A stretch of 64,000 nt of DNA from Candidatus Bathyarchaeota archaeon (GCA_963832745.1 CAWHVC010000003.1:288001-352000); one strand, 5' to 3'; positions 1 through 64,000 are shown, counted from the first letter of the stretch. Translations and numbers: made by a program. The notes: generated by a model from the sequence alone, not told the origin.

Positions 1-204
1 CACGTTGCCCCTGAAGCCTTTGACGGCGGCCCAATAGCAATTTTGCAAAACGGCGACACAATAACCATTGACATACCAAACAGGGTTCTAAAGGTCAATT
101 TGAGTGACGAAGAAATTAAAGCCCGTTTGGCTGCTTGGAAGCCTAGAAAACCCAAGTTTTCTAAAGGAATTCTTTCCAGGTATTCGCCTGTTTCTCTTGA
201 ATAA
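1..204 (+). CDS. ilvD: Dihydroxy-acid dehydratase, C-terminal end (partial, starts before the window)
   Basis: Manual frame +1 translation [30 protein letters not shown]...KGILSRY...LE*, matching the IlvD/Edd C-terminal HVxPEA-GGPIA motif. Confidence 0.9.
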
Positions 205-317
205 TTAATTTTTTTCCTTTAAATTTTTTAAATTTTTCTTGTATATTAAGTTCAAACTTACAATAGTTTTATAACTTCAACTCAACAACCGAACCCTCAC
301 GGAATTGAGAGAAAAAA

Positions 318-2795
318 ATGTCAAAAAAATTTTATTCTTCAGCACTAGCTATAATCTTTATTGTATCAATTGCAACATCAATCATTGCAATGCCAAACCC
401 CACCACAGCAGCAACAGGCGCCAAAACTTACCCGTTCGTTGAAGCAGTACCAAACCCAGTCGGTGTCAATCAAAGAACACTGATTAACTTTGGTTTACTA
501 AACTACCTCAACGTCGATGGCGACGGCTGGAACGTAACTTTAACCATCACCGACCCAAGCGGACACGTCACAACAGTTGACCGCAAAACATGGTCCACCG
601 GCACAGTAGGCTACAGTTTTGTTCCAGAAACAAACGGCACATACATCCTCAAATGCAGCTTCAAAGAATCATGGTACAACTCATCATATGTAGGATGGTT
701 TGGACCAGTAACCTCTAGCACATACATGGCATCAAGCGAAACCGACCCATACGAACTCATAGTTACTAATGAACCTACAGCATCATACCCGGGACATGCA
801 ATGCCAACTGAATACTGGAGCAGACCTATCGATCCACAACTTCGTGAATGGTGGTCCGTTTCAGGCAGCTGGGTCTCAGCACCATTAAACCTGTTTGCAC
901 CATACAATGATGCACCAGAAAGTGCACACATTCTATGGACAATGCCAATCGGCGACACAATGGGCGGCTTAATCGGCGGCGACTCAGAAGTAGGATACCA
1001 AAACGGAGACGCGTATGAAGGCAAATGGGCTGGTTCAGTAATAATCAGCGGAGTACTATACTACAACCGGTACACAACCTCTTTCTATTCAACCTCGCCA
1101 AAACAGGAAGTAGTAGCAGTTGATTTGCACACAGGCCAAACACTCTGGTCAAAAGTACTTGACACCAACGGGAGAATCGCTTTTGGACAAATCTTAAAAT
1201 GGGACTGCCTAAATAACCGTGGCGGATTTTCATACCTTTGGGTATCCAGCGGCACAAGCCTATACGCTTTTGAAGCCCTAACAGGCGACTGGCTATACAA
1301 CTATACTAACGTACCAAGCGGCACTAACTATTATGGTCCAAACGGTGAATTCCTAAGATACCAAATCAGCAACGGCAGATTGCTCAGATGGAACTCAAGC
1401 TACGTAGTTACAGCAGGTAAAAGTGGCATGGCTGAAAGCTGGGGAAGCCAGATACAGGGAATGTCATTTGACGCATCTAAAGGCTATGACCTGAACGTTT
1501 CAATTTCAGGCACCATACCAAGTACTAGCATCTTGCAAGTGTTTCCAGGCGACAGAGTTATAGGAGGAAACTATACTGTTGGGGCACCAAGCGGTAACGG
1601 CGTTACTCTTTGGGGCTTAAGCTTAGCACCAGGCCATGAAGGTACAGTACTCTTTAGCAATACTTGGGCAGCACCAGCAACTTGGGCAGACCTAGCAGGC
1701 ACAATGCAAAGCTACTTCACCGCATACAGTCAAGAAGACTACGTTGCAACATTCTGGGCAAAAGAAGAAAGAATCAACTATGGCTTTAGCCTTGAAACAG
1801 GCAAAAACCTGTGGGCAACTGAACCACAAAACTATGCAGACGCATGGACAGATTCCCCAGCAGATGAGAGAAACATTGCTTATGGCAAACTCTACTCAGC
1901 AAGCTGCGGTGGTACAGTCTACTGCTTTGATATACAAAATGGTGAAACACTGTGGACATATAATGCAACCGACCCGTACACAGAATCATACATCACAAAC
2001 AACTGGTGGCTCATGACGACTTTCATTTCAGACGACAAAATCTACCTCGGACACATGGAACACTCAGCACAAGAACCAAAACCAAGAGGCGCACCCTTCA
2101 TATGCCTAAACGCAACAGACGGCACACTAATCTGGGAAATCGACGGTGCATTCAGACAAACACGCTGGGGCGGACGAGCTATAATCGGCGACTCCATAAT
2201 AGTAACACAAGACACTTATGATCAACAAATTTATGCTATCGGTAAAGGTCCAAGCGCAATGAGCGTTACAGCACCAGATGCAGGTGTAACAACCAGTTCA
2301 GGTGTTATGATTAGAGGCACAATAACCGATGTATCTCCAGGCACAACAGACTCATCTATTGCTATGCGGTTCCCCAATGGTGTTCCAGTGGTTTCAGACG
2401 CAAGCCAAAGCGACTGGATGCTTTACGTATACAAACAATTTGAGCAACCAAGCGGCGCAACCGGTGTTCCAATCTCTATTGACGCAGTTGATCCTAACGG
2501 CAACTATGTTCACCTTGGCGATACAACAAGCGATTCAAGCGGCAGATTCCACTTAAGCGTCTGCCCAGATACTCCAGGTGACTATGTCATCTATGCCACA
2601 TTTGGCGGTTCAGCAGCTTTCTATTCATCATTTGCCCAAACAGAAATGACAGTGATGAATGCTCAATCAGAATCAACTCCAGCGCCATCTCAAGCTACAC
2701 AAACACCATACGAATTGTACACTATCGGATCAGCCATTGTAATTATCATTGCAATAGCATTAGTAGCATTATTGCTGCTTAGAAGAAGACCATAA
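318..2795 (+). CDS. Secreted, membrane-anchored PQQ-type (BamB-like) beta-propeller protein
   Basis: 825 aa ORF; signal peptide; repeated AVDLHTGQTLW / CFDIQNGETLW / CLNATDGTLIW propeller motifs; Ig-like C-terminal region; C-terminal TM helix followed by RRRP. Confidence 0.85.
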   Translation: MSKKFYSSALAIIFIVSIATSIIAMPNPTTAATGAKTYPFVEAVPNPVGVNQRTLINFGLLNYLNVDGDGWNVTLTITDPSGHVTTVDRKTWSTGTVGYSFVPETNGTYILKCSFKESWYNSSYVGWFGPVTSSTYMASSETDPYELIVTNEPTASYPGHAMPTEYWSRPIDPQLREWWSVSGSWVSAPLNLFAPYNDAPESAHILWTMPIGDTMGGLIGGDSEVGYQNGDAYEGKWAGSVIISGVLYYNRYTTSFYSTSPKQEVVAVDLHTGQTLWSKVLDTNGRIAFGQILKWDCLNNRGGFSYLWVSSGTSLYAFEALTGDWLYNYTNVPSGTNYYGPNGEFLRYQISNGRLLRWNSSYVVTAGKSGMAESWGSQIQGMSFDASKGYDLNVSISGTIPSTSILQVFPGDRVIGGNYTVGAPSGNGVTLWGLSLAPGHEGTVLFSNTWAAPATWADLAGTMQSYFTAYSQEDYVATFWAKEERINYGFSLETGKNLWATEPQNYADAWTDSPADERNIAYGKLYSASCGGTVYCFDIQNGETLWTYNATDPYTESYITNNWWLMTTFISDDKIYLGHMEHSAQEPKPRGAPFICLNATDGTLIWEIDGAFRQTRWGGRAIIGDSIIVTQDTYDQQIYAIGKGPSAMSVTAPDAGVTTSSGVMIRGTITDVSPGTTDSSIAMRFPNGVPVVSDASQSDWMLYVYKQFEQPSGATGVPISIDAVDPNGNYVHLGDTTSDSSGRFHLSVCPDTPGDYVIYATFGGSAAFYSSFAQTEMTVMNAQSESTPAPSQATQTPYELYTIGSAIVIIIAIALVALLLLRRRP

Positions 2796-2811
2796 GAAAA
2801 CCTAAACAATC

Positions 2812-2830
2812 ATTTCCTTTTTTCTTTTTA
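2812..2830 (+). terminator. Oligo-T archaeal terminator candidate
   Basis: T-rich pyrimidine tract directly after the stop codon at 2795. Confidence 0.45.
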
Positions 2831-3095
2831 AATTTTCAAAAAAAATATGAAACAGGATTAATTTGTGTGCTTTTATCTGGTTTACCAGATAAGCCCATGC
2901 ATGCCCTCGCCCAGTTGGAATTGCCCGTTTATAGTTTAACCTTGACAGTAACCGTAAGGTGAGCCTTTGCAAGTATTGGTAACAGTTTTGACCTAGGCGC
3001 TGTTGTATGGTACTCTTGTTGGTTCAGTGGTATTGTATACGCTAAAAGATGAGCAGCTACTACGAGAGCAACGCCGACTAATGTGACCGCGATAA

Positions 3096-3311
3096 GTACC
3101 AAGACACAAAGTTATCAATACCCTAAATCTTCATCAGGACAAATATCTGCAAAAATGCAGCATAAAAGAAGCAGGCTTAAGCAAACTTAAAACCCACCGC
3201 ATAGTTACACGCCTTTCTGAAGGCGGCATTGTTGCCCTGGAAAAAACTGGAAACACAAACACGGTATACTTGGATGATAGGCTAAAAAGAAAGAAGACGG
3301 ATACCCCGTAA
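3096..3311 (+). pseudogene. Remnant of a MarR-like winged-helix regulator C-terminal domain
   Basis: Manual translation KVINTLNLHQDKYLQKCSIKEAGLSKLKTHRIVTRLSEGGIVALEKTGNTNTVYL; preceded by in-frame TAA at 3093-3095; no start codon upstream of the domain. Confidence 0.65.
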
Positions 3312-3346
3312 GCCCCAGGGTTTTGGAGCTTTAGGGTTTTTCTGTT

Positions 3347-6300
3347 TTATTGTTTTGCTTTTTTGTTGTTGTCGGTTTTGATTCTTTGCAGTCGTCTGAT
3401 TGGGTTGTACCAGTTCCATTTTCCAAGCATCGACATTACTGCCGGCACAAGGTAAGTGCGCACGACTAAAGCGTCGATAAGTATGGAGAATGAGAAAGCA
3501 AATCCCATTTCTCTTAGTAGCAGATTGCTTGATAGCATAAGTGCACCTAGTGAGCCGGCAAGGATGATGGCTGCTGCTGTGATGATTCCACCTGTTTGCT
3601 CTATTGAGTGGACGATTGCCGTTTTGAGTTTTTCACCTTTGGCTGCTTCTTCACGGATACGGGTTAGGATGAAAATGTTGTAGTCCATGCCTAAACCGAG
3701 GAGCAGCACGAAGAGAATCAGTGGTGTCATGAAGAGTAAGCCGTAGTTGAAGGCTGACTGGAACACGACTGCTGTTACAGCAAGAGTCCAAACAATGCTC
3801 ATTAACACTGAAACAAGAGCGAACAATGGTAGAACCAAGGAGCCAAGCACAAAGAACAGCACCAAGCTTACGCCGACTGCAACGATTGGCAATATAACGT
3901 TGAATTGGTCTACGAACACGTTTTTGGTATCAAGGATACCGCCTGTTGTTCCGCCCATGTAAATGCCAGTAACTCCGTCTGTGTTGTCAAAGTTTGTGTG
4001 TAGATTATTTCTCATGTCTTGGGCGGCGTTCATTGCGGGTGTGGAGTATGGGTCAACGTTGAAACGCAGTGTAATTAGGGCTGATTTGTTGCCTGAGCCA
4101 ATGTTTGACATTATAGAGTTGTAAGTGGTTGGGTCTGATGTTGAGTTGATGTTTTGGTAATCTATTGGCACGTCATAGGGCATTGTGGGACTTGAAACTT
4201 CTTGCACGTCAGCATGGCTTGATACTTGGTTGGAAATTTGTTGTATAGTCGCCATTGCATCATGGTTAAAAACGCCGTCCTTAACGATAGGTTCATCGAA
4301 AGTGACTACCACGTATGAGGGGAACAGTTTGCCGCCGCCAAAAGAGTTGGTCAAAGTGTGTGAAGCCTGTATGGATTCTAGACTGTTTGATGCGCCGCCA
4401 AGGAAGTCGTAGGTTGGAACTGTTGTCATGTAAACATAGAATGTTGGCACTGTTACCAAGATTGCTACAAGCACGACTACTTTTGCGTGTTTTACTGAAA
4501 AGTTGCCACTTTTTGCGAAGTAGCCGTTTTTGTGTACTGATTTTTGTTTTACTGATTCGGCGTATTTTTGGAAGCGCGAGCCAGTGTTTGGCCAAAATAT
4601 TCTGTCACCAAGTATTGCGGTTAAGGCTGGCGCAAATGTTAAAGATACGGCGAGCATGACGATTACGCCTAAACCGACGACTAGGCCCATTGTTTGCATT
4701 AGCACGATTGAGGTTATTGCTAGTGAGAGGAAGGATATGATGACTGTTGCGCCGCTTGTGGTGATGGATTCGCCTGCCCAAGTGACTGATTGTATGATGG
4801 CTTTATGCAGGGGTAAACCGTTAACGCGTTCTTCTCGGTGGCGGGCAATAATGAAGATACTATAGTCGGTGCCCACCCCGATTAACACGGTTAAGAGGAT
4901 AGTGGGAATCATGAAGTCAACGTGGTTGATGTATGTGCCAACGAGGTAGAGAAATATTTGTGAGATTCCCAAACCGACGCCTATTGTGCCTAAAGTTATC
5001 AGTGGAGTTACTATTGAGCGGAAGAACAAGCCAGTTGCAACCAGCAGTAGCACTATGGTTACTGGAAGAATCAGTTCAAGGTCAGCCATGGTGGAAACGT
5101 TGAAGTCATAGTTTAATGCGTCAGTTCCTGTAACAAGTGCGGATTCAACGGTTGGGTTCTGCGCTACCAAGGTTTTTATGTGGTCTCTTATTGCTAACAG
5201 GTTGCTTTCGCTTGACTTGTTAAAATCAACAGAGATTATTGTAACATCTTTTGCTGGCGAAACAAACGATGAAACCAAAGTGTCGAATTCTTGACCAACA
5301 TTGTAAACGTCTGGGTTGTAAACTATGTCACCTGCCAATACACGCAGTTGAGCTTCAGTGGGGTTTTCACCTAAACCATAAATGGTTTTAACCAAGTCTT
5401 CTGAGAGGCCTGATTGACCTGCAAGATAGGTGATTGTGAAGTTGTAGAGTTTGTCGTTGTTTTGTGTTTGGTTGTTGTTTAGGAAATCGTTTAAGCTGAA
5501 AGTGTTTGCCAGTGAAGTTGCAAAATCGTTGATTGTACTGTTGTCGTTAAGGTAGTGACTTATGAATTGGCTTGTTGCTTGGTCGGTGATGGCAAGGGCG
5601 CGTTCTGTTGCTGTGTAGTCGTTCATTGAAGCGTTGTTGAAGGTTGCCGCCCATGAAGCATCAAAAATGTCAAGCAAATGTGAAGTGTATTGGTCAAATG
5701 CTGCTTGGTCAGCGTCTTTGAGGATTGTTTGGCTTTGATTGAGGGACACTTCGTTGAGCATTGTTATGAAGCTGTCCATGTTGTAGTCGTCAGCATTCCA
5801 GATGACATCGTCTGGTTAAGGTTTTTATTTGGGTTTGGCTTGGGTTTCTTCCCAAATTGAAAGCCGCATTAACAAATGCTACTGTTGCGTCTGACTGGTT
5901 AGCAATGTAGTGGATAGAGAAGTCTTGGAGTGCTGCAGCGTTTTGTTCAGCCGTGTTGTAGAGGAAATTTTCAAGCTTTAAGGCTGCTGGTTAAGGAGTT
6001 TGCGAAGTCAATAGCGGTTTGGTTTCCTGCCAAGAAATTGTTAATGTACAATTGTACGGTTTGGTCGGTTGCTGCTGAAGCACGTTGTATTGGAGTTAAT
6101 TGTTGGGTTGCGGGGTTTTGGAAACTTATTGTCCAAGTAGCGTTGAAAGCGTCAAGCAATGGTTTTGTGTACATTTGGTAGGATGCGGGGTCAAGTTGCT
6201 GCATCATCGCGGCTGTCTGGTTGTAAGCCACTTCGTTAAACATTGGAATGAATGTTTGACCCATATTGTAGCTTTCTGGGTTAAGGATGATTGCGTCAGC

Positions 6301-7530
6301 TGCTGATGTAAGCTGGACTGCAGTTGGGTTTTGTCCTAGATTGTAAGCTGCAGTTACAAACTCTACTGATTGCCCTGACTGAGCAACTACAGTTTGGATT
6401 GCAAAATTGGCAAGTGCCGCTGTGTATTGGGTTTGGTTGCTTTGCAAGAATTGGTCAAAGGTGATGGCGCTGGTTAAAGCAGTTGTGAATTGCTGTGCTG
6501 TTTGGTCGCCGGCAAGGAAAGTGTTAATGTACATTTGAGTTGTTTGGCTTGAAACAGCTGATGCCCGCTCAACTGGAGTTAAAGTTTGAGTTGTGGGGTC
6601 TTGGAAGCTTTGGACCCATCCATTGTAGAAGGCGTCAAGTAATGGTGAAGCGTACATTGAAAATGAAGCGGGGTCTGCTTGGTAGAGGATTTGTGCGGTT
6701 TGGTTGTAGGCAAGCTGGTTTGCCATGTCAACGTTCTGTGTTTGAGTGTAGGTTTGTGTCCAAACGTTTAGGTAAGTTGCTGGAACGCCGTAGAGTAGGT
6801 TGAGGGTCATGTTAGCATTGTTGAAAACTGTGTAGACGCCTTGGTTTGTCTGGTTAAGACCATCGGCGAATTGGGTTTGGGTTTGGTTGTAAGCAGAAGA
6901 CCACACCATCGTGTACATGGCTGGAACGCCGTAAAGCAGATTATAAGTCATGTTTGCGTTGTCAAAAACCATGTAAACATTAGGGTTTAACTGTTCAAGC
7001 CCGTTTGAAAGCTCGGTTTGGGTTTGTCCATACGCTGTTTCCCAAATGGTCTTGTACATGACGGGGACGCCGTAAAGCATGCTGTAGGTCATGTTTGCGT
7101 TAGTGTAAAGAGTGTAGGCGCCCTCGTTTGTTTGGTTGAGCGCTGGAATCAAAATGGTGTAAACGTTTGTAACATTCTGCACGCCAGTGATGTCTGGGTC
7201 AGACTTTATTTGGTCTGATAATTGTTCAAGAAATCGTTGCGTCTCGATTGATGAAGCGTTATTTGTTGATACAACTATAACTAAAGAATTGTTTGCTACG
7301 GACGAAGAGAAGTAATCTCCGATTAAATCGTCTGCTTTAACAGATTCAAGGCTGCTGTCACTTGAGGCACCCATCTGAAGCGATACCACGCCTGTTGCGC
7401 TAAGCGCAAACGGAATGATAAGAACCAAGAGAAGAAGCCAAGCGAAGATGACAACGTATTTGCGTTTTAGTACCAGTTGTCCGATTTTTCCAAAGAAGTT
7501 TACCTTTTCGGTTTTCATGTTGGGAATCAC
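3347..7530 (-). CDS. MMPL/RND-family transporter with a very large repetitive extracytoplasmic insert; split by two +1 frameshifts
   Basis: GVGTDYSIF and GLGMDYNIF MMPL motifs; ORFs 5971-7530 and 3347-5779 join into one frame (SLKLENFLYNTAEQ...TLTDDVIWNADDYNMDSF) after removing one base near 5978 and one near 5814. Confidence 0.85.
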
Positions 7531-7669
7531 TACTTTTTCGTTTTTCTATGTTAGTTATTAAGTAACGTTGAATTCAGAAAGCAAACACTCACCACTCGGA
7601 TATACATTCTACCGCACAGGTTCGGCTCTAGTCGAAGCATATTTAAACAGTGACACAGGTTCCTTTTGT

Positions 7670-8332
7670 ATGCGTCGCTTAATCTTGGAAGCCTCCCAAA
7701 AAGAAATATCTAAAATAGGCATCGAAATGCCACAATTTGATAAAATAAAATCACTGGAACTACTATATATCCTACGGCAGGACCAAGAAGAATTTACCGC
7801 AATCTCGCAAGTAGAATTCAAAGACCACAGCACAGAAGTGATGGAACTACAAAAAAACGGTTTTCTTATGGAAATTCAAGTGTTAGAGCACCAAAAAAAC
7901 GGCGTCTACACAGTTTTTATGCGTGGAGCCCCAAGCCTTTCCTCAGTTTTAGAGTCTATCGGAGTAGAAAGCGGTTACCTGTTTCCGCCAATTGGCATAA
8001 GCGACGGAAAAATCAAAATTTCCTTCCTCGGCAGCGAAGGGCAAGTTCGCGCTTTCTTGGAAAAAGTTGATGCCGCACAAATCCACTACAAAGTCGTCAT
8101 GCTAACCGACGCAAACTTCGCACCATCCTCACCCCTAAACGAGCTAACCGAGAAACAGAGGGAAGTGCTGCTTGCCGCCTACAAAAACGGTTACTACGAC
8201 ATCCCAAGACGCACAAACACACGACAGTTATCCAAAAAACTCGGCATAGGCGACTCCACGCTGGCGGAGCATTTGCGCAAAGCAGAAAGACACCTCTTAG
8301 TTAGCCTGTTAAGCCAAAACACCAACACCTAA
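7670..8332 (+). CDS. HTH_10 (bacterio-opsin activator type) transcriptional regulator
   Basis: C-terminal LTEKQREVLLAAYKNGYYDIPRR...LGIGDSTLAEHLRKAE; divergent from the MMPL gene; ATG at 7670 preferred as start. Confidence 0.88.
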   Translation: MRRLILEASQKEISKIGIEMPQFDKIKSLELLYILRQDQEEFTAISQVEFKDHSTEVMELQKNGFLMEIQVLEHQKNGVYTVFMRGAPSLSSVLESIGVESGYLFPPIGISDGKIKISFLGSEGQVRAFLEKVDAAQIHYKVVMLTDANFAPSSPLNELTEKQREVLLAAYKNGYYDIPRRTNTRQLSKKLGIGDSTLAEHLRKAERHLLVSLLSQNTNT

Positions 8333-8373
8333 ACAATGGACTTTTAACCGTTTTAAAAAAAAGAAAAAGTGGT

Positions 8374-9840
8374 TTATAATGAATACCATGCATGCAAATC
8401 AGTATCACCCGTAATCTGCCTGCTTGCACCATTCCCTAAACCATCACTGAAAAAATAAAAATTCCAATAAATATACGGAGTATCCACATAAACAGTATGC
8501 GACCCCACAGCAACCTGAACAGTAGGCGGTGCGTATCCAACAAGATTGCCATCAACATACACAGCAGGACACAACGTATACCCGCCACCATCACTAGCAG
8601 TAACAGTCAACGAATAATACGTTTGCTGGTTTTGAATAGTTACAGTTTTTGGGCTTGATGAACCACTGGAACGACCTGTAGAATCCTGAGCAGTCACCCT
8701 CACTGAATATTGACATGCACTAGGCCATGAATGCGAAGCATACGCTGTTGAACCACTTGAATAATAGCCCGTAGTAGTTGAAGTACCATCACCCCAATCA
8801 AAAGTGTACCTTATGTTATCACCGTTTGCATCAGTAGACACCGCCGAAAACTGATAACTCGAACCAACATAACCAGAGGAAGGACCGCCAACAGACGGCG
8901 TACTAGGTGGGGCTGGCTGGTTCGAAATAGTTACAGTTAATGGACTTGACTGGCTACTTGAACGATAAGTGCTGTCTTCTGCAGTCACCTGCACCGAGTA
9001 TTGTCCCGTACTAGACCAGCTATGAGAAGCATAAACAGTTGCACCGCTTGAATACCAGCCAGTAGTAGTTGATGTTCCATCGCCCCAGTTGAAAGTGTAA
9101 CGTATATTGTCACCATTTATATCAGTAGATACCGCCGAGTACTGGTAGCTCTGACTAATATAACCCGACGAAGGCCCACCAACAGAAGGTGTACTTGGAG
9201 GTGAAGGGTCCGGAATACGTTCATACCGCGCCGTTAACGTACTATCAGAAGTGATTGAAAGCGTCACAGGACGAGAATAATAGTTCAAACCATTAAGGGT
9301 AAAGTAACGGAAAGTATAGCCAGCAATATCATCAACCGATATACTATGAGAACCAGAATAAATTTAGATCAGCAGTATAATAAGCATTACCATGGATTCT
9401 AAATAATGCACAGCAAGTGTTCCAGTATCAAAAGCATTTAAATGTAAGAGTAGGCTGGTAAAGCTTCAAATTACTATTGCCATAAACCCTCATTTAGCTA
9501 CCATCACCACTTTCATCATGCCAAGCACCGTCATAGTACATTGGCCAAACCGAAAGATATCCTTGGTGAAGGTCGATTTCACCAAAATTGCCAGTATAGA
9601 ATTGTTGGAAGCCAGCCAAAGGTGAAGTGACATTAATTTAAAGAGTAAGCAAGGAAGGGATACTAGCACCACTAACATGTATATATACGAGCTATTGTGT
9701 GCAGTTACAACTTGGCTTAAAGCTGCTGAACCGTAATGAAAACCAAGGTAAACAAAGCTGCCAGTATCTGGACGAGCATAACCATCATCACTCATATGAT
9801 AGGCGGTATTAAATCCTTGAAAAGTATCCCTATTCTCCAC
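8374..9840 (-). pseudogene. Degraded surface protein: protease-like domain remnant, two PKD repeats and a PEGA-like C-terminal domain
   Basis: 8374-9288 has two PSTPSVGGPSSGY...YTF(N/D)WGDG PKD repeats; upstream fragments (SDDGYARPDTGSFVYLGF; MRVYGNSNLKL) align with the 41983-43152 protein; several frameshifts and an in-frame stop; 5' end missing. Confidence 0.75.
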
Positions 9841-9956
9841 AAGACGAGGGTTTATAAAAAAAGATGTAAAAAATCAATCGATAAGGCACCTCAATAGAAA
9901 CGAGAATAATTTTTAACAAAACAGATATTTTATTGTAATTATTTCAATAAACTATC

Positions 9957-10089
9957 ACTGAGAATTTCTGTTTCAGTTACAACATTTTTAAAAAAAACGA
10001 GTTTCAACAAATTTTTCAGCTTGGGGCAGTACTGAGATTTTGTTTAGTTACAACATTTAAAAAACGAGCTTTCAACAAATTTTTCAGCT
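9957..10089. repeat. Imperfect tandem duplication of about 60-65 bp (9957-10021 and 10031-10089)
   Basis: ACTGAGA.TTT.TGTTT.AGTTACAACATTT..AAAAAACGAG.TTTCAACAAATTTTTCAGCT occurs twice. Confidence 0.85.
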
Positions 10090-10169
10090 CTTGCCACCCA
10101 TAAACTTTTGTTTTTAAGCTTTTTGGTTATTGTTGTTGCACCCTGCACCCACAAACTTGTTCCAACTAA

Positions 10170-10751
10170 ACAACCTCTAATATCACCGTTCTTAACAATA
10201 CTATACTCACAGCATCAGGAATTATATTTGAAACGTCAGAAAAGGCCCAAATCATAGGCAATGAAATAACAGGACAAGACAAGGGCTTTGGACATGGCAT
10301 ACGATTACTAAACTCATCTAACAACCTTATAGCCGCTAACAACTTCAAAGATACAGGTTCAGCAATCAGAATAGGCCTCACCAGCATAAACAACACATTC
10401 TATCATAACAATTTCTTAAACAACAAAAACAATGTGGGAGCTTATACAGAAGAGGATAATTTGGACTCTTTGAGCCATAATAAAGGCGTGTACTGGAGTA
10501 ACGCCAACAGCACAGATGCAAATAATGATGGCATAGGCGATACACCTTATATTATTGATGAGAAACGTCAAGACCCTTACCCCTTAATGACACCCTATAA
10601 CATCACCAACACAAACAACATAGACATACACACACCAAAAATAGAGAAGAACCAAAACCAAACAACCACCATAACAGCCGCCGCCACATTAGCAGCAGTA
10701 ATAACCATCGGAGCCCTCCTAACAATATACTACAAGAAACATCAACACTAA
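10170..10751 (+). pseudogene. 5'-truncated NosD/CASH parallel beta-helix protein with C-terminal TM anchor
   Basis: Frame is open from 10170 (after TAA) with NNT/SNN repeats, FYHNNF and YWS...DANNDGIGDTPY..DPYPLM; no start codon or signal peptide; paralog of 39342-40268. Confidence 0.75.
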
Positions 10752-10911
10752 AACATTTAACGCATAAAAAATAACTGCATCTCTTAGCAGTTAAAAGACT
10801 GCTTTTTTAACAGCATTTTTGTAGATCTTTTTAATGCTAAAATTGTTTTTTGGGGTTGGGTGTTTTGGTTTTTTGTGTGGAGTGTGAACTGGTTGGCGTA
10901 GGCATTGTTTG

Positions 10912-11190
10912 ATGGGTTATGCTAATGCCCGACCTGCATTGTACTTACCGTTGCTTTATTTTTCATATTATCCTATTTGGATCCTATTAGAAACTCATTG
11001 TAGGAACCTATAGGGGGTCTATCTTTTCAGCGCTTTCTGCTACGAACCTATTTGGCGCCTATTAGTGGTTCTATGTTGAAACCTTAGAGGGGCAGGTAGA
11101 AAACTGGTTATTTCTCCACCAAATACAATAGGAAACCTATAGGGGATAGGCGCTAATGGTTGATTTTCACGTCATTAATATGATGAAAAA
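10912..11190. repeat. Dispersed non-coding element, copy A (two full cores and one partial core)
   Basis: Shares upstream ATGCTA.TGCCCGAC.TGCA, core CCTATT.G..CCTATTAG...GAAACCTATAGGGG and tail TAGG...TGA...TCA...TAT..TGAAAA with 18934-19158 and 35436-35588. Confidence 0.85.
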
Positions 11191-11197
11191 CTTGGGG

Positions 11198-11968
11198 TTA
11201 GGCGCTGATTTTTGGTGGTGGACGAACACGCCTGCCCATTTTGATGCGGAGCGCAACGCGGTAGAGTTTGCGTAGTGATTTTACCAGTTGCTCAACCGTT
11301 GGGGCGGAAGAGTAAATCAAAGGTATCTGCTCATACTCAGCCAGTTTAGCAGCTTCTTCATCAGGCAAGGTTTTATGGAAAACCACCACCCGCGGCTTAA
11401 GCGTGCTAACGCGGACAATCATCATCGGCAAACTGCAGGCATCCACATTAGTAAAAATTAGCGCCCGCTCGGTGGAAGCACCAAAAAGTTGTGTATACTC
11501 GGAGCCTGAGAGAGCTTCAACAGCACGTTTACTGTCAATAACCGTGTAACCCGTGATTTCTCTAACAGATTTTTCTTCTTTAAAAGCAACTACTTCGCCG
11601 TTAATTGCCCGGCACAAGTATTCAACGCGAACTGGAATAGGAAATTCCCGCAGGTCAATAATGGCCATGCTTGGGGAACTGGTAAGTTTAGCAAATTCAC
11701 GTATGAAACGACTGCCCTTAGACTCATCAAGCTGCAATAGCGCCAAGACGAAGCGACGGATGAATTTGGCTCCGGGGCTTTTTCGGCGTCCACTTTCATA
11801 ATCGCTAATAACTGAGGAAGATAAACCCATGCCTTCTGAGAGACTAAGCTGCGAAACTGCGAAAAGTTCACGCCATTTTCTCATAGTAGCGCCTGGTCTT
11901 GCGGAAAGAATTATTTCGCCAGCGATTCTTCTTGCCAAAACTTCACGAGTACTAGGTGACACAGACAT
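11198..11968 (-). CDS. Archaeal XRE-family HTH regulator with DRTGG-like domain (COG1709-like)
   Basis: RIAGEIILS..PGATMRKWRELF...SVISDYESGRRKSPG; start placed at MSVSP. Confidence 0.85.
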   Translation of the reverse strand: MSVSPSTREVLARRIAGEIILSARPGATMRKWRELFAVSQLSLSEGMGLSSSVISDYESGRRKSPGAKFIRRFVLALLQLDESKGSRFIREFAKLTSSPSMAIIDLREFPIPVRVEYLCRAINGEVVAFKEEKSVREITGYTVIDSKRAVEALSGSEYTQLFGASTERALIFTNVDACSLPMMIVRVSTLKPRVVVFHKTLPDEEAAKLAEYEQIPLIYSSAPTVEQLVKSLRKLYRVALRIKMGRRVRPPPKISA

Positions 11969-12226
11969 TAAGGGACTCTCTTGGTTTTGCACTGTTTTCT
12001 TTAAACAAGTATAAAGCCATAACGATTTAAGATATGGATGAATTAAAATTTTTTGAAATTCAAACATGGAAGCTTTTTTTATCAAAAAACTAAAAAAATG
12101 GCAGTCAAGAGAGTCATTTTATGCTTGACACCATAACGAGTTTTTGAATTGCGTTTATAAGGAAGTTCCAACATAATTGGCTGTAACGGGCTGTCAAAGA
12201 ACACGACAGAACGATAACCACAATAA

Positions 12227-12523
12227 GTGATAGAAATGACAGAAAAACAACAAGACGTTATATTCGTTGGAAATAAACCCCCAATGAGCTATGTTCTAGC
12301 TATCATCACGGCATTCTCGTCAGGAACCGCAAAAGAAATAACCCTAAAAGCACGAGGCCAAGCAATCACTACCGCTGTTGACGTTGCAGAAATCACAAGA
12401 AGCCGCTTCATTAAAGAACTCAAAGTTCAAAAGATTGCCATAGGAACAGCCGAGATGCCGCCAAGAGAAGGCGAGAACAAGTCCAGAATGGTTTCAACAA
12501 TAGAGATTACTCTACAAAAATAA
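12227..12523 (+). CDS. albA: DNA/RNA-binding chromatin protein Alba
   Basis: IFVGNKPPMSYVLA, LKARGQAITTAVDVAE, VSTIEI. Confidence 0.95.
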   Translation: MIEMTEKQQDVIFVGNKPPMSYVLAIITAFSSGTAKEITLKARGQAITTAVDVAEITRSRFIKELKVQKIAIGTAEMPPREGENKSRMVSTIEITLQK

Positions 12524-12608
12524 ACCAGAAAGGACCAAAAAGCAGTTTAAAATGAGAGTTCAATTGACTCTCAACCCTTTTTACATACAAAAATTTTTTG
12601 CCTACAGG

Positions 12609-13508
12609 CTATGCCATAAAAATTAAGCCAACACCAGTCACAATCGCCAATGCACCTAAAACTGTTCCAGCTGAAGCTTTTTCCCTAAACAAAAACATAC
12701 CAGCAAATGCTGCAAATAAGGGTGAAACAGACGAAATTGGAACCGCCTGAGCCTCAGCTACACTTAGAAAACTGTAATTCAACAAAAACCAGCCTAAACC
12801 GTTAGCGATTAAGCCACCGATACACAGTTGGAGCACGGTTTTGCGTTTCATCTTTAAAAAACCACGGTTTTTATCAACTAAAGGCGTCAACGCTATAAAG
12901 AAGACCGCCATAGAAACAACCCTTAATGCTACAAGGGCGTAGTCGGCTTGCAAACTGGGCATGGCTGCATTAGAAACGGCGACGTCCATAAGTGTAACAC
13001 CAATCGACCAAAACACAGCCGTAGCTAGACACAGGCCTACACCAAAAATTACAGCTTTACCTTTCACGTTTGTTACTTCAACATTTTTTTGGCTACTTAA
13101 AAGCCAAATTCCAAAAACAATAAAGACTGCGCCAACAACAGCCGCTTCGGATAAGGGTTGACCAAGAAACGCTATAGCCCACAAAAGACTAAATAAAGGA
13201 TAAGTTGCAGCCAACGGCACCGCTCTAGATACACCTAAAGTTTTGAGGCCAAACATGTACAGGGTATCCCCGATTCCTAACCCGACGATGCCGCTTATTA
13301 TGGTGACAGCTAAAATCCACAGGGGCAACTCAGCTAAAATGCTGACGCCGCCTAAAATAAACAGGACAACAACAAGCACGGCAGCGTTAGTTACACTGCG
13401 TATGATGTTTGCTGAAACAGGTTTTGTGCCTTCGAGGGCTTTTCGGTAAAGTAATGGCGCTATTGCCCAGCTTAAAGCTGCACCTAAAGCCGCTAGTTCC
13501 CCAATCAT
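12609..13508 (-). CDS. EamA/DMT family transporter
   Basis: About 10 TM helices in two EamA repeats (GDTLYM...GVSRAVPL...PLF; AVPISSVSPLF...FREK). Confidence 0.9.
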   Translation of the reverse strand: MIGELAALGAALSWAIAPLLYRKALEGTKPVSANIIRSVTNAAVLVVVLFILGGVSILAELPLWILAVTIISGIVGLGIGDTLYMFGLKTLGVSRAVPLAATYPLFSLLWAIAFLGQPLSEAAVVGAVFIVFGIWLLSSQKNVEVTNVKGKAVIFGVGLCLATAVFWSIGVTLMDVAVSNAAMPSLQADYALVALRVVSMAVFFIALTPLVDKNRGFLKMKRKTVLQLCIGGLIANGLGWFLLNYSFLSVAEAQAVPISSVSPLFAAFAGMFLFREKASAGTVLGALAIVTGVGLIFMA

Positions 13509-13603
13509 TAATTAACCTAAGGCAAGGCAAAAAACCGAGGATAAAGAGGTTTTGATTAAATAAAAAGAAAAACAGATAAAAAATGGCTGTACCGAAGAAA
13601 AGG

Positions 13604-14455
13604 CTATTTTTTGAGTTTAGCCTCAACTTTCTCTACGATTTGATTGAAGATTTTGGATGCTTCAGATTCAGGGTAAGAAATAACAAACGGCAACCCTTTA
13701 TCAGCGTCAACACCGATTTTGGGGTCAATCGGGATGCTTCCAAGAAAATCAACATTCATTTCTTTAGCCATTTGTACTCCGCCGCCAGACTGGAAAATCT
13801 CAGTTTTTACACCGCAATGCGGACAAATGAAGCCGCTCATGTTTTCCACTACGCCAAGGACGGGCATGTTGAGGTTTTCGGCAAACGTGACAGCTTTTTT
13901 AACGATTTCGCTGGACAATACCGAGGGCATGGTAACGATGATTACGCCGTCCATTTCGGGCAACAATTGTGCTACGCTTAAGGGTTCATCGCCAGTTCCA
14001 GGAGGCAAATCTATAAGAAGATAGTCTAATTCGCCCCATAGGACGTCGGAGAGGAACTGTTTGATTGCTTTCATTTTAAGGGGGCCACGCCAAATGGTTG
14101 GGGTTTGTCCCGGCAGGAAAAAGTCTATTGACATGACTTTAATGCCCATGGGTCCTTCGACAGGGAAGGCACCTGCAATGTTGGACCGGACTGTTTTGCC
14201 CTCTAAACCGTACAGTCGGGGAATACTTGGGCCGTGAATGTCAGCGTCTAAAACGCCGACGCGGTAGCCTTCTTTAGCCAATGCGGCACCCAAGTTGGCG
14301 GTTACGGTGCTTTTACCTACTCCGCCTTTGCCGCTGATTATGGCGATTTTATGTTTAATTTGCTTCATGTTATCTTGGAGCCGTTGTTGGTCTTCGGCTT
14401 CTTGTTGACGATAAGCTTCAAGTTGGGCTCTGTTTTGCTCTAACCGACTACTCAT
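13604..14455 (-). CDS. Mrp/NBP35 Fe-S cluster carrier ATPase
   Basis: SGKGGVGKST, DADIHGPS, WRGP, DLPPGTGDE, ENMSGFICPHC. Confidence 0.95.
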   Translation of the reverse strand: MSSRLEQNRAQLEAYRQQEAEDQQRLQDNMKQIKHKIAIISGKGGVGKSTVTANLGAALAKEGYRVGVLDADIHGPSIPRLYGLEGKTVRSNIAGAFPVEGPMGIKVMSIDFFLPGQTPTIWRGPLKMKAIKQFLSDVLWGELDYLLIDLPPGTGDEPLSVAQLLPEMDGVIIVTMPSVLSSEIVKKAVTFAENLNMPVLGVVENMSGFICPHCGVKTEIFQSGGGVQMAKEMNVDFLGSIPIDPKIGVDADKGLPFVISYPESEASKIFNQIVEKVEAKLKK

Positions 14456-14552
14456 AAAAACACACTTTTCCTAAGGCTTTGTTTAGGGTTGATTATTGAA
14501 GTAAACTAAAAAGGTTTATGGTAAAATCGACGGCAATAAGGATTAAAAAAAA

Positions 14553-15038
14553 TTAACCCTGTTTGTAACCGATTTTTCTTAGAAACGCCCTTCGCTCTGC
14601 AATGTCTTGTTCTGTTTCTATTCCTTTGCTTTTGAACCCGTCTACAACGCCGATTATGCCTCTGCCCTGTTCTGTTTCAACAATCAGGACCTGCAATGGA
14701 TTGGCTGTTGCTGCGTAAACGGTGCAGACTTCGGGGACTTTTTTGATTTTGTCAAGCACGTTTAGGGGGTAAGCGTTTTTGAGGTAGATTAAAAAGCTGT
14801 GTCCGCAGGCGATTTCAAAAGCTTTCTCCGCTGCCAGCCTTCGCAGTTCGGCGTCATTGCCTTCGTGTCGTACAAGGCAGGGTCCTGAGCTTTCACAGAA
14901 GCCTAGCCCAAACTGGATTTGTGGAACAGAATTAATTAGTGCCTCATAGAGGTCTTCGGCTGTTTTAATGAAGTGTGCCATGCCAAGGATGATGTTGCAG
15001 TCTTTTGGTGGGTCGATTTTTATGGTTTTAAAATCCAA
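14553..15038 (-). CDS. Adenosine-specific kinase family protein (DUF355/PAE2307-like)
   Basis: [40 protein letters not shown]. Confidence 0.85.
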
Positions 15039-15207
15039 AGCTTTTCGCCTAAAACATTTTGGTCTAATTAGCTTTTAAGAATTTGGCAAGTTTTTTGGCT
15101 GTCACGCTTGCTTATGATAAATTTTATATGGCACATACAACAGTCCAATAAAGCGAAGTGCAAACCACAAATTTTGCACCTTAAACGTTTAGAAGGAGTT
15201 GAAAGTA

Positions 15208-15351
15208 GTGTCCGAGAAAGAAATGCACAAGGCAACTTGCTCTGAATGTGGTCAAGAATGTGAAGTTCCATTCAAACCAGACCCAGCCAGGCCAGTTTAC
15301 TGCCGTGAATGCTGGTCCAAGAAACGTCCAGCAAGACCACGCAGATACTAA
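15208..15351 (+). CDS. Small CxxC-x17-CxxC zinc-ribbon protein (not in the ORF track)
   Basis: Manual translation MSEKEMHKATCSECGQECEVPFKPDPARPVYCRECWSKKRPARPRRY*; AGGAG upstream. Confidence 0.9.
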   Translation: MSEKEMHKATCSECGQECEVPFKPDPARPVYCRECWSKKRPARPRRY

Positions 15352-15499
15352 GCAAGTTAAGCTTAGCCTTCCAAAATCCAATTTATTCTTTATTTTTTCA
15401 AGCTTGAACCAAACAGTTTTTTTAGTAGGATAACATGTTGTGGTGAATGCAAAAGCTAAATATTGCTGGAAACCAATGTTTTCCAGTCGCATAGGTCAA

Positions 15500-15576
15500 G
15501 GGCCGATAGTTCAGCTGGTATGAACGCTTGACTTGCACTCAAGAGGTCGGGGGTTCAAATCCCCCTCGGTCCACCA
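15500..15576 (+). tRNA. tRNA-Ala(TGC), CCA encoded
   Basis: Acceptor GGGCCGA/TCGGTCC with G3:U70; anticodon arm CTTGA-CTTGCAC-TCAAG; T arm GGGGG-TTCAAAT-CCCCC. Confidence 0.97.
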
Positions 15577-15689
15577 GAAACCGCTTCATTAATTAATACT
15601 TAGAAACGTGGGATTCCAGTTTTACTAAGTTGATGTTTTGAGAAACAATTAATTAGTTGCTGTTCCTAATTTGGTGTTGAGGTTTTTTA

Positions 15690-16124
15690 GTGTTGTCAGA
15701 TGATGATACTCCACTCCATTTTGAAGGCCGTGAAGATGTAATATCAGAGAAAGTTCTCCGTTTTGAGGGAAAAAATAAAGATTTAGATAAATTATCTAGG
15801 CAAATCATTGAGAAACTATCTTCCAAAGGCTACAAAACACAGTCAACCACAAATTCTATGGGCATAATCATACAAGCTAAGAAAGCTGGAGTTCTAAGGG
15901 ACATCATCACTGCAGAAAGAGCGTTTACAATTTTAATATCTGGTCAGCCCAACGATTTCACAATTCACATAGGCATAGGCAAATTTTACCAGAATTTAGC
16001 AGTGGCATCAGTTGAAGCCGTCTTAACGGTCGGCCTGTTTCTTATAGTTGACATACCCGAAATGCTTTGGAATGATGAGGTAGAAAAAGGAATCATTAGA
16101 GACATGGTTGAAATCGTGGGTTAA
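15690..16124 (+). CDS. Hypothetical protein
   Basis: 144 aa ORF with protein-like composition; GAGG upstream. Confidence 0.65.
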   Translation: MLSDDDTPLHFEGREDVISEKVLRFEGKNKDLDKLSRQIIEKLSSKGYKTQSTTNSMGIIIQAKKAGVLRDIITAERAFTILISGQPNDFTIHIGIGKFYQNLAVASVEAVLTVGLFLIVDIPEMLWNDEVEKGIIRDMVEIVG

Positions 16125-16149
16125 ACTGTAAAAAGCAGCTAACTCGATT

Positions 16150-16929
16150 TTAGCAATCACTGATTACCTTTAATTGACTGCTTGGCAGATGAGATTTCAA
16201 GGGAGCGAGGCAGTACATAGCCCAGCCCATATCTTTACTTTGATACTGTAAATAATCATCCTGATCAGTACGGAAGAATTTGAATACCTGTTCATAATCA
16301 GGGTGGCTAGGATTTTCTTCAAGCCAACGAATCAGTCCATACCAACTATCAGAAATGTATCTATCCCAGTCATCGCGGCTGGAACGGATAATATATTCGA
16401 GTTCAAAGCCTTCGTTTCGGGTAAATTGGGCAAGTTCTGGTTCGGTATGGGTAGTTGTCTGTTTTTGGGCATATTCTGGATGTACCTGATTGCTAAGCCA
16501 GTGAGTTTCACCGATGCCGAGGCGTCCATTCTGATGCACTGCCCGCTGCATCGCTTGGATTGTCTGCTGGAAGCCGCCAAAAGCAAAAGTTGCCCCAATA
16601 CATGTTGCGGCATCAAAAGCCCCCTCTTCGAACAGGTAGTCAGCCGCTGGAGCGCATACGATTTCGATTTGACCCGACAACCCTCTTTTAACCAGCTTAT
16701 CTCTGGCACGGTCGCATAACTCTCCAGATATATCTATGCCAACACCGGTGATGCCGAATTTTTCAGCCCAGAGAGTGAGAGCTTCGGCGCAACCACAACC
16801 AAAGTCGATAACTCGACTACCTTTTTTCAACCTGAGCAGTTTGCCGAGTTGGACGATTTTTTCAGGCGTGGAAGGGTTAAGTATCTCCATATAGCGGTGT
16901 GAGATACCCATAAGGTCAAAGAAGTCCAT
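16150..16929 (-). CDS. Class I SAM-dependent methyltransferase (YjhP-like)
   Basis: EILNPSTPEK, VIDFGCG (motif I), GIDIS, FDAATCIGA. Confidence 0.88.
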   Translation of the reverse strand: MDFFDLMGISHRYMEILNPSTPEKIVQLGKLLRLKKGSRVIDFGCGCAEALTLWAEKFGITGVGIDISGELCDRARDKLVKRGLSGQIEIVCAPAADYLFEEGAFDAATCIGATFAFGGFQQTIQAMQRAVHQNGRLGIGETHWLSNQVHPEYAQKQTTTHTEPELAQFTRNEGFELEYIIRSSRDDWDRYISDSWYGLIRWLEENPSHPDYEQVFKFFRTDQDDYLQYQSKDMGWAMYCLAPLKSHLPSSQLKVISDC

Positions 16930-17045
16930 GATTCATTCAGCCGTCTAACAATAACTTCAGATATTAGCATTATGGCGATAAAGGATGATGTGGTTTCTTT
17001 CTGGCGGTAAAGAAATAGGTTTCCGCGGGCGATTTCTCCACTAGA

Positions 17046-17071
17046 CGAGGGTTCAAATACCCTCGATCCAC
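17046..17071 (+). repeat. Degenerate copy of the tRNA-Ala 3' end (att-like scar)
   Basis: CGAGGGTTCAAATACCCTCGATCCAC versus tRNA CGGGGGTTCAAATCCCCCTCGGTCCAC, same strand, about 1.5 kb downstream. Confidence 0.7.
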
Positions 17072-17079
17072 TTTTTAAT

Positions 17080-17499
17080 TCATTTAATCGTCTTTTTGTA
17101 TTCGAGTGGTCGAATTATTGCAAATTGTTTAAATTTCTTCCAGTCGCCAACGTCTTCAGTGATAATTTTTTCTAAACCCTTAAGACGCATACATGCTGCA
17201 TGCACTGAATCATAACCAACACCTGACGCACTCGTTAACTTGGCCGCTTCCTCCATGGTTTGCTCGTCAATTGTTATCATATTAATGGGAAGCGAAAATA
17301 ACGCTTGCAACGCCAAACCAGCCTTTTGCGCGTCAATTCGAGCTAAAGCCCCAAGAAGCTCAATTGGCACCATAAAACTGCAGTAAGCCTTAATTTTTTG
17401 GTCTTGAATATCATCAACTATTTGTTTGCAGGATTCACCGTAGACTGGATGCGCTAAAGCGGAGTAAATGAAAATGTTAGTGTCTATGTAGTAACTCAA
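17080..17499 (-). CDS. vapC: PIN-domain toxin (VapC family)
   Basis: YIDTNIF, IEL, YDSVHAA, IITED acidic PIN motifs; overlaps the antitoxin stop. Confidence 0.9.
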   Translation of the reverse strand: MSYYIDTNIFIYSALAHPVYGESCKQIVDDIQDQKIKAYCSFMVPIELLGALARIDAQKAGLALQALFSLPINMITIDEQTMEEAAKLTSASGVGYDSVHAACMRLKGLEKIITEDVGDWKKFKQFAIIRPLEYKKTIK

Positions 17500-17777
17500 T
17501 TTTTGTTTGCCCTTTTGGTTTTTCTCACTTCAAGAGACGGTTGGGTATTTTCTAAGGATTCTTCAATCAGCTTTACAGCATCAACATCCATCGGTTTCCC
17601 AAAAAGACACCACAACGTGTCTGAAGGATTAGAAACACGCTTCGGAGACTCCATTATGATGCGGTTGTTCTCAGATTTCACTAAAAGTTTGTCGCCTATT
17701 TTGACACCCAATTCAGAGCGTACACTTTCAGGGATAGTAACTTGGTATTTCCGAGTAACTTTAACCTCGTCTTTCAA
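17496..17777 (-). CDS. vapB: AbrB/MazE-type antitoxin
   Basis: VKVTRKYQVTIPESVRSELGVKIGD; TTG start at 17777. Confidence 0.88.
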   Translation of the reverse strand: MKDEVKVTRKYQVTIPESVRSELGVKIGDKLLVKSENNRIIMESPKRVSNPSDTLWCLFGKPMDVDAVKLIEESLENTQPSLEVRKTKRANKN

Positions 17778-17869
17778 AAGGAACCCCAAAAACTTAGTAG
17801 TACATGAGTAGTACTTAAAAATATCTGAAAGAACACCTGATTTGCAAAAGGGCATAAAAAATTTTGTAC

Positions 17870-18328
17870 TCATTCTTTTCGGAAAACCGATCCGAACATC
17901 ATTTGTTCTATTTTGCCGTTTTTGCCTGTAACCCACACCTCATCCGCCAGCTCAACCACCTTATCGACACTTTCGCCTGCCGTCTCGGGAAAAACTGCGA
18001 CCACATAACTGTCCCGGGGCAAACACTTCTGCAGCACAGCAAGCCGCACCCTAAGCCTACTCAACCTCACCTTGGAGGCGCATTCAACCCCAAACACTGT
18101 GCCTATTGAATGCTTGGCAAGGACTTTAACAAAAACCGTTTTGCCTCCAAAAGCGATGGGTACATCAAACTTTATGTCGGTAAATCCTCTGTCGTTCCAA
18201 AGCTTCAAAGCCGCTGCAACCTTGAGGGCTCCAATGGTTGGGGAACTTTTGCGTGCTGCCATGTAATTTGCTTTGAGTTCAGCAGGTAATTTGGCTATAA
18301 TATCAGCCTGAGAATCATCGGGTGACAT
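17870..18328 (-). CDS. Hypothetical protein, possible degenerate PD-(D/E)XK nuclease fold
   Basis: Helix followed by IKFDVP..VFVKVLA..FGVEC pattern; overlaps the end of the upstream RHH ORF. Confidence 0.55.
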   Translation of the reverse strand: MSPDDSQADIIAKLPAELKANYMAARKSSPTIGALKVAAALKLWNDRGFTDIKFDVPIAFGGKTVFVKVLAKHSIGTVFGVECASKVRLSRLRVRLAVLQKCLPRDSYVVAVFPETAGESVDKVVELADEVWVTGKNGKIEQMMFGSVFRKE

Positions 18329-18486
18329 TTGGAGCAGCCTCCATTTTTTTTGAGTAATTGTGCTTTTTCGTTAACTAAAACTCTGATGAGTTCGGCATTA
18401 TTTTGAATACCATAATATTTTTTCAGGGCTTCAATCTTTCTTTTTAGGTCTTCTTCCAATTCTACGTTTACTTGTGTGATACTCAT
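18295..18486 (-). CDS. Ribbon-helix-helix (CopG-like) DNA-binding protein
   Basis: QVNVEL strand, EEDLKRKIEALKKYYG helix, NNAELIRVLV helix. Confidence 0.75.
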   Translation of the reverse strand: MSITQVNVELEEDLKRKIEALKKYYGIQNNAELIRVLVNEKAQLLKKNGGCSKCHPMILRLIL

Positions 18487-18490
18487 TTCA

Positions 18491-18564
18491 GTAACCGCCA
18501 GTAACTATTAGTTACATTTCATTATGAGCGGTTACAATTTAAGTTCTTTCATCAAATTCGTGAC
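18491..18564. promoter_or_regulatory. Phased GTnAC operator array between the divergent RHH genes
   Basis: GTAAC at 18491 and 18501, GTTAC at 18511 and 18531, GTGAC at 18560; inverted repeats GTAACCGC/GCGGTTAC and GTAACT-ATT-AGTTAC. Confidence 0.6.
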
Positions 18565-18645
18565 TAAAATTAAAGACAACAAAACAACGGCTTGTAAAAC
18601 CTTATATTCACTTTTTACACAAATGATTACAAGACGTGATAATCT

Positions 18646-18813
18646 ATGACGGAACATGACGATGCACCGCAAGTAAGAGTGGTTTTTGAAGGCGAACTCA
18701 GAAATAGATTCGAAGCTGTAAAAAGATATTATGGCATAGCAAGAAACGCAGATTTAATCCGAATGCTTGTCACCCTAAAATATGAAGACCTGAAAAAGGA
18801 AGGACGAATCTAA
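18646..18813 (+). CDS. Ribbon-helix-helix protein, paralog of 18295-18486 (not in the ORF track)
   Basis: Manual translation MTEHDDAPQVRVVFEGELRNRFEAVKRYYGIARNADLIRMLVTLKYEDLKKEGRI*. Confidence 0.8.
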   Translation: MTEHDDAPQVRVVFEGELRNRFEAVKRYYGIARNADLIRMLVTLKYEDLKKEGRI

Positions 18814-18933
18814 ACACACAAGCCTTTAGACACTTTTGTCTTTTTAATAGGGCTTATTTTATTCGGTTTTTTGATTGCCAAAATTGCTTATATGGACTGG
18901 CTGGTTGTGGCTTGTTGGGCGGGAAGCTCCATA

Positions 18934-19158
18934 ATGGGCCATGCTAGTGCCCGACTTGCATTTTGCTGTTCAACGCTTATCATTGCTTTCTTTGAAGCTC
19001 TATGTCGCTGCCAACCTATTAGCAACCTATTAGAAACTTTATGCAGAAACCTATAGGGGCAGGTAAAAACCAACCTCTTTTTGGAATAACGGAAAAAAAT
19101 CCCTAAGGGGGGTGTAGGTCCGTATTGGCTGAAAACACGCTCATGAGTATGTTGAAAA
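18934..19158. repeat. Dispersed non-coding element, copy B
   Basis: Exact 20-mer TATGCAGAAACCTATAGGGG shared with copy C; upstream and tail blocks shared with A and C. Confidence 0.85.
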
Positions 19159-19177
19159 TCAGTAGTTATTTTTGTGG

Positions 19178-20032
19178 TTAGAGTTGCCATAGCGTTTTGG
19201 CGGTGTGTGAGGCTTTCTCTATCAAAGACAGAACCGTTGGGTGCGGCAAACCGAGTTTGTGTTCGTAAAAGTCTATGTCATGTTCAAGCACCTGCCGTAT
19301 GAGCACAATGCCAACATCAACCAGCCTTAGTCTGGTTTCGATACTGACACCCCGCAGGCAACTCAACGGGTACAGCTTATGTTTTTCAACCACGTCCCGC
19401 AAGCCAGAACCTTCCGGAGAAGCCCAACCAATCTGCACGATGCCCCGGCAGCCGCCATAAGTCAAAGCGTGCTCGGAGTACTTGGTGTTTGTGACTATGA
19501 CGGCTTTGTCGATTTTGATTTTGGTTACGCCTTGCTGGTAGCCTTCTGTTACGTCTTCAAGTATTGCTCGGGCGATGCGTGTTTCGTCCAAGCCAGTTAA
19601 GCCGTGGTAATTGAAGTGGTGTTTTGCTTCAACAAAATAGGTTAAACCATTCTTGGATGCAATCGCGTCAGCCTCATGTTCCCCACACAAACCCTGCAGA
19701 ATCGTGTTAGGTTGAACCTCAAAGCCGCTGTGTGCCAAGACGGTTTGGATGAAAACTTCAAATTCGGGTTTAGGCTCCATCAAACTTATGCCCCGACGCA
19801 AATCAAAGATGTGCCGAAGGGCAGGTTTGGGTTTACGCATCAAACTAAAAATGTACTGGAGAACCTTGCGTGTCGGTATGCCCTCGTAAAGGCGCCGTTC
19901 AACCTGCACGGCTACACGTTCAGCAGTTTCAGGGTCAGCACCCATCCGCAGGCAAGTCTGCACCACTTTTCCGTGGTCATACTGTTGTGTGGAACCGTCT
20001 GCTTTAGTTACAAAAGTCAAACGCCAAATCAT
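19178..20032 (-). CDS. ATP-cone domain fused to an Mrr-like restriction endonuclease domain
   Basis: VTKADGS...KV..T..RMGA ATP-cone; EFE...HEADAIA...FVEAKHH PD-(D/E)XK motif; VTNTKYS. Confidence 0.85.
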   Translation of the reverse strand: MIWRLTFVTKADGSTQQYDHGKVVQTCLRMGADPETAERVAVQVERRLYEGIPTRKVLQYIFSLMRKPKPALRHIFDLRRGISLMEPKPEFEVFIQTVLAHSGFEVQPNTILQGLCGEHEADAIASKNGLTYFVEAKHHFNYHGLTGLDETRIARAILEDVTEGYQQGVTKIKIDKAVIVTNTKYSEHALTYGGCRGIVQIGWASPEGSGLRDVVEKHKLYPLSCLRGVSIETRLRLVDVGIVLIRQVLEHDIDFYEHKLGLPHPTVLSLIEKASHTAKTLWQL

Positions 20033-20154
20033 CCTGCAATGACATTGGAGCCAAGGTTGTTTAAACTTTTACTGCAAAACAGCATTTTTAAGCATAATTT
20101 TGCAAAAAAACAGTGACTTTATAAGGAAACACAACTTTTTAATCAATCGGTGAT

Positions 20155-21282
20155 TTGCAATTGAAAAAATTGCTCACGACAAGTTTAGTAATATTAACTA
20201 CAATCCTGTTGTTTTCAGTTATTCCAACCAATTTTGGCAACGCACAAGACCAAACTAAATACAAGATTTCAGGTTACGTTTTAAATTCAAACGGTCAAGG
20301 AATTGACCATGCAAACGTTCTACTCCCAGGAGAGTACACTTCATTTGACACTGTTTGGTCTAACGCTTCAGGCTACTACGAGCTTTCAGCTCCAGAAGGC
20401 ACATACATTTTAGGCGTTTGGCCACCATTTGACTCAAACTACATGAACTACGCCGAATCAGGCTTTGTAGTTAACTCAGACGTAAGCAAAAACATAACTC
20501 TGGAAACAGGCATCAAAGTTTCAGGTTACATAACAAGCGAATCAGGCACGCCTGTTTTAGGAGCCTCAGTTCACTTCAGCACCAACGGAGGCTACTACGG
20601 TTCAGGATACTTCACAAATCAAGCAGGTTACTATTTCATAAATGTTCCAGCAGGAACTTACACAATAACTGCTTACCCAAGAACTGGCAACTATACAACC
20701 CCCACAACCCAATTCACACCTTACACGGAAGAAAACTTTGCAGTCTCCGAAACAACAACCAAAAACATAACAGTACAAACAACCGAGCCCACACCAACAC
20801 CCACTCCCGCTTCTACACCCACCCCTACTGGTGGAATACAAATCTTCAAAATCGAATCAAACAGCACATGGACTAACCTGTACTTCAACAGCACAAGTGT
20901 AACCTTAACCTTCACTGTCAGCGGAGAAAACGGAACCACCGGCTACACCAAAGCATACATAGCAAAAACCTTAGTACCCGCCTTCACAGGAGCCACAGTA
21001 GCCTTAGATGGAAAAAGCACAAACTTCACCGTCACCGAAACAACAGACTACTGGGTTTTCGAATTCACATACCACCACAGCACACACCAAGTAGCAATAG
21101 ACTTAGCCAACGATGACAACCAAGAAGTTGACACAAACCCGTTACCAAACACAAGCCCAGCAGACACAAGCACAATCCCCGAATTCCCACTATTTGCAGT
21201 AGTCGGAACCATTGTTTTAGCAAGTGCCGCATTAGTCTTGGTAAGAAAGAAAAACAGCCAGCCATCAATGCGCCCCGTTTAA
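20155..21282 (+). CDS. Surface protein with two carboxypeptidase-regulatory-like repeats and a PEF-type C-terminal sorting signal
   Basis: Signal peptide; two ISGYV/VSGYI...GYY..P.GTY repeats; PT linker; IPEFP, TM helix, RKK. Confidence 0.85.
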   Translation: MQLKKLLTTSLVILTTILLFSVIPTNFGNAQDQTKYKISGYVLNSNGQGIDHANVLLPGEYTSFDTVWSNASGYYELSAPEGTYILGVWPPFDSNYMNYAESGFVVNSDVSKNITLETGIKVSGYITSESGTPVLGASVHFSTNGGYYGSGYFTNQAGYYFINVPAGTYTITAYPRTGNYTTPTTQFTPYTEENFAVSETTTKNITVQTTEPTPTPTPASTPTPTGGIQIFKIESNSTWTNLYFNSTSVTLTFTVSGENGTTGYTKAYIAKTLVPAFTGATVALDGKSTNFTVTETTDYWVFEFTYHHSTHQVAIDLANDDNQEVDTNPLPNTSPADTSTIPEFPLFAVVGTIVLASAALVLVRKKNSQPSMRPV

Positions 21283-21409
21283 CAACCAAGTTTTAAAAAC
21301 TTGCTAACCCAGATCTTTTTTAGTTTTTACTCAATTTTACCTGAATTAATTTTGGGAGATTGCAAATTCTTTTTAGTAGCCTCTGATACTCAATCACAGA
21401 GAACAGAAA

Positions 21410-21610
21410 ATGCCCAAAGTAAAGTATAACCCAGAAAAAGTCCAAAAACAAAAAAGAATAATCGGCGTAGTAGCAGTAATACTTCTGTTGATTGTTACAG
21501 TTTACGCAATAGTTACGGGGCTTGGCTTTATTGTTTGGGTTATCATTGACTTGATTATAGCAGGGGTAGCTAATTTGCTGCTGCGAAGAGTCGGAAAAGT
21601 ACCCCTATAG
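21410..21610 (+). CDS. Small membrane protein with two TM helices
   Basis: 66 aa ORF, basic N-terminus and two hydrophobic helices. Confidence 0.65.
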   Translation: MPKVKYNPEKVQKQKRIIGVVAVILLLIVTVYAIVTGLGFIVWVIIDLIIAGVANLLLRRVGKVPL

Positions 21611-21674
21611 CAAAGCTTTAGAGCGAACAATGTTAAATATCAATTCAACGCTAATGCTACAGTAGTGACCAGTT

Positions 21675-21998
21675 ATGAGCAGCCAGTTTGTTTGGGCCAT
21701 AAGAAGTGACGATTTAAAAGAAAACACCATAAAAACGGTTACAGTTGTTGGCAGAAACATTTTGCTAATTAAACGTGAAGGCAACGTTTATGCGGTTGCA
21801 AGCCGCTGCCCCCACATGGGATGCGACCTATCAAAAGGACAACTAAAAGACAACATCCTTATTTGCCCCTGCCACTTCTGGAGTTTTGACATCACAAACG
21901 GTGAATACCAAAGCAACAAAGCAATTAAACTGTTAACTTTTGACTGCAAAATAGAAAACGGAGACGTCTACGTTAGACCGTTTAAAGACTTCTACTAA
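21675..21998 (+). CDS. Rieske [2Fe-2S] ferredoxin
   Basis: CPHMG...CPCHFWSFD ligand motifs. Confidence 0.92.
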   Translation: MSSQFVWAIRSDDLKENTIKTVTVVGRNILLIKREGNVYAVASRCPHMGCDLSKGQLKDNILICPCHFWSFDITNGEYQSNKAIKLLTFDCKIENGDVYVRPFKDFY

Positions 21999-22024
21999 TA
22001 ATCATCCCTTCAGAGATAAACGGC

Positions 22025-23137
22025 GTGTTAAATCAAAAAGCTCCAGAAACAAGCCAAGAAAAACAGGAAATTCCAGCCTCAATTGGCAAAAGCTCAACTG
22101 CAGTCTCTGCTGACCTAATCCGCACAATAGCTGTACTACTAATTATTCTTCTTCACGCAGCCGCTTTTCCCCCACAATTACCCGCTGAAATTACGACTCA
22201 AGCAGCATTTGGCTGGTTTACTGCAGACATTTATGATGCTTTTGGACGCATAGGGGTTCCACTGTTTGTTATGTTGAGCGGTTTTTTTCTGCTTGATAAA
22301 TCTAAAGCCGACGAACCGTTGGGAGTGTTTTTTAAGAAACGGTTTAACCGTGTTGGATTGCCGTTTATTTTTTGGAGTGTCACTTACTTTTTTTGGAACG
22401 GCTATGTTCATGGAGCCTCGTTAACGTTTGATAGTGCCGTTGATGCAGCGTTTTCTGGGGCGTATGTTCATTTGTGGTTTTTGTATCTGCTTGTCGGATT
22501 ATATCTTGTTACGCCCCTGCTCAGAGTGTTTGTTAAGTATCTGGATTGGAAACGTTTCAAGTACCTTGTGGCTTTATGGTTTTTAGGCACAGTTACTGTT
22601 CCGTTAATCATCACTTTTGCTGGATTAGACTTTAATCCGGTAATTTTTGTTTTCACTGGCTGGATGGGCTACTACCTTTTGGGTGTTTTCCTGCAGAAAA
22701 TCAAGATTCGAAAATCTATTCTTTTGCTTGCCGCAGCGTTAGGGTTAACTGGCGCAGTTTTAGGTGCATATGTTTCGACAGCTTTAATCGGTGAGAGAGT
22801 TACCACTTTTTTCCATGAATCATTAAGCTTCAATTTGATTATAGCTTCAGTGGCAGTGTATTTACTACTGAACACCCTTGCCTCAAACAGAATCCTGAGT
22901 TACAACAAAGTAAACACCTTACTGCATTGGGTTGGTCAGAACACGTTACCGATTTACTTGATGCATTACATGATTTTGGAAAGCTTGATGTTTGGTTTTT
23001 TCGGGTTCACCCTAAACGCTTCTGTGCTTAACCCAATAATAGAAATTCCTCTACTCACAGTGGTCACGTTTAGTTTGACTGTTTTGATTGTTTACCCGTT
23101 AAAGAAAATACCTATCGTGAAAAGAATAATCGGGTAA
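22025..23137 (+). CDS. Acyltransferase family 3 (WecH/YiaH-like) membrane O-acyltransferase
   Basis: DLIRTIA..IILLH, VPLFVMLSG, KKRFNR..LPF, HLWFLY, IYLMH. Confidence 0.9.
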   Translation: MLNQKAPETSQEKQEIPASIGKSSTAVSADLIRTIAVLLIILLHAAAFPPQLPAEITTQAAFGWFTADIYDAFGRIGVPLFVMLSGFFLLDKSKADEPLGVFFKKRFNRVGLPFIFWSVTYFFWNGYVHGASLTFDSAVDAAFSGAYVHLWFLYLLVGLYLVTPLLRVFVKYLDWKRFKYLVALWFLGTVTVPLIITFAGLDFNPVIFVFTGWMGYYLLGVFLQKIKIRKSILLLAAALGLTGAVLGAYVSTALIGERVTTFFHESLSFNLIIASVAVYLLLNTLASNRILSYNKVNTLLHWVGQNTLPIYLMHYMILESLMFGFFGFTLNASVLNPIIEIPLLTVVTFSLTVLIVYPLKKIPIVKRIIG

Positions 23138-23192
23138 AGATTTGCAAGCCTTTGATGCTTGGATTATTCAGCTACATTAAATAAGAGCGTTA

Positions 23193-23672
23193 ATGCTTTT
23201 TGGTCAAAACGACAATATCATATTTGAGGGGAACCCAGGTTTGGACGAAGTCTTAGAAATGTTAGACAGAACCACTAAAAGATTACAAAATCTACTTGAA
23301 GAAACAAAATCAACCGCAAACAAGCAGGCAACAGCTTACGCTCAGATTTTGCAGTCACCAACAGCTACACAAGACCAGAAAATCAAAATTTTCATAGCTA
23401 GAAATCTGGAGCTTGACCGAATTGACCGAGTATCCTCTCAGTTAAGTTTGCTTTATGCGCTTCAGATTTTCGCTTTCAAAGTTAAAGTGCTTGAAGTCTC
23501 CGTTGGCAACATTAACGAGCAGTTAACCAAGTCAGGCATGATGCAGAAAAGCGGCGAATTGGATGATATTAAAAAGAATATTGATGCTCTCAAAATTCTA
23601 GTTGAAGCTCAGTATGAAGCAATGAAGCAAGTACGAGAAGACCAGAATAAAACGTTAAATTATATTCATTAA
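23193..23672 (+). CDS. Hypothetical coiled-coil protein
   Basis: 159 aa helical ORF; true start may be the TTG of LDEV after GAGGGG. Confidence 0.7.
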   Translation: MLFGQNDNIIFEGNPGLDEVLEMLDRTTKRLQNLLEETKSTANKQATAYAQILQSPTATQDQKIKIFIARNLELDRIDRVSSQLSLLYALQIFAFKVKVLEVSVGNINEQLTKSGMMQKSGELDDIKKNIDALKILVEAQYEAMKQVREDQNKTLNYIH

Positions 23673-23826
23673 CGTCAATTTTTGGGCAACAAGTTTGCCT
23701 ATAACGTTTTTTCTTACATAAATAGCTAAAAAGCATCTTTGGGCTAACCGATAATTTCAGCGATTAACTGCGCAAGCCTTTTTAAGCAAAATCTCCCCTA
23801 ATCGCAAGTTCAGAATTATAAAAATA

Positions 23827-26481
23827 GTGTTTCGTGGTGCTGCCCAAAATATGAGTCAATGGCATTCCAAACAAACACAAGAACTCATTGACGAGTCAGA
23901 AGTGAATCCAAATAAGGGTTTAACTGATGAAGAGGTAGCAAAAAGGCTAAATCAGTACGGCAAAAACAGTTTAGTCGAGGAGCATCAGATTCGGTTTTTG
24001 GAGATTTTCAAGGAAGAAGTCACTGAACCGATGATTCTGCTGCTTTTAGCCATCGGTGTGCTTTACAGCGTTTTAGGTTTTGTTACAGGCTCAGGCTTCA
24101 CTGACGCCATAACAATCATAGTCATTATCGTTTTGCTTGTTTTAGCTGAAGTCTATAACGAGTACAGAGCCAAACGGTCCATTTCAGCGTTAAGACAACT
24201 GGCGCCGCCAACTGCACAGGTATTAAGAAACAGCCAAACCACTATAGTGCAAACCGCTGATTTGGTTCCCGGCGATGTTTTGCTCTTAAAAGTTGGGCAG
24301 CGTGTTCCAGCAGATGCCAGACTTTTGGAAGCTTACGGTTTAGAAGTTGACGAGTCATCCTTAACTGGTGAATCATTCCCTGTCTCCAAAGACGCCGCAG
24401 TTGTTTTACCAAAGGAGGCACGCATCACTGACCAAACCAACATGTTGTTTACAGGCACGGTTATTACTCGTGGACGCGCTAAAGCGCTCATCACTACAAC
24501 AGGCGTAAAAACGGAACTGGGCAGAGTTGCAGGTATAACTAAAGCTGGAAAAGAACCTAAAACAGCGCTTCAACTCGCAATGAAACAGTTGTCTAAAACG
24601 CTTGTGTGGGTTGCGTTATTCTTTAGCATACTAATCCCCCTGCTTAGTTACCTCCGTGGGTTGCAGCCTAACCCAGCAGAAGCAGTCCTTTATGGGTTAT
24701 CATTAGCGTTTGTGGTTATTCCAGAAGAACTTCCAATTATAATTACTATGGTTTTAGGCGTCGGCAGCTATGCGCTTTCACGTAAAGGCGCCATAGTAAA
24801 ACGTTTACGTGCCGCGGAAACCTTAGGAAACGTAACAGTGATTGCTACTGATAAAACAGGCACTATAACAGAAAACAAGATGCGAATCGAACATCTTTAC
24901 TTTGACGGAAAAATCAGCGGCACAGGCGCATTTCATGAAAACGAGAAAGCTGCCCTTCGAACAGCCCTTCTCGCAAGCGATGGCATTAAATCAGACAGCA
25001 CCAGCCTAGGCAACCCGATGGCTCAAGCGGTTCTTGAACGCTTAAAACAGGACGGAGTTAATGCCGCAACTGTTGCAAAAGGCTGGATTCTTAGGGACGA
25101 ATACAGTTTCGACGTTAAACGTAAACTTGCCTCATACATTTACCAGTACGGCAACTCCAACATTGCCTTATCAAGCGGTGCCCCAGAGAACCTACTGGCA
25201 AACGCCTCTAAAATCTTGCTCAGAGGCGAAGAAGCCCCATTAACCGAGACTTTACGGACAGAAGCTACACAAGCCATGACACGGATGGCGCATGCTGGTG
25301 AAAGGCTTTTAGCGTTTGGTTACCGCCGAATCCACCTGGACCAAACAAGCGATATTATAACAGATGTTGAACGAGACATCGTTTTTGTAGGCATCATCGG
25401 CTTTATTGACCCTCCACGCAAAGAAGTTCAAGGCGCAATCCGCACTTGCCAACAAGCAGGCATAAAAGTAGTCATGATTACAGGTGACCACCCAGAAACT
25501 GCAAAGGCAATCGCTGGCCAAGTTGGCATAAACAGCAGCAACATACTCACAGGCGTTCAAATCGCTCAGATGTCTGATGAAAGCTTAAAGGAAGCATTAA
25601 AACGCACGTACGTGTTTGCACGGGTTACGCCTGAAGATAAGTTGCGGTTGGTTAAGCTGCTGCGCGAAAACGGGGAAATCGTTGCAGTTACAGGCGACGG
25701 CATCAATGATGCACCAGCCCTTAAGGAAGCACACATTGGCATTGCAATGGGCATAAGGGGCACTGATGTCGCTAAAGAAGCTGCAAGTATGATACTGACC
25801 GATGATAATTTTGCAACAATCGAAACTGCCGTCAGTCAAGGCCGCAAACTCTACAGCAATCTCCGCAAAGGCGTACGTTACTACTTAGCATGCAAAGTCG
25901 CTTTGGTATCAATCTTTCTTGTTCCAGTCATGTTAGGCATCCCACTGCCTTTTGCGCCTATACAAATTATTGTGCTTGAACTATTCATGGACCTTGCCGC
26001 ATCCGCCACCTTCGTCGCAGAACCAGCTGAAAAAGGTTCAATGAGAAAGCCGCCAACAGAAAAAGAAGAGAAATTCATGAACCAATCCATGCTGCAAGGC
26101 TTATTTGCAGGCGCGGTTAGCCTGTTTGCAGCAGTCACAGCCACTTACCTATTCACATGGTTTACAACCCAGAACATGCCTTATGCCCAGACGGTTGCGT
26201 TTGCAACATGGATGTTTGGACACATCTTTTTGGCTTTCAACTTCCGTTCAGAACAGACGCCGTTGATTAAGCAGGGTGTGTTGTCAAACAAGGTGATGCT
26301 GCTTTGGGCCCTGCTGGCGATTGTTGTACTGCTTGTGGGCACAAACCTTGCGTTCGTTCAGACGGCACTGCAGATTACAAGCTTAAGCTTAACTGATTGG
26401 GTGCTTGTTGTTTTGGTTTCCTTTGTTTCTACCTTCTGGATGGAAATTAGAAAAATCTTGCAAAGAAGCAACAACTTTTAA
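23827..26481 (+). CDS. Cation-transporting P-type ATPase (P2 type)
   Basis: TGES, PEELP, DKTGT phosphorylation site, DPPR, TGD, GDGIND. Confidence 0.95.
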   Translation: MFRGAAQNMSQWHSKQTQELIDESEVNPNKGLTDEEVAKRLNQYGKNSLVEEHQIRFLEIFKEEVTEPMILLLLAIGVLYSVLGFVTGSGFTDAITIIVIIVLLVLAEVYNEYRAKRSISALRQLAPPTAQVLRNSQTTIVQTADLVPGDVLLLKVGQRVPADARLLEAYGLEVDESSLTGESFPVSKDAAVVLPKEARITDQTNMLFTGTVITRGRAKALITTTGVKTELGRVAGITKAGKEPKTALQLAMKQLSKTLVWVALFFSILIPLLSYLRGLQPNPAEAVLYGLSLAFVVIPEELPIIITMVLGVGSYALSRKGAIVKRLRAAETLGNVTVIATDKTGTITENKMRIEHLYFDGKISGTGAFHENEKAALRTALLASDGIKSDSTSLGNPMAQAVLERLKQDGVNAATVAKGWILRDEYSFDVKRKLASYIYQYGNSNIALSSGAPENLLANASKILLRGEEAPLTETLRTEATQAMTRMAHAGERLLAFGYRRIHLDQTSDIITDVERDIVFVGIIGFIDPPRKEVQGAIRTCQQAGIKVVMITGDHPETAKAIAGQVGINSSNILTGVQIAQMSDESLKEALKRTYVFARVTPEDKLRLVKLLRENGEIVAVTGDGINDAPALKEAHIGIAMGIRGTDVAKEAASMILTDDNFATIETAVSQGRKLYSNLRKGVRYYLACKVALVSIFLVPVMLGIPLPFAPIQIIVLELFMDLAASATFVAEPAEKGSMRKPPTEKEEKFMNQSMLQGLFAGAVSLFAAVTATYLFTWFTTQNMPYAQTVAFATWMFGHIFLAFNFRSEQTPLIKQGVLSNKVMLLWALLAIVVLLVGTNLAFVQTALQITSLSLTDWVLVVLVSFVSTFWMEIRKILQRSNNF

Positions 26482-26497
26482 ACCATTAAAGCCCTAC

Positions 26498-26935
26498 ATG
26501 AAAAGCAACACGGAGACAGAAACAGTGCCAATTAAGTATTTTGATGCTCCAGAAATCAAAAAGCAAGTGGACCAGCTTGCAGCAGAATGCGAATTTTACC
26601 ATGTTGTACCCCAATTCGTATTCTGTGTAAGAAGCAGAGGCTCTAAAGCAAGGCGCACGATTGCGCGCATTCATGGATTGGGAAAAATTTGGCAAGGCGT
26701 CCTAAACCAGCCTCCAACGTACACTATTGAGGTTATCTCTGAAATCTTTGATAAAATGTCTCCGGAAGATAAGGAGCGAGTTTTGATTCATGAGTTGATG
26801 CATATTCCAGGTGGTTTCAGCGGCGGTTTCCGACCCCACAAAGGCTATGTGGAACGCAAAAACGTGGAGGCAGTATATAAGAAACTGCAGCAGTCGAGGA
26901 ACACAAAAAAACAAAAAAACCTGTTTGCCCCGTAA
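26498..26935 (+). CDS. Putative HExxH metallopeptidase
   Basis: RSRGSKARRTIARIHG, YTIEVISE, LIHELMHIP. Confidence 0.8.
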   Translation: MKSNTETETVPIKYFDAPEIKKQVDQLAAECEFYHVVPQFVFCVRSRGSKARRTIARIHGLGKIWQGVLNQPPTYTIEVISEIFDKMSPEDKERVLIHELMHIPGGFSGGFRPHKGYVERKNVEAVYKKLQQSRNTKKQKNLFAP

Positions 26936-27088
26936 ACTTTGCCGTTTTTTACAGTAGATTTTTAAACTACGTAATAAATGGGTATAGAAAGTTGTAGATT
27001 CAACAGCGAAAAATAAAAAAACCAAGAACAGGCACTTAATGGCAAGGTTTACTGAAATGCCTGCCTGCCAAGAGTTGAGGTATAAATT

Positions 27089-28777
27089 ATGAAGCACGTT
27101 ATGAAAAGTTTAAGGCATAACGGAATATACGTTCCCCCTTACGACCTTAAAGGGTTTAATATCAAAATTCAAGGTCAAACAGTCACGCTTACAAGTAAGT
27201 CTGAACCTATGGCAGTTGCTTGGGTTAGAAGAACCTTATCAACTACAATACCACCACCAGACGCAGTTTACACTAAAAACTTCATGAAGGAATTTCTTGA
27301 ACAGTTAAAGAAAGAAAACCCTCAAGCAAGTTACTTAGACAGCTTTACACCGAAATATCTTGAAAGCATCGAAAATCCGCCAGCAACCCAAAACAACGGT
27401 GGTGGACAATTACAAGAAATCGATTTTAGCCAAATTAAAAGCTTCATTCTTGAAGAGAAAGCAAAGAAAGAAGCCTTAACCAAAGAAGAAAAGAAAGCGC
27501 AAGCTGAAGAACGAAAAGTTAAACGCCTTGAAATGAAAGAAAAATTCGGCTTCGCCGAAGTTGACGGCCAACGTCTAGAAGTAGCTAACTGGACCTCTGA
27601 GCCTTCATGCCTTTTCGCGGGGCGTGGTGACCATCCGCAACGTGGCAAATGGAAGGAAGGACCAAACCAAGAAGATATAACACTTAACCTTCAAAAGGAC
27701 AAAGAAGGAAACCTATTAGTTCCACGTCCAGAAGGAAACTGGAAAGACATTGTTTGGGAACCTAACAAGATGTACGTTGCCAAATGGGTAGATAAACTCA
27801 CAGGCAAAGTCAAATACGTCTGGTTCAGTGACACCGCTTTTCTGAAACAGAATCGTGAAAAAGAAAAGTTCCAGAAAGCTGAAAACCTTGGAAAACAAAT
27901 AGGCCAAGTTGAAAAACACATATCCAAAAATCTTGAAGCTAAAGATTTAGAACGCCGAAAAGTAGCAACGGTTGCCTGGCTGATTTTTGCCGTCAACATG
28001 AGGGTTGGCGACGAAAAAGATCCAGATGAAGCAGACACTGTAGGCGCCATTACGCTTCGCGATGAACACGTAAACATTGAGGGCGACAAAATAACTTTTG
28101 ACTTCTTAGGCAAAGACAGCGTCAGATGGGTAAAAACAATTCAGGTACCACCTCAAGTAATTAAAAACCTTCAAGAATTCAAGAGAGATAAAACCAAACA
28201 GTACCTCTTTGAAGGCATCGACAGCAAAAAGGTTTCAAGATTCCTATCTGAAAAAGTACCTAAACTTACAGCCAAAGTGTTCCGTACCTGGAAATGCACC
28301 AAAACCCTAAAAGAAGAACTGGATAAAAGCGGCGTAACCAAAGCAGACCCAGTCTACAAAAAGAATTTTGCTGCAAAAATGGCTAACCTTAAAGTTGCAG
28401 AAGTGGCAAATCACAAACGTAAGATTCCACCCACCTTTGATGACCGTCTAAAGAAGAAGGAAGAAAATCTCAAGACGATGAAGGCAATGCTTAAGGCAAA
28501 GAAGGCAGAAGGCAAAAAAACCGAGTCCCTAGAGGCACGCATTGAAAAGGCTAAACTGGACCTTGAATTAACAAGACTCACCCGAGAATACAATTTGGGC
28601 ACTTCTTTAAAGTCGTATATTGACCCTCAAGCGTACGTGAAATGGGCAAAGAAAGTAAAGTTTGACATAATCAAATTTTACCCGACAACTCTTCGCAACA
28701 AGTTCAGTTGGGCACTAATGGGCAAAACCAAACCAGTCGTACCTGACGACGAAGTAACTGAGTGCACGCCTGCATGA
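27089..28777 (+). CDS. DNA topoisomerase IB (eukaryote-like type)
   Basis: Catalytic pentad MRVGDEK, GKDS, KVFRT, NH, SLKSYIDP; also FAGRGDHP and LRHNG. Confidence 0.95.
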   Translation: MKHVMKSLRHNGIYVPPYDLKGFNIKIQGQTVTLTSKSEPMAVAWVRRTLSTTIPPPDAVYTKNFMKEFLEQLKKENPQASYLDSFTPKYLESIENPPATQNNGGGQLQEIDFSQIKSFILEEKAKKEALTKEEKKAQAEERKVKRLEMKEKFGFAEVDGQRLEVANWTSEPSCLFAGRGDHPQRGKWKEGPNQEDITLNLQKDKEGNLLVPRPEGNWKDIVWEPNKMYVAKWVDKLTGKVKYVWFSDTAFLKQNREKEKFQKAENLGKQIGQVEKHISKNLEAKDLERRKVATVAWLIFAVNMRVGDEKDPDEADTVGAITLRDEHVNIEGDKITFDFLGKDSVRWVKTIQVPPQVIKNLQEFKRDKTKQYLFEGIDSKKVSRFLSEKVPKLTAKVFRTWKCTKTLKEELDKSGVTKADPVYKKNFAAKMANLKVAEVANHKRKIPPTFDDRLKKKEENLKTMKAMLKAKKAEGKKTESLEARIEKAKLDLELTRLTREYNLGTSLKSYIDPQAYVKWAKKVKFDIIKFYPTTLRNKFSWALMGKTKPVVPDDEVTECTPA

Positions 28778-29049
28778 GCATCAAAGAAACAGCCGACGGC
28801 GTCATCCTCACCATTTTTGTTAAACCTAACAGCCCAAAATTTTATGTTCAGCTTGACGGCAACGAAATCGTTATCCACGCTACCGAAGAGCCAGAAAAGG
28901 GAAAAGTGAACAAGGAAATATTGAAAGAATTAACTAGACTTTTTCATGCTAGAGTTGAATTGGTTTCGGGGGCTACATCACGTCAGAAGCAGTTAGCAGT
29001 TTTGGGCGTTAAAAAAGCAGATTTGGAAGAGCGCCTAAAAAATTTTTAA
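28774..29049 (+). CDS. DUF167/YggU family protein
   Basis: VKPNS, PEKGKVN, SGATSRQK. Confidence 0.88.
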   Translation: MSIKETADGVILTIFVKPNSPKFYVQLDGNEIVIHATEEPEKGKVNKEILKELTRLFHARVELVSGATSRQKQLAVLGVKKADLEERLKNF

Positions 29050-29149
29050 AACCAATTTTTGCACTTGATTAATAAAAGAGATTTTCCCCTGCTAAGTAGC
29101 AACCACAAAAAGGACGTTTAAATTAAGAATGGAAGTTTTGAAATAGAGG

Positions 29150-30415
29150 TTACTGCATTTTGAATCTCAGTATCGCTGCTAAACCGCCAAAAGCGTTCTT
29201 GAGCATTTGACCTTCCTCAGTTTCTGTTGAGATTACTTCAACGTCCGTGTTTGTATTTTCCGCAAGCACCGCCAAGTCGTCTATAATGTCAATTTTCTCA
29301 ACTATCGTCAACGATGGGGCGGAACATTTGGGACATGGCTTCCCAGATAGGCTTTGCTCAAACGTTTGCAGGTTCGGAGTTTTGACGGTTTCTTGTTCTT
29401 GATAGTTGCATGCGCCGCATTTGAAGGTTACACGTTGCATGTCAAGTGCTTCTGAAATCAAAAGTGTCCTAACCATACCGGATTCAAGGGCTTTTCGCAC
29501 TTCGGCTTCACCGTAAGTAATTAAGCCTGTGTCATGACCGACTTCATAGAGGAATTTCTGCATGATTTGTTTTTCCTCGATATAACGGACTTTCTTCACG
29601 ATTTCAGGAGCTTTATCTACAACTTCTTTTACTCCCTGCTCTTCCACGTATGCAGTGTCAAGTACGTCTAAAATTTTGTTTTTTAATTGATAATTGAGGT
29701 AATCGCCTTTTTGAAAGTCATACTTAGTTGGCCCTGGACCCCCAAGAATTATTCCCTTCAAATTATCTATAGGCAAAAAGATTTCGTCTGCATGTTTACC
29801 TACACGGGTAAAGTATTCGTTAAGATGCATTTCCCTCAGGCGTTCATAACGTCTTGCTGACTGGCCACCAGCACGAGTTTTACCTTCTACACCTGAATGC
29901 ATTTCCCGCACTATGTTTAGGTGTTTACCGGTTAAGGTTGCTATTGTAGCGTTTGAAGCGTCAACAAGCAATATTCCGTAGGTTTCTTTTTCCCTAAGCA
30001 TTTCTTGCAGGTGCTCGGTATGGAAACGTGAGTCGCAGCGGTAAAGAAAAATGCGGATTGGTTCAGGTGGAGCAATTACCCAAGATTCCATGCGTTCGGT
30101 TCCGGGGCCACCGCCTTCTTGTGGAAGTGCACCACAGAAAATTACCAGACCTTTCTCGCCGGGGTCTTTGAATAGTTTAAGTTTTTGTTGAGCTTTTACG
30201 ATGGCATCTAGAACGTTTTTGCGTGTAACGTTTGATTTAATGTTTGTTGCTGTACCGTATTCTTCACGTAGAAGGTTAAGGGCGTCGCTGATTTGTTTGC
30301 CAGGAGGAACATAAATTGTAATCAACTCTGTGTGGCTGCCCTCTTTCTTGGCTAGCGTGTTGATTGCTTTTCTGGTTCGATATAGCTCTAAGCTATCTTT
30401 TTTTGCTGTGCTCAC
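29150..30415 (-). CDS. prf1: Peptide chain release factor aRF1
   Basis: NIKS, YRCDSRF, GGQS; zinc-ribbon insert CGAC...CPKC. Confidence 0.97.
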   Translation of the reverse strand: MSTAKKDSLELYRTRKAINTLAKKEGSHTELITIYVPPGKQISDALNLLREEYGTATNIKSNVTRKNVLDAIVKAQQKLKLFKDPGEKGLVIFCGALPQEGGGPGTERMESWVIAPPEPIRIFLYRCDSRFHTEHLQEMLREKETYGILLVDASNATIATLTGKHLNIVREMHSGVEGKTRAGGQSARRYERLREMHLNEYFTRVGKHADEIFLPIDNLKGIILGGPGPTKYDFQKGDYLNYQLKNKILDVLDTAYVEEQGVKEVVDKAPEIVKKVRYIEEKQIMQKFLYEVGHDTGLITYGEAEVRKALESGMVRTLLISEALDMQRVTFKCGACNYQEQETVKTPNLQTFEQSLSGKPCPKCSAPSLTIVEKIDIIDDLAVLAENTNTDVEVISTETEEGQMLKNAFGGLAAILRFKMQ

Positions 30416-30495
30416 AATAATTCACGTAAGTTGAGATTAGACTCTTTTAGTTAGGGTATAAGAACAAAATAAAAGTTCCTACAGAAGAAAGGAAA

Positions 30496-31509
30496 CTATG
30501 CTTTTGGTTTCTCTGCGGGGGCGGCTGCTGGTTCAGGGGCAGGAGCACCGATGGCGTCTCTTAGGTACGACTTGAATGGACCTAGTTTACCGCCGTAGTT
30601 ACCTGCTGAAATCTTGACTACACCAGGACAGTTAATTGAGGCTGCAACACCGACCTGCATAGCTTTGTTAACTGCTTCAAGAGTTAAACCGTTTAGCACT
30701 ATTTCAAAAACGCTGTTAACGCCTTCTGGAACAACCGTGTCTGGAACAACTGTCCGCAATGTTGGGCAGTAGGCTTGGTTTGTTGAAGCTTTTAGCTTGT
30801 ATTTTAATGAGCCTGCTTTGCTTCCTGAACGGCATACACCGCCCGGGAAAGGCATAATTACATCAGGAACTTGCGCACGTATTGCATCTACTGCTGCTTC
30901 TGATGCCGCTAAGGCTTCTGGCTGTGTTTTAGCAAAAATCATATAGTTTCCGCCTGCAACTGCTTCCATTGCGCCAAACCCGTCTTCTACGATAAAGTTT
31001 CCTTCCATTACAGGGATTTTCCAGCATTTTCTTCCGCCAACCATGGTTTTCTTTTGGAAACCGTCACCGAAGTAGCGTAGGCTGCTGCCAATGTTAAGGG
31101 TGCGTTTGCCAAGTAAACCGTTAAACGCAGCGGTTGAAGGGCAAGTCATGACACATTGTCCAATGCGTCCCATAAGTTGACCTTTTAGTTCGAAGCGGTC
31201 ACGGTTGTAAATCTGAATCAGTACACCTGGTCGCTTGTCTGGTGTTTGATCCGCTGGAACTGCGCGTTCGATAGATGCTTCTGCTGAAGCAGCAATTACG
31301 CTTGTGGCGTAACCTGTAGTTATGCTTCCAGCGATTTGTGCCCATTTCTCGTTTTGGGCTGTGATTAGAACTCTTCCCACCCAAAGCGGGAACATTTCAG
31401 CGAAAGTATCACTTACTTTAACGGTTTGACCCGAGGCTGACTTTACAAGAAAAACCTTTTCTTTATCGTCATAACCGGTAATTTCAAGCTTGTTAGTATT
31501 TAATGACAT
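30496..31509 (-). CDS. ftr: Formylmethanofuran:tetrahydromethanopterin formyltransferase
   Basis: DTFAEMF, TPDKRPG, RIGQCVMTCP, FGDG, PFPGG..RSGSK, ISAGNYGGKLG. Confidence 0.93.
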   Translation of the reverse strand: MSLNTNKLEITGYDDKEKVFLVKSASGQTVKVSDTFAEMFPLWVGRVLITAQNEKWAQIAGSITTGYATSVIAASAEASIERAVPADQTPDKRPGVLIQIYNRDRFELKGQLMGRIGQCVMTCPSTAAFNGLLGKRTLNIGSSLRYFGDGFQKKTMVGGRKCWKIPVMEGNFIVEDGFGAMEAVAGGNYMIFAKTQPEALAASEAAVDAIRAQVPDVIMPFPGGVCRSGSKAGSLKYKLKASTNQAYCPTLRTVVPDTVVPEGVNSVFEIVLNGLTLEAVNKAMQVGVAASINCPGVVKISAGNYGGKLGPFKSYLRDAIGAPAPEPAAAPAEKPKA

Positions 31510-31699
31510 GGAAGAGACCTTGGATTCACTTGGGACTTGTATAATTTAAGAGTTTTCTTAAAAACCACTTTGTTTGTTCGAGTTTAGGCTTAATTTAATT
31601 GTTAAATCATGCATTTAGTGCTTATTTGACGCTTTATCAAACAGGGCACAACTACAAAACGCGTTAATTCAAGGGCCATTAAAAGAACAGAAAATGTCT

Positions 31700-32770
31700 T
31701 TAGAATAGCGCGTAAGGATAGAATTGCTTGGAAGAGTAATATTTGCCTTTGATAGGCAATTGGTTTCCACAGAATTTACAGTGCATGTCACCGGTTAAGT
31801 TCCATTGGACGATTTCGAATCCTTCACGGCGTATCACTGCTTCCCTGCATGCGGGACAATAGGTGTTTTCTGCAACGTGCCCAGGCACATTTCCAAGATA
31901 CGTAAACAGTAACCCTTCACCTTTGGCAACAAGGTAAGCATGCTCCATATCTTCAATAGGCGTAGCTGGAACAGTGGTCATTTTGTAATCTGGATGAAAC
32001 CTTAACAGGTGAAAAGGAGTGTTTGGACCTAAATAGTCATTAACCCATTTTGCCAAACGCTTTATCCGATACATCGAATCACCAGTTTTGGGAACAACAA
32101 GATTTGTGATTTCAATATGAACCCCATCAAGCTTGAATTCTTTTAAAGCGTCAAAAATCGGTTTCACGTCAGGCACTGCGGAAACAGTCTTGTAGAATTT
32201 AGGGTCAGCAGCTGCTTTAAAATCCACCGTTACAGCATCAAGATACGGCGAAATTGCCTTAACAGCCTCAGGAGTCATATAACCGTTCGTTACAAACGTG
32301 TTAAAAAGACCTGCCTCGTGAGCAAGCCGAGCGGTGTCGTAAGCGTACTCCATGAAAATGGTGGGTTCAGTATAAGTGTAGCTGATTCCTTGACAATCAG
32401 CCTCTTTTGCTTGTCTAACGATTTCTTCAGGCGATAATGGGTTGCCAGCAACTTCCTTGTCTTGGCTTATCATCCAATTATCGCAGAATTGGCACCTAAA
32501 ATTGCACCCCGCCGCCGCTACTGACAGCACCGACGCGCCAGGGTTAAAATGAGAAAGCGGTTTTTTGCCGATTGGGTCGACAGCGAGTGAAACAGCTTTA
32601 CCGTAATTTAAAGTATAAAGTTTACCGCCTTGATTTTTTCTGACCAAACAGAAGCCGGTTGAGCCATCGCTGATTAAGCAGCGTCTTGCGCACAAACAGC
32701 ATTTTACCTTGTTATCTTCTTCGCGTGTGTAAAGCATTGCTTCATGAAGTGACATTTCAGACTTCACCAA
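31700..32770 (-). CDS. amrS: AmmeMemoRadiSam-system radical SAM enzyme
   Basis: CLCARRC...GFCLVR, DPIGKKPL.HF.PG, GCNFRCQFCDNW, YTYTEP, RFHP, TYCPAC. Confidence 0.9.
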   Translation of the reverse strand: MVKSEMSLHEAMLYTREEDNKVKCCLCARRCLISDGSTGFCLVRKNQGGKLYTLNYGKAVSLAVDPIGKKPLSHFNPGASVLSVAAAGCNFRCQFCDNWMISQDKEVAGNPLSPEEIVRQAKEADCQGISYTYTEPTIFMEYAYDTARLAHEAGLFNTFVTNGYMTPEAVKAISPYLDAVTVDFKAAADPKFYKTVSAVPDVKPIFDALKEFKLDGVHIEITNLVVPKTGDSMYRIKRLAKWVNDYLGPNTPFHLLRFHPDYKMTTVPATPIEDMEHAYLVAKGEGLLFTYLGNVPGHVAENTYCPACREAVIRREGFEIVQWNLTGDMHCKFCGNQLPIKGKYYSSKQFYPYALF

Positions 32771-32887
32771 ATAAAAGAGACAATAAACTGACTCTCTTCA
32801 TAGAATTATGAAGCTTTTTTCTTAATAACTTTTAGCTTGAACCTTTTCTGCATTGGATAAAACATATACATAGTTAACGCTAACTGT

Positions 32888-33364
32888 TTGTATCCATGTG
32901 AGGCACCGGTTTTGGCGAGGACAGGCAAAGAAGAGCTGGAAGGAATCACTCTTAAAGTGTATCTTTATGTGGTGAAAAAGAAGGCTCCAGTGGGCACACG
33001 TGAAGTTACCCGCGGATTAAATCTTAGCAGTCCCAGCGTTGCATACAGGCATCTGGAAAAACTGGAAACAATGGATTTGCTACAGAAGAACCAGTACGGC
33101 GAATACACTGTTAAACAGAGGGTAAACCTTCCTGGATACACTTGGATGGGTAGGCATCTTTTGCCGAAAATGCTGCTTTATTCAACGGTTTTTGCCGCTA
33201 TTTTGGTGGTGGAGTTGGTGGTGTTAGCGCTTCATTTTACAGTTGAAACTTATGAGTTCAAAGTTTTTTTTGCGTTGCTTATCTTGATAACCTGTTTAGC
33301 GTTGGCAGTATTCATTGTTGAGGATTTAAGACAGGGTAGAAGAAGAACTGTTTTAGCTCAATAG
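32888..33364 (+). CDS. Winged-helix regulator with two C-terminal TM helices
   Basis: TLKVYLY...GTREVTRGLNLSSPSVAYRHLEKL...GEY followed by two hydrophobic helices. Confidence 0.8.
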   Translation: MYPCEAPVLARTGKEELEGITLKVYLYVVKKKAPVGTREVTRGLNLSSPSVAYRHLEKLETMDLLQKNQYGEYTVKQRVNLPGYTWMGRHLLPKMLLYSTVFAAILVVELVVLALHFTVETYEFKVFFALLILITCLALAVFIVEDLRQGRRRTVLAQ

Positions 33365-33408
33365 GAAGGTTTTCTGCTGAAAAAGTTTTGAAGCCTTAAA
33401 CATGGCTT

Positions 33409-34161
33409 TTGGCAAAAAATTTCTATACTTGGACTTGCCTGTTAAGTAAAACAGGACTACCCAGCAACCAAATTGGCTTAGAGGGGCAGAATCTGAAAAA
33501 CAAAAAGTTCATAATCGTTTTAGCGGTGTTTCTGGTTTCAGTAACGCTGGTGTATTCAATAGTCTCGTTAGGAAACGTTCCAAACAACCAAAACGGTAAG
33601 CTTGCCCGTGTTGCCTGTATGGGTGATAGTATCACGGAAGTTTCCGGTTACCCTGAAGATTTGCAAGCGCTGCTTGGTAACGATTCGGTTGTAGGCAATT
33701 TTGGTGCCAGAGGGGCAACAGTAAGCTTTGGTTCTGTTAACCCATACTATTTTCATGAACAGTATCCAGACGCGGTCGATTTTCAACCTTCTACAGTTAT
33801 TTTGATGCTTGGAACCAACGATGCCCGGTCAGACACATACAAACTGATAGACAGTTTTGTCAGCAATTATGAAAGAATCATTGAAGGAATCCAGAATTCA
33901 AATGACAGCAGCACAGCACAAATTTTCTTGGTGAAGCCTCCGCCGATTCTGGAAAATGACTTAAACCTCAGCAGCACAGCCTTCGCTGAAGGAGTAATAC
34001 CCAAAATAGAACAAGTCGCAAACGAAACCAACGTGCAAATAATTGATCTTTACACACCCCTGCTGAATCATCCAGAATACTATCTTGATGGCGTGCACCT
34101 AAACAGTGAAGGCGCCCAATACATCGCAGACATTATCTATCAAGCCATCAAAAACCAGTAA
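33409..34161 (+). CDS. SGNH/GDSL hydrolase (acetylesterase-like) with N-terminal anchor
   Basis: GDSIT, NFGARG, LGTND, DGVH; start may be CTG at 33493. Confidence 0.9.
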   Translation: MAKNFYTWTCLLSKTGLPSNQIGLEGQNLKNKKFIIVLAVFLVSVTLVYSIVSLGNVPNNQNGKLARVACMGDSITEVSGYPEDLQALLGNDSVVGNFGARGATVSFGSVNPYYFHEQYPDAVDFQPSTVILMLGTNDARSDTYKLIDSFVSNYERIIEGIQNSNDSSTAQIFLVKPPPILENDLNLSSTAFAEGVIPKIEQVANETNVQIIDLYTPLLNHPEYYLDGVHLNSEGAQYIADIIYQAIKNQ

Positions 34162-34163
34162 GT

Positions 34164-35246
34164 TTAACCGATAAGTTTTCTTAAAATCGGCACTTTGCGC
34201 ATAAGCAGAATCAAACCTACAGTTATAAAAAGCGTAATAACTGTGATTAACGGGATTTCTATAATAGGGTTTAAAGTTACAGCGCTTAATGTGAAACCGA
34301 AAAAGCCCCTCTGCAGAGACTCCAAAATAATGACATGCAGCAAGAAAATTGGCAAAGTATTTTGACCGATGACTTTGATGACTCTGCTTAGGGTTGCATG
34401 GGTTTTTCCAGGCCAATCGGGTGGACGAATCTTTATCAAAAGCATGAAAAAGGCAATTGAACCTAAGATTACGTTTGCGGTTAGGTAATCAAAAAAGAAA
34501 CTATTTTTGTCCATGTAAGCTAATGGATAATTCATTAGCCAAACGCCAAATATTGTCCAAACACAACTCAACGCCAACAAACCATACAAGAAAATGAATC
34601 GCACGTGTACCCTTTGCAGGTATATACCTAAAGCGAAGTAGCCTATCCAACCGATTATTAGAAACACTAAATTGTAAAACGTGTAGATTCCGGCTAACTG
34701 TATGATGGGCACAACCGCTACGGCCAAAAACCACAACAGTATCAGGTACCTTAGAACATTCCATTTTCCATTGCAAATCATTGCCCTTAAAATCGGCGTA
34801 ACCAAATAAAGACCAATTATAAGATACAAAAACCAGAAGTGAAAATACGAACCACTAAAAACACCGAAAAGCGTTGCCTCTGCAATATTGCCCCAAGTTA
34901 AAGGCATCTGACTAATGAAAAAACCCCAAACTAAATAGACGACGGTCCAGAAAGCAAAAGCCAACCCGATACGGCTTAACCGTTTCTTTAGAAAGACACG
35001 GATGGGTTCATCTAGCTTGCTGGGTTGAAGAAGCAATGAACCACTTAACATTACGAACAATGGAACACATGACAAAGAGATTGTTTTGTAAATAACTGCG
35101 GTCCACCAGTAAGAATCTGGGACACATGCCAATTGAAGGATTTCGTTTGAAGCATGCAGCGTTATAACTAAAACTATGGCTATGGTGCGAATGAGGTCAA
35201 CTGGATAATCAACTTTACCTGCATCCTCGTTATCCCGTCCAAACAG
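34164..35246 (-). CDS. Acyltransferase family 3, paralog of 22025-23137
   Basis: VPLFVMLSG, HFWFLY; frame extends 5' of the ORF call through DLIRTIAIVLVITLH to a CTG at 35246 preceded by GAGGTG. Confidence 0.88.
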   Translation of the reverse strand: MFGRDNEDAGKVDYPVDLIRTIAIVLVITLHASNEILQLACVPDSYWWTAVIYKTISLSCVPLFVMLSGSLLLQPSKLDEPIRVFLKKRLSRIGLAFAFWTVVYLVWGFFISQMPLTWGNIAEATLFGVFSGSYFHFWFLYLIIGLYLVTPILRAMICNGKWNVLRYLILLWFLAVAVVPIIQLAGIYTFYNLVFLIIGWIGYFALGIYLQRVHVRFIFLYGLLALSCVWTIFGVWLMNYPLAYMDKNSFFFDYLTANVILGSIAFFMLLIKIRPPDWPGKTHATLSRVIKVIGQNTLPIFLLHVIILESLQRGFFGFTLSAVTLNPIIEIPLITVITLFITVGLILLMRKVPILRKLIG

Positions 35247-35435
35247 TCCCCGGCACCTCAGAACAGAAAGTAGAATACCAAATTTAGCTCAGATTATATA
35301 AAACTGCTTGAGGCAAAAACAAAAAGCAAAAAAGTAGGAAGCCAAACGATAAAATGCTAACAAAAAATGCGCTCAACCAACGTAAGTTAAACAACCACTA
35401 AAAAAACTAAAAACGGCAGGAAAGGTACTCTTGTA

Positions 35436-35588
35436 GCCCATGATAGTGACCGCTTGCAGTGTAATGTCAACTAATTGCGTTGCTTTATTTTTTACACAAC
35501 CTATTAGGATCCAAATAGAGGTTCTATGCAGAAACCTATAGGGGTAGGTCGTATTGGATTGAAATCAAGTCACTGGTATATTGAAAAA
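35436..35588. repeat. Dispersed non-coding element, copy C
   Basis: 15-mer CGTTGCTTTATTTTT shared with A; 20-mer shared with B; tail TAGGTCGTATTGG.TTGA...GTCA...TAT..TGAAAA. Confidence 0.85.
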
Positions 35589-35645
35589 CCGTTAATTTAC
35601 AGGAACCTTCCTGTATACGAAAGCATCAACAAAACAAACAAAAAA

Positions 35646-36464
35646 TTAGGGTTTCTTGTTTAAGCTGCTAATTATGCTTTCAAAAATTAGTTTGCCGTCG
35701 CCGTATTGTGTCATGTGTTGTTTGCTTGTCCAGTCGGGTTCTTGCCACCAGTACATTGCACGCTCAGGATGGGGCATTAAGCCGAAGATGGTGCCTTCCT
35801 TGTTACAGATGCCCGCGATGTCATAAAAAGCCCCGTTAGGGTTGGTTGGATAAGTTTCGTCTGCAGGGTTGCCGTTTTCATCGCAGTACCGGAAAACCAA
35901 CATATCATTGTCGATGAGTTGTTGTAGCATTTGCTGTTCCTTCTCTACTGGAAAGAGTAAGCGCCCTTCTCCGTGGGCTATCGGGATTTTGAGCACTTTG
36001 CCCTGAGGGACTTGGCTGGTGAAAAGGCATTTGCCACGGTTTTCGTTTTTAAGGTAAATCCATTCGCATTTGAAGCCTTGAGGCTCATTTGTGGTTAAAG
36101 TTGCTTCGGGGTATTGACTGGTGCCTTCAAAGCCGGGCAGCAAACCGTATTCGACAAGGATTTGGAAGCCGTTACAGATGCCAAGTATTGGTCTGCCCTC
36201 GTCTACAAACTGTTCCATTTGTTTACCCAACTTGGCACTAAGCGAACGCGCAAAGATAACGCCTGAACGCACGTAGTCGCCAAAAGAGAAGCCTCCGGGA
36301 AAGACCAGCACGTTATAATCCAATAAACTGCCACTTTTCACCAATTCGTTAACATGCTTGATTTCGGTTTGTACACCAAGTTCTTGGAACGCACGGGCTG
36401 TTTCAGCATCACAGTTAGTTCCGCCAGCACGTATAACGCAAACTTTGATTTCTTCAGTCTTCAA
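35646..36464 (-). CDS. purQ: FGAM synthase glutaminase subunit
   Basis: GTNC, PGGFSFGDY, GICNGFQ, AHGEG, MPHPER. Confidence 0.96.
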   Translation of the reverse strand: MKTEEIKVCVIRAGGTNCDAETARAFQELGVQTEIKHVNELVKSGSLLDYNVLVFPGGFSFGDYVRSGVIFARSLSAKLGKQMEQFVDEGRPILGICNGFQILVEYGLLPGFEGTSQYPEATLTTNEPQGFKCEWIYLKNENRGKCLFTSQVPQGKVLKIPIAHGEGRLLFPVEKEQQMLQQLIDNDMLVFRYCDENGNPADETYPTNPNGAFYDIAGICNKEGTIFGLMPHPERAMYWWQEPDWTSKQHMTQYGDGKLIFESIISSLNKKP

Positions 36465-36467
36465 TTT

Positions 36468-38843
36468 TTAAGCCTCCGCCAAAGTTTTCTTCCAAGCCGC
36501 CCGTAACTCCGAAAGTTCAGCATCAACTGCTAAGGCGCCGTTTAAGCCATGAATCCGCAGGCGTTCAGCGTCTGTTACTTCGCCAATCAAAGCACAGCTC
36601 TTGTTCATTAAGTCCTCGAAATCATAACGGTCTTTTGATGCGACTTCGATTAAGAAGCGACTGTTAGATTCAGAGAACAACATAAAATCGTTCCTCGTCA
36701 CTTCCTTGTTGGGTACAGCTTTAAGGTCAAGTTCCATGCCGATGCCGCCTGCAAACGCCATTTCCGCTGCCGCCACCGCTAATCCTCCTTCTGAAAGGTC
36801 ATGGCAAGCTTTTACCAAGCCTTGGTCAATGGCTTTAGTTAGGTCAAAGTAGGCTTTACGGGCTTTAGATGTATGCAGTTTTGGTACACTCGCGCCGAGG
36901 TAACCTTGGAGTTTGTAGTATTCTGAACCGCCAAGTTCGGGGTAAGTGTCGCCGAGAAGGTAGAGTAGGTTTCCAGGCTCCTTAAGCTCCATGGAAACTG
37001 TTGAACGCAAATCTGGAACAACACCGATTGCCGTTATCAGCAGGGTCGGCGTGATTGGACCCAGCGGGGACTCGTTGTAAAGGCTGTCTTTGCCAGAAAT
37101 AAACGGTGTCCGATACGCTTTTGCCACGTCATAGCAAGCTTGGCAAGCTCGTACGAGGGAACCGAGGCGTTCAGCCTTTTCAGGATTCCCCCAAGTGAAA
37201 TTGTCCAAAATTGCAATTCGGCGTCCACCAACAGCAAGATTGTTTCTGATTGCTTCATCAATCGCTGCGGCTGCCATCCAGTAAGTGTCAATTTTACCGT
37301 AATTAGGATTCATGCCACACGAAATTGCAAGACCCTTCCAAGAGTCGTCAAGCGGTTTTAACACTGCTGCGTCGTTGGGACCAGCGTATTTGCCCTGAAA
37401 CGGTTTGAGGGCAGTGTTTCCTTTGACTTCATGGTCATAAGTACGCACCACACTTTCTTTGCTTGCAATGTTTGGTGCACCAAGCAGCTGCATCAGGGTT
37501 TGGGTTAGGTTTGCTGGTTCGAAAAACGCAGGTTCAGTAAGAGCTAACTTTTCGAGGGTAGCTTTTTTTGTGGTCGTGCAAGGATTAAACAGGAAAACCA
37601 TATCCAAATCAGCAACAACTGCACCCTGATAAGTGAGCCGCAGGTGACGTTCAGGAGTTAATGTGCCTATGGCGTTAGCTTCAACTTCTTCCTGCTCAAA
37701 AACTGCCAAAACAGCCTCCAAGTTTTCAGGAGGAACTGCAAACAGTTGGCGCTCTTGGGATTCTGAAATGTAAATTTCCCATGGAGCAAGTCCCTGATAC
37801 TTCAACGGGACCTTGGAAAGCTCTACGGTTACGCCGCATCCGTATCTTTCTGCGGTTTCGCCCACGCCCGAGGATAAGCCGCCGCCGCCAAGGTCAGTAG
37901 TTGCGGAAGCCAGTTGACGGTCGCGGATGATGATTATTGCGCGTTTGAGTTTTTCTTCCTCTATTGGGTCAGCGATTTGCACTGCTGGACGACTAACTTC
38001 TTCAGATTTCTCTGTAAGTTCAGCAGAAGCAAACGTGACACCGTGAATGCCGTCTCGCCCTGTTTTTCCGCCTGCCATTACTATGTAGTCGCCGACTTTA
38101 GCGTTTTTAGTGTACTTGCTAAGAGGCAATAGGCCGATGCAGCCGCAGTAAACGGTGACGTTGCCTGTGTAGGATTCGTCAAAGTAGATGGCACCGTTAA
38201 CGGTTGGGATGCCCATGTTGTTGCCGTAAGCGCTGATGCCTGCCGTTACGCCCATGTAGACATATTTGGGGTGTTTAACGCCTACTGGAAGCTTGTTGTA
38301 ATCGTAATCTAAGGGGCCAAAACCCAACACGTCAGTGCATGCGATTGGGTCAGCCCACACTCCAAGAATGTCACGGATTACTCCTCCAACGCCTGTAGCG
38401 GCACCACCGAACGGTTCCACTGCGGATGGATGGTTGTGAGTTTCAACTTTAGCGGCTATTCCGAAGCCTTTGTCGAATTTGACTATGCCTGCATTGTCTT
38501 CGAAGACGCTAAAACACCAAGGGGCATTGATTTCCTTGGTAGCTTTTGCAAGGTAGGTCTTAAAGAGGCTATTGATTTCTTTGCCGTCAAACTCTATTTT
38601 GCCTTTAAACGTTTTGTGGCAACAGTGTTCTGACCATGTTTGGCTGATTATTTGAAGTTCCACATCCGAGGGGTTACGGTTTTTGGCTTTGAAGTAGGTT
38701 TGCACTTCTCTCATTTCGTCAAGGCTTAAGCCAAGTGCGAGTTCGCTACTAACTTCGAGGAGGTCATTGTCTGTGGCTTTGGCTAATGCTACTTCAACAA
38801 CATTACTTGCCGTGGCACTTCGAATGTAGAGGTTAGCGTTCAT
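36468..38843 (-). CDS. purL: FGAM synthase subunit PurL
   Basis: WSEHC.HK, ETHNHPS, TGRDGIHG, DLGGGG, ESQER, SGKDS, HDLSEGG. Confidence 0.97.
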   Translation of the reverse strand: MNANLYIRSATASNVVEVALAKATDNDLLEVSSELALGLSLDEMREVQTYFKAKNRNPSDVELQIISQTWSEHCCHKTFKGKIEFDGKEINSLFKTYLAKATKEINAPWCFSVFEDNAGIVKFDKGFGIAAKVETHNHPSAVEPFGGAATGVGGVIRDILGVWADPIACTDVLGFGPLDYDYNKLPVGVKHPKYVYMGVTAGISAYGNNMGIPTVNGAIYFDESYTGNVTVYCGCIGLLPLSKYTKNAKVGDYIVMAGGKTGRDGIHGVTFASAELTEKSEEVSRPAVQIADPIEEEKLKRAIIIIRDRQLASATTDLGGGGLSSGVGETAERYGCGVTVELSKVPLKYQGLAPWEIYISESQERQLFAVPPENLEAVLAVFEQEEVEANAIGTLTPERHLRLTYQGAVVADLDMVFLFNPCTTTKKATLEKLALTEPAFFEPANLTQTLMQLLGAPNIASKESVVRTYDHEVKGNTALKPFQGKYAGPNDAAVLKPLDDSWKGLAISCGMNPNYGKIDTYWMAAAAIDEAIRNNLAVGGRRIAILDNFTWGNPEKAERLGSLVRACQACYDVAKAYRTPFISGKDSLYNESPLGPITPTLLITAIGVVPDLRSTVSMELKEPGNLLYLLGDTYPELGGSEYYKLQGYLGASVPKLHTSKARKAYFDLTKAIDQGLVKACHDLSEGGLAVAAAEMAFAGGIGMELDLKAVPNKEVTRNDFMLFSESNSRFLIEVASKDRYDFEDLMNKSCALIGEVTDAERLRIHGLNGALAVDAELSELRAAWKKTLAEA

Positions 38844-39091
38844 TATTGTTCCACTACGCTTATTGTGTAATTGTCTTTGGTTGGGTTCGCTAAGAGACGT
38901 TTGCTCATTTCTTCAGCTTTAGCCTTAGCCTCACTTGGCGAGGAAGCCTCAAGCATGACGGTGTAAACTTTGCTTACATCAACTTTTTCAACTTGGTAAC
39001 CGAGTTCTTTGAGAAGGTGCGCGGTGGTTTCGCCTTCAGGGTTGCTATGACCCGTTTTTAGGCTTACTTCGATTTTGGCAGCGTATTTCAT
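38843..39091 (-). CDS. purS: FGAM synthase subunit PurS
   Basis: NPEG...LG.....V.VSK...LLANP; stop/start overlap with purL. Confidence 0.92.
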   Translation of the reverse strand: MKYAAKIEVSLKTGHSNPEGETTAHLLKELGYQVEKVDVSKVYTVMLEASSPSEAKAKAEEMSKRLLANPTKDNYTISVVEQ

Positions 39092-39341
39092 GAACCTTTA
39101 ATTGAGAATGTAGTAGATTTAAACACTTTCGTTATAACAATGAATTATTTTGTGTTAATTAGTAAAAATAGGCTGCTTACTTTTTTGTTTAGTAGTTGTT
39201 GCCGCAGAGTCCCTTAGCACAACAACAACCAACAGACTGTGTAGGCGTTTGCTTTTTGTTTCCTGTTTGTGGGTTAGGCTGCTGTTTGGTTGTGGCGTTT
39301 TCTACAACCAGATAGAGGATGGCACGCAGGCACCAATCAAT

Positions 39342-40268
39342 CTAATCTTTTTTCCGTTGTCGAATCAAATAAACCCCAATAATGCTTACAGAACAGATAA
39401 CGGCTACCGCTATAGCGACTTCTATTGTTAAACTTGGAGTTAATGAATCGTCAGGTGTAGGTGTTGTTTCAGAAGCCAATATTGATGCTGTAACGTTATA
39501 TGGCTTCATCAAAGGGTACAAATCGTTAATTTTCGGTCTTGAATTATACGTTGTATCGCCAATACCATCTCCGTTAGCATCGGTGCCATTATAATCACTC
39601 CAAAAATTACCTGTACCATTATAATCAAAAGCATTAGAACCTGCTGACGCAAATCCGTTGTGAACATAGAAATTGTTTTTGTAAAAAGTGTTATTGCTTG
39701 ATAGCATTTCAATAAGGTATATGGTGTTTTCTGTGATTATGTTATTGCTACCTTCGATATGGATGCCGTACATGAGGTTTTGTGTTATGAGGTTATTATT
39801 GCTGTTTATGTAGATTATCGGGTATAGACCACTTGTAACGTTATTTCTCACGATAGTATTGTAGCCGCCCTTTATGCTCATGCCAGCACCGTTATGATCA
39901 AAGTGACTGTTTTCAATCACGTTATGTGATCCGTCAACTCTTACAGCGACACTACCGACATTTACTACATTGAAATTTTTTACGGTTGCATAGTTGCTAT
40001 TTATGAAGATCTGCCCTTGTGTTGTGTACCCTGCACCATCTAGTATGATGTTGTTACATGCTATTTCTATACCCGTGATGTTTGCTGTTAACGTATAGGT
40101 GTTTCCTGAGCGTTGGATGGGTGCTGACGAGGGATTTACTGAACCGTCATTTTGGATTGTAATTGTTGATGTGTCTATGGCAGAAACAAAACAATCTTTA
40201 GTAATTAAAACTGTAGTCAAGCATAACGTTACGACCAAAAAAAGAATGTATGCATTTATTCTCATCAA
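39342..40268 (-). CDS. NosD/CASH parallel beta-helix surface protein
   Basis: Signal peptide; ITIQNDGSV.P..APIQR.GN.YTL; Asn-rich repeats; GNFWSDYNGTDANGDGIGDT; C-terminal TM. Confidence 0.88.
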   Translation of the reverse strand: MMRINAYILFLVVTLCLTTVLITKDCFVSAIDTSTITIQNDGSVNPSSAPIQRSGNTYTLTANITGIEIACNNIILDGAGYTTQGQIFINSNYATVKNFNVVNVGSVAVRVDGSHNVIENSHFDHNGAGMSIKGGYNTIVRNNVTSGLYPIIYINSNNNLITQNLMYGIHIEGSNNIITENTIYLIEMLSSNNTFYKNNFYVHNGFASAGSNAFDYNGTGNFWSDYNGTDANGDGIGDTTYNSRPKINDLYPLMKPYNVTASILASETTPTPDDSLTPSLTIEVAIAVAVICSVSIIGVYLIRQRKKD

Positions 40269-40651
40269 AGCTTTTCACTTAATTCCTAAATTTGGTCAAT
40301 TAATATTTGGAGAAAGATACTTTTAACTTTTTTTCTGATAAAGAATTTAGCTCAAAAATGTGGAGAATAAACGGTCTTTTATTTAACTGTTTTCCCATAT
40401 ATTTCTTTTAGCTATAAATTTTACTTAAATTCTAGTCTTTATTGACTAAATTATGTTAAGTTGATTGTGCTGATCAGGGTTTTATCGTAAGCAACAAGTT
40501 ATAAGATGGTAAATAGTAGAAAAACAGAATTCGGATTAGAGTTGAATTGAGATGTTTCCAAGAACATGGAATGTATAACGATTTATCGTTTCTTGCAGTA
40601 GAGAGTACCAAATTTCTTGAAAACACGCCAAAACAACTCTAGGAAGAAAAA

Positions 40652-43152
40652 ATGAGAGGAAAAAATTTTAGAAAAAATCGAAAATTATTCGTCATATCAA
40701 CTATTATAGTTTGTATCCTACTGCTTGCTACTTCCGTGAATGGCGAATCACTTAAAACCATACCGATTAGTAATACGACATCTACCAAGACTGAAACAAA
40801 TCAAACGTCTACAACTGAATATTATAACCAAACATACTCAGCTAATTCAGATTTCCAGCAACAGACAACTTCAGTACTGAAAAACGATGCTAACCTAAAT
40901 CTCTCATCGTATAATACTCAGTTTGGCGGCCAAGAAACAAGCACTTATCAGGGCTTCTCCCGAACCACAGTCACTTACCTTCTGTCATCCCCTAACCATG
41001 ACAGCAGTTTACGGGTAGCGTGTTCTTTTATTGGTGATGAACTTCAAAAACTCTACATAAGCGACATAGACGGGGCATTATGTCTTAACAAAGAAAGTTC
41101 AAATTAACTTGAGAAGACGAAGAGTTTCTTACAAAACTATGCGAGTCTCACTGGAAATCCGTTCTATAGCAAGTTATACCCCATCCTAAGTGATATAAAA
41201 ATGACAGAAAACACAACAAAGATATCCGGAAATGTTATGCTCAAAGTTACAGTTATTGACGGGTCATATGTGGATTTCACGTGGAAGTACGTAGATGGCA
41301 ATGTCGTACCTGCGCAGTCCAAAGACATAGTATTAACTTACCGCAATGGGAATCTGGAATGTTTTCTTGACAACTGGAATCTTTATAAAATCAGCGGCAA
41401 TATAGAGGTGTCAAAAGAAAAAGCCATAGAAATCGCTCTCTCGGCAATCCAAAGCTACGAATATGAAGCATCCACCAGCGATGGCAACGTTACGGTATCT
41501 AACTTTAATGTTGTTTCAGTTGGAGATTCATCATTAAGTTACCTTAACGAAGAAAAAAGCACTCAAACTAGAGATAGCGCTTCCACGTTGTATCCTTCTT
41601 GGTATATTCCTCTTGGCTTTGATAAAATATATGCAGGCGGCGTTACAGGCGCTGTTATCAGGGTTTGGGCAGACACTGGCGAAGTGAGTTCAATCAACCT
41701 AATGTTATGTAGTTTAGATAACGAAACAAATGTCACGCCTGATGTTGATAAAAATAATGCCGCTGTTTCCGGAGCGCTTAATCTTGGTTGGGTATCAAAC
41801 GTTGTTTTGGTTACGTTAGTTGTTGGCTGTGCAGGAAGCTACTTTACATATATTTTGCTTTTTAAGCGGTCGCATTTTAAGCTCAAAGCTGTTTTTCTTT
41901 GCGGACTGATTGCGTTTAGTTTTATGTTTGTAATTCCAACAGTTAATGCTTATACAAGTAAAGCTGAAGTTTCTGCTTCATATTGGGGGCAACCAACTCA
42001 AGAGCAAACATGCGCTGCAACTCTCACAAGCGAGAGATAGCGACTTATTTTAATTCTGTAGGGTATGCTACCTCCACTTATACTGGCAGTAGCTGTAGTA
42101 GTAGCACAGTATATGCGAATATACAATCAGATGAACAAAACTACAATAGAGTAGCCATATTCCATTTCGGACACATGGCTGGCGCTGGATATTACCATGC
42201 GCTCCCAGATAATGATGCAGACATTGTAAGTTACTCAACTGTGAATAGCCTTACAAATGGATATCCTAACAAACACTTTTTTGTGTGTACATGGGTATGT
42301 TACAGTGCAGATGATACTAGCTTCTCCCCCAATGTAAATGCCGCAGCCCAAGCTTGGACTCAACATAGCAATCTGGCATCTGACGGTTATAACTATCCTG
42401 ACACCAGTGGTGACTGCTTTATAGGTTTTGATCTGATGTCGCCTGGTTTAGAATGGAGCATTTACAAGGATTCGACTGTCACAGGTCAAACATTCATTGA
42501 ATACTTTTATGCATACGCTACTGCCGGTTATACCGTTCGCAATGCGTTAAATCAGGCCTCATTAGACCTATTTGGCACATCATTTACTCTAACGCCACTC
42601 GTAGACACATTTGAATCATGGTTCCCCGGCGGCACTTTCAATGGTGTAACATTTGAAGCAAAGTACTATAATTGTACAATGAAAATCTATGGAGACTCAA
42701 ACATTTACTTGACTCAATACTATGCTAACACTTACATCTCGAAGACAGCCTATAACAATGGCGCAGCTAATAATCCAACATATATGTTAGGAAGCACGCC
42801 AGACGGATTATATACACAGCTTTACGGTGGAGACAGGTATGATGGCGGTATGGTAGTGTCTAAAGTCGCTACGGACTATTCAGGTTCTGGAAGCGGCTAT
42901 GCTTATGGGCACATCTATTTGCAGGGTTATTCAGTAAGCGGCTATTATAGCCATCTGTATGTCTATGTGTCTCAAATGAATAATAATGATTGGCAACTAG
43001 TAAATAGTTTCACTGTGTATCCTTCACCATATTCAGTTTGGATTGACGTAGGTAACGCTCCATATGGATTCAAGTATATTGCAGTGGCAGGATATGATGA
43101 CGCAGGCCTAAGCGCAAACTTGATGATAGATTGTGTGCGAGTAATACCCTAA
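40652..43152 (+). pseudogene. Large multidomain surface protein with clan CD (caspase/gingipain-like) domain; interrupted by an in-frame TAA and a frameshift
   Basis: ORFs 40652-41107 and 41201-42040 are in one frame separated only by TAA 41105-41107; an extra GA near 42035 shifts into 41983-43152; FHFGH...WVC...CFIGF...ALNQAS...IYGD motifs. Confidence 0.7.
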
Positions 43153-43337
43153 ACTTACCTTTCCTTTTCTTTTTTTTAACGATGCTAGATTTTAATATTA
43201 ACCTTCGACTCTTTAGGAGATGTAACCCCGTATTTTCACAAGCAGAACAGAAGAAACATGCCTCTACCTAACTCGTTGAAAACCTTTAAGCTAATGTTAT
43301 GTTGAGCTAACAATCATTTCAAAGAAGAGAAAAGGGT

Positions 43338-44421
43338 CTACTGTAGAATCAAATGCCTGTTTTGGTGACGTACTTCGACGACTTTTTCTTTGTCGGTGAT
43401 TTGGCCGATAACATCCGTGTCTGTGCCATCCTGCTCAAGAATATTCATAGATTTGTCAAGTTCTGACTTGTCAACAACGATTCCAAAGCCCCAGCCCATG
43501 TTGAAAGTTTTGAACATTTCCTCATCCGAGATTGTGTAGCCTAATTCGGCGGCGGTTTTCTGGATTAAGCCAAAGATTGGTTGTGGATGGAAATGGTTGA
43601 ACAAAAAACCGATGCCGGGTGAAGCGCGAGCTAGGTTGTTGAATTTGGTGTAAGCGTCGCCTGTAATGTGGACTGCCGCCTTAACTTTAACCTCTGAAGC
43701 GAGTTTGAGGAGGGGTTTAACGTAGATTTTGGTTGGCTCCAAGCGCTTCCAAGCCAACTTCACGGTTTAAACCTTCAGGGACGTCGGTTGCCTCGAACTT
43801 TCCGCCCCATTGCTTGAAAAGGATTTTACGGGCCAATGTGATACCGTTGCTGTGCAAGCCACTGCTGGCAAGCCCGATGATGGGGTCGCCGGGCTTAATG
43901 TTCTCGCCAGTGATTATGTTTTGTTTATCAACGGTGCCGACGGATGCAACAACCATATCAAAGCCTGCGTTCAGGTTTATGCCTTTGATTATTTCTGCTA
44001 CGTCGCCGATTTCGCCGCCTGTAACTGGGCAGCCTGATTGGATTGCGCCTTTTGCAACTCCGGTCAGCCAGTCTTTTACGAGGTCGGGGTTGCTTTCTTG
44101 TGCGTGGATGTTGTCGGCGATGGCGAGGGGTTTTGCTCCTGAACGGATAACATCGTTTGTTGCCATAGCGACCGCGTCTACGCCTATGGTGTCGTACTTT
44201 TTCATTAATTCTGCGATTAAGACTTTGGTGCCTACGCCTTCAACGACGAGGTCAAGGTATCGGTCTTGTCCAGCTGGAAAAATGTTGCCGTAAGGCAGTT
44301 TAAGGACAGAGCCAAAACTGCTTTGTTTGTAGGTTTCTTGTAGGATGCTGAGTTGTTTTTTTGATTCTACTCTTTGTTTACGGTTTACTCCTGCGTCGTC
44401 GTAAGTGTAATTTTGTGGCAT
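43338..44421 (-). CDS. purM: AIR synthetase, split by one +1 frameshift near 43740
   Basis: Y..AGV, EGVGTK, GGE, SSGLHSNG in the first ORF; LEPTKIYV, HITG, TFNMG.G in the second; removing one base gives LEALEPTKIYV. Confidence 0.93.
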
Positions 44422-44503
44422 AACCGCTCTTTTCTCCAGTAACGTATTGATGTGTGACTTTGTTAGAGATAACGATTTTGCTTGTTATCCTGTTTAAGTC
44501 TCG

Positions 44504-44878
44504 TTACAGTGCCTGCTGGGTTTGAAAACTGATTTTTTCTTTTAAAGTGGCAAGCAGTTTCTCAGGCGTGACTGGCTTAATAAGACAGGCGTCTGCCTCG
44601 TTTTTGATTGCCTTCATTGGAAAACCCGTAATTATAATTTTTATCATTTTGCCGTTTAACTGCTGAAGACTACTTGTAAGGCTGACGCCGTTTGAATCAG
44701 GAAGACAAACATCGATAAGGGCTGCTGAGTAAGATTGTTTTGTTGCTTTCTCTATTGCTTCTTTTCCAGTTCCGGCAGTGTCAGTCACGTAACCGTTCTT
44801 TTCGAGTATACGTGAAAAGACCCTTGAAATGCTTGCGTCATCATCGATAATGAGTATTGCTTTTTTGGGCAAATCCAA
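44504..44878 (-). CDS. Single-domain CheY-like response regulator
   Basis: ILIIDDD, LIDVCLPD..G, ITG, IKP. Confidence 0.9.
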   Translation of the reverse strand: MDLPKKAILIIDDDASISRVFSRILEKNGYVTDTAGTGKEAIEKATKQSYSAALIDVCLPDSNGVSLTSSLQQLNGKMIKIIITGFPMKAIKNEADACLIKPVTPEKLLATLKEKISFQTQQAL

Positions 44879-45068
44879 CTCTTTTCTCCTTTCCCTGCCT
44901 GCAAAGAGCTAACTTGTTGCTGCAAGCATCAACAGGTCAGGTTTTTATGTATTAAGGTTTTATCTACAAAACAGAATACTGCTTTTGCCACCTTGGCGTT
45001 GTTTGGATGAATAGATAAAAACGGTTATATTGGGCTTGGCTTAACAATTTTTGAGTTTAACGATTTGC

Positions 45069-45144
45069 GCGGTTGTAGTCTAGTTCGGTAGGACCTCAGC
45101 TTCCCAAGCTGAATACTCGGGTTCAAATCCCGGCAACCGCACCA
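45069..45144 (+). tRNA. tRNA-Gly(CCC), CCA encoded
   Basis: Acceptor GCGGTTG/CAACCGC; anticodon arm TCAGC-TTCCCAA-GCTGA; T loop TTCAAAT. Confidence 0.97.
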
Positions 45145-45258
45145 ATATTGTGAATTAACAGTGCAAATTTTTATTTTAAAATGGCCAAACAAGTTGGTTT
45201 TGAGAACAGGCAGGATAAAGTTTTTGTTTCCAAAACGATTCAATAGGCACTGATTAGT

Positions 45259-46081
45259 TTGCCAGTCCCCAAATATCACGTCTATATAGAATACGTTGAA
45301 CCTGACAAGTCAGGGTGTCCGCTTCAACATTGGTCAAGAGGAGTTAAACCGCACTTTTGTGGAACCTTTCAACGCGGGTCAGCCTTTCTGGTTCATGGGC
45401 AGACTGTTAAACCCAATAAAAGTCAATAAGGCAGTAGTGTTCTGGTCTTATGAAACAGCTGACAAACTAAAACTGACCAACGGAGAAAACCTCGTAGTAA
45501 CCAAAGATAAACAATACTTGATTGATTGTGTTCAGAAATGCAAAGCCAAAGGTGCTTACGTCTGCACTGAAAAGTTTCTGCCCCAAACTAACAGCAAAGC
45601 ACAAAATCAAACTGCAAACCAAGTTAAACGTAGAGTTTTTGTTATCTCAGGCGCTGACAAGGAAATGAAACAAGCTGTATCTAAGGCTTTGACTAAGCTT
45701 GGGCTGGTACCCATAGTTTCATGCGAGGACACAGGTCATAGCAGAAAAATAATTGAACAATACAAAGACTATGATGACGTGAATTTTGCAGTTGTTTTAT
45801 TGTCACCTGATGATTATGCATACGCAAAAACCGATGAACCCACCAAACGCCGGCTTAGGCCTAAACAGGAAACAGTTTTTGAGCTTGGGTTTACGCTGGG
45901 AAAACTGAGCAAAGATAAAGTGCTTGTGTTATTTAGAGAAGCAACTGACATTGAGATGCCCAACAGTTTTGCAAGCTTAAACGTTACGGCTTTTGATGAC
46001 CGCGATAGCTGGAAACTTTCACTCATACGTGAACTAACCAAAAACGGATACATTGTGGATGTTGATAATATTCTGAAATAG
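45259..46081 (+). CDS. TIR-like (CAP12/Pycsar-type) domain protein; probable +1 frameshift at GGG 45313-45315
   Basis: RVFVISG, FAVVLLSPDD, VFELG..GKL, WK..L..EL; an upstream TTG frame MPVPKYHVYIEYVEPDKS joins after removing one G. Confidence 0.8.
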
Positions 46082-46155
46082 TTGCTCAGGGCAAAATCTG
46101 TTGGGGGAAAGAAAAAAGAGACGCCCTCAATACTATTTTGAAAGGGTGCAGAATC

Positions 46156-46377
46156 ATGTTTGGCGCTTCAATTCTGGTTCCAGTTCCAACAACTCAAAAC
46201 AATGTAACATGCCCAACGTGCGGCATACAAGTCCCCGCCAGCTATAATTACTGCTATAACTGCGGCACAAATTTGCGCCAACCTGTTGTGCTTAAAATCT
46301 GCCCAAAATGCAAAAGCAGAATCGCCGTTTCAGCAAAGTTCTGCCCTGAATGCGGAACAAAACAACAACAAAGTTAG
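46156..46377 (+). CDS. Double zinc-ribbon protein
   Basis: CPTC...CYNC...CPKC...CPEC. Confidence 0.85.
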   Translation: MFGASILVPVPTTQNNVTCPTCGIQVPASYNYCYNCGTNLRQPVVLKICPKCKSRIAVSAKFCPECGTKQQQS

Positions 46378-46577
46378 AGTTCGTTTTCTTCTCCCGTTAT
46401 GTGTTTGACAGCCCAGCCTTTTGGTGTTAAGATTTGGATACCTTTTTGGTGTTTGTAAACGGTTATTTGTGCATAAATTTCGTCCATACTGTTAAGGCCT
46501 TTGCTATTGTCTGACGCAACAAAGATTGTCTGGACATCTTTATCAGCACTTTTGCTGCTCATATGGTAAACCTTCAT
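46374..46577 (-). CDS. Small hypothetical protein
   Basis: 67 aa ORF with GGTGA SD-like motif upstream. Confidence 0.5.
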   Translation of the reverse strand: MKVYHMSSKSADKDVQTIFVASDNSKGLNSMDEIYAQITVYKHQKGIQILTPKGWAVKHITGEENEL

Positions 46578-46693
46578 TTTAATTCACCTAAGGGCAATTT
46601 GATGTAAAAGGTGCTTGTTTAGGTTTCTGGCAAAACTTTGAATTAAGCTAAGAATTTAGGGTCCCAAAACCTTATAGTAAGTGAGGAAGGCAG

Positions 46694-47407
46694 ATGAGTG
46701 AAGTTTTAAAAAACATTAAAACCCGCCAATCCAGCCGAGTGCCCTTCAACTCAGACAAGCCAGTATCAAAAGAAGTCGTAAAACAGATTTTGGAAGCAGC
46801 AAAATGGACGCCCACCGCACATAACATGCAAAACTTCGAAATTATAGTAATCGATGACAAGACGACTTTGGAAAAAATTGGCAATCTAAAAATGTGCATC
46901 ACTGAAGAATGCCTCAAAGAAAACTATCAACAACTATCATTTTCCCAAGAAGAACTGCAGAGAAAGAAAACTGGCATTTTAGCAGCGATGTTTCCGCCTG
47001 CATGGGTTAACCCACAGAAGATGACGCAAGTTGCCCAATCAGTAGCGTCTACCCCTGTTACCCAAAGCATTCGTGGCAGTCCACTATTGTTAATTGTACT
47101 TTACGATAGCCGAAAAAGGGCGCCTGCGTCTGAGGGTGACGTTTTGGGTTTTGTAAGTTTAGGCTGTCTATTGGAGAACATTTGGCTTATGACGAATTCT
47201 TTGGGTATTAGCCTTCAGGTTATTAGCACGTTTGCCACAGAACCTCTTGAGACAGAACTGAAAAAGCTTCTAGGTGTTCCTGAGCACCTAAAAATAGCGT
47301 TTGGGCTACGTTTAGGTTACCCTACTTCTGCAACGGCTTATCCGCGGGTTCGGCGAGACATAGAAGACTTTACCCACAGTAACCAATATGGTAACAAGCA
47401 AGCATAA
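46694..47407 (+). CDS. Nitroreductase family protein
   Basis: IKTRQSSR..F, AKWTPTAHNMQ, LENIWL..NSLG, LGYP. Confidence 0.9.
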   Translation: MSEVLKNIKTRQSSRVPFNSDKPVSKEVVKQILEAAKWTPTAHNMQNFEIIVIDDKTTLEKIGNLKMCITEECLKENYQQLSFSQEELQRKKTGILAAMFPPAWVNPQKMTQVAQSVASTPVTQSIRGSPLLLIVLYDSRKRAPASEGDVLGFVSLGCLLENIWLMTNSLGISLQVISTFATEPLETELKKLLGVPEHLKIAFGLRLGYPTSATAYPRVRRDIEDFTHSNQYGNKQA

Positions 47408-47418
47408 CACCGTCTTTT

Positions 47419-48342
47419 TTATGCTTCAATTTTTCTATTGATATTTTTTCTTTTGTAAAACAAAGTTGCTGCCGTAATAGTCAGCATTAATGTGGATAAT
47501 GTTAGAAGTGTGGGAAACTCGGCGACAGTGGGAGTTGTAGTTGATACGTTAGTATCGGTTGGTTGAGAATTTGCTGAAGCATCAAGATAAAGTGTATGTA
47601 GAACGTCGGCTACAGCGTTAACTGCCAGATTCAACGATTCTTCACATCTGCCACTAAAGGTTGGATTATTCCAGTCATAATTGGTATCCATCCAAGTGCA
47701 GCTTAAACTGTTGTTTCCGCCAAAAGTTGTGTCGTAGGCAATGTTCAGGGCTGAATTGTAAGCTGACACGTTGGCGAGTTCACCGTCAAACTTCAAATAT
47801 ACATTCAGGCTTGATTCATAAGCGCCTGTTTGGCTGTTAACATGGTTTTCGTAGTCATTATGATGGACTTCGGTGCCCCAAGCGGTTTTCGAACCCATCA
47901 AGTGACCAAAAACTCCCATGTCAGCAACGTAATGTGTTAGTGCACCTGCGTCTTTAGCGGCGTCTATGTAGTCGCCGTTCTTTAGAAACGTTAATGCTTT
48001 TTGGTATTCCTCGCTTGCTCTTTTTGCTGATGCATCATCCTGAAGAGTCCCATTACTATAGTAGTAAATGTGGTGTTTTGTAGTGTCGCCTATTCCGCCT
48101 TGGCTTGCTGGAAGATCAGGAAGTTCGGTGCCGTAAAGATAGACTTCAAGGTTGCTTGCAATGTATTGTTTTTCGTTGTCTGGCAAAAAGTCAAGGGCAT
48201 GCTGGGCAATCCAGTCGTGAGTTCCATAATCGGGTTGCGTGGGGTCTGCTGAGTAACCTCCGTTACTCCACCCCATTACATAAGGAACGGCAGACAACAA
48301 AACAAATACGCATACAAACGGCAGAATCAATTTTAGTTTCAT
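47419..48342 (-). CDS. Secreted zinc-dependent phospholipase C / S1-P1 nuclease family protein with AEFP-type sorting signal
   Basis: Mature N-terminal W, THDWIA, PD, HH, HYVAD...H, H..YE; C-terminal VAEFP, TM helix, KRK. Confidence 0.85.
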   Translation of the reverse strand: MKLKLILPFVCVFVLLSAVPYVMGWSNGGYSADPTQPDYGTHDWIAQHALDFLPDNEKQYIASNLEVYLYGTELPDLPASQGGIGDTTKHHIYYYSNGTLQDDASAKRASEEYQKALTFLKNGDYIDAAKDAGALTHYVADMGVFGHLMGSKTAWGTEVHHNDYENHVNSQTGAYESSLNVYLKFDGELANVSAYNSALNIAYDTTFGGNNSLSCTWMDTNYDWNNPTFSGRCEESLNLAVNAVADVLHTLYLDASANSQPTDTNVSTTTPTVAEFPTLLTLSTLMLTITAATLFYKRKNINRKIEA

Positions 48343-48432
48343 TTTAGGGCTCCAATACTTTGTTTTAGCAAGTCAGCCTTTAAAAGGCTTCTAAAATCTA
48401 ATAAGGACAAACAGCCGAGTTACCAGTAACAG

Positions 48433-48750
48433 GTGAAGGCTATGGAGTTAACAGACTTAGTTTCAGGGTTACTGATGATTATTGTGCCCATTTTGATTCT
48501 TAGTGCAGGTCTCGGGTTTTCCCATTTTATGCCCTCAAAAAAACGAGTAGTTGGCATTATTCTAGTGGCTGTTGGAGTAGTTGGCACAGCAGTTTTTGGT
48601 ATCGGTTTCATCGTCGTTTTATCACGCGAAAGTTTAGCGGGCAGTATTGGTCTAGGTTTAATGACCGCTGTTGAACTTGCAACGTTAGCTGTCGGCATTA
48701 TTAATTTACGCAAAAAAGCATCTAAAGACATTCCTTTGTCAACTGCTTGA
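48433..48750 (+). CDS. Small membrane protein with three TM helices
   Basis: 105 aa hydrophobic ORF. Confidence 0.6.
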   Translation: MKAMELTDLVSGLLMIIVPILILSAGLGFSHFMPSKKRVVGIILVAVGVVGTAVFGIGFIVVLSRESLAGSIGLGLMTAVELATLAVGIINLRKKASKDIPLSTA

Positions 48751-48861
48751 ATGAAATATGGCATCAATTTGCAGACTGATACATAAGTAACAACTCTTTT
48801 TTCTCTTAAATTAGCAATCTGTTTTTTAATCACAAAGCATTTTATTTTATTAGGGATTAAC

Positions 48862-49224
48862 TTGACGATTTTTCTTGTCAGAACATACACTATTAAACCA
48901 GACAAACTGAAAGATCATAATTCTTGGGGTAAAAAACTGGTTGCCTTAATGAAGAAAAACCCGAGCCTGTTTAAGGGTGTTAAATCAATGAAAGTGTTAA
49001 GCCATAAGAAAGGCGACTGCGTCGGCGAATTTATGGCCATGTGGGGCTTTGAAAACTTAGACGCCGTTAAAGGATGGGAAACAGGCTTTAGCGAAATTCC
49101 TGAAGAGAAAGCGTTAAGAACCGAATTTATGGAACTAATTGTGCCAGGGTCATTTTCAGCTTGCATTTGGGAACCGATCAAAACTTTAAACCGTAAAATT
49201 AAACCCAAACGCACCAAAAAATAG
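48862..49224 (+). CDS. Hypothetical protein, NIPSNAP/dimeric alpha-beta barrel-like
   Basis: RTYTIKPDK...MWGFENL pattern. Confidence 0.6.
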   Translation: MTIFLVRTYTIKPDKLKDHNSWGKKLVALMKKNPSLFKGVKSMKVLSHKKGDCVGEFMAMWGFENLDAVKGWETGFSEIPEEKALRTEFMELIVPGSFSACIWEPIKTLNRKIKPKRTKK

Positions 49225-49321
49225 GATGCCACCTTTCAGCAAAAATAGAAGGCAATATTAAAAAAGATAAGCCCAAACGAAAGTAGGGTTTAAAAATTAA
49301 ATAAGAAAAGAAAAAGAAAGC

Positions 49322-50500
49322 TTATTCTTTCTTAGCTGCTTCTAAGGCTTTGCATAGAACTGCAGCTTTATCGCATTTTTCCCATGGGAACTCGACGTCA
49401 TCTCTGCCAAAGTGACCAAACGCCGCTGTTTTCTTATAGATTGGTCTTAGCAGGTTAAGATGATCAATGATTGCACGTGGTCTCATGTCAAAGTTTTTCA
49501 TGACAAGATCCATGATTTGTTCGTCTGGGAGTTTGCCTGTTCCAAAAGTGTTAACCAACACTGAGATTGGCTGTGCGACACCAATGGCGTAGCTGATTTG
49601 GACCTCGCATTGGTCTGCTAAGCCTGCTGCAACAACGTTTTTAGCGATGTAGCGTGCCATGTAGCAGCCGCTTCTGTCAACTTTGGATGGATCTTTGCCG
49701 CTGAAGCATCCACCGCCATGGCTTCCAACTCCTCCGTAAGTATCAACGATGATTTTTCGGCCTGTTAAACCGCTGTCAGCTAAGGTTCCGCCGATTACGA
49801 ATCTGCCTGTGCCGTTGATGACATATTTTATGTCTTCTGGAATCAGGTGAGCGGGGATTACGTGTTTAATTACTTTCTCGATTATTTGCTTCTTCAAAAC
49901 AGCGTCTTCAACTGAGCCATTATTTTGGGCAGCTATAACAACGGTTTTGATGCATTTTGGTTTACCATTGTCATATTCGACGGTGACTTGTGATTTGCAG
50001 TCTGGACGCAGATAAGGCATTTCACCGTTTTTACGCACTTCAGCTAACCGTTTGACAAGCCTGTGAGATAGCAATATTGGAAGCGGCATGAGTTCTTTTG
50101 TTTCATTTGAGGCATAACCGAAAACCATGCCTTGGTCTCCTGCGCCTTGCTCATGACCATTTGATTCGTTAACACCCATGGCAATGTCTGGTGACTGCTC
50201 AGTTAATGATACAAGAATGCCACATGTTTCCCAATCAAGACCGTCTTTGGCGTTATCAAAACCGATTTCTTTTAAAGTTTGACGAACGATTGTTGGGATG
50301 TTTATGTAGGCACAAGTAGTGATTTGACCTGTAATCATTACAGTTCCTTGCATGACAAGTGTTTCACAGTCAACTCTTGCTTTGGGATCTTTAGTTAGTA
50401 TTGCGTCTAAGACGCTGTCGGAAATTTGGTCTGCAACCTTATCTGGGTGACCTTCTCCGACAGATTCAGATGTGAACAAATATCTTCCATTTATTTTCAT
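49322..50500 (-). CDS. metK: S-adenosylmethionine synthetase, bacterial/eukaryotic type
   Basis: [43 protein letters not shown]. Confidence 0.97.
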
Positions 50501-50665
50501 CAGGAACCCTTCATCGCTTGGATTAAGTTGATAGTTAATCGGGTGTTTTTCTTAAAAGCCTTTCTACAATTATCGACCAAAAAGAATTCACATCCAAAAA
50601 CATGTTTTTAAGCAAAAAACAAACTTTTATTCTACAGGCTAAGTTAACCTTTGAAGGGCAACATT

Positions 50666-51052
50666 ATGAAGAAAATAGTTCGAACAGATAATGCACCTAA
50701 ACCAGTTGGTCCATACAGCCAAGCAGTTAAGGCGGGCGGTTTTCTTTTTGTTTCTGGCCAGTTAGCCATTGACCCAAAACAAAATAAAATTGTTGCCATG
50801 GATATTGTTGGGCAGACAAGGCAGGTATTGGAAAATATTAAGGCGATACTACAGAAAGCAAATTTTGGCTTAAATGATGTTGTACAAACCAGTGTTTACT
50901 TGACTTCAATAGCGTTGTTTAATGAATTTAACATGGAGTACGCCAAATATTTTCCTGCGGACGCTCCAACACGCGTTACTGTAGCTGTTCAGTTACCCCT
51001 AAATGCTCTTGTTGAAATTTCTGCTGTAGCATATCAACATGTTCAAACCTAA
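50666..51052 (+). CDS. ridA: RidA/YjgF enamine deaminase
   Basis: APKPVGPYSQAV, SGQ, PTR, LP..ALVEI. Confidence 0.92.
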   Translation: MKKIVRTDNAPKPVGPYSQAVKAGGFLFVSGQLAIDPKQNKIVAMDIVGQTRQVLENIKAILQKANFGLNDVVQTSVYLTSIALFNEFNMEYAKYFPADAPTRVTVAVQLPLNALVEISAVAYQHVQT

Positions 51053-51108
51053 TTATTCAATAATTATAAAAACTTGAATTCATGAATAAAGGATACTAGT
51101 GGAAGATT

Positions 51109-51738
51109 ATGGCTTTAACGCTTAAAAAACTGATAATTACAACTGCTGATAAAAAAGCGCCGGGACCATCAACAACTTTTACGCCATTCCACATTTACTG
51201 CGCTTTGGAGCTTCTCTCAAAGGAAGCATTAGGAAGAAACAAACTTGCGAGCAAACTTGGTGTTGGGGACGGCGCAGTTAGAACCATTATTAGCCGCTTG
51301 AAAGATGCAGAATTAATTTCGAACACTAAAGAAGGCTGCATGTTAACTCAGAAAGGACAAGAAGTTTGGCGACAGTTTGAGCAAGTCTTCCCTAAAAGAG
51401 CAGAAATACCTAAAACTGAACTGACAACTTCAGAGTTCAACTATGCATTTATGGTTAAAGACCGTGGAGACAAAATCAAGTCAGGAATTGACCAGCGTGA
51501 CGCAGCAATAATTGCGGGAGCAAAACGGGCAATTGTTCTTGTAGGTGACCATGGATGCTTGCATGTTGCATCAGTAGACCAATGTATAGAGCAAGAGTAT
51601 CCAGCTGCTACGGCTGAAATCTTAAAAAAAGTGGCGCCCCAAAGCAGTAAAGACGTAATCATAATTGCTGGGGCAGAAACGCCGGTAAAAGCCAAAACGG
51701 GAGCTTTCGCGGCGGCTTGGTCACTGCTTGACGCCTAA
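51109..51738 (+). CDS. Winged-helix protein (DUF4443/DUF2111-like)
   Basis: GRNKLASKLGVGDGAVRT, G..LT.KG, GIDQRDAAI..GA. Confidence 0.8.
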   Translation: MALTLKKLIITTADKKAPGPSTTFTPFHIYCALELLSKEALGRNKLASKLGVGDGAVRTIISRLKDAELISNTKEGCMLTQKGQEVWRQFEQVFPKRAEIPKTELTTSEFNYAFMVKDRGDKIKSGIDQRDAAIIAGAKRAIVLVGDHGCLHVASVDQCIEQEYPAATAEILKKVAPQSSKDVIIIAGAETPVKAKTGAFAAAWSLLDA

Positions 51739-51751
51739 ACCCATGTTTAGG

Positions 51752-52546
51752 TCAGGTTGTGTATTTTTCTCCACTCATAAAAATGCGTTCAAGCACAGTG
51801 TTAACGTTAGTCATGCCATCGTTGGTTTTTGATGAAACCGGCATAAGCATGAACTTCATGCCTAATTGATTAATGGCTTTCATCATGTTTCGGCTGAAAA
51901 TGCGTTTAGTACCTTCAAGTTTTTCTTCAATTGCGTCTTCAAGCGCCATGGGGCTGGCTGACCAGTCGGTAATTGCTTTTGCATCTTTTGGGGGGACTAA
52001 ATCGTACTTTGATAGTACATGCAGTTGTGGTTGGAAGAAACGGTTGTAAACTGCAGCGGATAGGAACATGTTTGAAACATAGTTTAACGGGTTAATGGAG
52101 AATACGGCGTCGAAAAGGTAGATTAACGCTTTTGGTTCACGTGTTAGCTCGTTTACGATGTATGGTCCACTAGCTCGGAAAGCGAACAGTTCCATTTGCC
52201 CCGGGGTGTCAACAAGTACAAGGTCAGCGTTTGTTGATTCAATGTCACGAGTCAAGTTTTCAGCCTCGTCAGCAATCAAGTCTGCAGCCATAATCAAAGC
52301 ACCGTTTGGTCCTAAACCGTATTTTTCCATTATATCGCCAACGTCAACATAGTTGCGTACGTCAACATCTGGCGAATATGGAAGTTTTAACGCTCCAGGA
52401 TCCAAGTTAACAACTGCAACATCTTGTTTTGACATTTTAAGCCATTCACTAAAAGCTGCGGTGAAAAGGCTTTTTCCTGAACCTGCTGTTCCAATAATAA
52501 AGGTGAGAGGCATAATTTTTTCACTAACATCAACCTTTTGGCTCAA
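51752..52546 (-). CDS. GPN-loop GTPase
   Basis: GTAGSGKS, NLDPG, YGLGPNGA, DTPGQME. Confidence 0.95.
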   Translation of the reverse strand: MSQKVDVSEKIMPLTFIIGTAGSGKSLFTAAFSEWLKMSKQDVAVVNLDPGALKLPYSPDVDVRNYVDVGDIMEKYGLGPNGALIMAADLIADEAENLTRDIESTNADLVLVDTPGQMELFAFRASGPYIVNELTREPKALIYLFDAVFSINPLNYVSNMFLSAAVYNRFFQPQLHVLSKYDLVPPKDAKAITDWSASPMALEDAIEEKLEGTKRIFSRNMMKAINQLGMKFMLMPVSSKTNDGMTNVNTVLERIFMSGEKYTT

Positions 52547-52586
52547 CAGAGCGTAATAATCTTTTGGTAGTTATTTAGATTTGATA

Positions 52587-53741
52587 TTAAGGTTCCAAAG
52601 AAGGGTTGCCTGCTGCAGGCCCCGTTTGTGGTGTTATCGCTGTTTTTCTTTTCCTATTTCTTTGTATATACCAGAATGCCCCTATGCAGGAGGCGAATGC
52701 TGCTGTTGTGATTAAAAGGATTAGGTAGGTTGGCAACTGTATGACATTTTTTGTGGTGCTTAAAGCTCCAGTGTAAATGTCATTTCCAGACCAGCCCGCT
52801 TGAATAGTATAAAAGCCGCTTGTTTGAGGGTGCCAATTAAATTCATAGCTACCGTCCACGTTTGTAACGGTTGTGCCGATAACTTCCCAAGGTGACATGT
52901 TGATTTTGGCGTAGATTGTCACGGTTTGGTTTTGCAGTTGTGGACTGATTTGACCTTTAATTGTTAGAGTAGAGTTTTCTAGCCTGATTAGAGGCGAAGC
53001 ATCTAAGGACAAGGTGCTCGATTGCATAATGTTAAAGCTTGCCGAAACCTGACCAGGGTCAATTCTTGTTACGCTGTTAAGCGGAATTACTTGAGTTGAA
53101 ACATCTTTATAGTCGTCAGGACATTCGCCTACACGCCATCCTTGTTTCCAGTTTCCACCGGTACATTCAGCCACATAATAGGTTACATTTTGGTATTCCA
53201 CATAGTAGTCTTTGCCTCTGTTTTCAGTAGGCGCATTAGCCAACTGTACACCTATATTCATGTGCTCTTGGTCTTCATAGTAAAATAGTACAACATTTAA
53301 TCCACCTGCTTTCACTATTGAAGCAGCAATATAGGCAAAAAGGTCACAATCACCTTTACCTGCAGCCATGGTTTCCGTGGGGTAATAACCAGGCGTTGTT
53401 TCTTCATAAGTGAGTTGATGAACAAGCATTAAAACACCGTTAACGAAGTCTTCGTCATTGCCATAAATCTGCCAAAGCCTGTCAGCAACGGGTTTAAGCG
53501 CGTAAGGTGTTACGAATTTTGCGAAGTCGTCAGCGGAAGATAAACGGTGGTTTTCGTTTGCGTAATAATCGTTAAGTTGCTTGGGTATTACGACTTCAAG
53601 CTGATACAGGGTTTTGCCGTCGGGCTTGTTTAACAGTTGATAGGATAATTCAGTGTCTTGTGCAAGGCACGCTGGGATAGTTGATAGTAATATGGCGGCA
53701 ATGGCTAATGCAACAGCAGTTTTGACGCAGGTATGTTTCAT
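52587..53741 (-). CDS. Membrane-anchored transglutaminase-like protein with an Ig-like domain
   Basis: Signal peptide; YPTET...GDCD...H...YYVAECT; C-terminal Ig fold and TM helix. Confidence 0.8.
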   Translation of the reverse strand: MKHTCVKTAVALAIAAILLSTIPACLAQDTELSYQLLNKPDGKTLYQLEVVIPKQLNDYYANENHRLSSADDFAKFVTPYALKPVADRLWQIYGNDEDFVNGVLMLVHQLTYEETTPGYYPTETMAAGKGDCDLFAYIAASIVKAGGLNVVLFYYEDQEHMNIGVQLANAPTENRGKDYYVEYQNVTYYVAECTGGNWKQGWRVGECPDDYKDVSTQVIPLNSVTRIDPGQVSASFNIMQSSTLSLDASPLIRLENSTLTIKGQISPQLQNQTVTIYAKINMSPWEVIGTTVTNVDGSYEFNWHPQTSGFYTIQAGWSGNDIYTGALSTTKNVIQLPTYLILLITTAAFASCIGAFWYIQRNRKRKTAITPQTGPAAGNPSLEP

Positions 53742-53824
53742 GGATTCTATGCACTTGGCTAAATTGGGTTAATGGTTTTGTGAAAACCAAACTAATACTT
53801 AAAAAACATATCCCAAATCTGCAC

Positions 53825-54655
53825 CTAATCCATCCTGACTAAAACATCACTGAAAGCTGCAAGAAGACGCTTTAGCATTTCGATTGACCCGTCAAGCAGG
53901 CACTTTGGGTTTGATCTTTCTTGGGCAATTATGGTTAAGTGCAGTTCGATTTGTGGTTTACCGTTTGCGCTGAGCTTAAGCGGATGAGACTTGATATAAA
54001 CGCCCTTGTATTGAGCCATTACTTGGTCAATATACGGCGCCAAAACTGATTCGCCCATTCCTTCCAAAAACAGGCTTCGTTCACAGAAAACCAAGCCGCC
54101 TGTTGCCGCTTTAATTTTTGGCGCTAAGGTTTCATTAAATATTGCTTCCATCTCAGCTGGTACGCCGGGCAGAACAAAAAGGGTTGTTGTGGGCAAATCA
54201 ACTTGTATTCCGGGTGCTGTTCCAATCGGGTTATTAACGAATATACTGCCTTGGGGCAGGATCGCCATTTTTACTCGGGGTTTGGTCATTTCAATGGGGG
54301 TTGGCAAGCCGCGTTTTTTTGCGTACTGGTTGCTTCGTTGCTGAACCATTTCCAGCGCTTGCTGGTTAACTTCGAGCTTGCGGTTTAAGCCTGCAGCTAT
54401 ACCTTCAAGGGTTTTGTCATCAAAAGTTGGCCCTAAACCGCCTGTGGTTATGATAAAGTTGGGTTTGCGAGCTAAAGCTTCTTGGAGCGCTGAGGCGATT
54501 TCTGGGATTAAATCTTGGATTACTGTTACGCGTTTAACGTTGACTGCGTAGGTTGTTGCTTGCTTGGCTAACCAATGTGCGTTTGTGTTTAGAATTTTGC
54601 CGATAAGTAACTCGTTGCCTATGCAGATGATTTCTAAATCAACAGTCAAATCCAA
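53825..54655 (-). CDS. CinA-like molybdopterin-binding domain protein
   Basis: IGNELL.G...NTN, TTGGLGPT.DD.T, NPIGTAPG, LPGVPAEM. Confidence 0.92.
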   Translation of the reverse strand: MDLTVDLEIICIGNELLIGKILNTNAHWLAKQATTYAVNVKRVTVIQDLIPEIASALQEALARKPNFIITTGGLGPTFDDKTLEGIAAGLNRKLEVNQQALEMVQQRSNQYAKKRGLPTPIEMTKPRVKMAILPQGSIFVNNPIGTAPGIQVDLPTTTLFVLPGVPAEMEAIFNETLAPKIKAATGGLVFCERSLFLEGMGESVLAPYIDQVMAQYKGVYIKSHPLKLSANGKPQIELHLTIIAQERSNPKCLLDGSIEMLKRLLAAFSDVLVRMD

Positions 54656-54741
54656 ATCGCCTACTATTAAGTGTAGGCTTAACTGGATGTTTTATAGTGT
54701 TTGCTAAGAAAACGTTAAACACGCTATGGTAAGCGTGGTTT

Positions 54742-54945
54742 TTACTTTTTGCTTAGGTACCATTTAAGGTATTCTTTGCGGCGGTTCTCTTTTAATTCAT
54801 CTTCTGTTTCGTCGCTTGGCCTGTTTCTGTCTCTTAACTCTTCAAGTTCTTGCCCGGTAACTGATAAACCACAGCTTTTACAAACATAAAGCTTGGTTAC
54901 AGGCATATACCGCATTTCTCCACCGCATTCAGGACAATATGTCAT
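54742..54945 (-). CDS. Small zinc-ribbon protein
   Basis: CPECGG...YVCKSCG...EYLKWYL. Confidence 0.8.
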   Translation of the reverse strand: MTYCPECGGEMRYMPVTKLYVCKSCGLSVTGQELEELRDRNRPSDETEDELKENRRKEYLKWYLSKK

Positions 54946-55276
54946 TTCAATGTTCACCGTGGAATTATTACATTTAATCGACTGACCAGACATATTTAGT
55001 CTTCGCTATAAAAACCTGAATCACCCCCTGAAAAAATAAACAACCGCTTAAAAACAGGCTAAACCAACAATTCTTAACCAAGTTTTAAAAACGTCTTAGT
55101 TGAAAAACATCATTAACACCTGCCCCCCTAGTTTCAGAACAATAATTTATTTTTCTCTTATTGTCCACAATTTACTTTTTTAACTAGACCCATGTCCATT
55201 TTTTATGCGATATTATGAACATTTCATAACCAAATTTATATTCTAACACGATAAATATCTAAGAAAGGGAAAAAGA

Positions 55277-55600
55277 ATGCCGCAATTAGACCAATACCTT
55301 TCCAAATATATTGCTGAAAAAGCCGTTACGCTTGAAAAATATGTCCTTGAAGCATCCAACAGTAAGGACGAACACTTCCTATGCATGGAATCTTTTCAAG
55401 GCACACTTCTAGCCACTCAAGACCTAAGAAATTGTGAATTCCTAAGAGATGCAGACATTTTCACTGAGGAAGTCACAATGCTTCGCAATGGCGGACATAA
55501 CAGTTATAGGGTTTTCCGTTTAACGCCAAAAGGAAGAGAACTTGCCGAAGACTTAAAACAAGGCTTGATGAACAAAAAACTGTTCACAACAAGCCTATAA
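55277..55600 (+). CDS. Hypothetical protein with a winged-helix-like wing
   Basis: YRVFRLTPKGRELA. Confidence 0.6.
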   Translation: MPQLDQYLSKYIAEKAVTLEKYVLEASNSKDEHFLCMESFQGTLLATQDLRNCEFLRDADIFTEEVTMLRNGGHNSYRVFRLTPKGRELAEDLKQGLMNKKLFTTSL

Positions 55601-55773
55601 CACACCCTCTTCTTTTTAAAGAGACCCAGATTTAAGGCGTTTTGGCCATAATGTTGGAAAGAAATAAGCGTTGTACTTAAAAAATTATTTAAATATTTTA
55701 TCTGTTTTGGATGTATGAAAAAAATAGTTTGCATGGAAAACCATGCTGTTTGAGAGTTTAATTACGTCCTTGC

Positions 55774-57069
55774 TTATCTTGACGCCATGATGGTGCTTGC
55801 TAAGGGTATTCCTGATGGGCAAACGTATGAGCATGTTCCGCAGCCAATGCAGTCTTTGTTCCAGAGTTTTTCTACTTGTGCTGTGTTGTCTGGCTTCATG
55901 ATTGCGTTGTAGATTAGGATTGGGTGCAGTTTAACTGGGCAGGCAGTGATGCATTTTGCGCAGTGTATGCAGGCTGTTTGTTTTTTGGTTTCTTTGTGTT
56001 TGCTTTCTGAGAAGACGATGATGCTTGAGCTTCGCTTGGTTGTTGGTGATTCTGTTGTTGGAATTGCGTGTCCCATCATGACTCCACCGATGACAACTTG
56101 CCTCACATCAGTCATGTTGATGTTGTTTTGGGTGAAGATGTCACTAATTGGAGTGCCGACTTTAACGAGCAAGTTTTTAGGTTGAGCAATTTCACCGTTT
56201 AGGGCTACTACTCTGCTTATGAGTGGTTCGCCTTCAAAGACAGCGTTTGCGATGGCATTGATTGTTGCAACGTTCTGAACGATGCAGCCCATTTCGTATG
56301 AGCGTTTGTTTGGTGGTGTTTCGTAACCAAATAGTGCTTTTTGAAGTACGCTTGCGTCGCCTTGTTGATATTTGAAGTGACCTGCAACGACGGTTGTGTC
56401 TGGCTCTTTGCCGAAGACTTCTTGCAGTTTTGGTACGGCTTCTACTTTAGATACTTTGGTGGCAACTGTAACTTTGGGGTTCCCCAAAATTTTTCGGATG
56501 ACTTTGACGCCATTTAACAGGTTCTCAGTTTTTTCGATGAGTAAGCGTTCGTCGGCTGTGTCATATGGTTCGCCTTCAGTAGCGTTTACGACCAAGTTTT
56601 TGATTGGGAATTCTGCTGGTGGCGATAGTTTGATGTGTGTTGGAAAACCTGCGCCTCCAAGACCGATGATGCCTGCTTCATGGATTATTTTAAGCAGAGC
56701 GTCTGGTTTTGTGCTTTCAAGTTCTTTTTCGGAGATTGGCGAGAGTGATTTGTCTTTTGTTTTTTTGCCGTCGTTTTCGATGTAGATTGCTTCCATTAAG
56801 GTTTCTGCGCAGTGGCTGTAGATATTGCCTATTTTGACAACTTTGCCTGAGATTGGGCTGTGCACTGGGCTGCTTATGCGTTCTTTTGAGTCAGCAATTT
56901 TTTGACCGATTGCTACTGAGTCACCAACTGCAACTAGGGGAGTGTTTGGCTTCCCTGTGTGCTGGTTTATGATGACTATAGCAGTTTTGGGGTCTGGGAA
57001 GATTTCGATGGGTGCTACGCGTGCTTGTTCTTTGTGTTCTTTTATATGTTCATATGGCATTTTGTTCAT
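55774..57069 (-). CDS. rnfC: RnfC/RsxC-like electron transport subunit
   Basis: QHTG, HSPISGKV, GIIGLGGAGFPT..KL, N..E.EP...D, GG-like GVMMG, two 4Fe-4S motifs (CIHCAKC..ACP; CIGCGTCSYVCP). Confidence 0.9.
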   Translation of the reverse strand: MNKMPYEHIKEHKEQARVAPIEIFPDPKTAIVIINQHTGKPNTPLVAVGDSVAIGQKIADSKERISSPVHSPISGKVVKIGNIYSHCAETLMEAIYIENDGKKTKDKSLSPISEKELESTKPDALLKIIHEAGIIGLGGAGFPTHIKLSPPAEFPIKNLVVNATEGEPYDTADERLLIEKTENLLNGVKVIRKILGNPKVTVATKVSKVEAVPKLQEVFGKEPDTTVVAGHFKYQQGDASVLQKALFGYETPPNKRSYEMGCIVQNVATINAIANAVFEGEPLISRVVALNGEIAQPKNLLVKVGTPISDIFTQNNINMTDVRQVVIGGVMMGHAIPTTESPTTKRSSSIIVFSESKHKETKKQTACIHCAKCITACPVKLHPILIYNAIMKPDNTAQVEKLWNKDCIGCGTCSYVCPSGIPLASTIMASR

Positions 57070-58254
57070 CTCCCAAATGGCTTATGGATTCCTACACGGT
57101 CTAACAGTGGCACTGTAAAGTTCATGATTAACAGTGCAAGCAGTGAGCCTCCGAAGAAGTTCATGTATGTCTGAATAATCACGGTCAGTACACCTAAACC
57201 GATGCCGAAGATTATCTGCCCGGTTCCCGTAAACGGAGTTGTAGCCGGATCAGTAGCCATGAAGAATCCTAAGAATATTGAGCTTCCTATAAAGACTTCG
57301 AATAGTATGCGCACTAATGCGTCTCCGCCGTAGATTCCAGTCATGATAAGTGACATTACAACAATGCTTGCGAAGTATGTTCCAGTGATTTTCCATTTGA
57401 AGTAGTTGCGTGCAAGTAGAATTAAGGCGACACCAACGATAATAACTGCTAAGCTTGATGCGCCACCTGTCCATCCGTGATACTTTGACTAAACCATTAG
57501 AGAATTAACATCTCCAAGAGAGCTTGGTGGGATGGGTTAGAGTAGCAACCTTGCAGATAACCTCCGAATGACGATATACCATTACCGCCTATCACTGTAT
57601 CCATTCCTAATGGTCCTGCGAGGTTTGGAACACTTAAACCGCCGGTTCCATCGGCGGATATGCTGCCCAGTGATCTTTAGCGAGAAATACTGAACCAATG
57701 AATGGCAATAGAACTAAGAATTTAGCGGCTGCAGCAGGGTTTACGAATTTGCGTCCTTTCATTCCTTGAAGTTTCTTGAATACGACAAGACCAATGAATG
57801 AGATTAAGGCTACATATAAGAAGCATCCAGGGGCAGTTAATGTATCAATGGGCATAATATCGTTGGCTTGTGCCATCTGAGGTAGACCGATCGAGTAGGA
57901 GAGAGTTACAATTAAGCCGAAAACTGCTGCTGACATCGTGTTTATTTCACTATCAGCGGCAACTTTTCCGATAATAAAATCGCTTAATACAGCTATTCCG
58001 ACAGCAATTAAAGCGTTTAGCAGAACGATAGCGCCAAGAGGCATAGCCATAGCGTTAGTCAAGCCAAGAGCTGAGATTTGTCCTTCTGTGGGCGCCATGA
58101 CTGGCCACCACAGAACAGCGGTGATAATGGTGATTGCCATCAAAGCAGCGAAAGTGTAGGTCATCAGTCGAGTTTTAGACATTGCACCAGTAATTTGTGG
58201 GGGTGATGAAACAACCAAATCTTTGGGTTTTTCAACAGAGGGTTGATTAGTCAT
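57066..58254 (-). CDS. rnfD: RnfD/NqrB-like membrane subunit, broken by several frameshifts at 57490-57660
   Basis: SSPP, S.AVFGL, KK..G..G..FVNPA, FFMATDP.TTP, ALLIMN..VPLLD; stop overlaps the rnfC start. Confidence 0.82.
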
Positions 58255-58586
58255 TTAAGTAACCTCTTACAATAGAGTGACAATTTAACCCCATTAAATA
58301 TTAAACTCTTTCGGAAAAATCAAAACTTAAAATTTTTTTGATTAAATTTTCATTTAAATCTTAAAAAACTGTGGAAAACAGGTTTTTTCTGCTTTAAAGA
58401 CATTAAAAAGCTTAAGTTATCAACATAGATTTCAAATTCACCCTTATTTCATGTAAAAATTACTGAAAAAACTCGTCAAACCTCTTTTTTAAGCAGATAC
58501 TGGTTTAAAGAAAAAATGCGGGGGTTTTCGCTTTTTACAGGAAATTTTATATCGATAAAGTTTGATGTTAATAGCTCGTGATTTAA

Positions 58587-59693
58587 TTGGCTCAAAACAG
58601 CAGACCACCCTTGTACATGGTAACTTGGCGTTGTACAAGGCGATGTGTAGGCAACTGCCTTTACTGCAGTTACGTACCTAAATTTGCCAAAGACACCGAA
58701 GTAAGCACTGAAGTGGGCAAAAAAATTGTTGATGAAATGCACAACTTTGGCGCTAAATGGTTCGGCATCAGCGGCGGAGAACCACTATGCCGCGAAGACA
58801 TCTTCGAAATTATTGAACATGCCAAAAAAACGTATGGCATGGAAGTAAGTTTAATCACAAGCGGATTTGCTTTTGACCAAAAACGTTTAGACCTCCTAAC
58901 AAAATATGAGGTCCACACTGCCGTAAGCATCGACGGAGATAAAGCTGCAAACGATACTGTTAGAGGACAAGGCAGCTATGATAAAGCAACCTATGCTATG
59001 AAGAAACTTGGCGAAAGAGGTCTACTTGACTGCGTTGTTACAACCATGAACAAGTACAACATAAACGTGCTTGAACACACTTGCCAACTCGCAGCTGAAT
59101 ATGGCGGCAAAATGGTTGTTTATCACAATCTTGTCCCCGTCGGAAGAGCAAGCGACAACATGCTGGATTTAGCTCCAACAGCAGACCAGTATGAAGTAGC
59201 ACTTAACCAACTTTACGATTACGAAATAAAATACAACCACAACAAGAAAAACAACAACTTCCGAGTAAACGTTTACTCACCATTCTATGCAAGAATCGTA
59301 AAACAGAGAAACCCAGCAAGATTCTGGGACTGGTTCACCAACGAATTCCTTGGCAAATGCACTATCGGCGGAGACTACATCGGAGTAACCGAAAATGGTG
59401 ACTATCGACCATGCGGTTTCCATGAAGGCTACCGTTTAGCCAACGTCAAAGACAAGCCATTAAAGCAAGCTTGGGATGAACTTCAAACAAACCCACTACA
59501 CCTTAAACTGAGAGACAAGAGCCAAATTAAGGGTAAATGCGGAATTTGTGAGTACCGAGAAATCTGTGGTGGATGCAGAACACGCGCTGAATTCTACACT
59601 GGCGACTTGTTTGAGTCAGACCCAGCATGTGCATACATTCCAAAGGCGTTGCGTGAAAATCCCAATCTGCTTAAAGAAATGCAGCAACAGTAG
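58587..59693 (+). CDS. Radical SAM/SPASM protein (NirJ/AhbC/D-like)
   Basis: CVGNCLYC, SGGEP, SIDG...RG, SPASM CTIG...PC...KCGICEYREICGGCR.RA...DP.C. Confidence 0.9.
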   Translation: MAQNSRPPLYMVTWRCTRRCVGNCLYCSYVPKFAKDTEVSTEVGKKIVDEMHNFGAKWFGISGGEPLCREDIFEIIEHAKKTYGMEVSLITSGFAFDQKRLDLLTKYEVHTAVSIDGDKAANDTVRGQGSYDKATYAMKKLGERGLLDCVVTTMNKYNINVLEHTCQLAAEYGGKMVVYHNLVPVGRASDNMLDLAPTADQYEVALNQLYDYEIKYNHNKKNNNFRVNVYSPFYARIVKQRNPARFWDWFTNEFLGKCTIGGDYIGVTENGDYRPCGFHEGYRLANVKDKPLKQAWDELQTNPLHLKLRDKSQIKGKCGICEYREICGGCRTRAEFYTGDLFESDPACAYIPKALRENPNLLKEMQQQ

Positions 59694-59751
59694 ATAAATC
59701 AACTTTTTTCTTCTTTTACTTTTTAGTCAATTTTCAAAAAGTAGAAATTAT

Positions 59752-62049
59752 TTAGGGATTGTTTACTCTAAAGATGGCATAGCGACTGTTTGAGTAAACA
59801 AGTTCCAAAATGCTGCTTCGAACAAGTTTGGGGTCTAACTGGTTCTTATCGTAAACAAGGAAGCTGACATTGTTTTCTTTAATGAAGTCGATGTAGTCTC
59901 TGCTGGCAACAGTAAAGTACCATGCAGGCGATTCATTGAACAGGTCTTTTAGTTGATCTGGTTGCACATTTTGGTAGTAGCTGCCTTCAGAGAAAGTTAG
60001 GGTTTGGAAAGAGAAGGACGCTGTGTTGCCGGGGCTGATTTGGTCAAAGTTGTAGCTGAGTCGGATTGCATCGATTTGCATGCTAGCTAAGGCGCCTATG
60101 TCGCCCCAGTCCGGCGGGTCTTGGAATTTCATGGCGTAGTAAACTTGGTTCTGCTCATCATGCAATGCCAAGTAATTGTCGGTTATGTTATTTTTAGAGA
60201 AGTCAGTTACTGCCCAGTCTGTTCCGCTGGAGGCTGATGGATTAGCCCAAGGGCTTTCCCAGTTAAGCAAACCGGGCAGGTAGGCCTTGTCAAAGTTGAA
60301 GTATAAGTCAAAAAACGTTGTTAGGTACAGTGTGACGTTGCTGATTTGGCTATTTACTGGTGTGATGTCCCAAGTAACTTGAGTCGGATAAGAACTGTTT
60401 CGGATTAATTGTGTTTGGGTTACAGAAACATCATGATTTACATAGACAATTGTTAAAGTTTTTTGTGCGGTTTGGCTGCTGTCAAGTGTATAGTTTCGGG
60501 TCATCTGGTTTAATTCCACTTTCTTGTTTAAGTCGCCAACATTGTAGGATATGTAGTCGCCTGCTGTGGAACTAAAAGTGTCACGTTGCCAAACATTGTT
60601 AATAGAAACATAGTTTTCGCTTGAAATGTCCCCTTTAGCCTCGTAAGCCCGAATAAGCGTAAGAGGGGTTTCTATCTCGTAAGACAAGTCCAATATTGAC
60701 TCTGAGACCACGTTTCTCTCAACAATCGGATCAGTCGCAGCTATCACTGTTTTGTCACAAAACGCGCTAAACCAGAAACCAGGCACATATGTAGCAACCA
60801 CAGTGGCGGGTTCAGGGTAATTAGTTTTAAGCCATTGACCAGCCTGCAAAGCCATCGGGTCAGATGTTGAATAATATGATGCGGCGCCAGCAATTCTTGT
60901 GTTCAACACGTCCCCACGCATCACAAGGGCAACACAAAACAGGGCTATTACACCAACAACTATGGCTTTAACATAAACCCGTTTTATGGTTGCCTTGTGC
61001 ATCTTGTAGTAGTTTAAGGATTTGTCTGCGGCAAAAAACAGGAAAACCGCCGCAAAAATCGTCATAGGCGGCATCATGTAGTATACAAACCATTGGAAAG
61101 GCAAGTATAAGCCGAAAATGTAAGATTCCGCCAAAATGAAGGGTATAATGAAGCTAAGCAGCAAGGTTAAGTTACTTACGTGTTTCTTTTCAAGCCACAA
61201 CTTGTAAGCAGCCACGAACACGCCTGCAACACCCAGGATTAGGACGAAGCCAAAGTTTGACCAGAAAGCAGACAGGGTTGTTTGCGGAATCTGGTACGCC
61301 ATGGCTTTTTGCGCAAAGAACACGTGTTCAATTAAGCCGCCAAGATAGGGCAGCATTGCTCTAACGTAGTAAAGGAAGAATGCGATTCCGCCGCCAACTA
61401 TTATGAAAATCAAGGCTTTGATGCCTTTTCCTCGAGATTTTATGATTAGAAACAGCATAACAGGTACCAAAATTAAAACAGCCACAAACGTTGTTAGTTG
61501 ATGGGACAGTACCAACGCGAAGGCTGAAACGCCGGCGACTATCATGTAACTTTTATGCTCAACTGAGAGGGGCAAATACAAGAACAGCAATAACATAAAG
61601 GCGATACCTAGAACGCTTGTGTAGCCACCCCACATATTGATTTCAAACATTGGAAAACATAGCAGCAGCAAAGCAGCGGCAACTGCACCGGTTTTCTTGT
61701 TAAAGAAACGTGCACCGATAAGGTACACGCTAAAAACCAGCAGCCAGTTGATTACTATTGCCGATATTTTTACGAGAAGAATCAGTTGGTCAATGTTTGT
61801 GGCACCTGTAAATGTGATGAGAAACGCTAGCAAGATTTGGTAAAGTGGAGGTGTCCAGCCCAAGTTGCCTAAAGAGATGTGTCCAGTGCCAAGGAACTCT
61901 TGTGCACGTTCCAAATGTACTGAGCCGTCGTTTCCAAGCACGAGCCCATTCATAGAGATGAGGCTGTAGAATAGTATGAGGATAAAGATGGAAAAGCCTG
62001 TTAAAAACGCAAACTCTATCAGCTTGTTTTTTGAAAGCTTCAATATCAA
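59752..62049 (-). CDS. GT-C fold membrane glycosyltransferase-like protein
   Basis: GND...H, WTPP.Y, WGGY, SHQ, about 12 TM helices, then W..NYP..A.V...PGFW extracytoplasmic domain. Confidence 0.7.
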   Translation of the reverse strand: MILKLSKNKLIEFAFLTGFSIFILILFYSLISMNGLVLGNDGSVHLERAQEFLGTGHISLGNLGWTPPLYQILLAFLITFTGATNIDQLILLVKISAIVINWLLVFSVYLIGARFFNKKTGAVAAALLLLCFPMFEINMWGGYTSVLGIAFMLLLFLYLPLSVEHKSYMIVAGVSAFALVLSHQLTTFVAVLILVPVMLFLIIKSRGKGIKALIFIIVGGGIAFFLYYVRAMLPYLGGLIEHVFFAQKAMAYQIPQTTLSAFWSNFGFVLILGVAGVFVAAYKLWLEKKHVSNLTLLLSFIIPFILAESYIFGLYLPFQWFVYYMMPPMTIFAAVFLFFAADKSLNYYKMHKATIKRVYVKAIVVGVIALFCVALVMRGDVLNTRIAGAASYYSTSDPMALQAGQWLKTNYPEPATVVATYVPGFWFSAFCDKTVIAATDPIVERNVVSESILDLSYEIETPLTLIRAYEAKGDISSENYVSINNVWQRDTFSSTAGDYISYNVGDLNKKVELNQMTRNYTLDSSQTAQKTLTIVYVNHDVSVTQTQLIRNSSYPTQVTWDITPVNSQISNVTLYLTTFFDLYFNFDKAYLPGLLNWESPWANPSASSGTDWAVTDFSKNNITDNYLALHDEQNQVYYAMKFQDPPDWGDIGALASMQIDAIRLSYNFDQISPGNTASFSFQTLTFSEGSYYQNVQPDQLKDLFNESPAWYFTVASRDYIDFIKENNVSFLVYDKNQLDPKLVRSSILELVYSNSRYAIFRVNNP

Positions 62050-62082
62050 ACGATAGGCTTCCCTTTTTTTAGGTTCTTACAG

Positions 62083-64000
62083 CTATTTTTTTACTTCAAA
62101 TATGGCAACTTCATTGTTAATAAATACAAGGTTAAACATGGGGTCATTTGCAAATTTGAGTTTCATTTCAGCTTGAGAACTTGTTTCGTAATATTGGGGA
62201 ATAACAATGTAGTCTAGGTTGTTGATTTTTAGTTCAGCGTGGTAATTGAATGGAGTTGGAAGCGGCAAATTGCTTGGTGTTTCTGGTTCAAGATTCAAAT
62301 CGATTTGCTTGTTGAAAAAGTCGTTGAAATCTTCAACGTTACTATATAAAGATAGATTATCAGTGACTGAATAAGTGGTTACAGACATCTGGATTTCGGC
62401 GTCATGTTTACTTTCCAAATTGTAATCCAAGTAGACTTCGGTTGAGCCTAATTTGGGGTTTGGTTTGGAGTTTATGTCGGGAAGGTTTTGATTAAATATT
62501 ATTTGTCCAAAAGCTTTCACGCCTTCAGCTATAAACCCGATTGTGTTAGGTCTTGCAGGTTCTATTGGCATGGCGCTAGCTTCCAAAGTTGATTGCAGCC
62601 ATGTTAAAGAAACGTTTTCTGAAGTTGCCTCAATTGCAGTTGTCATGTTAACAAACTTAGAGCCCCGATGAACTGTCGTTAATTGGGTGTAAGTGAAATA
62701 TTCGTTACCCCTAGTAATTGAAACTGTAATGTGCTGAGTATCATTTTCCATATACATTTCTTTAACAGGTAACTTATCTAATGTAATTGACTGCGGGATA
62801 CCGTTCACTTCAAACCTGATTTTTGTTTGGTTACTGTTAAAGTTGAAGAACGAATACGGAAAATAGGTCCAGTTTAGTTTAGTCAAGATTTCAGGGTTAT
62901 GCCTTGCAAGGTACCCTCCATCTTCTCTGACTTGAACACCAAGAACGTCGTTTGATAACTTGAATGAGTTTTCAAACAGATAATCGGTGTCAAGTAGGTT
63001 AGTTGCTACTTGTGCAATGTGAAATTCACGTGACAAAGACAAAAACTGTGGATCAACTGCGCTCCATGTGGGTCTATGCGCAAACCCTGCAAACCACCAA
63101 CCATAATACGCTTCAGTAACAAATGTTGAATTTGACGGCGTATTAGCTTTAGCCCAATCCATAGCCTCATAAAGCGACGGACTCATTCGTTGATAAAACT
63201 CTTGAGTCCCTAAGCCTTCGGCGGGAGTCATAAAAATTGGTATGAAGAAGAAACAAACCAGCAAGAAACCAATAAGAAAACCCGAATAAAGGTGAGGTCT
63301 TGTAAGGTTTTTGCTGATTTTGGTCGAAAGCTTATCCAGACGTTTGTGAGTTACCTGTTTGGCTTCTTTGACGCCGCTGTTTAGTTGGCTTGTTAATGTG
63401 CGGTAGGTATCTATTATTCTGGCAAAGAAACCTGAACCGTGGTCAATGAAAAGTCCAATTAGAATAAAAACAGGAATTATTACGAAGTACAGAAAACGGT
63501 TGTAATCAGTGTATTGGCCAACAAGATAACCCTGAGTGAAAACTACAGGAACAAGTATCCATAACGCCAACAAAACGGTTGGAACCGTAAAGTAACGCTT
63601 ATGGTACTTTTTGGACAAGAAGAAATAAAGGCCTACAATGGCAAACAGCGGCAAAATGATTTCCAAGGGCAAAATTCTTGTTGATGCTGTTGCTTGATTA
63701 ATTTCTGCAGTTGTCTGGTTAGTTAGGTATGCTGGCACGATTTGTATTAGGTAGGGCGATACGATAATTGCGCCAAAGATTACTGGCAGCAACCAGCTTA
63801 ATGCGTCCAGTCGAGTGGTGCCAATTTTTTGGCCGAAAACTACACCAAAGAAGATTACGGAGAGCAGTATGCTAACAAAAACAAAGCTGCTTAGCGAATG
63901 AGCCAAAAATGTTGAGCCAACCAGAAGTGAAGTTGAAACGTAAAAAGGAAACTTTGTGAAACGGTTTTTTTGAATGTACAAATAGAATGTTACAGGTATA
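62083..64000 (-). CDS. GT-C fold membrane glycosyltransferase-like protein, paralog of 59752-62049 (5' end outside the window)
   Basis: AHSLS, RFLYF, AMDWAKANTP..STFVT..YYGWW, same C-terminal LVF.N....IF.V ending. Confidence 0.7.
   Translation of the reverse strand, partial: IPVTFYLYIQKNRFTKFPFYVSTSLLVGSTFLAHSLSSFVFVSILLSVIFFGVVFGQKIGTTRLDALSWLLPVIFGAIIVSPYLIQIVPAYLTNQTTAEINQATASTRILPLEIILPLFAIVGLYFFLSKKYHKRYFTVPTVLLALWILVPVVFTQGYLVGQYTDYNRFLYFVIIPVFILIGLFIDHGSGFFARIIDTYRTLTSQLNSGVKEAKQVTHKRLDKLSTKISKNLTRPHLYSGFLIGFLLVCFFFIPIFMTPAEGLGTQEFYQRMSPSLYEAMDWAKANTPSNSTFVTEAYYGWWFAGFAHRPTWSAVDPQFLSLSREFHIAQVATNLLDTDYLFENSFKLSNDVLGVQVREDGGYLARHNPEILTKLNWTYFPYSFFNFNSNQTKIRFEVNGIPQSITLDKLPVKEMYMENDTQHITVSITRGNEYFTYTQLTTVHRGSKFVNMTTAIEATSENVSLTWLQSTLEASAMPIEPARPNTIGFIAEGVKAFGQIIFNQNLPDINSKPNPKLGSTEVYLDYNLESKHDAEIQMSVTTYSVTDNLSLYSNVEDFNDFFNKQIDLNLEPETPSNLPLPTPFNYHAELKINNLDYIVIPQYYETSSQAEMKLKFANDPMFNLVFINNEVAIFEVKK

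Follow-up and report, generated by a model that had tools for sequence, protein, structure and literature searches.

Within the 64,000-nucleotide stretch analyzed here (the window), which comes from a Bathyarchaeia archaeon with a 3.02-Mb genome that is 99% complete (G000), three intergenic loci carry related non-coding sequence. A first-pass annotation had described them as copies of a dispersed element and had proposed a REP-like or other non-autonomous repeat, a chromosome-organization site, and a structured RNA as candidates. Here, we ask what kind of element these loci represent, how widely it is distributed and what it may do in the genomes that carry it.

Anatomy of the three loci and of the basic unit

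The three loci were found at 10912-11190 (copy A), 18934-19158 (copy B) and 35436-35588 (copy C), and the four collinear blocks reported for them are present in all. When the copies were aligned, a mean column identity of 61% was obtained. Copy A contains, as described before, two full cores and a half core (10972-11017, 11047-11098, 11133-11148). Its end lies 7 nt from the stop of the convergent gene 11198-12085, and the tail of copy B is followed by the stop of the convergent gene 19178-20032. The following features were assigned in and beside the three copies:

10836..10855, + strand: copy A, BRE/TATA-like block 5′ of the head; aligns with the block of 20 head-bearing copies, its TATA part being degenerate
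10912..10971, + strand: copy A, head (block 1) and T-rich block 2; a small hairpin GGGY..RCCC is the sole predicted pairing
10972..11017, + strand: copy A, first core; pair of 7-bp sites (11-bp spacing), conserved core and G-run
11047..11098, + strand: copy A, second core; separate nhmmer match
11133..11191, + strand: copy A, half core and tail; G-run, imperfect hairpin, A-rich end
17870..18328, - strand: linked gene P0001, outside the repeat; 152 aa, predicted PD-(D/E)xK nuclease fold, direction of transcription pointing away from head B
18295..18486, - strand: linked gene for a small ribbon-helix-helix (RHH) protein; overlaps the start of P0001
18877..18895, + strand: copy B, BRE/TATA-like putative promoter block; conserved in 20 aligned heads
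18934..19013, + strand: copy B, head and block 2 (by alignment)
19014..19065, + strand: copy B, core; pair of 7-bp sites (11-bp spacing), conserved core and G-run
19066..19100, + strand: copy B, variable spacer found in the long form
19101..19166, + strand: copy B, tail; second G-run and GTAG, imperfect hairpin, A-rich end
35436..35499, + strand: copy C, decayed head and block 2; no recognizable promoter block
35500..35590, + strand: copy C, short unit in which core and tail are directly fused (by alignment)

A and B had been taken to start with the head, but their true extent reaches further 5′ and includes the promoter-like block and a G/T-rich leader. The earlier description contained neither the promoter block nor 11-bp phasing as a general rule nor a link to synteny breaks.

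The basic unit of the family comprises about 100 bp and consists of phased 7-bp sites, a core, an imperfect hairpin and an A-rich end. The 7-bp site (CTAWTWG) occurs in either orientation and is present once in 24 units, twice in 52, three times in 22 and four times in 1. Neighboring sites are phased at 11 bp, exactly so in 85 of 99 pairs, and paired sites are direct as often as inverted. The core (about 25 bp) is nearly invariant and non-palindromic and terminates in a G-run followed by GTAG. This GTAG is located directly 3′ of the G-run and 5′ of the tail hairpin, and its columns are at least 90% conserved among 20 aligned units. The imperfect stem-loop is flipped among copies, and both hairpins and site pairs occur in the two orientations. 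The middle module varies in its number of phased sites (one to four) and of cores (one to two and a half) and in whether a spacer is present. Profile matches cover the core about 116 times, the tail about 76 times and the head about 22 times. Downstream of 99 cores, the tail motif follows after 30-40 nt in 29 cases and after 44-320 nt in 39; it is absent within 330 nt in 21 and ambiguous in 10.

An inverted-repeat search detected no consistent terminal inverted repeats (TIRs) linking the ends of A, B and C. The previous statement that TIRs are lacking holds for B and C; in copy A, a weak 15-nt inverted repeat (80%) connects block 2 with the tail end. Target duplications, the absence of which had also been noted, were not seen on 29 short units, for which the longest k-mer shared by the flanks averaged 3.24 (vs. 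3.61 ± 0.21 in shuffled pairings). The claimed absence of a conserved ORF fits as well, because indels between heads are not multiples of three. No excess of T-runs was observed after the tail; copies with block 2 carry T-runs at their outer ends, on the strand that faces incoming transcription.

Genome-wide family

When an nhmmer profile of the three copies was run on the whole genome, many further copies were recovered. For this genome we obtained 133 matches at E<1e-3 (57 at E<1e-10), which correspond to 129 loci. The loci are spread over five contigs and both strands at distances of kilobases, and 124 of the 129 are intergenic (outside ORFs). A 17-mer core pattern (at most one mismatch) occurred 59 times, and the backwards control gave 0 occurrences. 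The family is far beyond chance expectation, and the earlier suspicion that it is genome-wide was borne out; it corresponds to no described family. Full-text literature searches retrieved no published description of the repeat. The main text of a large MITE census, which relied on TIRs plus target site duplications (TSDs) for detection, does not mention Bathyarchaeia (PMC11602168).

The common orientation of A, B and C turned out to be a local feature and not a property of the family, since 70 of the matches are on the + strand and 63 on the - strand. Gaps holding units were convergent in 20, divergent in 23 and co-directional in 55 of 98 cases (background: 312, 478 and 1171). Unit orientation is weakly biased (36 vs. 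19, p = 0.03), and no association of units with GC skew or gene strand was found.

Distribution among relatives and shared positions

Sequence model R1 gave 106 matches in this genome and 119 (G008), 49, 25, 24, 14 and 13 in congeners; no match was obtained in 12 of 24 congeners, among which are genomes 97-100% complete. Within one genus, species thus differ in copy number between 0 and about 120. The 17-mer core was found 87 times in G008 and once each in G003, G013 and G016, which is the control level. Among 201 genomes of the class, seven carried at least 12 copies, all of one family, and genomes outside that family had 0-1.

For 15 of 19 units of G008, a unit is present at the matching position in this genome. 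The position-matched partner was the best sequence match in only 2 of the 15 cases, and matched pairs were no closer than random pairs. Orthologous sites differ in architecture, with long and short forms replacing each other, and related genomes carry different modules at the same site, in opposite orientation in two relatives. In one relative, an IS is inserted in the center of a site pair. A clean pair of empty and filled sites was not obtained from the relatives, which are only about 80-86% identical in DNA. The positions common to two species speak against recent transposition. That cores are nearly perfect in more than 100 copies in both species requires selection or gene conversion and thus, a host function is possible.

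Units at synteny junctions

As an unbiased sample from one congener, a whole 376-kb contig of G008 was compared with this genome. Here, units were found at 9 of 12 non-collinear junctions and in 7 of 63 collinear gaps (Fisher p = 1.5e-5). Since the two genomes were assembled from metagenomes, mis-joins at repeats could mimic some of these junctions, but this is unlikely as the copies differ enough. At a tenth junction units were present at both partner sites, which brings the junctions that involve units to 10 of 12. A 13-kb inversion has, in this genome, a unit at either end, the two being inverted relative to each other. Among unit-centered loci, 8 of 20 were junctions at the unit. Twenty offset control loci contained only three junctions, and all three were also at units. 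The crossovers map inside units: two of three mapped cases adjoin the G-run/GTAG and the third is elsewhere in the unit. At sites A and B and at several collinear loci, indels of at least 0.7 kb lie directly beside a unit.

Head, promoter-like block and RNA structure

About 21 copies (about one sixth), A and B included, add a head of about 90 bp and the BRE/TATA-like promoter block; about five sixths of the loci lack both. In A and B, this block and the G/T-rich leader are located about 40-80 nt upstream of the previously assigned start. In the 21 copies the block is about 65-75 nt 5′ of the head, and it resembles a motif upstream of tRNA genes in the same genome. A second type of body is preceded by this promoter and head as well. 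Conservation of the promoter block suggests that some copies may be genes.

The head hairpin has a U-G pair in 7 of 20 copies and a compensated pair in 3 of 20, a pattern that fits the + strand only, and the 20 heads gave only six predicted pairs (-5.55 kcal/mol). For 29 units no consensus fold was obtained on either strand (RNAalifold -1.36 and -1.20 kcal/mol), and minimum free energies were no better than those of shuffles (z-scores +1.01 and +0.53). These data leave the structured-RNA candidate of the first-pass annotation unsupported. In an Rfam scan of the window only two tRNAs reached the gathering score, with no match for the repeat. A search of copy B at E up to 10 returned only SNORD46, a chance snoRNA match of 19 bits against a 40-bit gathering score.

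Mobility enzymes and linked genes

No Y1, Y2 or IS110 transposase, serine recombinase or reverse transcriptase was found in this 99% complete genome. The best reverse transcriptase score was 16.5 bits, which is below the cut-off, and TnpB was seen below cut-off only. The unit-rich genomes G000, G008, G005 and G010 had 0 hits for Y1 (PF01797), Y2 and serine recombinase. These enzymes are present in some genomes with no R1 unit, PF01797 for instance in the unit-less G016 and G013. An autonomous copy was not found genome-wide; the single core-to-tail pair that encloses genes contains two small ORFs on the opposite strand. IS200/IS605 loci of G071 and G174, unit-bearing genomes of another genus, gave only chance coding matches to the tail.

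The AlphaFold model of P0001 (pLDDT 90) matched best to XisH-family proteins in the PDB, followed by NucS and Card1 nuclease domains. The P0001 family has eight loci in this genome, each located 0.4-1.6 kb upstream of a head. G008 with its 119 units lacks the family, and in G007 only one of three loci adjoins a head. The small gene at 18295..18486 gave a Pfam RHH_1 match (E 6e-4) of 20.0 bits, just under the 20.5-bit cut-off. The small genes beside heads differ in fold (RHH, AbrB and winged helix, as judged by sequence reading) and thus, they provide no single candidate.

Discussion

The comparisons show a repeat family with a defined anatomy, a patchy distribution, positions shared between two species and a presence at synteny junctions. 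We consider it probable, though far from certain, that this family is a REP/BIME- or BOX-like mosaic intergenic repeat that acts as a recombination substrate. A REP-like or non-autonomous repeat was also the best-fitting of the three readings proposed initially; the chromosome-organization site may still apply in the form of a protein-binding variant. According to this explanation, a DNA module recognized by a protein would have multiplied in some lineages, although we infer both the protein binding and the mode of spread. Its units would now occupy fixed intergenic slots and may be kept near the consensus by inter-copy exchange, selection or both. Unit copies would serve as crossover points for chromosome inversions and translocations, and the promoter-bearing copies may be transcribed.

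In a passage of PMC3733652, REPs are described as ending in GTAG. The archaeal units resemble the REP/BIME (REPIN-RAYT) systems of enterobacteria and pseudomonads in being extragenic, in reaching about 100 or more copies and in having an imperfect palindrome that is GTAG-tagged at one end. They also form mosaics with other short motifs, and their abundance differs sharply between related species. BIMEs show different architectures at the same site in related genomes, act as recombination join points and are targets of IS insertion, and the archaeal sites are similar in these three respects. REP palindromes measure about 20-40 bp, and a RAYT (Y1 HUH transposase) gene is usually flanked by REPs, whereas the unit-rich archaeal genomes lack RAYT or any Y1 transposase. 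Moreover, the archaeal unit is longer (about 100 bp), with 11-bp-phased sites, a non-palindromic 25-bp core and, in some copies, promoter blocks. BOX elements of Streptococcus pneumoniae (boxA-boxB(n)-boxC) are modular and intergenic, with about 100 copies, a variable middle module and no known transposase. The modular intergenic build, the variable number of middle modules and the copy number are similar in our family, which is an architectural likeness only and not homology, and a relation in sequence would not be expected; BOX is predicted to fold as RNA, but no sign of folding was obtained for the archaeal units.

The heptad iteron operators of omega-type ribbon-helix-helix repressors contain arrays of 7-bp sites, which work in direct as well as inverted orientation. 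The archaeal 7-bp arrays and the small RHH genes beside some heads recall this system, but the archaeal period is 11 bp and the heptads are not contiguous. With IS200/IS605 ends and PATEs the units share imperfect subterminal hairpins and the lack of TIRs and TSDs, but they have no strand bias relative to GC skew. We rejected this assignment because TnpA (Y1) is absent here, its presence does not track copy number, and the ends are not shared with the IS200/IS605 loci of G071 and G174. An integron attC array was rejected too, since the loci do not form a cassette array of one orientation. MITEs, defined in a passage of PMC11602168 by TIRs of at least 10-15 bp and TSDs of 2-10 bp, are likewise small, non-coding, intergenic, multi-copy and patchy, but neither such TIRs nor TSDs nor a parent IS were found for our units.

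Several other explanations have to be weighed against a recombination-prone mosaic repeat. A more far-reaching version, which we regard as doubtful, is that the unit, with its phased sites and its flip-prone hairpin tagged by GTAG, is acted upon by an archaeal DNA-processing activity not yet described. Such a REP-like system would work without a RAYT, perhaps with the linked XisH-like nuclease-fold proteins or with another protein, and it would copy or exchange units between fixed slots and actively drive inversions in Bathyarchaeia; an RNA or a transcription-coupled trigger would come from the promoter-bearing copies. It is rather unlikely that the family consists of multi-copy non-coding RNA genes, in which the promoter block drives a 200-300-nt head-core-tail RNA that acts through its repeated motifs, e.g., as decoy of an RNA- or DNA-binding protein, and head-less units are decayed or read-through copies. 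The promoter block kept in 21 copies and resembling the motif upstream of tRNA genes, the + strand-specific U-G and compensated pairs of the head hairpin and the reuse of promoter and head before a second body type speak for such genes. However, there is neither an Rfam match nor a consensus fold nor a folding energy better than shuffles, about five sixths of the loci lack head and promoter, no T-run excess follows the tail and most congeners lack the family. In addition, the strict 11-bp phasing points to double-stranded DNA. The same phasing (85 of 99 pairs) would fit a reading in which the 7-bp sites and the core form a platform for a lineage-specific DNA-binding protein, such as a regulator, a nucleoid- or chromosome-organizing protein or a two-way transcription stop or insulator between genes, with each locus under selection as a host cis-acting site. 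Palindrome-like sites usable in either orientation, the 15 of 19 shared positions with cores near consensus, the intergenic placement and the outer T-runs of block-2 copies are consistent with this. Nevertheless, we consider it unlikely, as units show no preference among convergent, divergent and co-directional gaps, only a weak orientation bias and no link to GC skew or gene strand. Moreover, complete congeners do without the family, other modules (in two relatives in opposite orientation) occupy the same site in related genomes, and no candidate protein was identified, the P0001 family being missing from G008.

The involvement of units in 10 of 12 junctions might also indicate att-, dif- or attC-like sites, where a dedicated enzyme (recombinase or nuclease) would cleave the DNA in or close to the G-run/GTAG and hairpin and thereby yield inversions, translocations and adjacent gene insertions. 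Two of three mapped crossovers next to the G-run/GTAG, the large indels abutting units (sites A and B included) and the nuclease-fold family linked to heads at eight of eight loci would fit. However, the third crossover is elsewhere in the unit, and the G-run region is the longest stretch of identity, so that homologous exchange would favor crossovers there anyway. Paired sites are equally often direct and inverted, the unit-rich genomes lack serine recombinase, Y1 and Y2, and IS110 was not found in this genome. Since, in addition, the nuclease-fold family is absent from G008 and head-adjacent at one of three loci in G007, and the units are dispersed on both strands instead of being arrayed as in an integron, site-specific recombination appears quite unlikely. 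Archaeal origin recognition boxes (ORBs) cluster around an AT-rich stretch beside orc1/cdc6 and have a dyad-plus-G-string layout, which the GAAAC motif and subsequent G-run of the core recall, and one true ORB of this genome matches the core start at 8 of 9 bases. The idea that the units are ORB-like sites bound by Orc1/Cdc6, or remains of origins of integrated elements, is close to refuted all the same. There are only three true ORBs, beside orc1/cdc6 on contig C3 (484.3-484.8 kb), and these differ in their dyad and have a spacer shorter by 2-3 nt; the ORB pattern search recovers no unit, and about 130 dispersed loci are not origin-like.

Bathyarchaeia are abundant and almost wholly uncultured, and their genome dynamics are poorly known. 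In the examined sample, most rearrangement junctions between two congeneric genomes are attributable to this repeat family. The family can serve directly as a marker in strain typing, and its presence should be taken as a warning in assembly and binning. Its REP/BIME-like behavior, with shared slots, changing architecture and a maintained consensus, proceeds without the known repeat-making enzymes, and this points to a so far unknown binding or recombination activity.

Genome-wide family and anatomy of the unit

The first-pass annotation had described three intergenic loci of the window that share four collinear blocks, and our alignment of these loci (A1) confirmed the blocks at the following positions:

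Copy A: 10912-11190, + strand
Copy B: 18934-19158, + strand
Copy C: 35436-35588, + strand

When a profile built from A, B and C was searched against the genome to which the window belongs (3.02 Mb, 5 contigs, 42% G+C), we obtained 133 matches at E<1e-3, of which 57 reached E<1e-10. Merging of the 133 matches left 129 loci and the genome-wide family, which had been inferred from three copies, does exist. In a crude set of open reading frames, 124 of the 129 loci were free of an overlap of more than half with an ORF. The core 17-mer (at most one mismatch) occurred 59 times in the genome vs 0 times for the backwards control. Conservation of orientation, which the first-pass annotation had noted for the three copies, did not hold up as a family property. 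Genome-wide, 70 profile matches were on the + strand and 63 on the - strand, and the common orientation of the window copies is therefore a local feature only. These repeats constitute a new family of mosaic intergenic repeats.

The unit is a mosaic of about 100 bp and its commonest part is the core (about 116 of the 133 profile matches), followed by the tail (about 76) and the head (about 22), which corresponds to block 1 of the first-pass annotation. The core is nearly invariant and ends with a G-run followed by GTAG. Upstream of it, a 7-bp site (CTAWTWG, in direct or reverse-complement form) occurs 1-4 times: 24 units have one site, 52 have two, 22 have three and 1 has four. Of 99 neighbouring pairs of sites, 85 are spaced by exactly 11 bp, and in 77 of 99 units the last site begins 15 nt ahead of the anchor. 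The tail is made up of an imperfect hairpin and then a short A-rich end, which is conserved. Short units have the tail straight after the core (tail motif 30-40 nt downstream in 29 of 99 cores), and in 39 of 99 it lies 44-320 nt downstream, past a variable spacer and a second G-run/GTAG. For 21 of 99 cores, no tail motif was found within 330 nt, and the remaining 10 of 99 gave an ambiguous near match. Paired sites and tail stem-loops were seen in both orientations among the copies, and their orientation differs even between orthologous copies of two species. Such flipped elements would be the expected outcome of small inversions at inverted repeats.

Head and promoter-like block

A head is present on 21 copies, and 20 of these were included in the head alignment. 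It can be seen that a conserved block, which is preceded by T-runs and looks like an archaeal BRE with a TATA box, lies 65-75 nt upstream of the head. This block resembles a motif found about 40-55 nt upstream of the tRNA genes of this genome; it is good in copy B, degenerate in copy A and missing in copy C. From these motifs, we infer transcription of head-bearing copies. A scan of copy B for sigma-70 promoters and intrinsic terminators, which does not cover archaeal promoters, yielded 0 of either. The core itself (window 19042-19059 in copy B) resembles the BRE/TATA region upstream of tRNA-Phe (contig C1, about 149.67 kb), with the same purine run and CCT followed by TATAG in place of TTAAA; judged from this likeness, the core might derive from a promoter or mimic one.

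A second body type, which consists of several TTGAC repeats and then an A/C-rich tract, follows 5 other heads, which have the promoter-like block as well:

Heads with the second body type, outside the window on contigs C1, C3, C4 and C5 of its genome: e.g. C1-646834, C5-296684, C3-67802, C4-101147, C1+339871

The composition of the A/C-rich tract is complementary to that of the G/T-rich leader. In 3 cases, a gene of the same strand follows about 300-350 nt downstream of this body type, and one of these genes reads, by eye, as ribosomal protein S8e.

Distribution among genomes and viral contigs

We next searched the window's genome and 24 congeners with R1, a sequence-only model of the unit. 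Here, we found 106 matches in the window's genome and 119, 49, 25, 24, 14 and 13 matches in congeners, whereas 12 of the 24 congeners gave 0. The absence of the unit from three of the unit-free congeners (G003, G013, G016) is true and was confirmed by an exact-motif check, which gave 1 core motif in each of them (the control level) vs 87 in the unit-rich congener G008. At least 12 copies were found in 7 of 201 genomes of the class, and all 7 belong to one family (four genera); outside that family, the maximum was 1 copy per genome. The repeat family is specific to one family of Bathyarchaeia. The organism of the window is itself a member of Bathyarchaeia: an MrpORP-like window protein is 91-95% identical to proteins of Bathyarchaeia metagenome-assembled genomes.

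Of 5 matches in IMG/VR, 2 were genuine units (L166; L167/L168) on contigs classed as viral. At locus L168, the unit has an M50 protease gene of host type on one side and a run of ORFs that are virus-like by eye only on the other, and because of these neighbours it may be part of host DNA; possibly, it marks a provirus border.

Alternative readings of the unit

A non-autonomous mobile unit was among the suggestions of the first-pass annotation, which had itself noted the lack of target duplications, terminal inverted repeats and a transposase. Target duplications are indeed missing: the longest k-mer common to the two flanks of 29 units averaged 3.24 vs 3.61 +/- 0.21 in shuffled pairings. The statement on terminal inverted repeats was correct for copies B and C but not for copy A, in which block 2 and the tail end form a weak inverted repeat. 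No core...tail pair of the genome encloses a transposase-like gene. In this 99%-complete genome, we detected neither Y1 nor IS110 enzymes; no reverse transcriptase exceeded the cut-off, and matches to TnpB stayed below it. Across 41 genomes, Y1, Y2 and serine recombinases were missing from unit-rich genomes and present in some genomes without R1 match. All of these candidate mobilisers (Y1, Y2, IS110, RT, TnpB, serine recombinase) were rejected as absent or uncorrelated with copy number, and the unit is no ordinary transposon derivative. Weak tail-like matches at IS200/IS605 loci of genus g18 turned out to be coding sequence at the tnpA/tnpB border. An initially apparent preference for 3' gene ends disappeared when compared with the background: the units occupied 20 convergent, 23 divergent and 55 co-directional gaps (98 in total), with 312, 478 and 1171 such gaps in the background, and are spread in proportion to gap numbers. 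The orientation bias was weak (36 vs 19, p = 0.03), and we observed no link of the units to GC skew (replication strand) or gene strand in the window's genome. A role as origin recognition box was rejected, since the true ORBs of the genome differ from the units and are confined to the vicinity of orc1/cdc6. A likely replication origin is located outside the window, at 484.3-484.8 kb of contig C3: directly upstream of an orc1/cdc6 gene, an AT-rich stretch is surrounded by three boxes of the ORB type (dyad plus G-string).

The structured RNA, another candidate of the first-pass annotation, was not supported. Rfam searches gave nothing relevant at gathering score or E-value thresholds, and RNAalifold of 29 units yielded consensus energies of only -1.36 kcal/mol (+ strand) and -1.20 kcal/mol (- strand). 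The sole predicted pairing in 20 heads was a six-pair hairpin (3 copies compensated, 7 with U-G), and a putative 258-nt transcript of copy B folded no better than shuffled sequences (z = +1.01; reverse strand +0.53). Inspection by eye led us to dismiss a C/D-box, H/ACA or hammerhead RNA, as box spacings did not fit and no model matched. Reading of the head as a small ORF was also rejected, because the heads have no conserved ATG and differ by indels that disrupt the frame, in line with the conclusion of the first-pass annotation that there is no conserved ORF. A terminator function of the tail was likewise rejected: T5 occurred within 40 nt downstream in 21% of 78 tails vs 20% of random intergenic 60-mers. 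Taken together, the unit family is not CRISPR, not ORB, not a MITE in the strict sense and not a structured RNA.

A nuclease-fold family beside the heads

A linked nuclease was among the genes to look for according to the first-pass annotation, and a gene family with a nuclease fold was found next to the heads. Two window genes are concerned:

P0001: 17870-18328, - strand, 152 aa, window member of the nuclease-fold family, beside copy B
RHH gene: 18295-18486, - strand, small ribbon-helix-helix gene, overlaps the start of P0001

Members of this family (about 150 aa) occur at 8 loci of the genome (4 intact, 4 broken), at all 8 located 0.4-1.6 kb upstream of a head and transcribed away from it. 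Pfam and NCBIfam gave no match for the family. It has 146 homologues; few of them come with a source name, and those few are nearly all labelled hypothetical. The AlphaFold model of P0001 (pLDDT 90) most closely matched XisH-family proteins in the PDB, followed by the nuclease domains of NucS and Card1, and predicts a PD-(D/E)xK nuclease fold. Together with the RHH gene, P0001 looks like a toxin-antitoxin-type pair. A role of P0001 as the enzyme of the unit was not supported: the family is absent from G008, which carries 119 units, and in genome G007 only 1 of 3 loci is near a head. For these reasons, it cannot be the general maintainer of the units.

Other genes surround copy B. A PIN-domain (VapC-like) gene and its neighbour, an antitoxin gene of the MazE/AbrB type (17080-17499 and 17496-17936, both - strand), lie in a block of about 2 kb along with P0001 and the copy-B head; the relative L002 lacks this block at the corresponding site. 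Convergent on copy B, a gene at 19178-20032 (- strand) encodes an ATP-cone and an Mrr-type restriction-endonuclease domain.

Shared slots with changing content

For 15 of 19 G008 units, the window's genome has a unit no more than about 900 nt away from the matching position, with a chance of positional match of about 8% as roughly estimated from unit density. Only 2 of these 15 positional partners were also the closest unit by sequence, and the place of the partner in a ranking of the 129 loci looks random. At orthologous sites, long forms substitute for short ones and site numbers differ. We therefore conclude that unit positions are old and their contents exchanged, with cores near consensus in both species. 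For cores to stay near consensus while contents are exchanged, either selection or gene conversion between copies is required. At 10-11 of 49 related loci, a unit is present in the 3' flank of the HTH gene adjoining copy A, with differing module sets and with the opposite orientation in two relatives. When empty and filled sites were compared, the candidate locus L135 was not alignable, and the relatives compared at sites A and B differed in gene blocks of kilobase size, with no second unit at the other border.

Next to copy A, an EamA-type transporter gene (12609-13508, - strand) and a block of about 2.8 kb (8374-10751; PKD-domain protein plus small membrane ORFs) are missing at the same place in relatives L001-L005, which represents local gene gain or loss. 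In L003, the copy-B ortholog of a relative, the exact centre of the paired 7-bp sites is occupied by an insertion of about 1 kb (2377-3401, approximately), which has terminal inverted repeats of 15 nt and a duplication of 6 bp; from its position, the palindrome appears to have been the target of an IS.

By analogy, REP/BIME and BOX elements come closest in build and behaviour, which favours the REP-like candidate of the first-pass annotation: the family is mosaic and its slots are common to two species. In enterobacterial BIMEs, slots are likewise kept and contents exchanged. No known mobilising enzyme accompanies the family. REPs carry a GTAG tag and REP classes without dedicated transposase exist (PMC3733652).

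Rearrangement junctions between two species

To compare gene order, we used the congener G008, whose DNA is about 80-86% identical to that of the window's genome; as a caveat, both were assembled from metagenomes. Among 20 unit-centred 5-kb loci, 8 were collinear, 1 carried a 16-kb indel, 8 had a junction exactly at the unit and 3 had one unmatched flank. At 5 of the 8 junctions, there was a unit at both partner sites in the window's genome. Of 20 control loci (15-30 kb offset), 14 were collinear and the sole 3 junctions were also at units. Along a whole 376-kb contig of G008, 12 of 75 adjacencies were non-collinear; a G008 unit was present at 9 of these 12, while of the 63 collinear gaps only 7 had one (odds ratio 24, p = 1.5e-5), and a tenth non-collinear adjacency had units at both partner sites. 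A 13-kb inversion is bounded by two units of inverted orientation in the window's genome. In three-way alignments, the crossovers fell inside the unit, 2 beside the G-run/GTAG and 1 at the border between core and sites. These data indicate that chromosomal rearrangements between two of the species are located mainly at the units.
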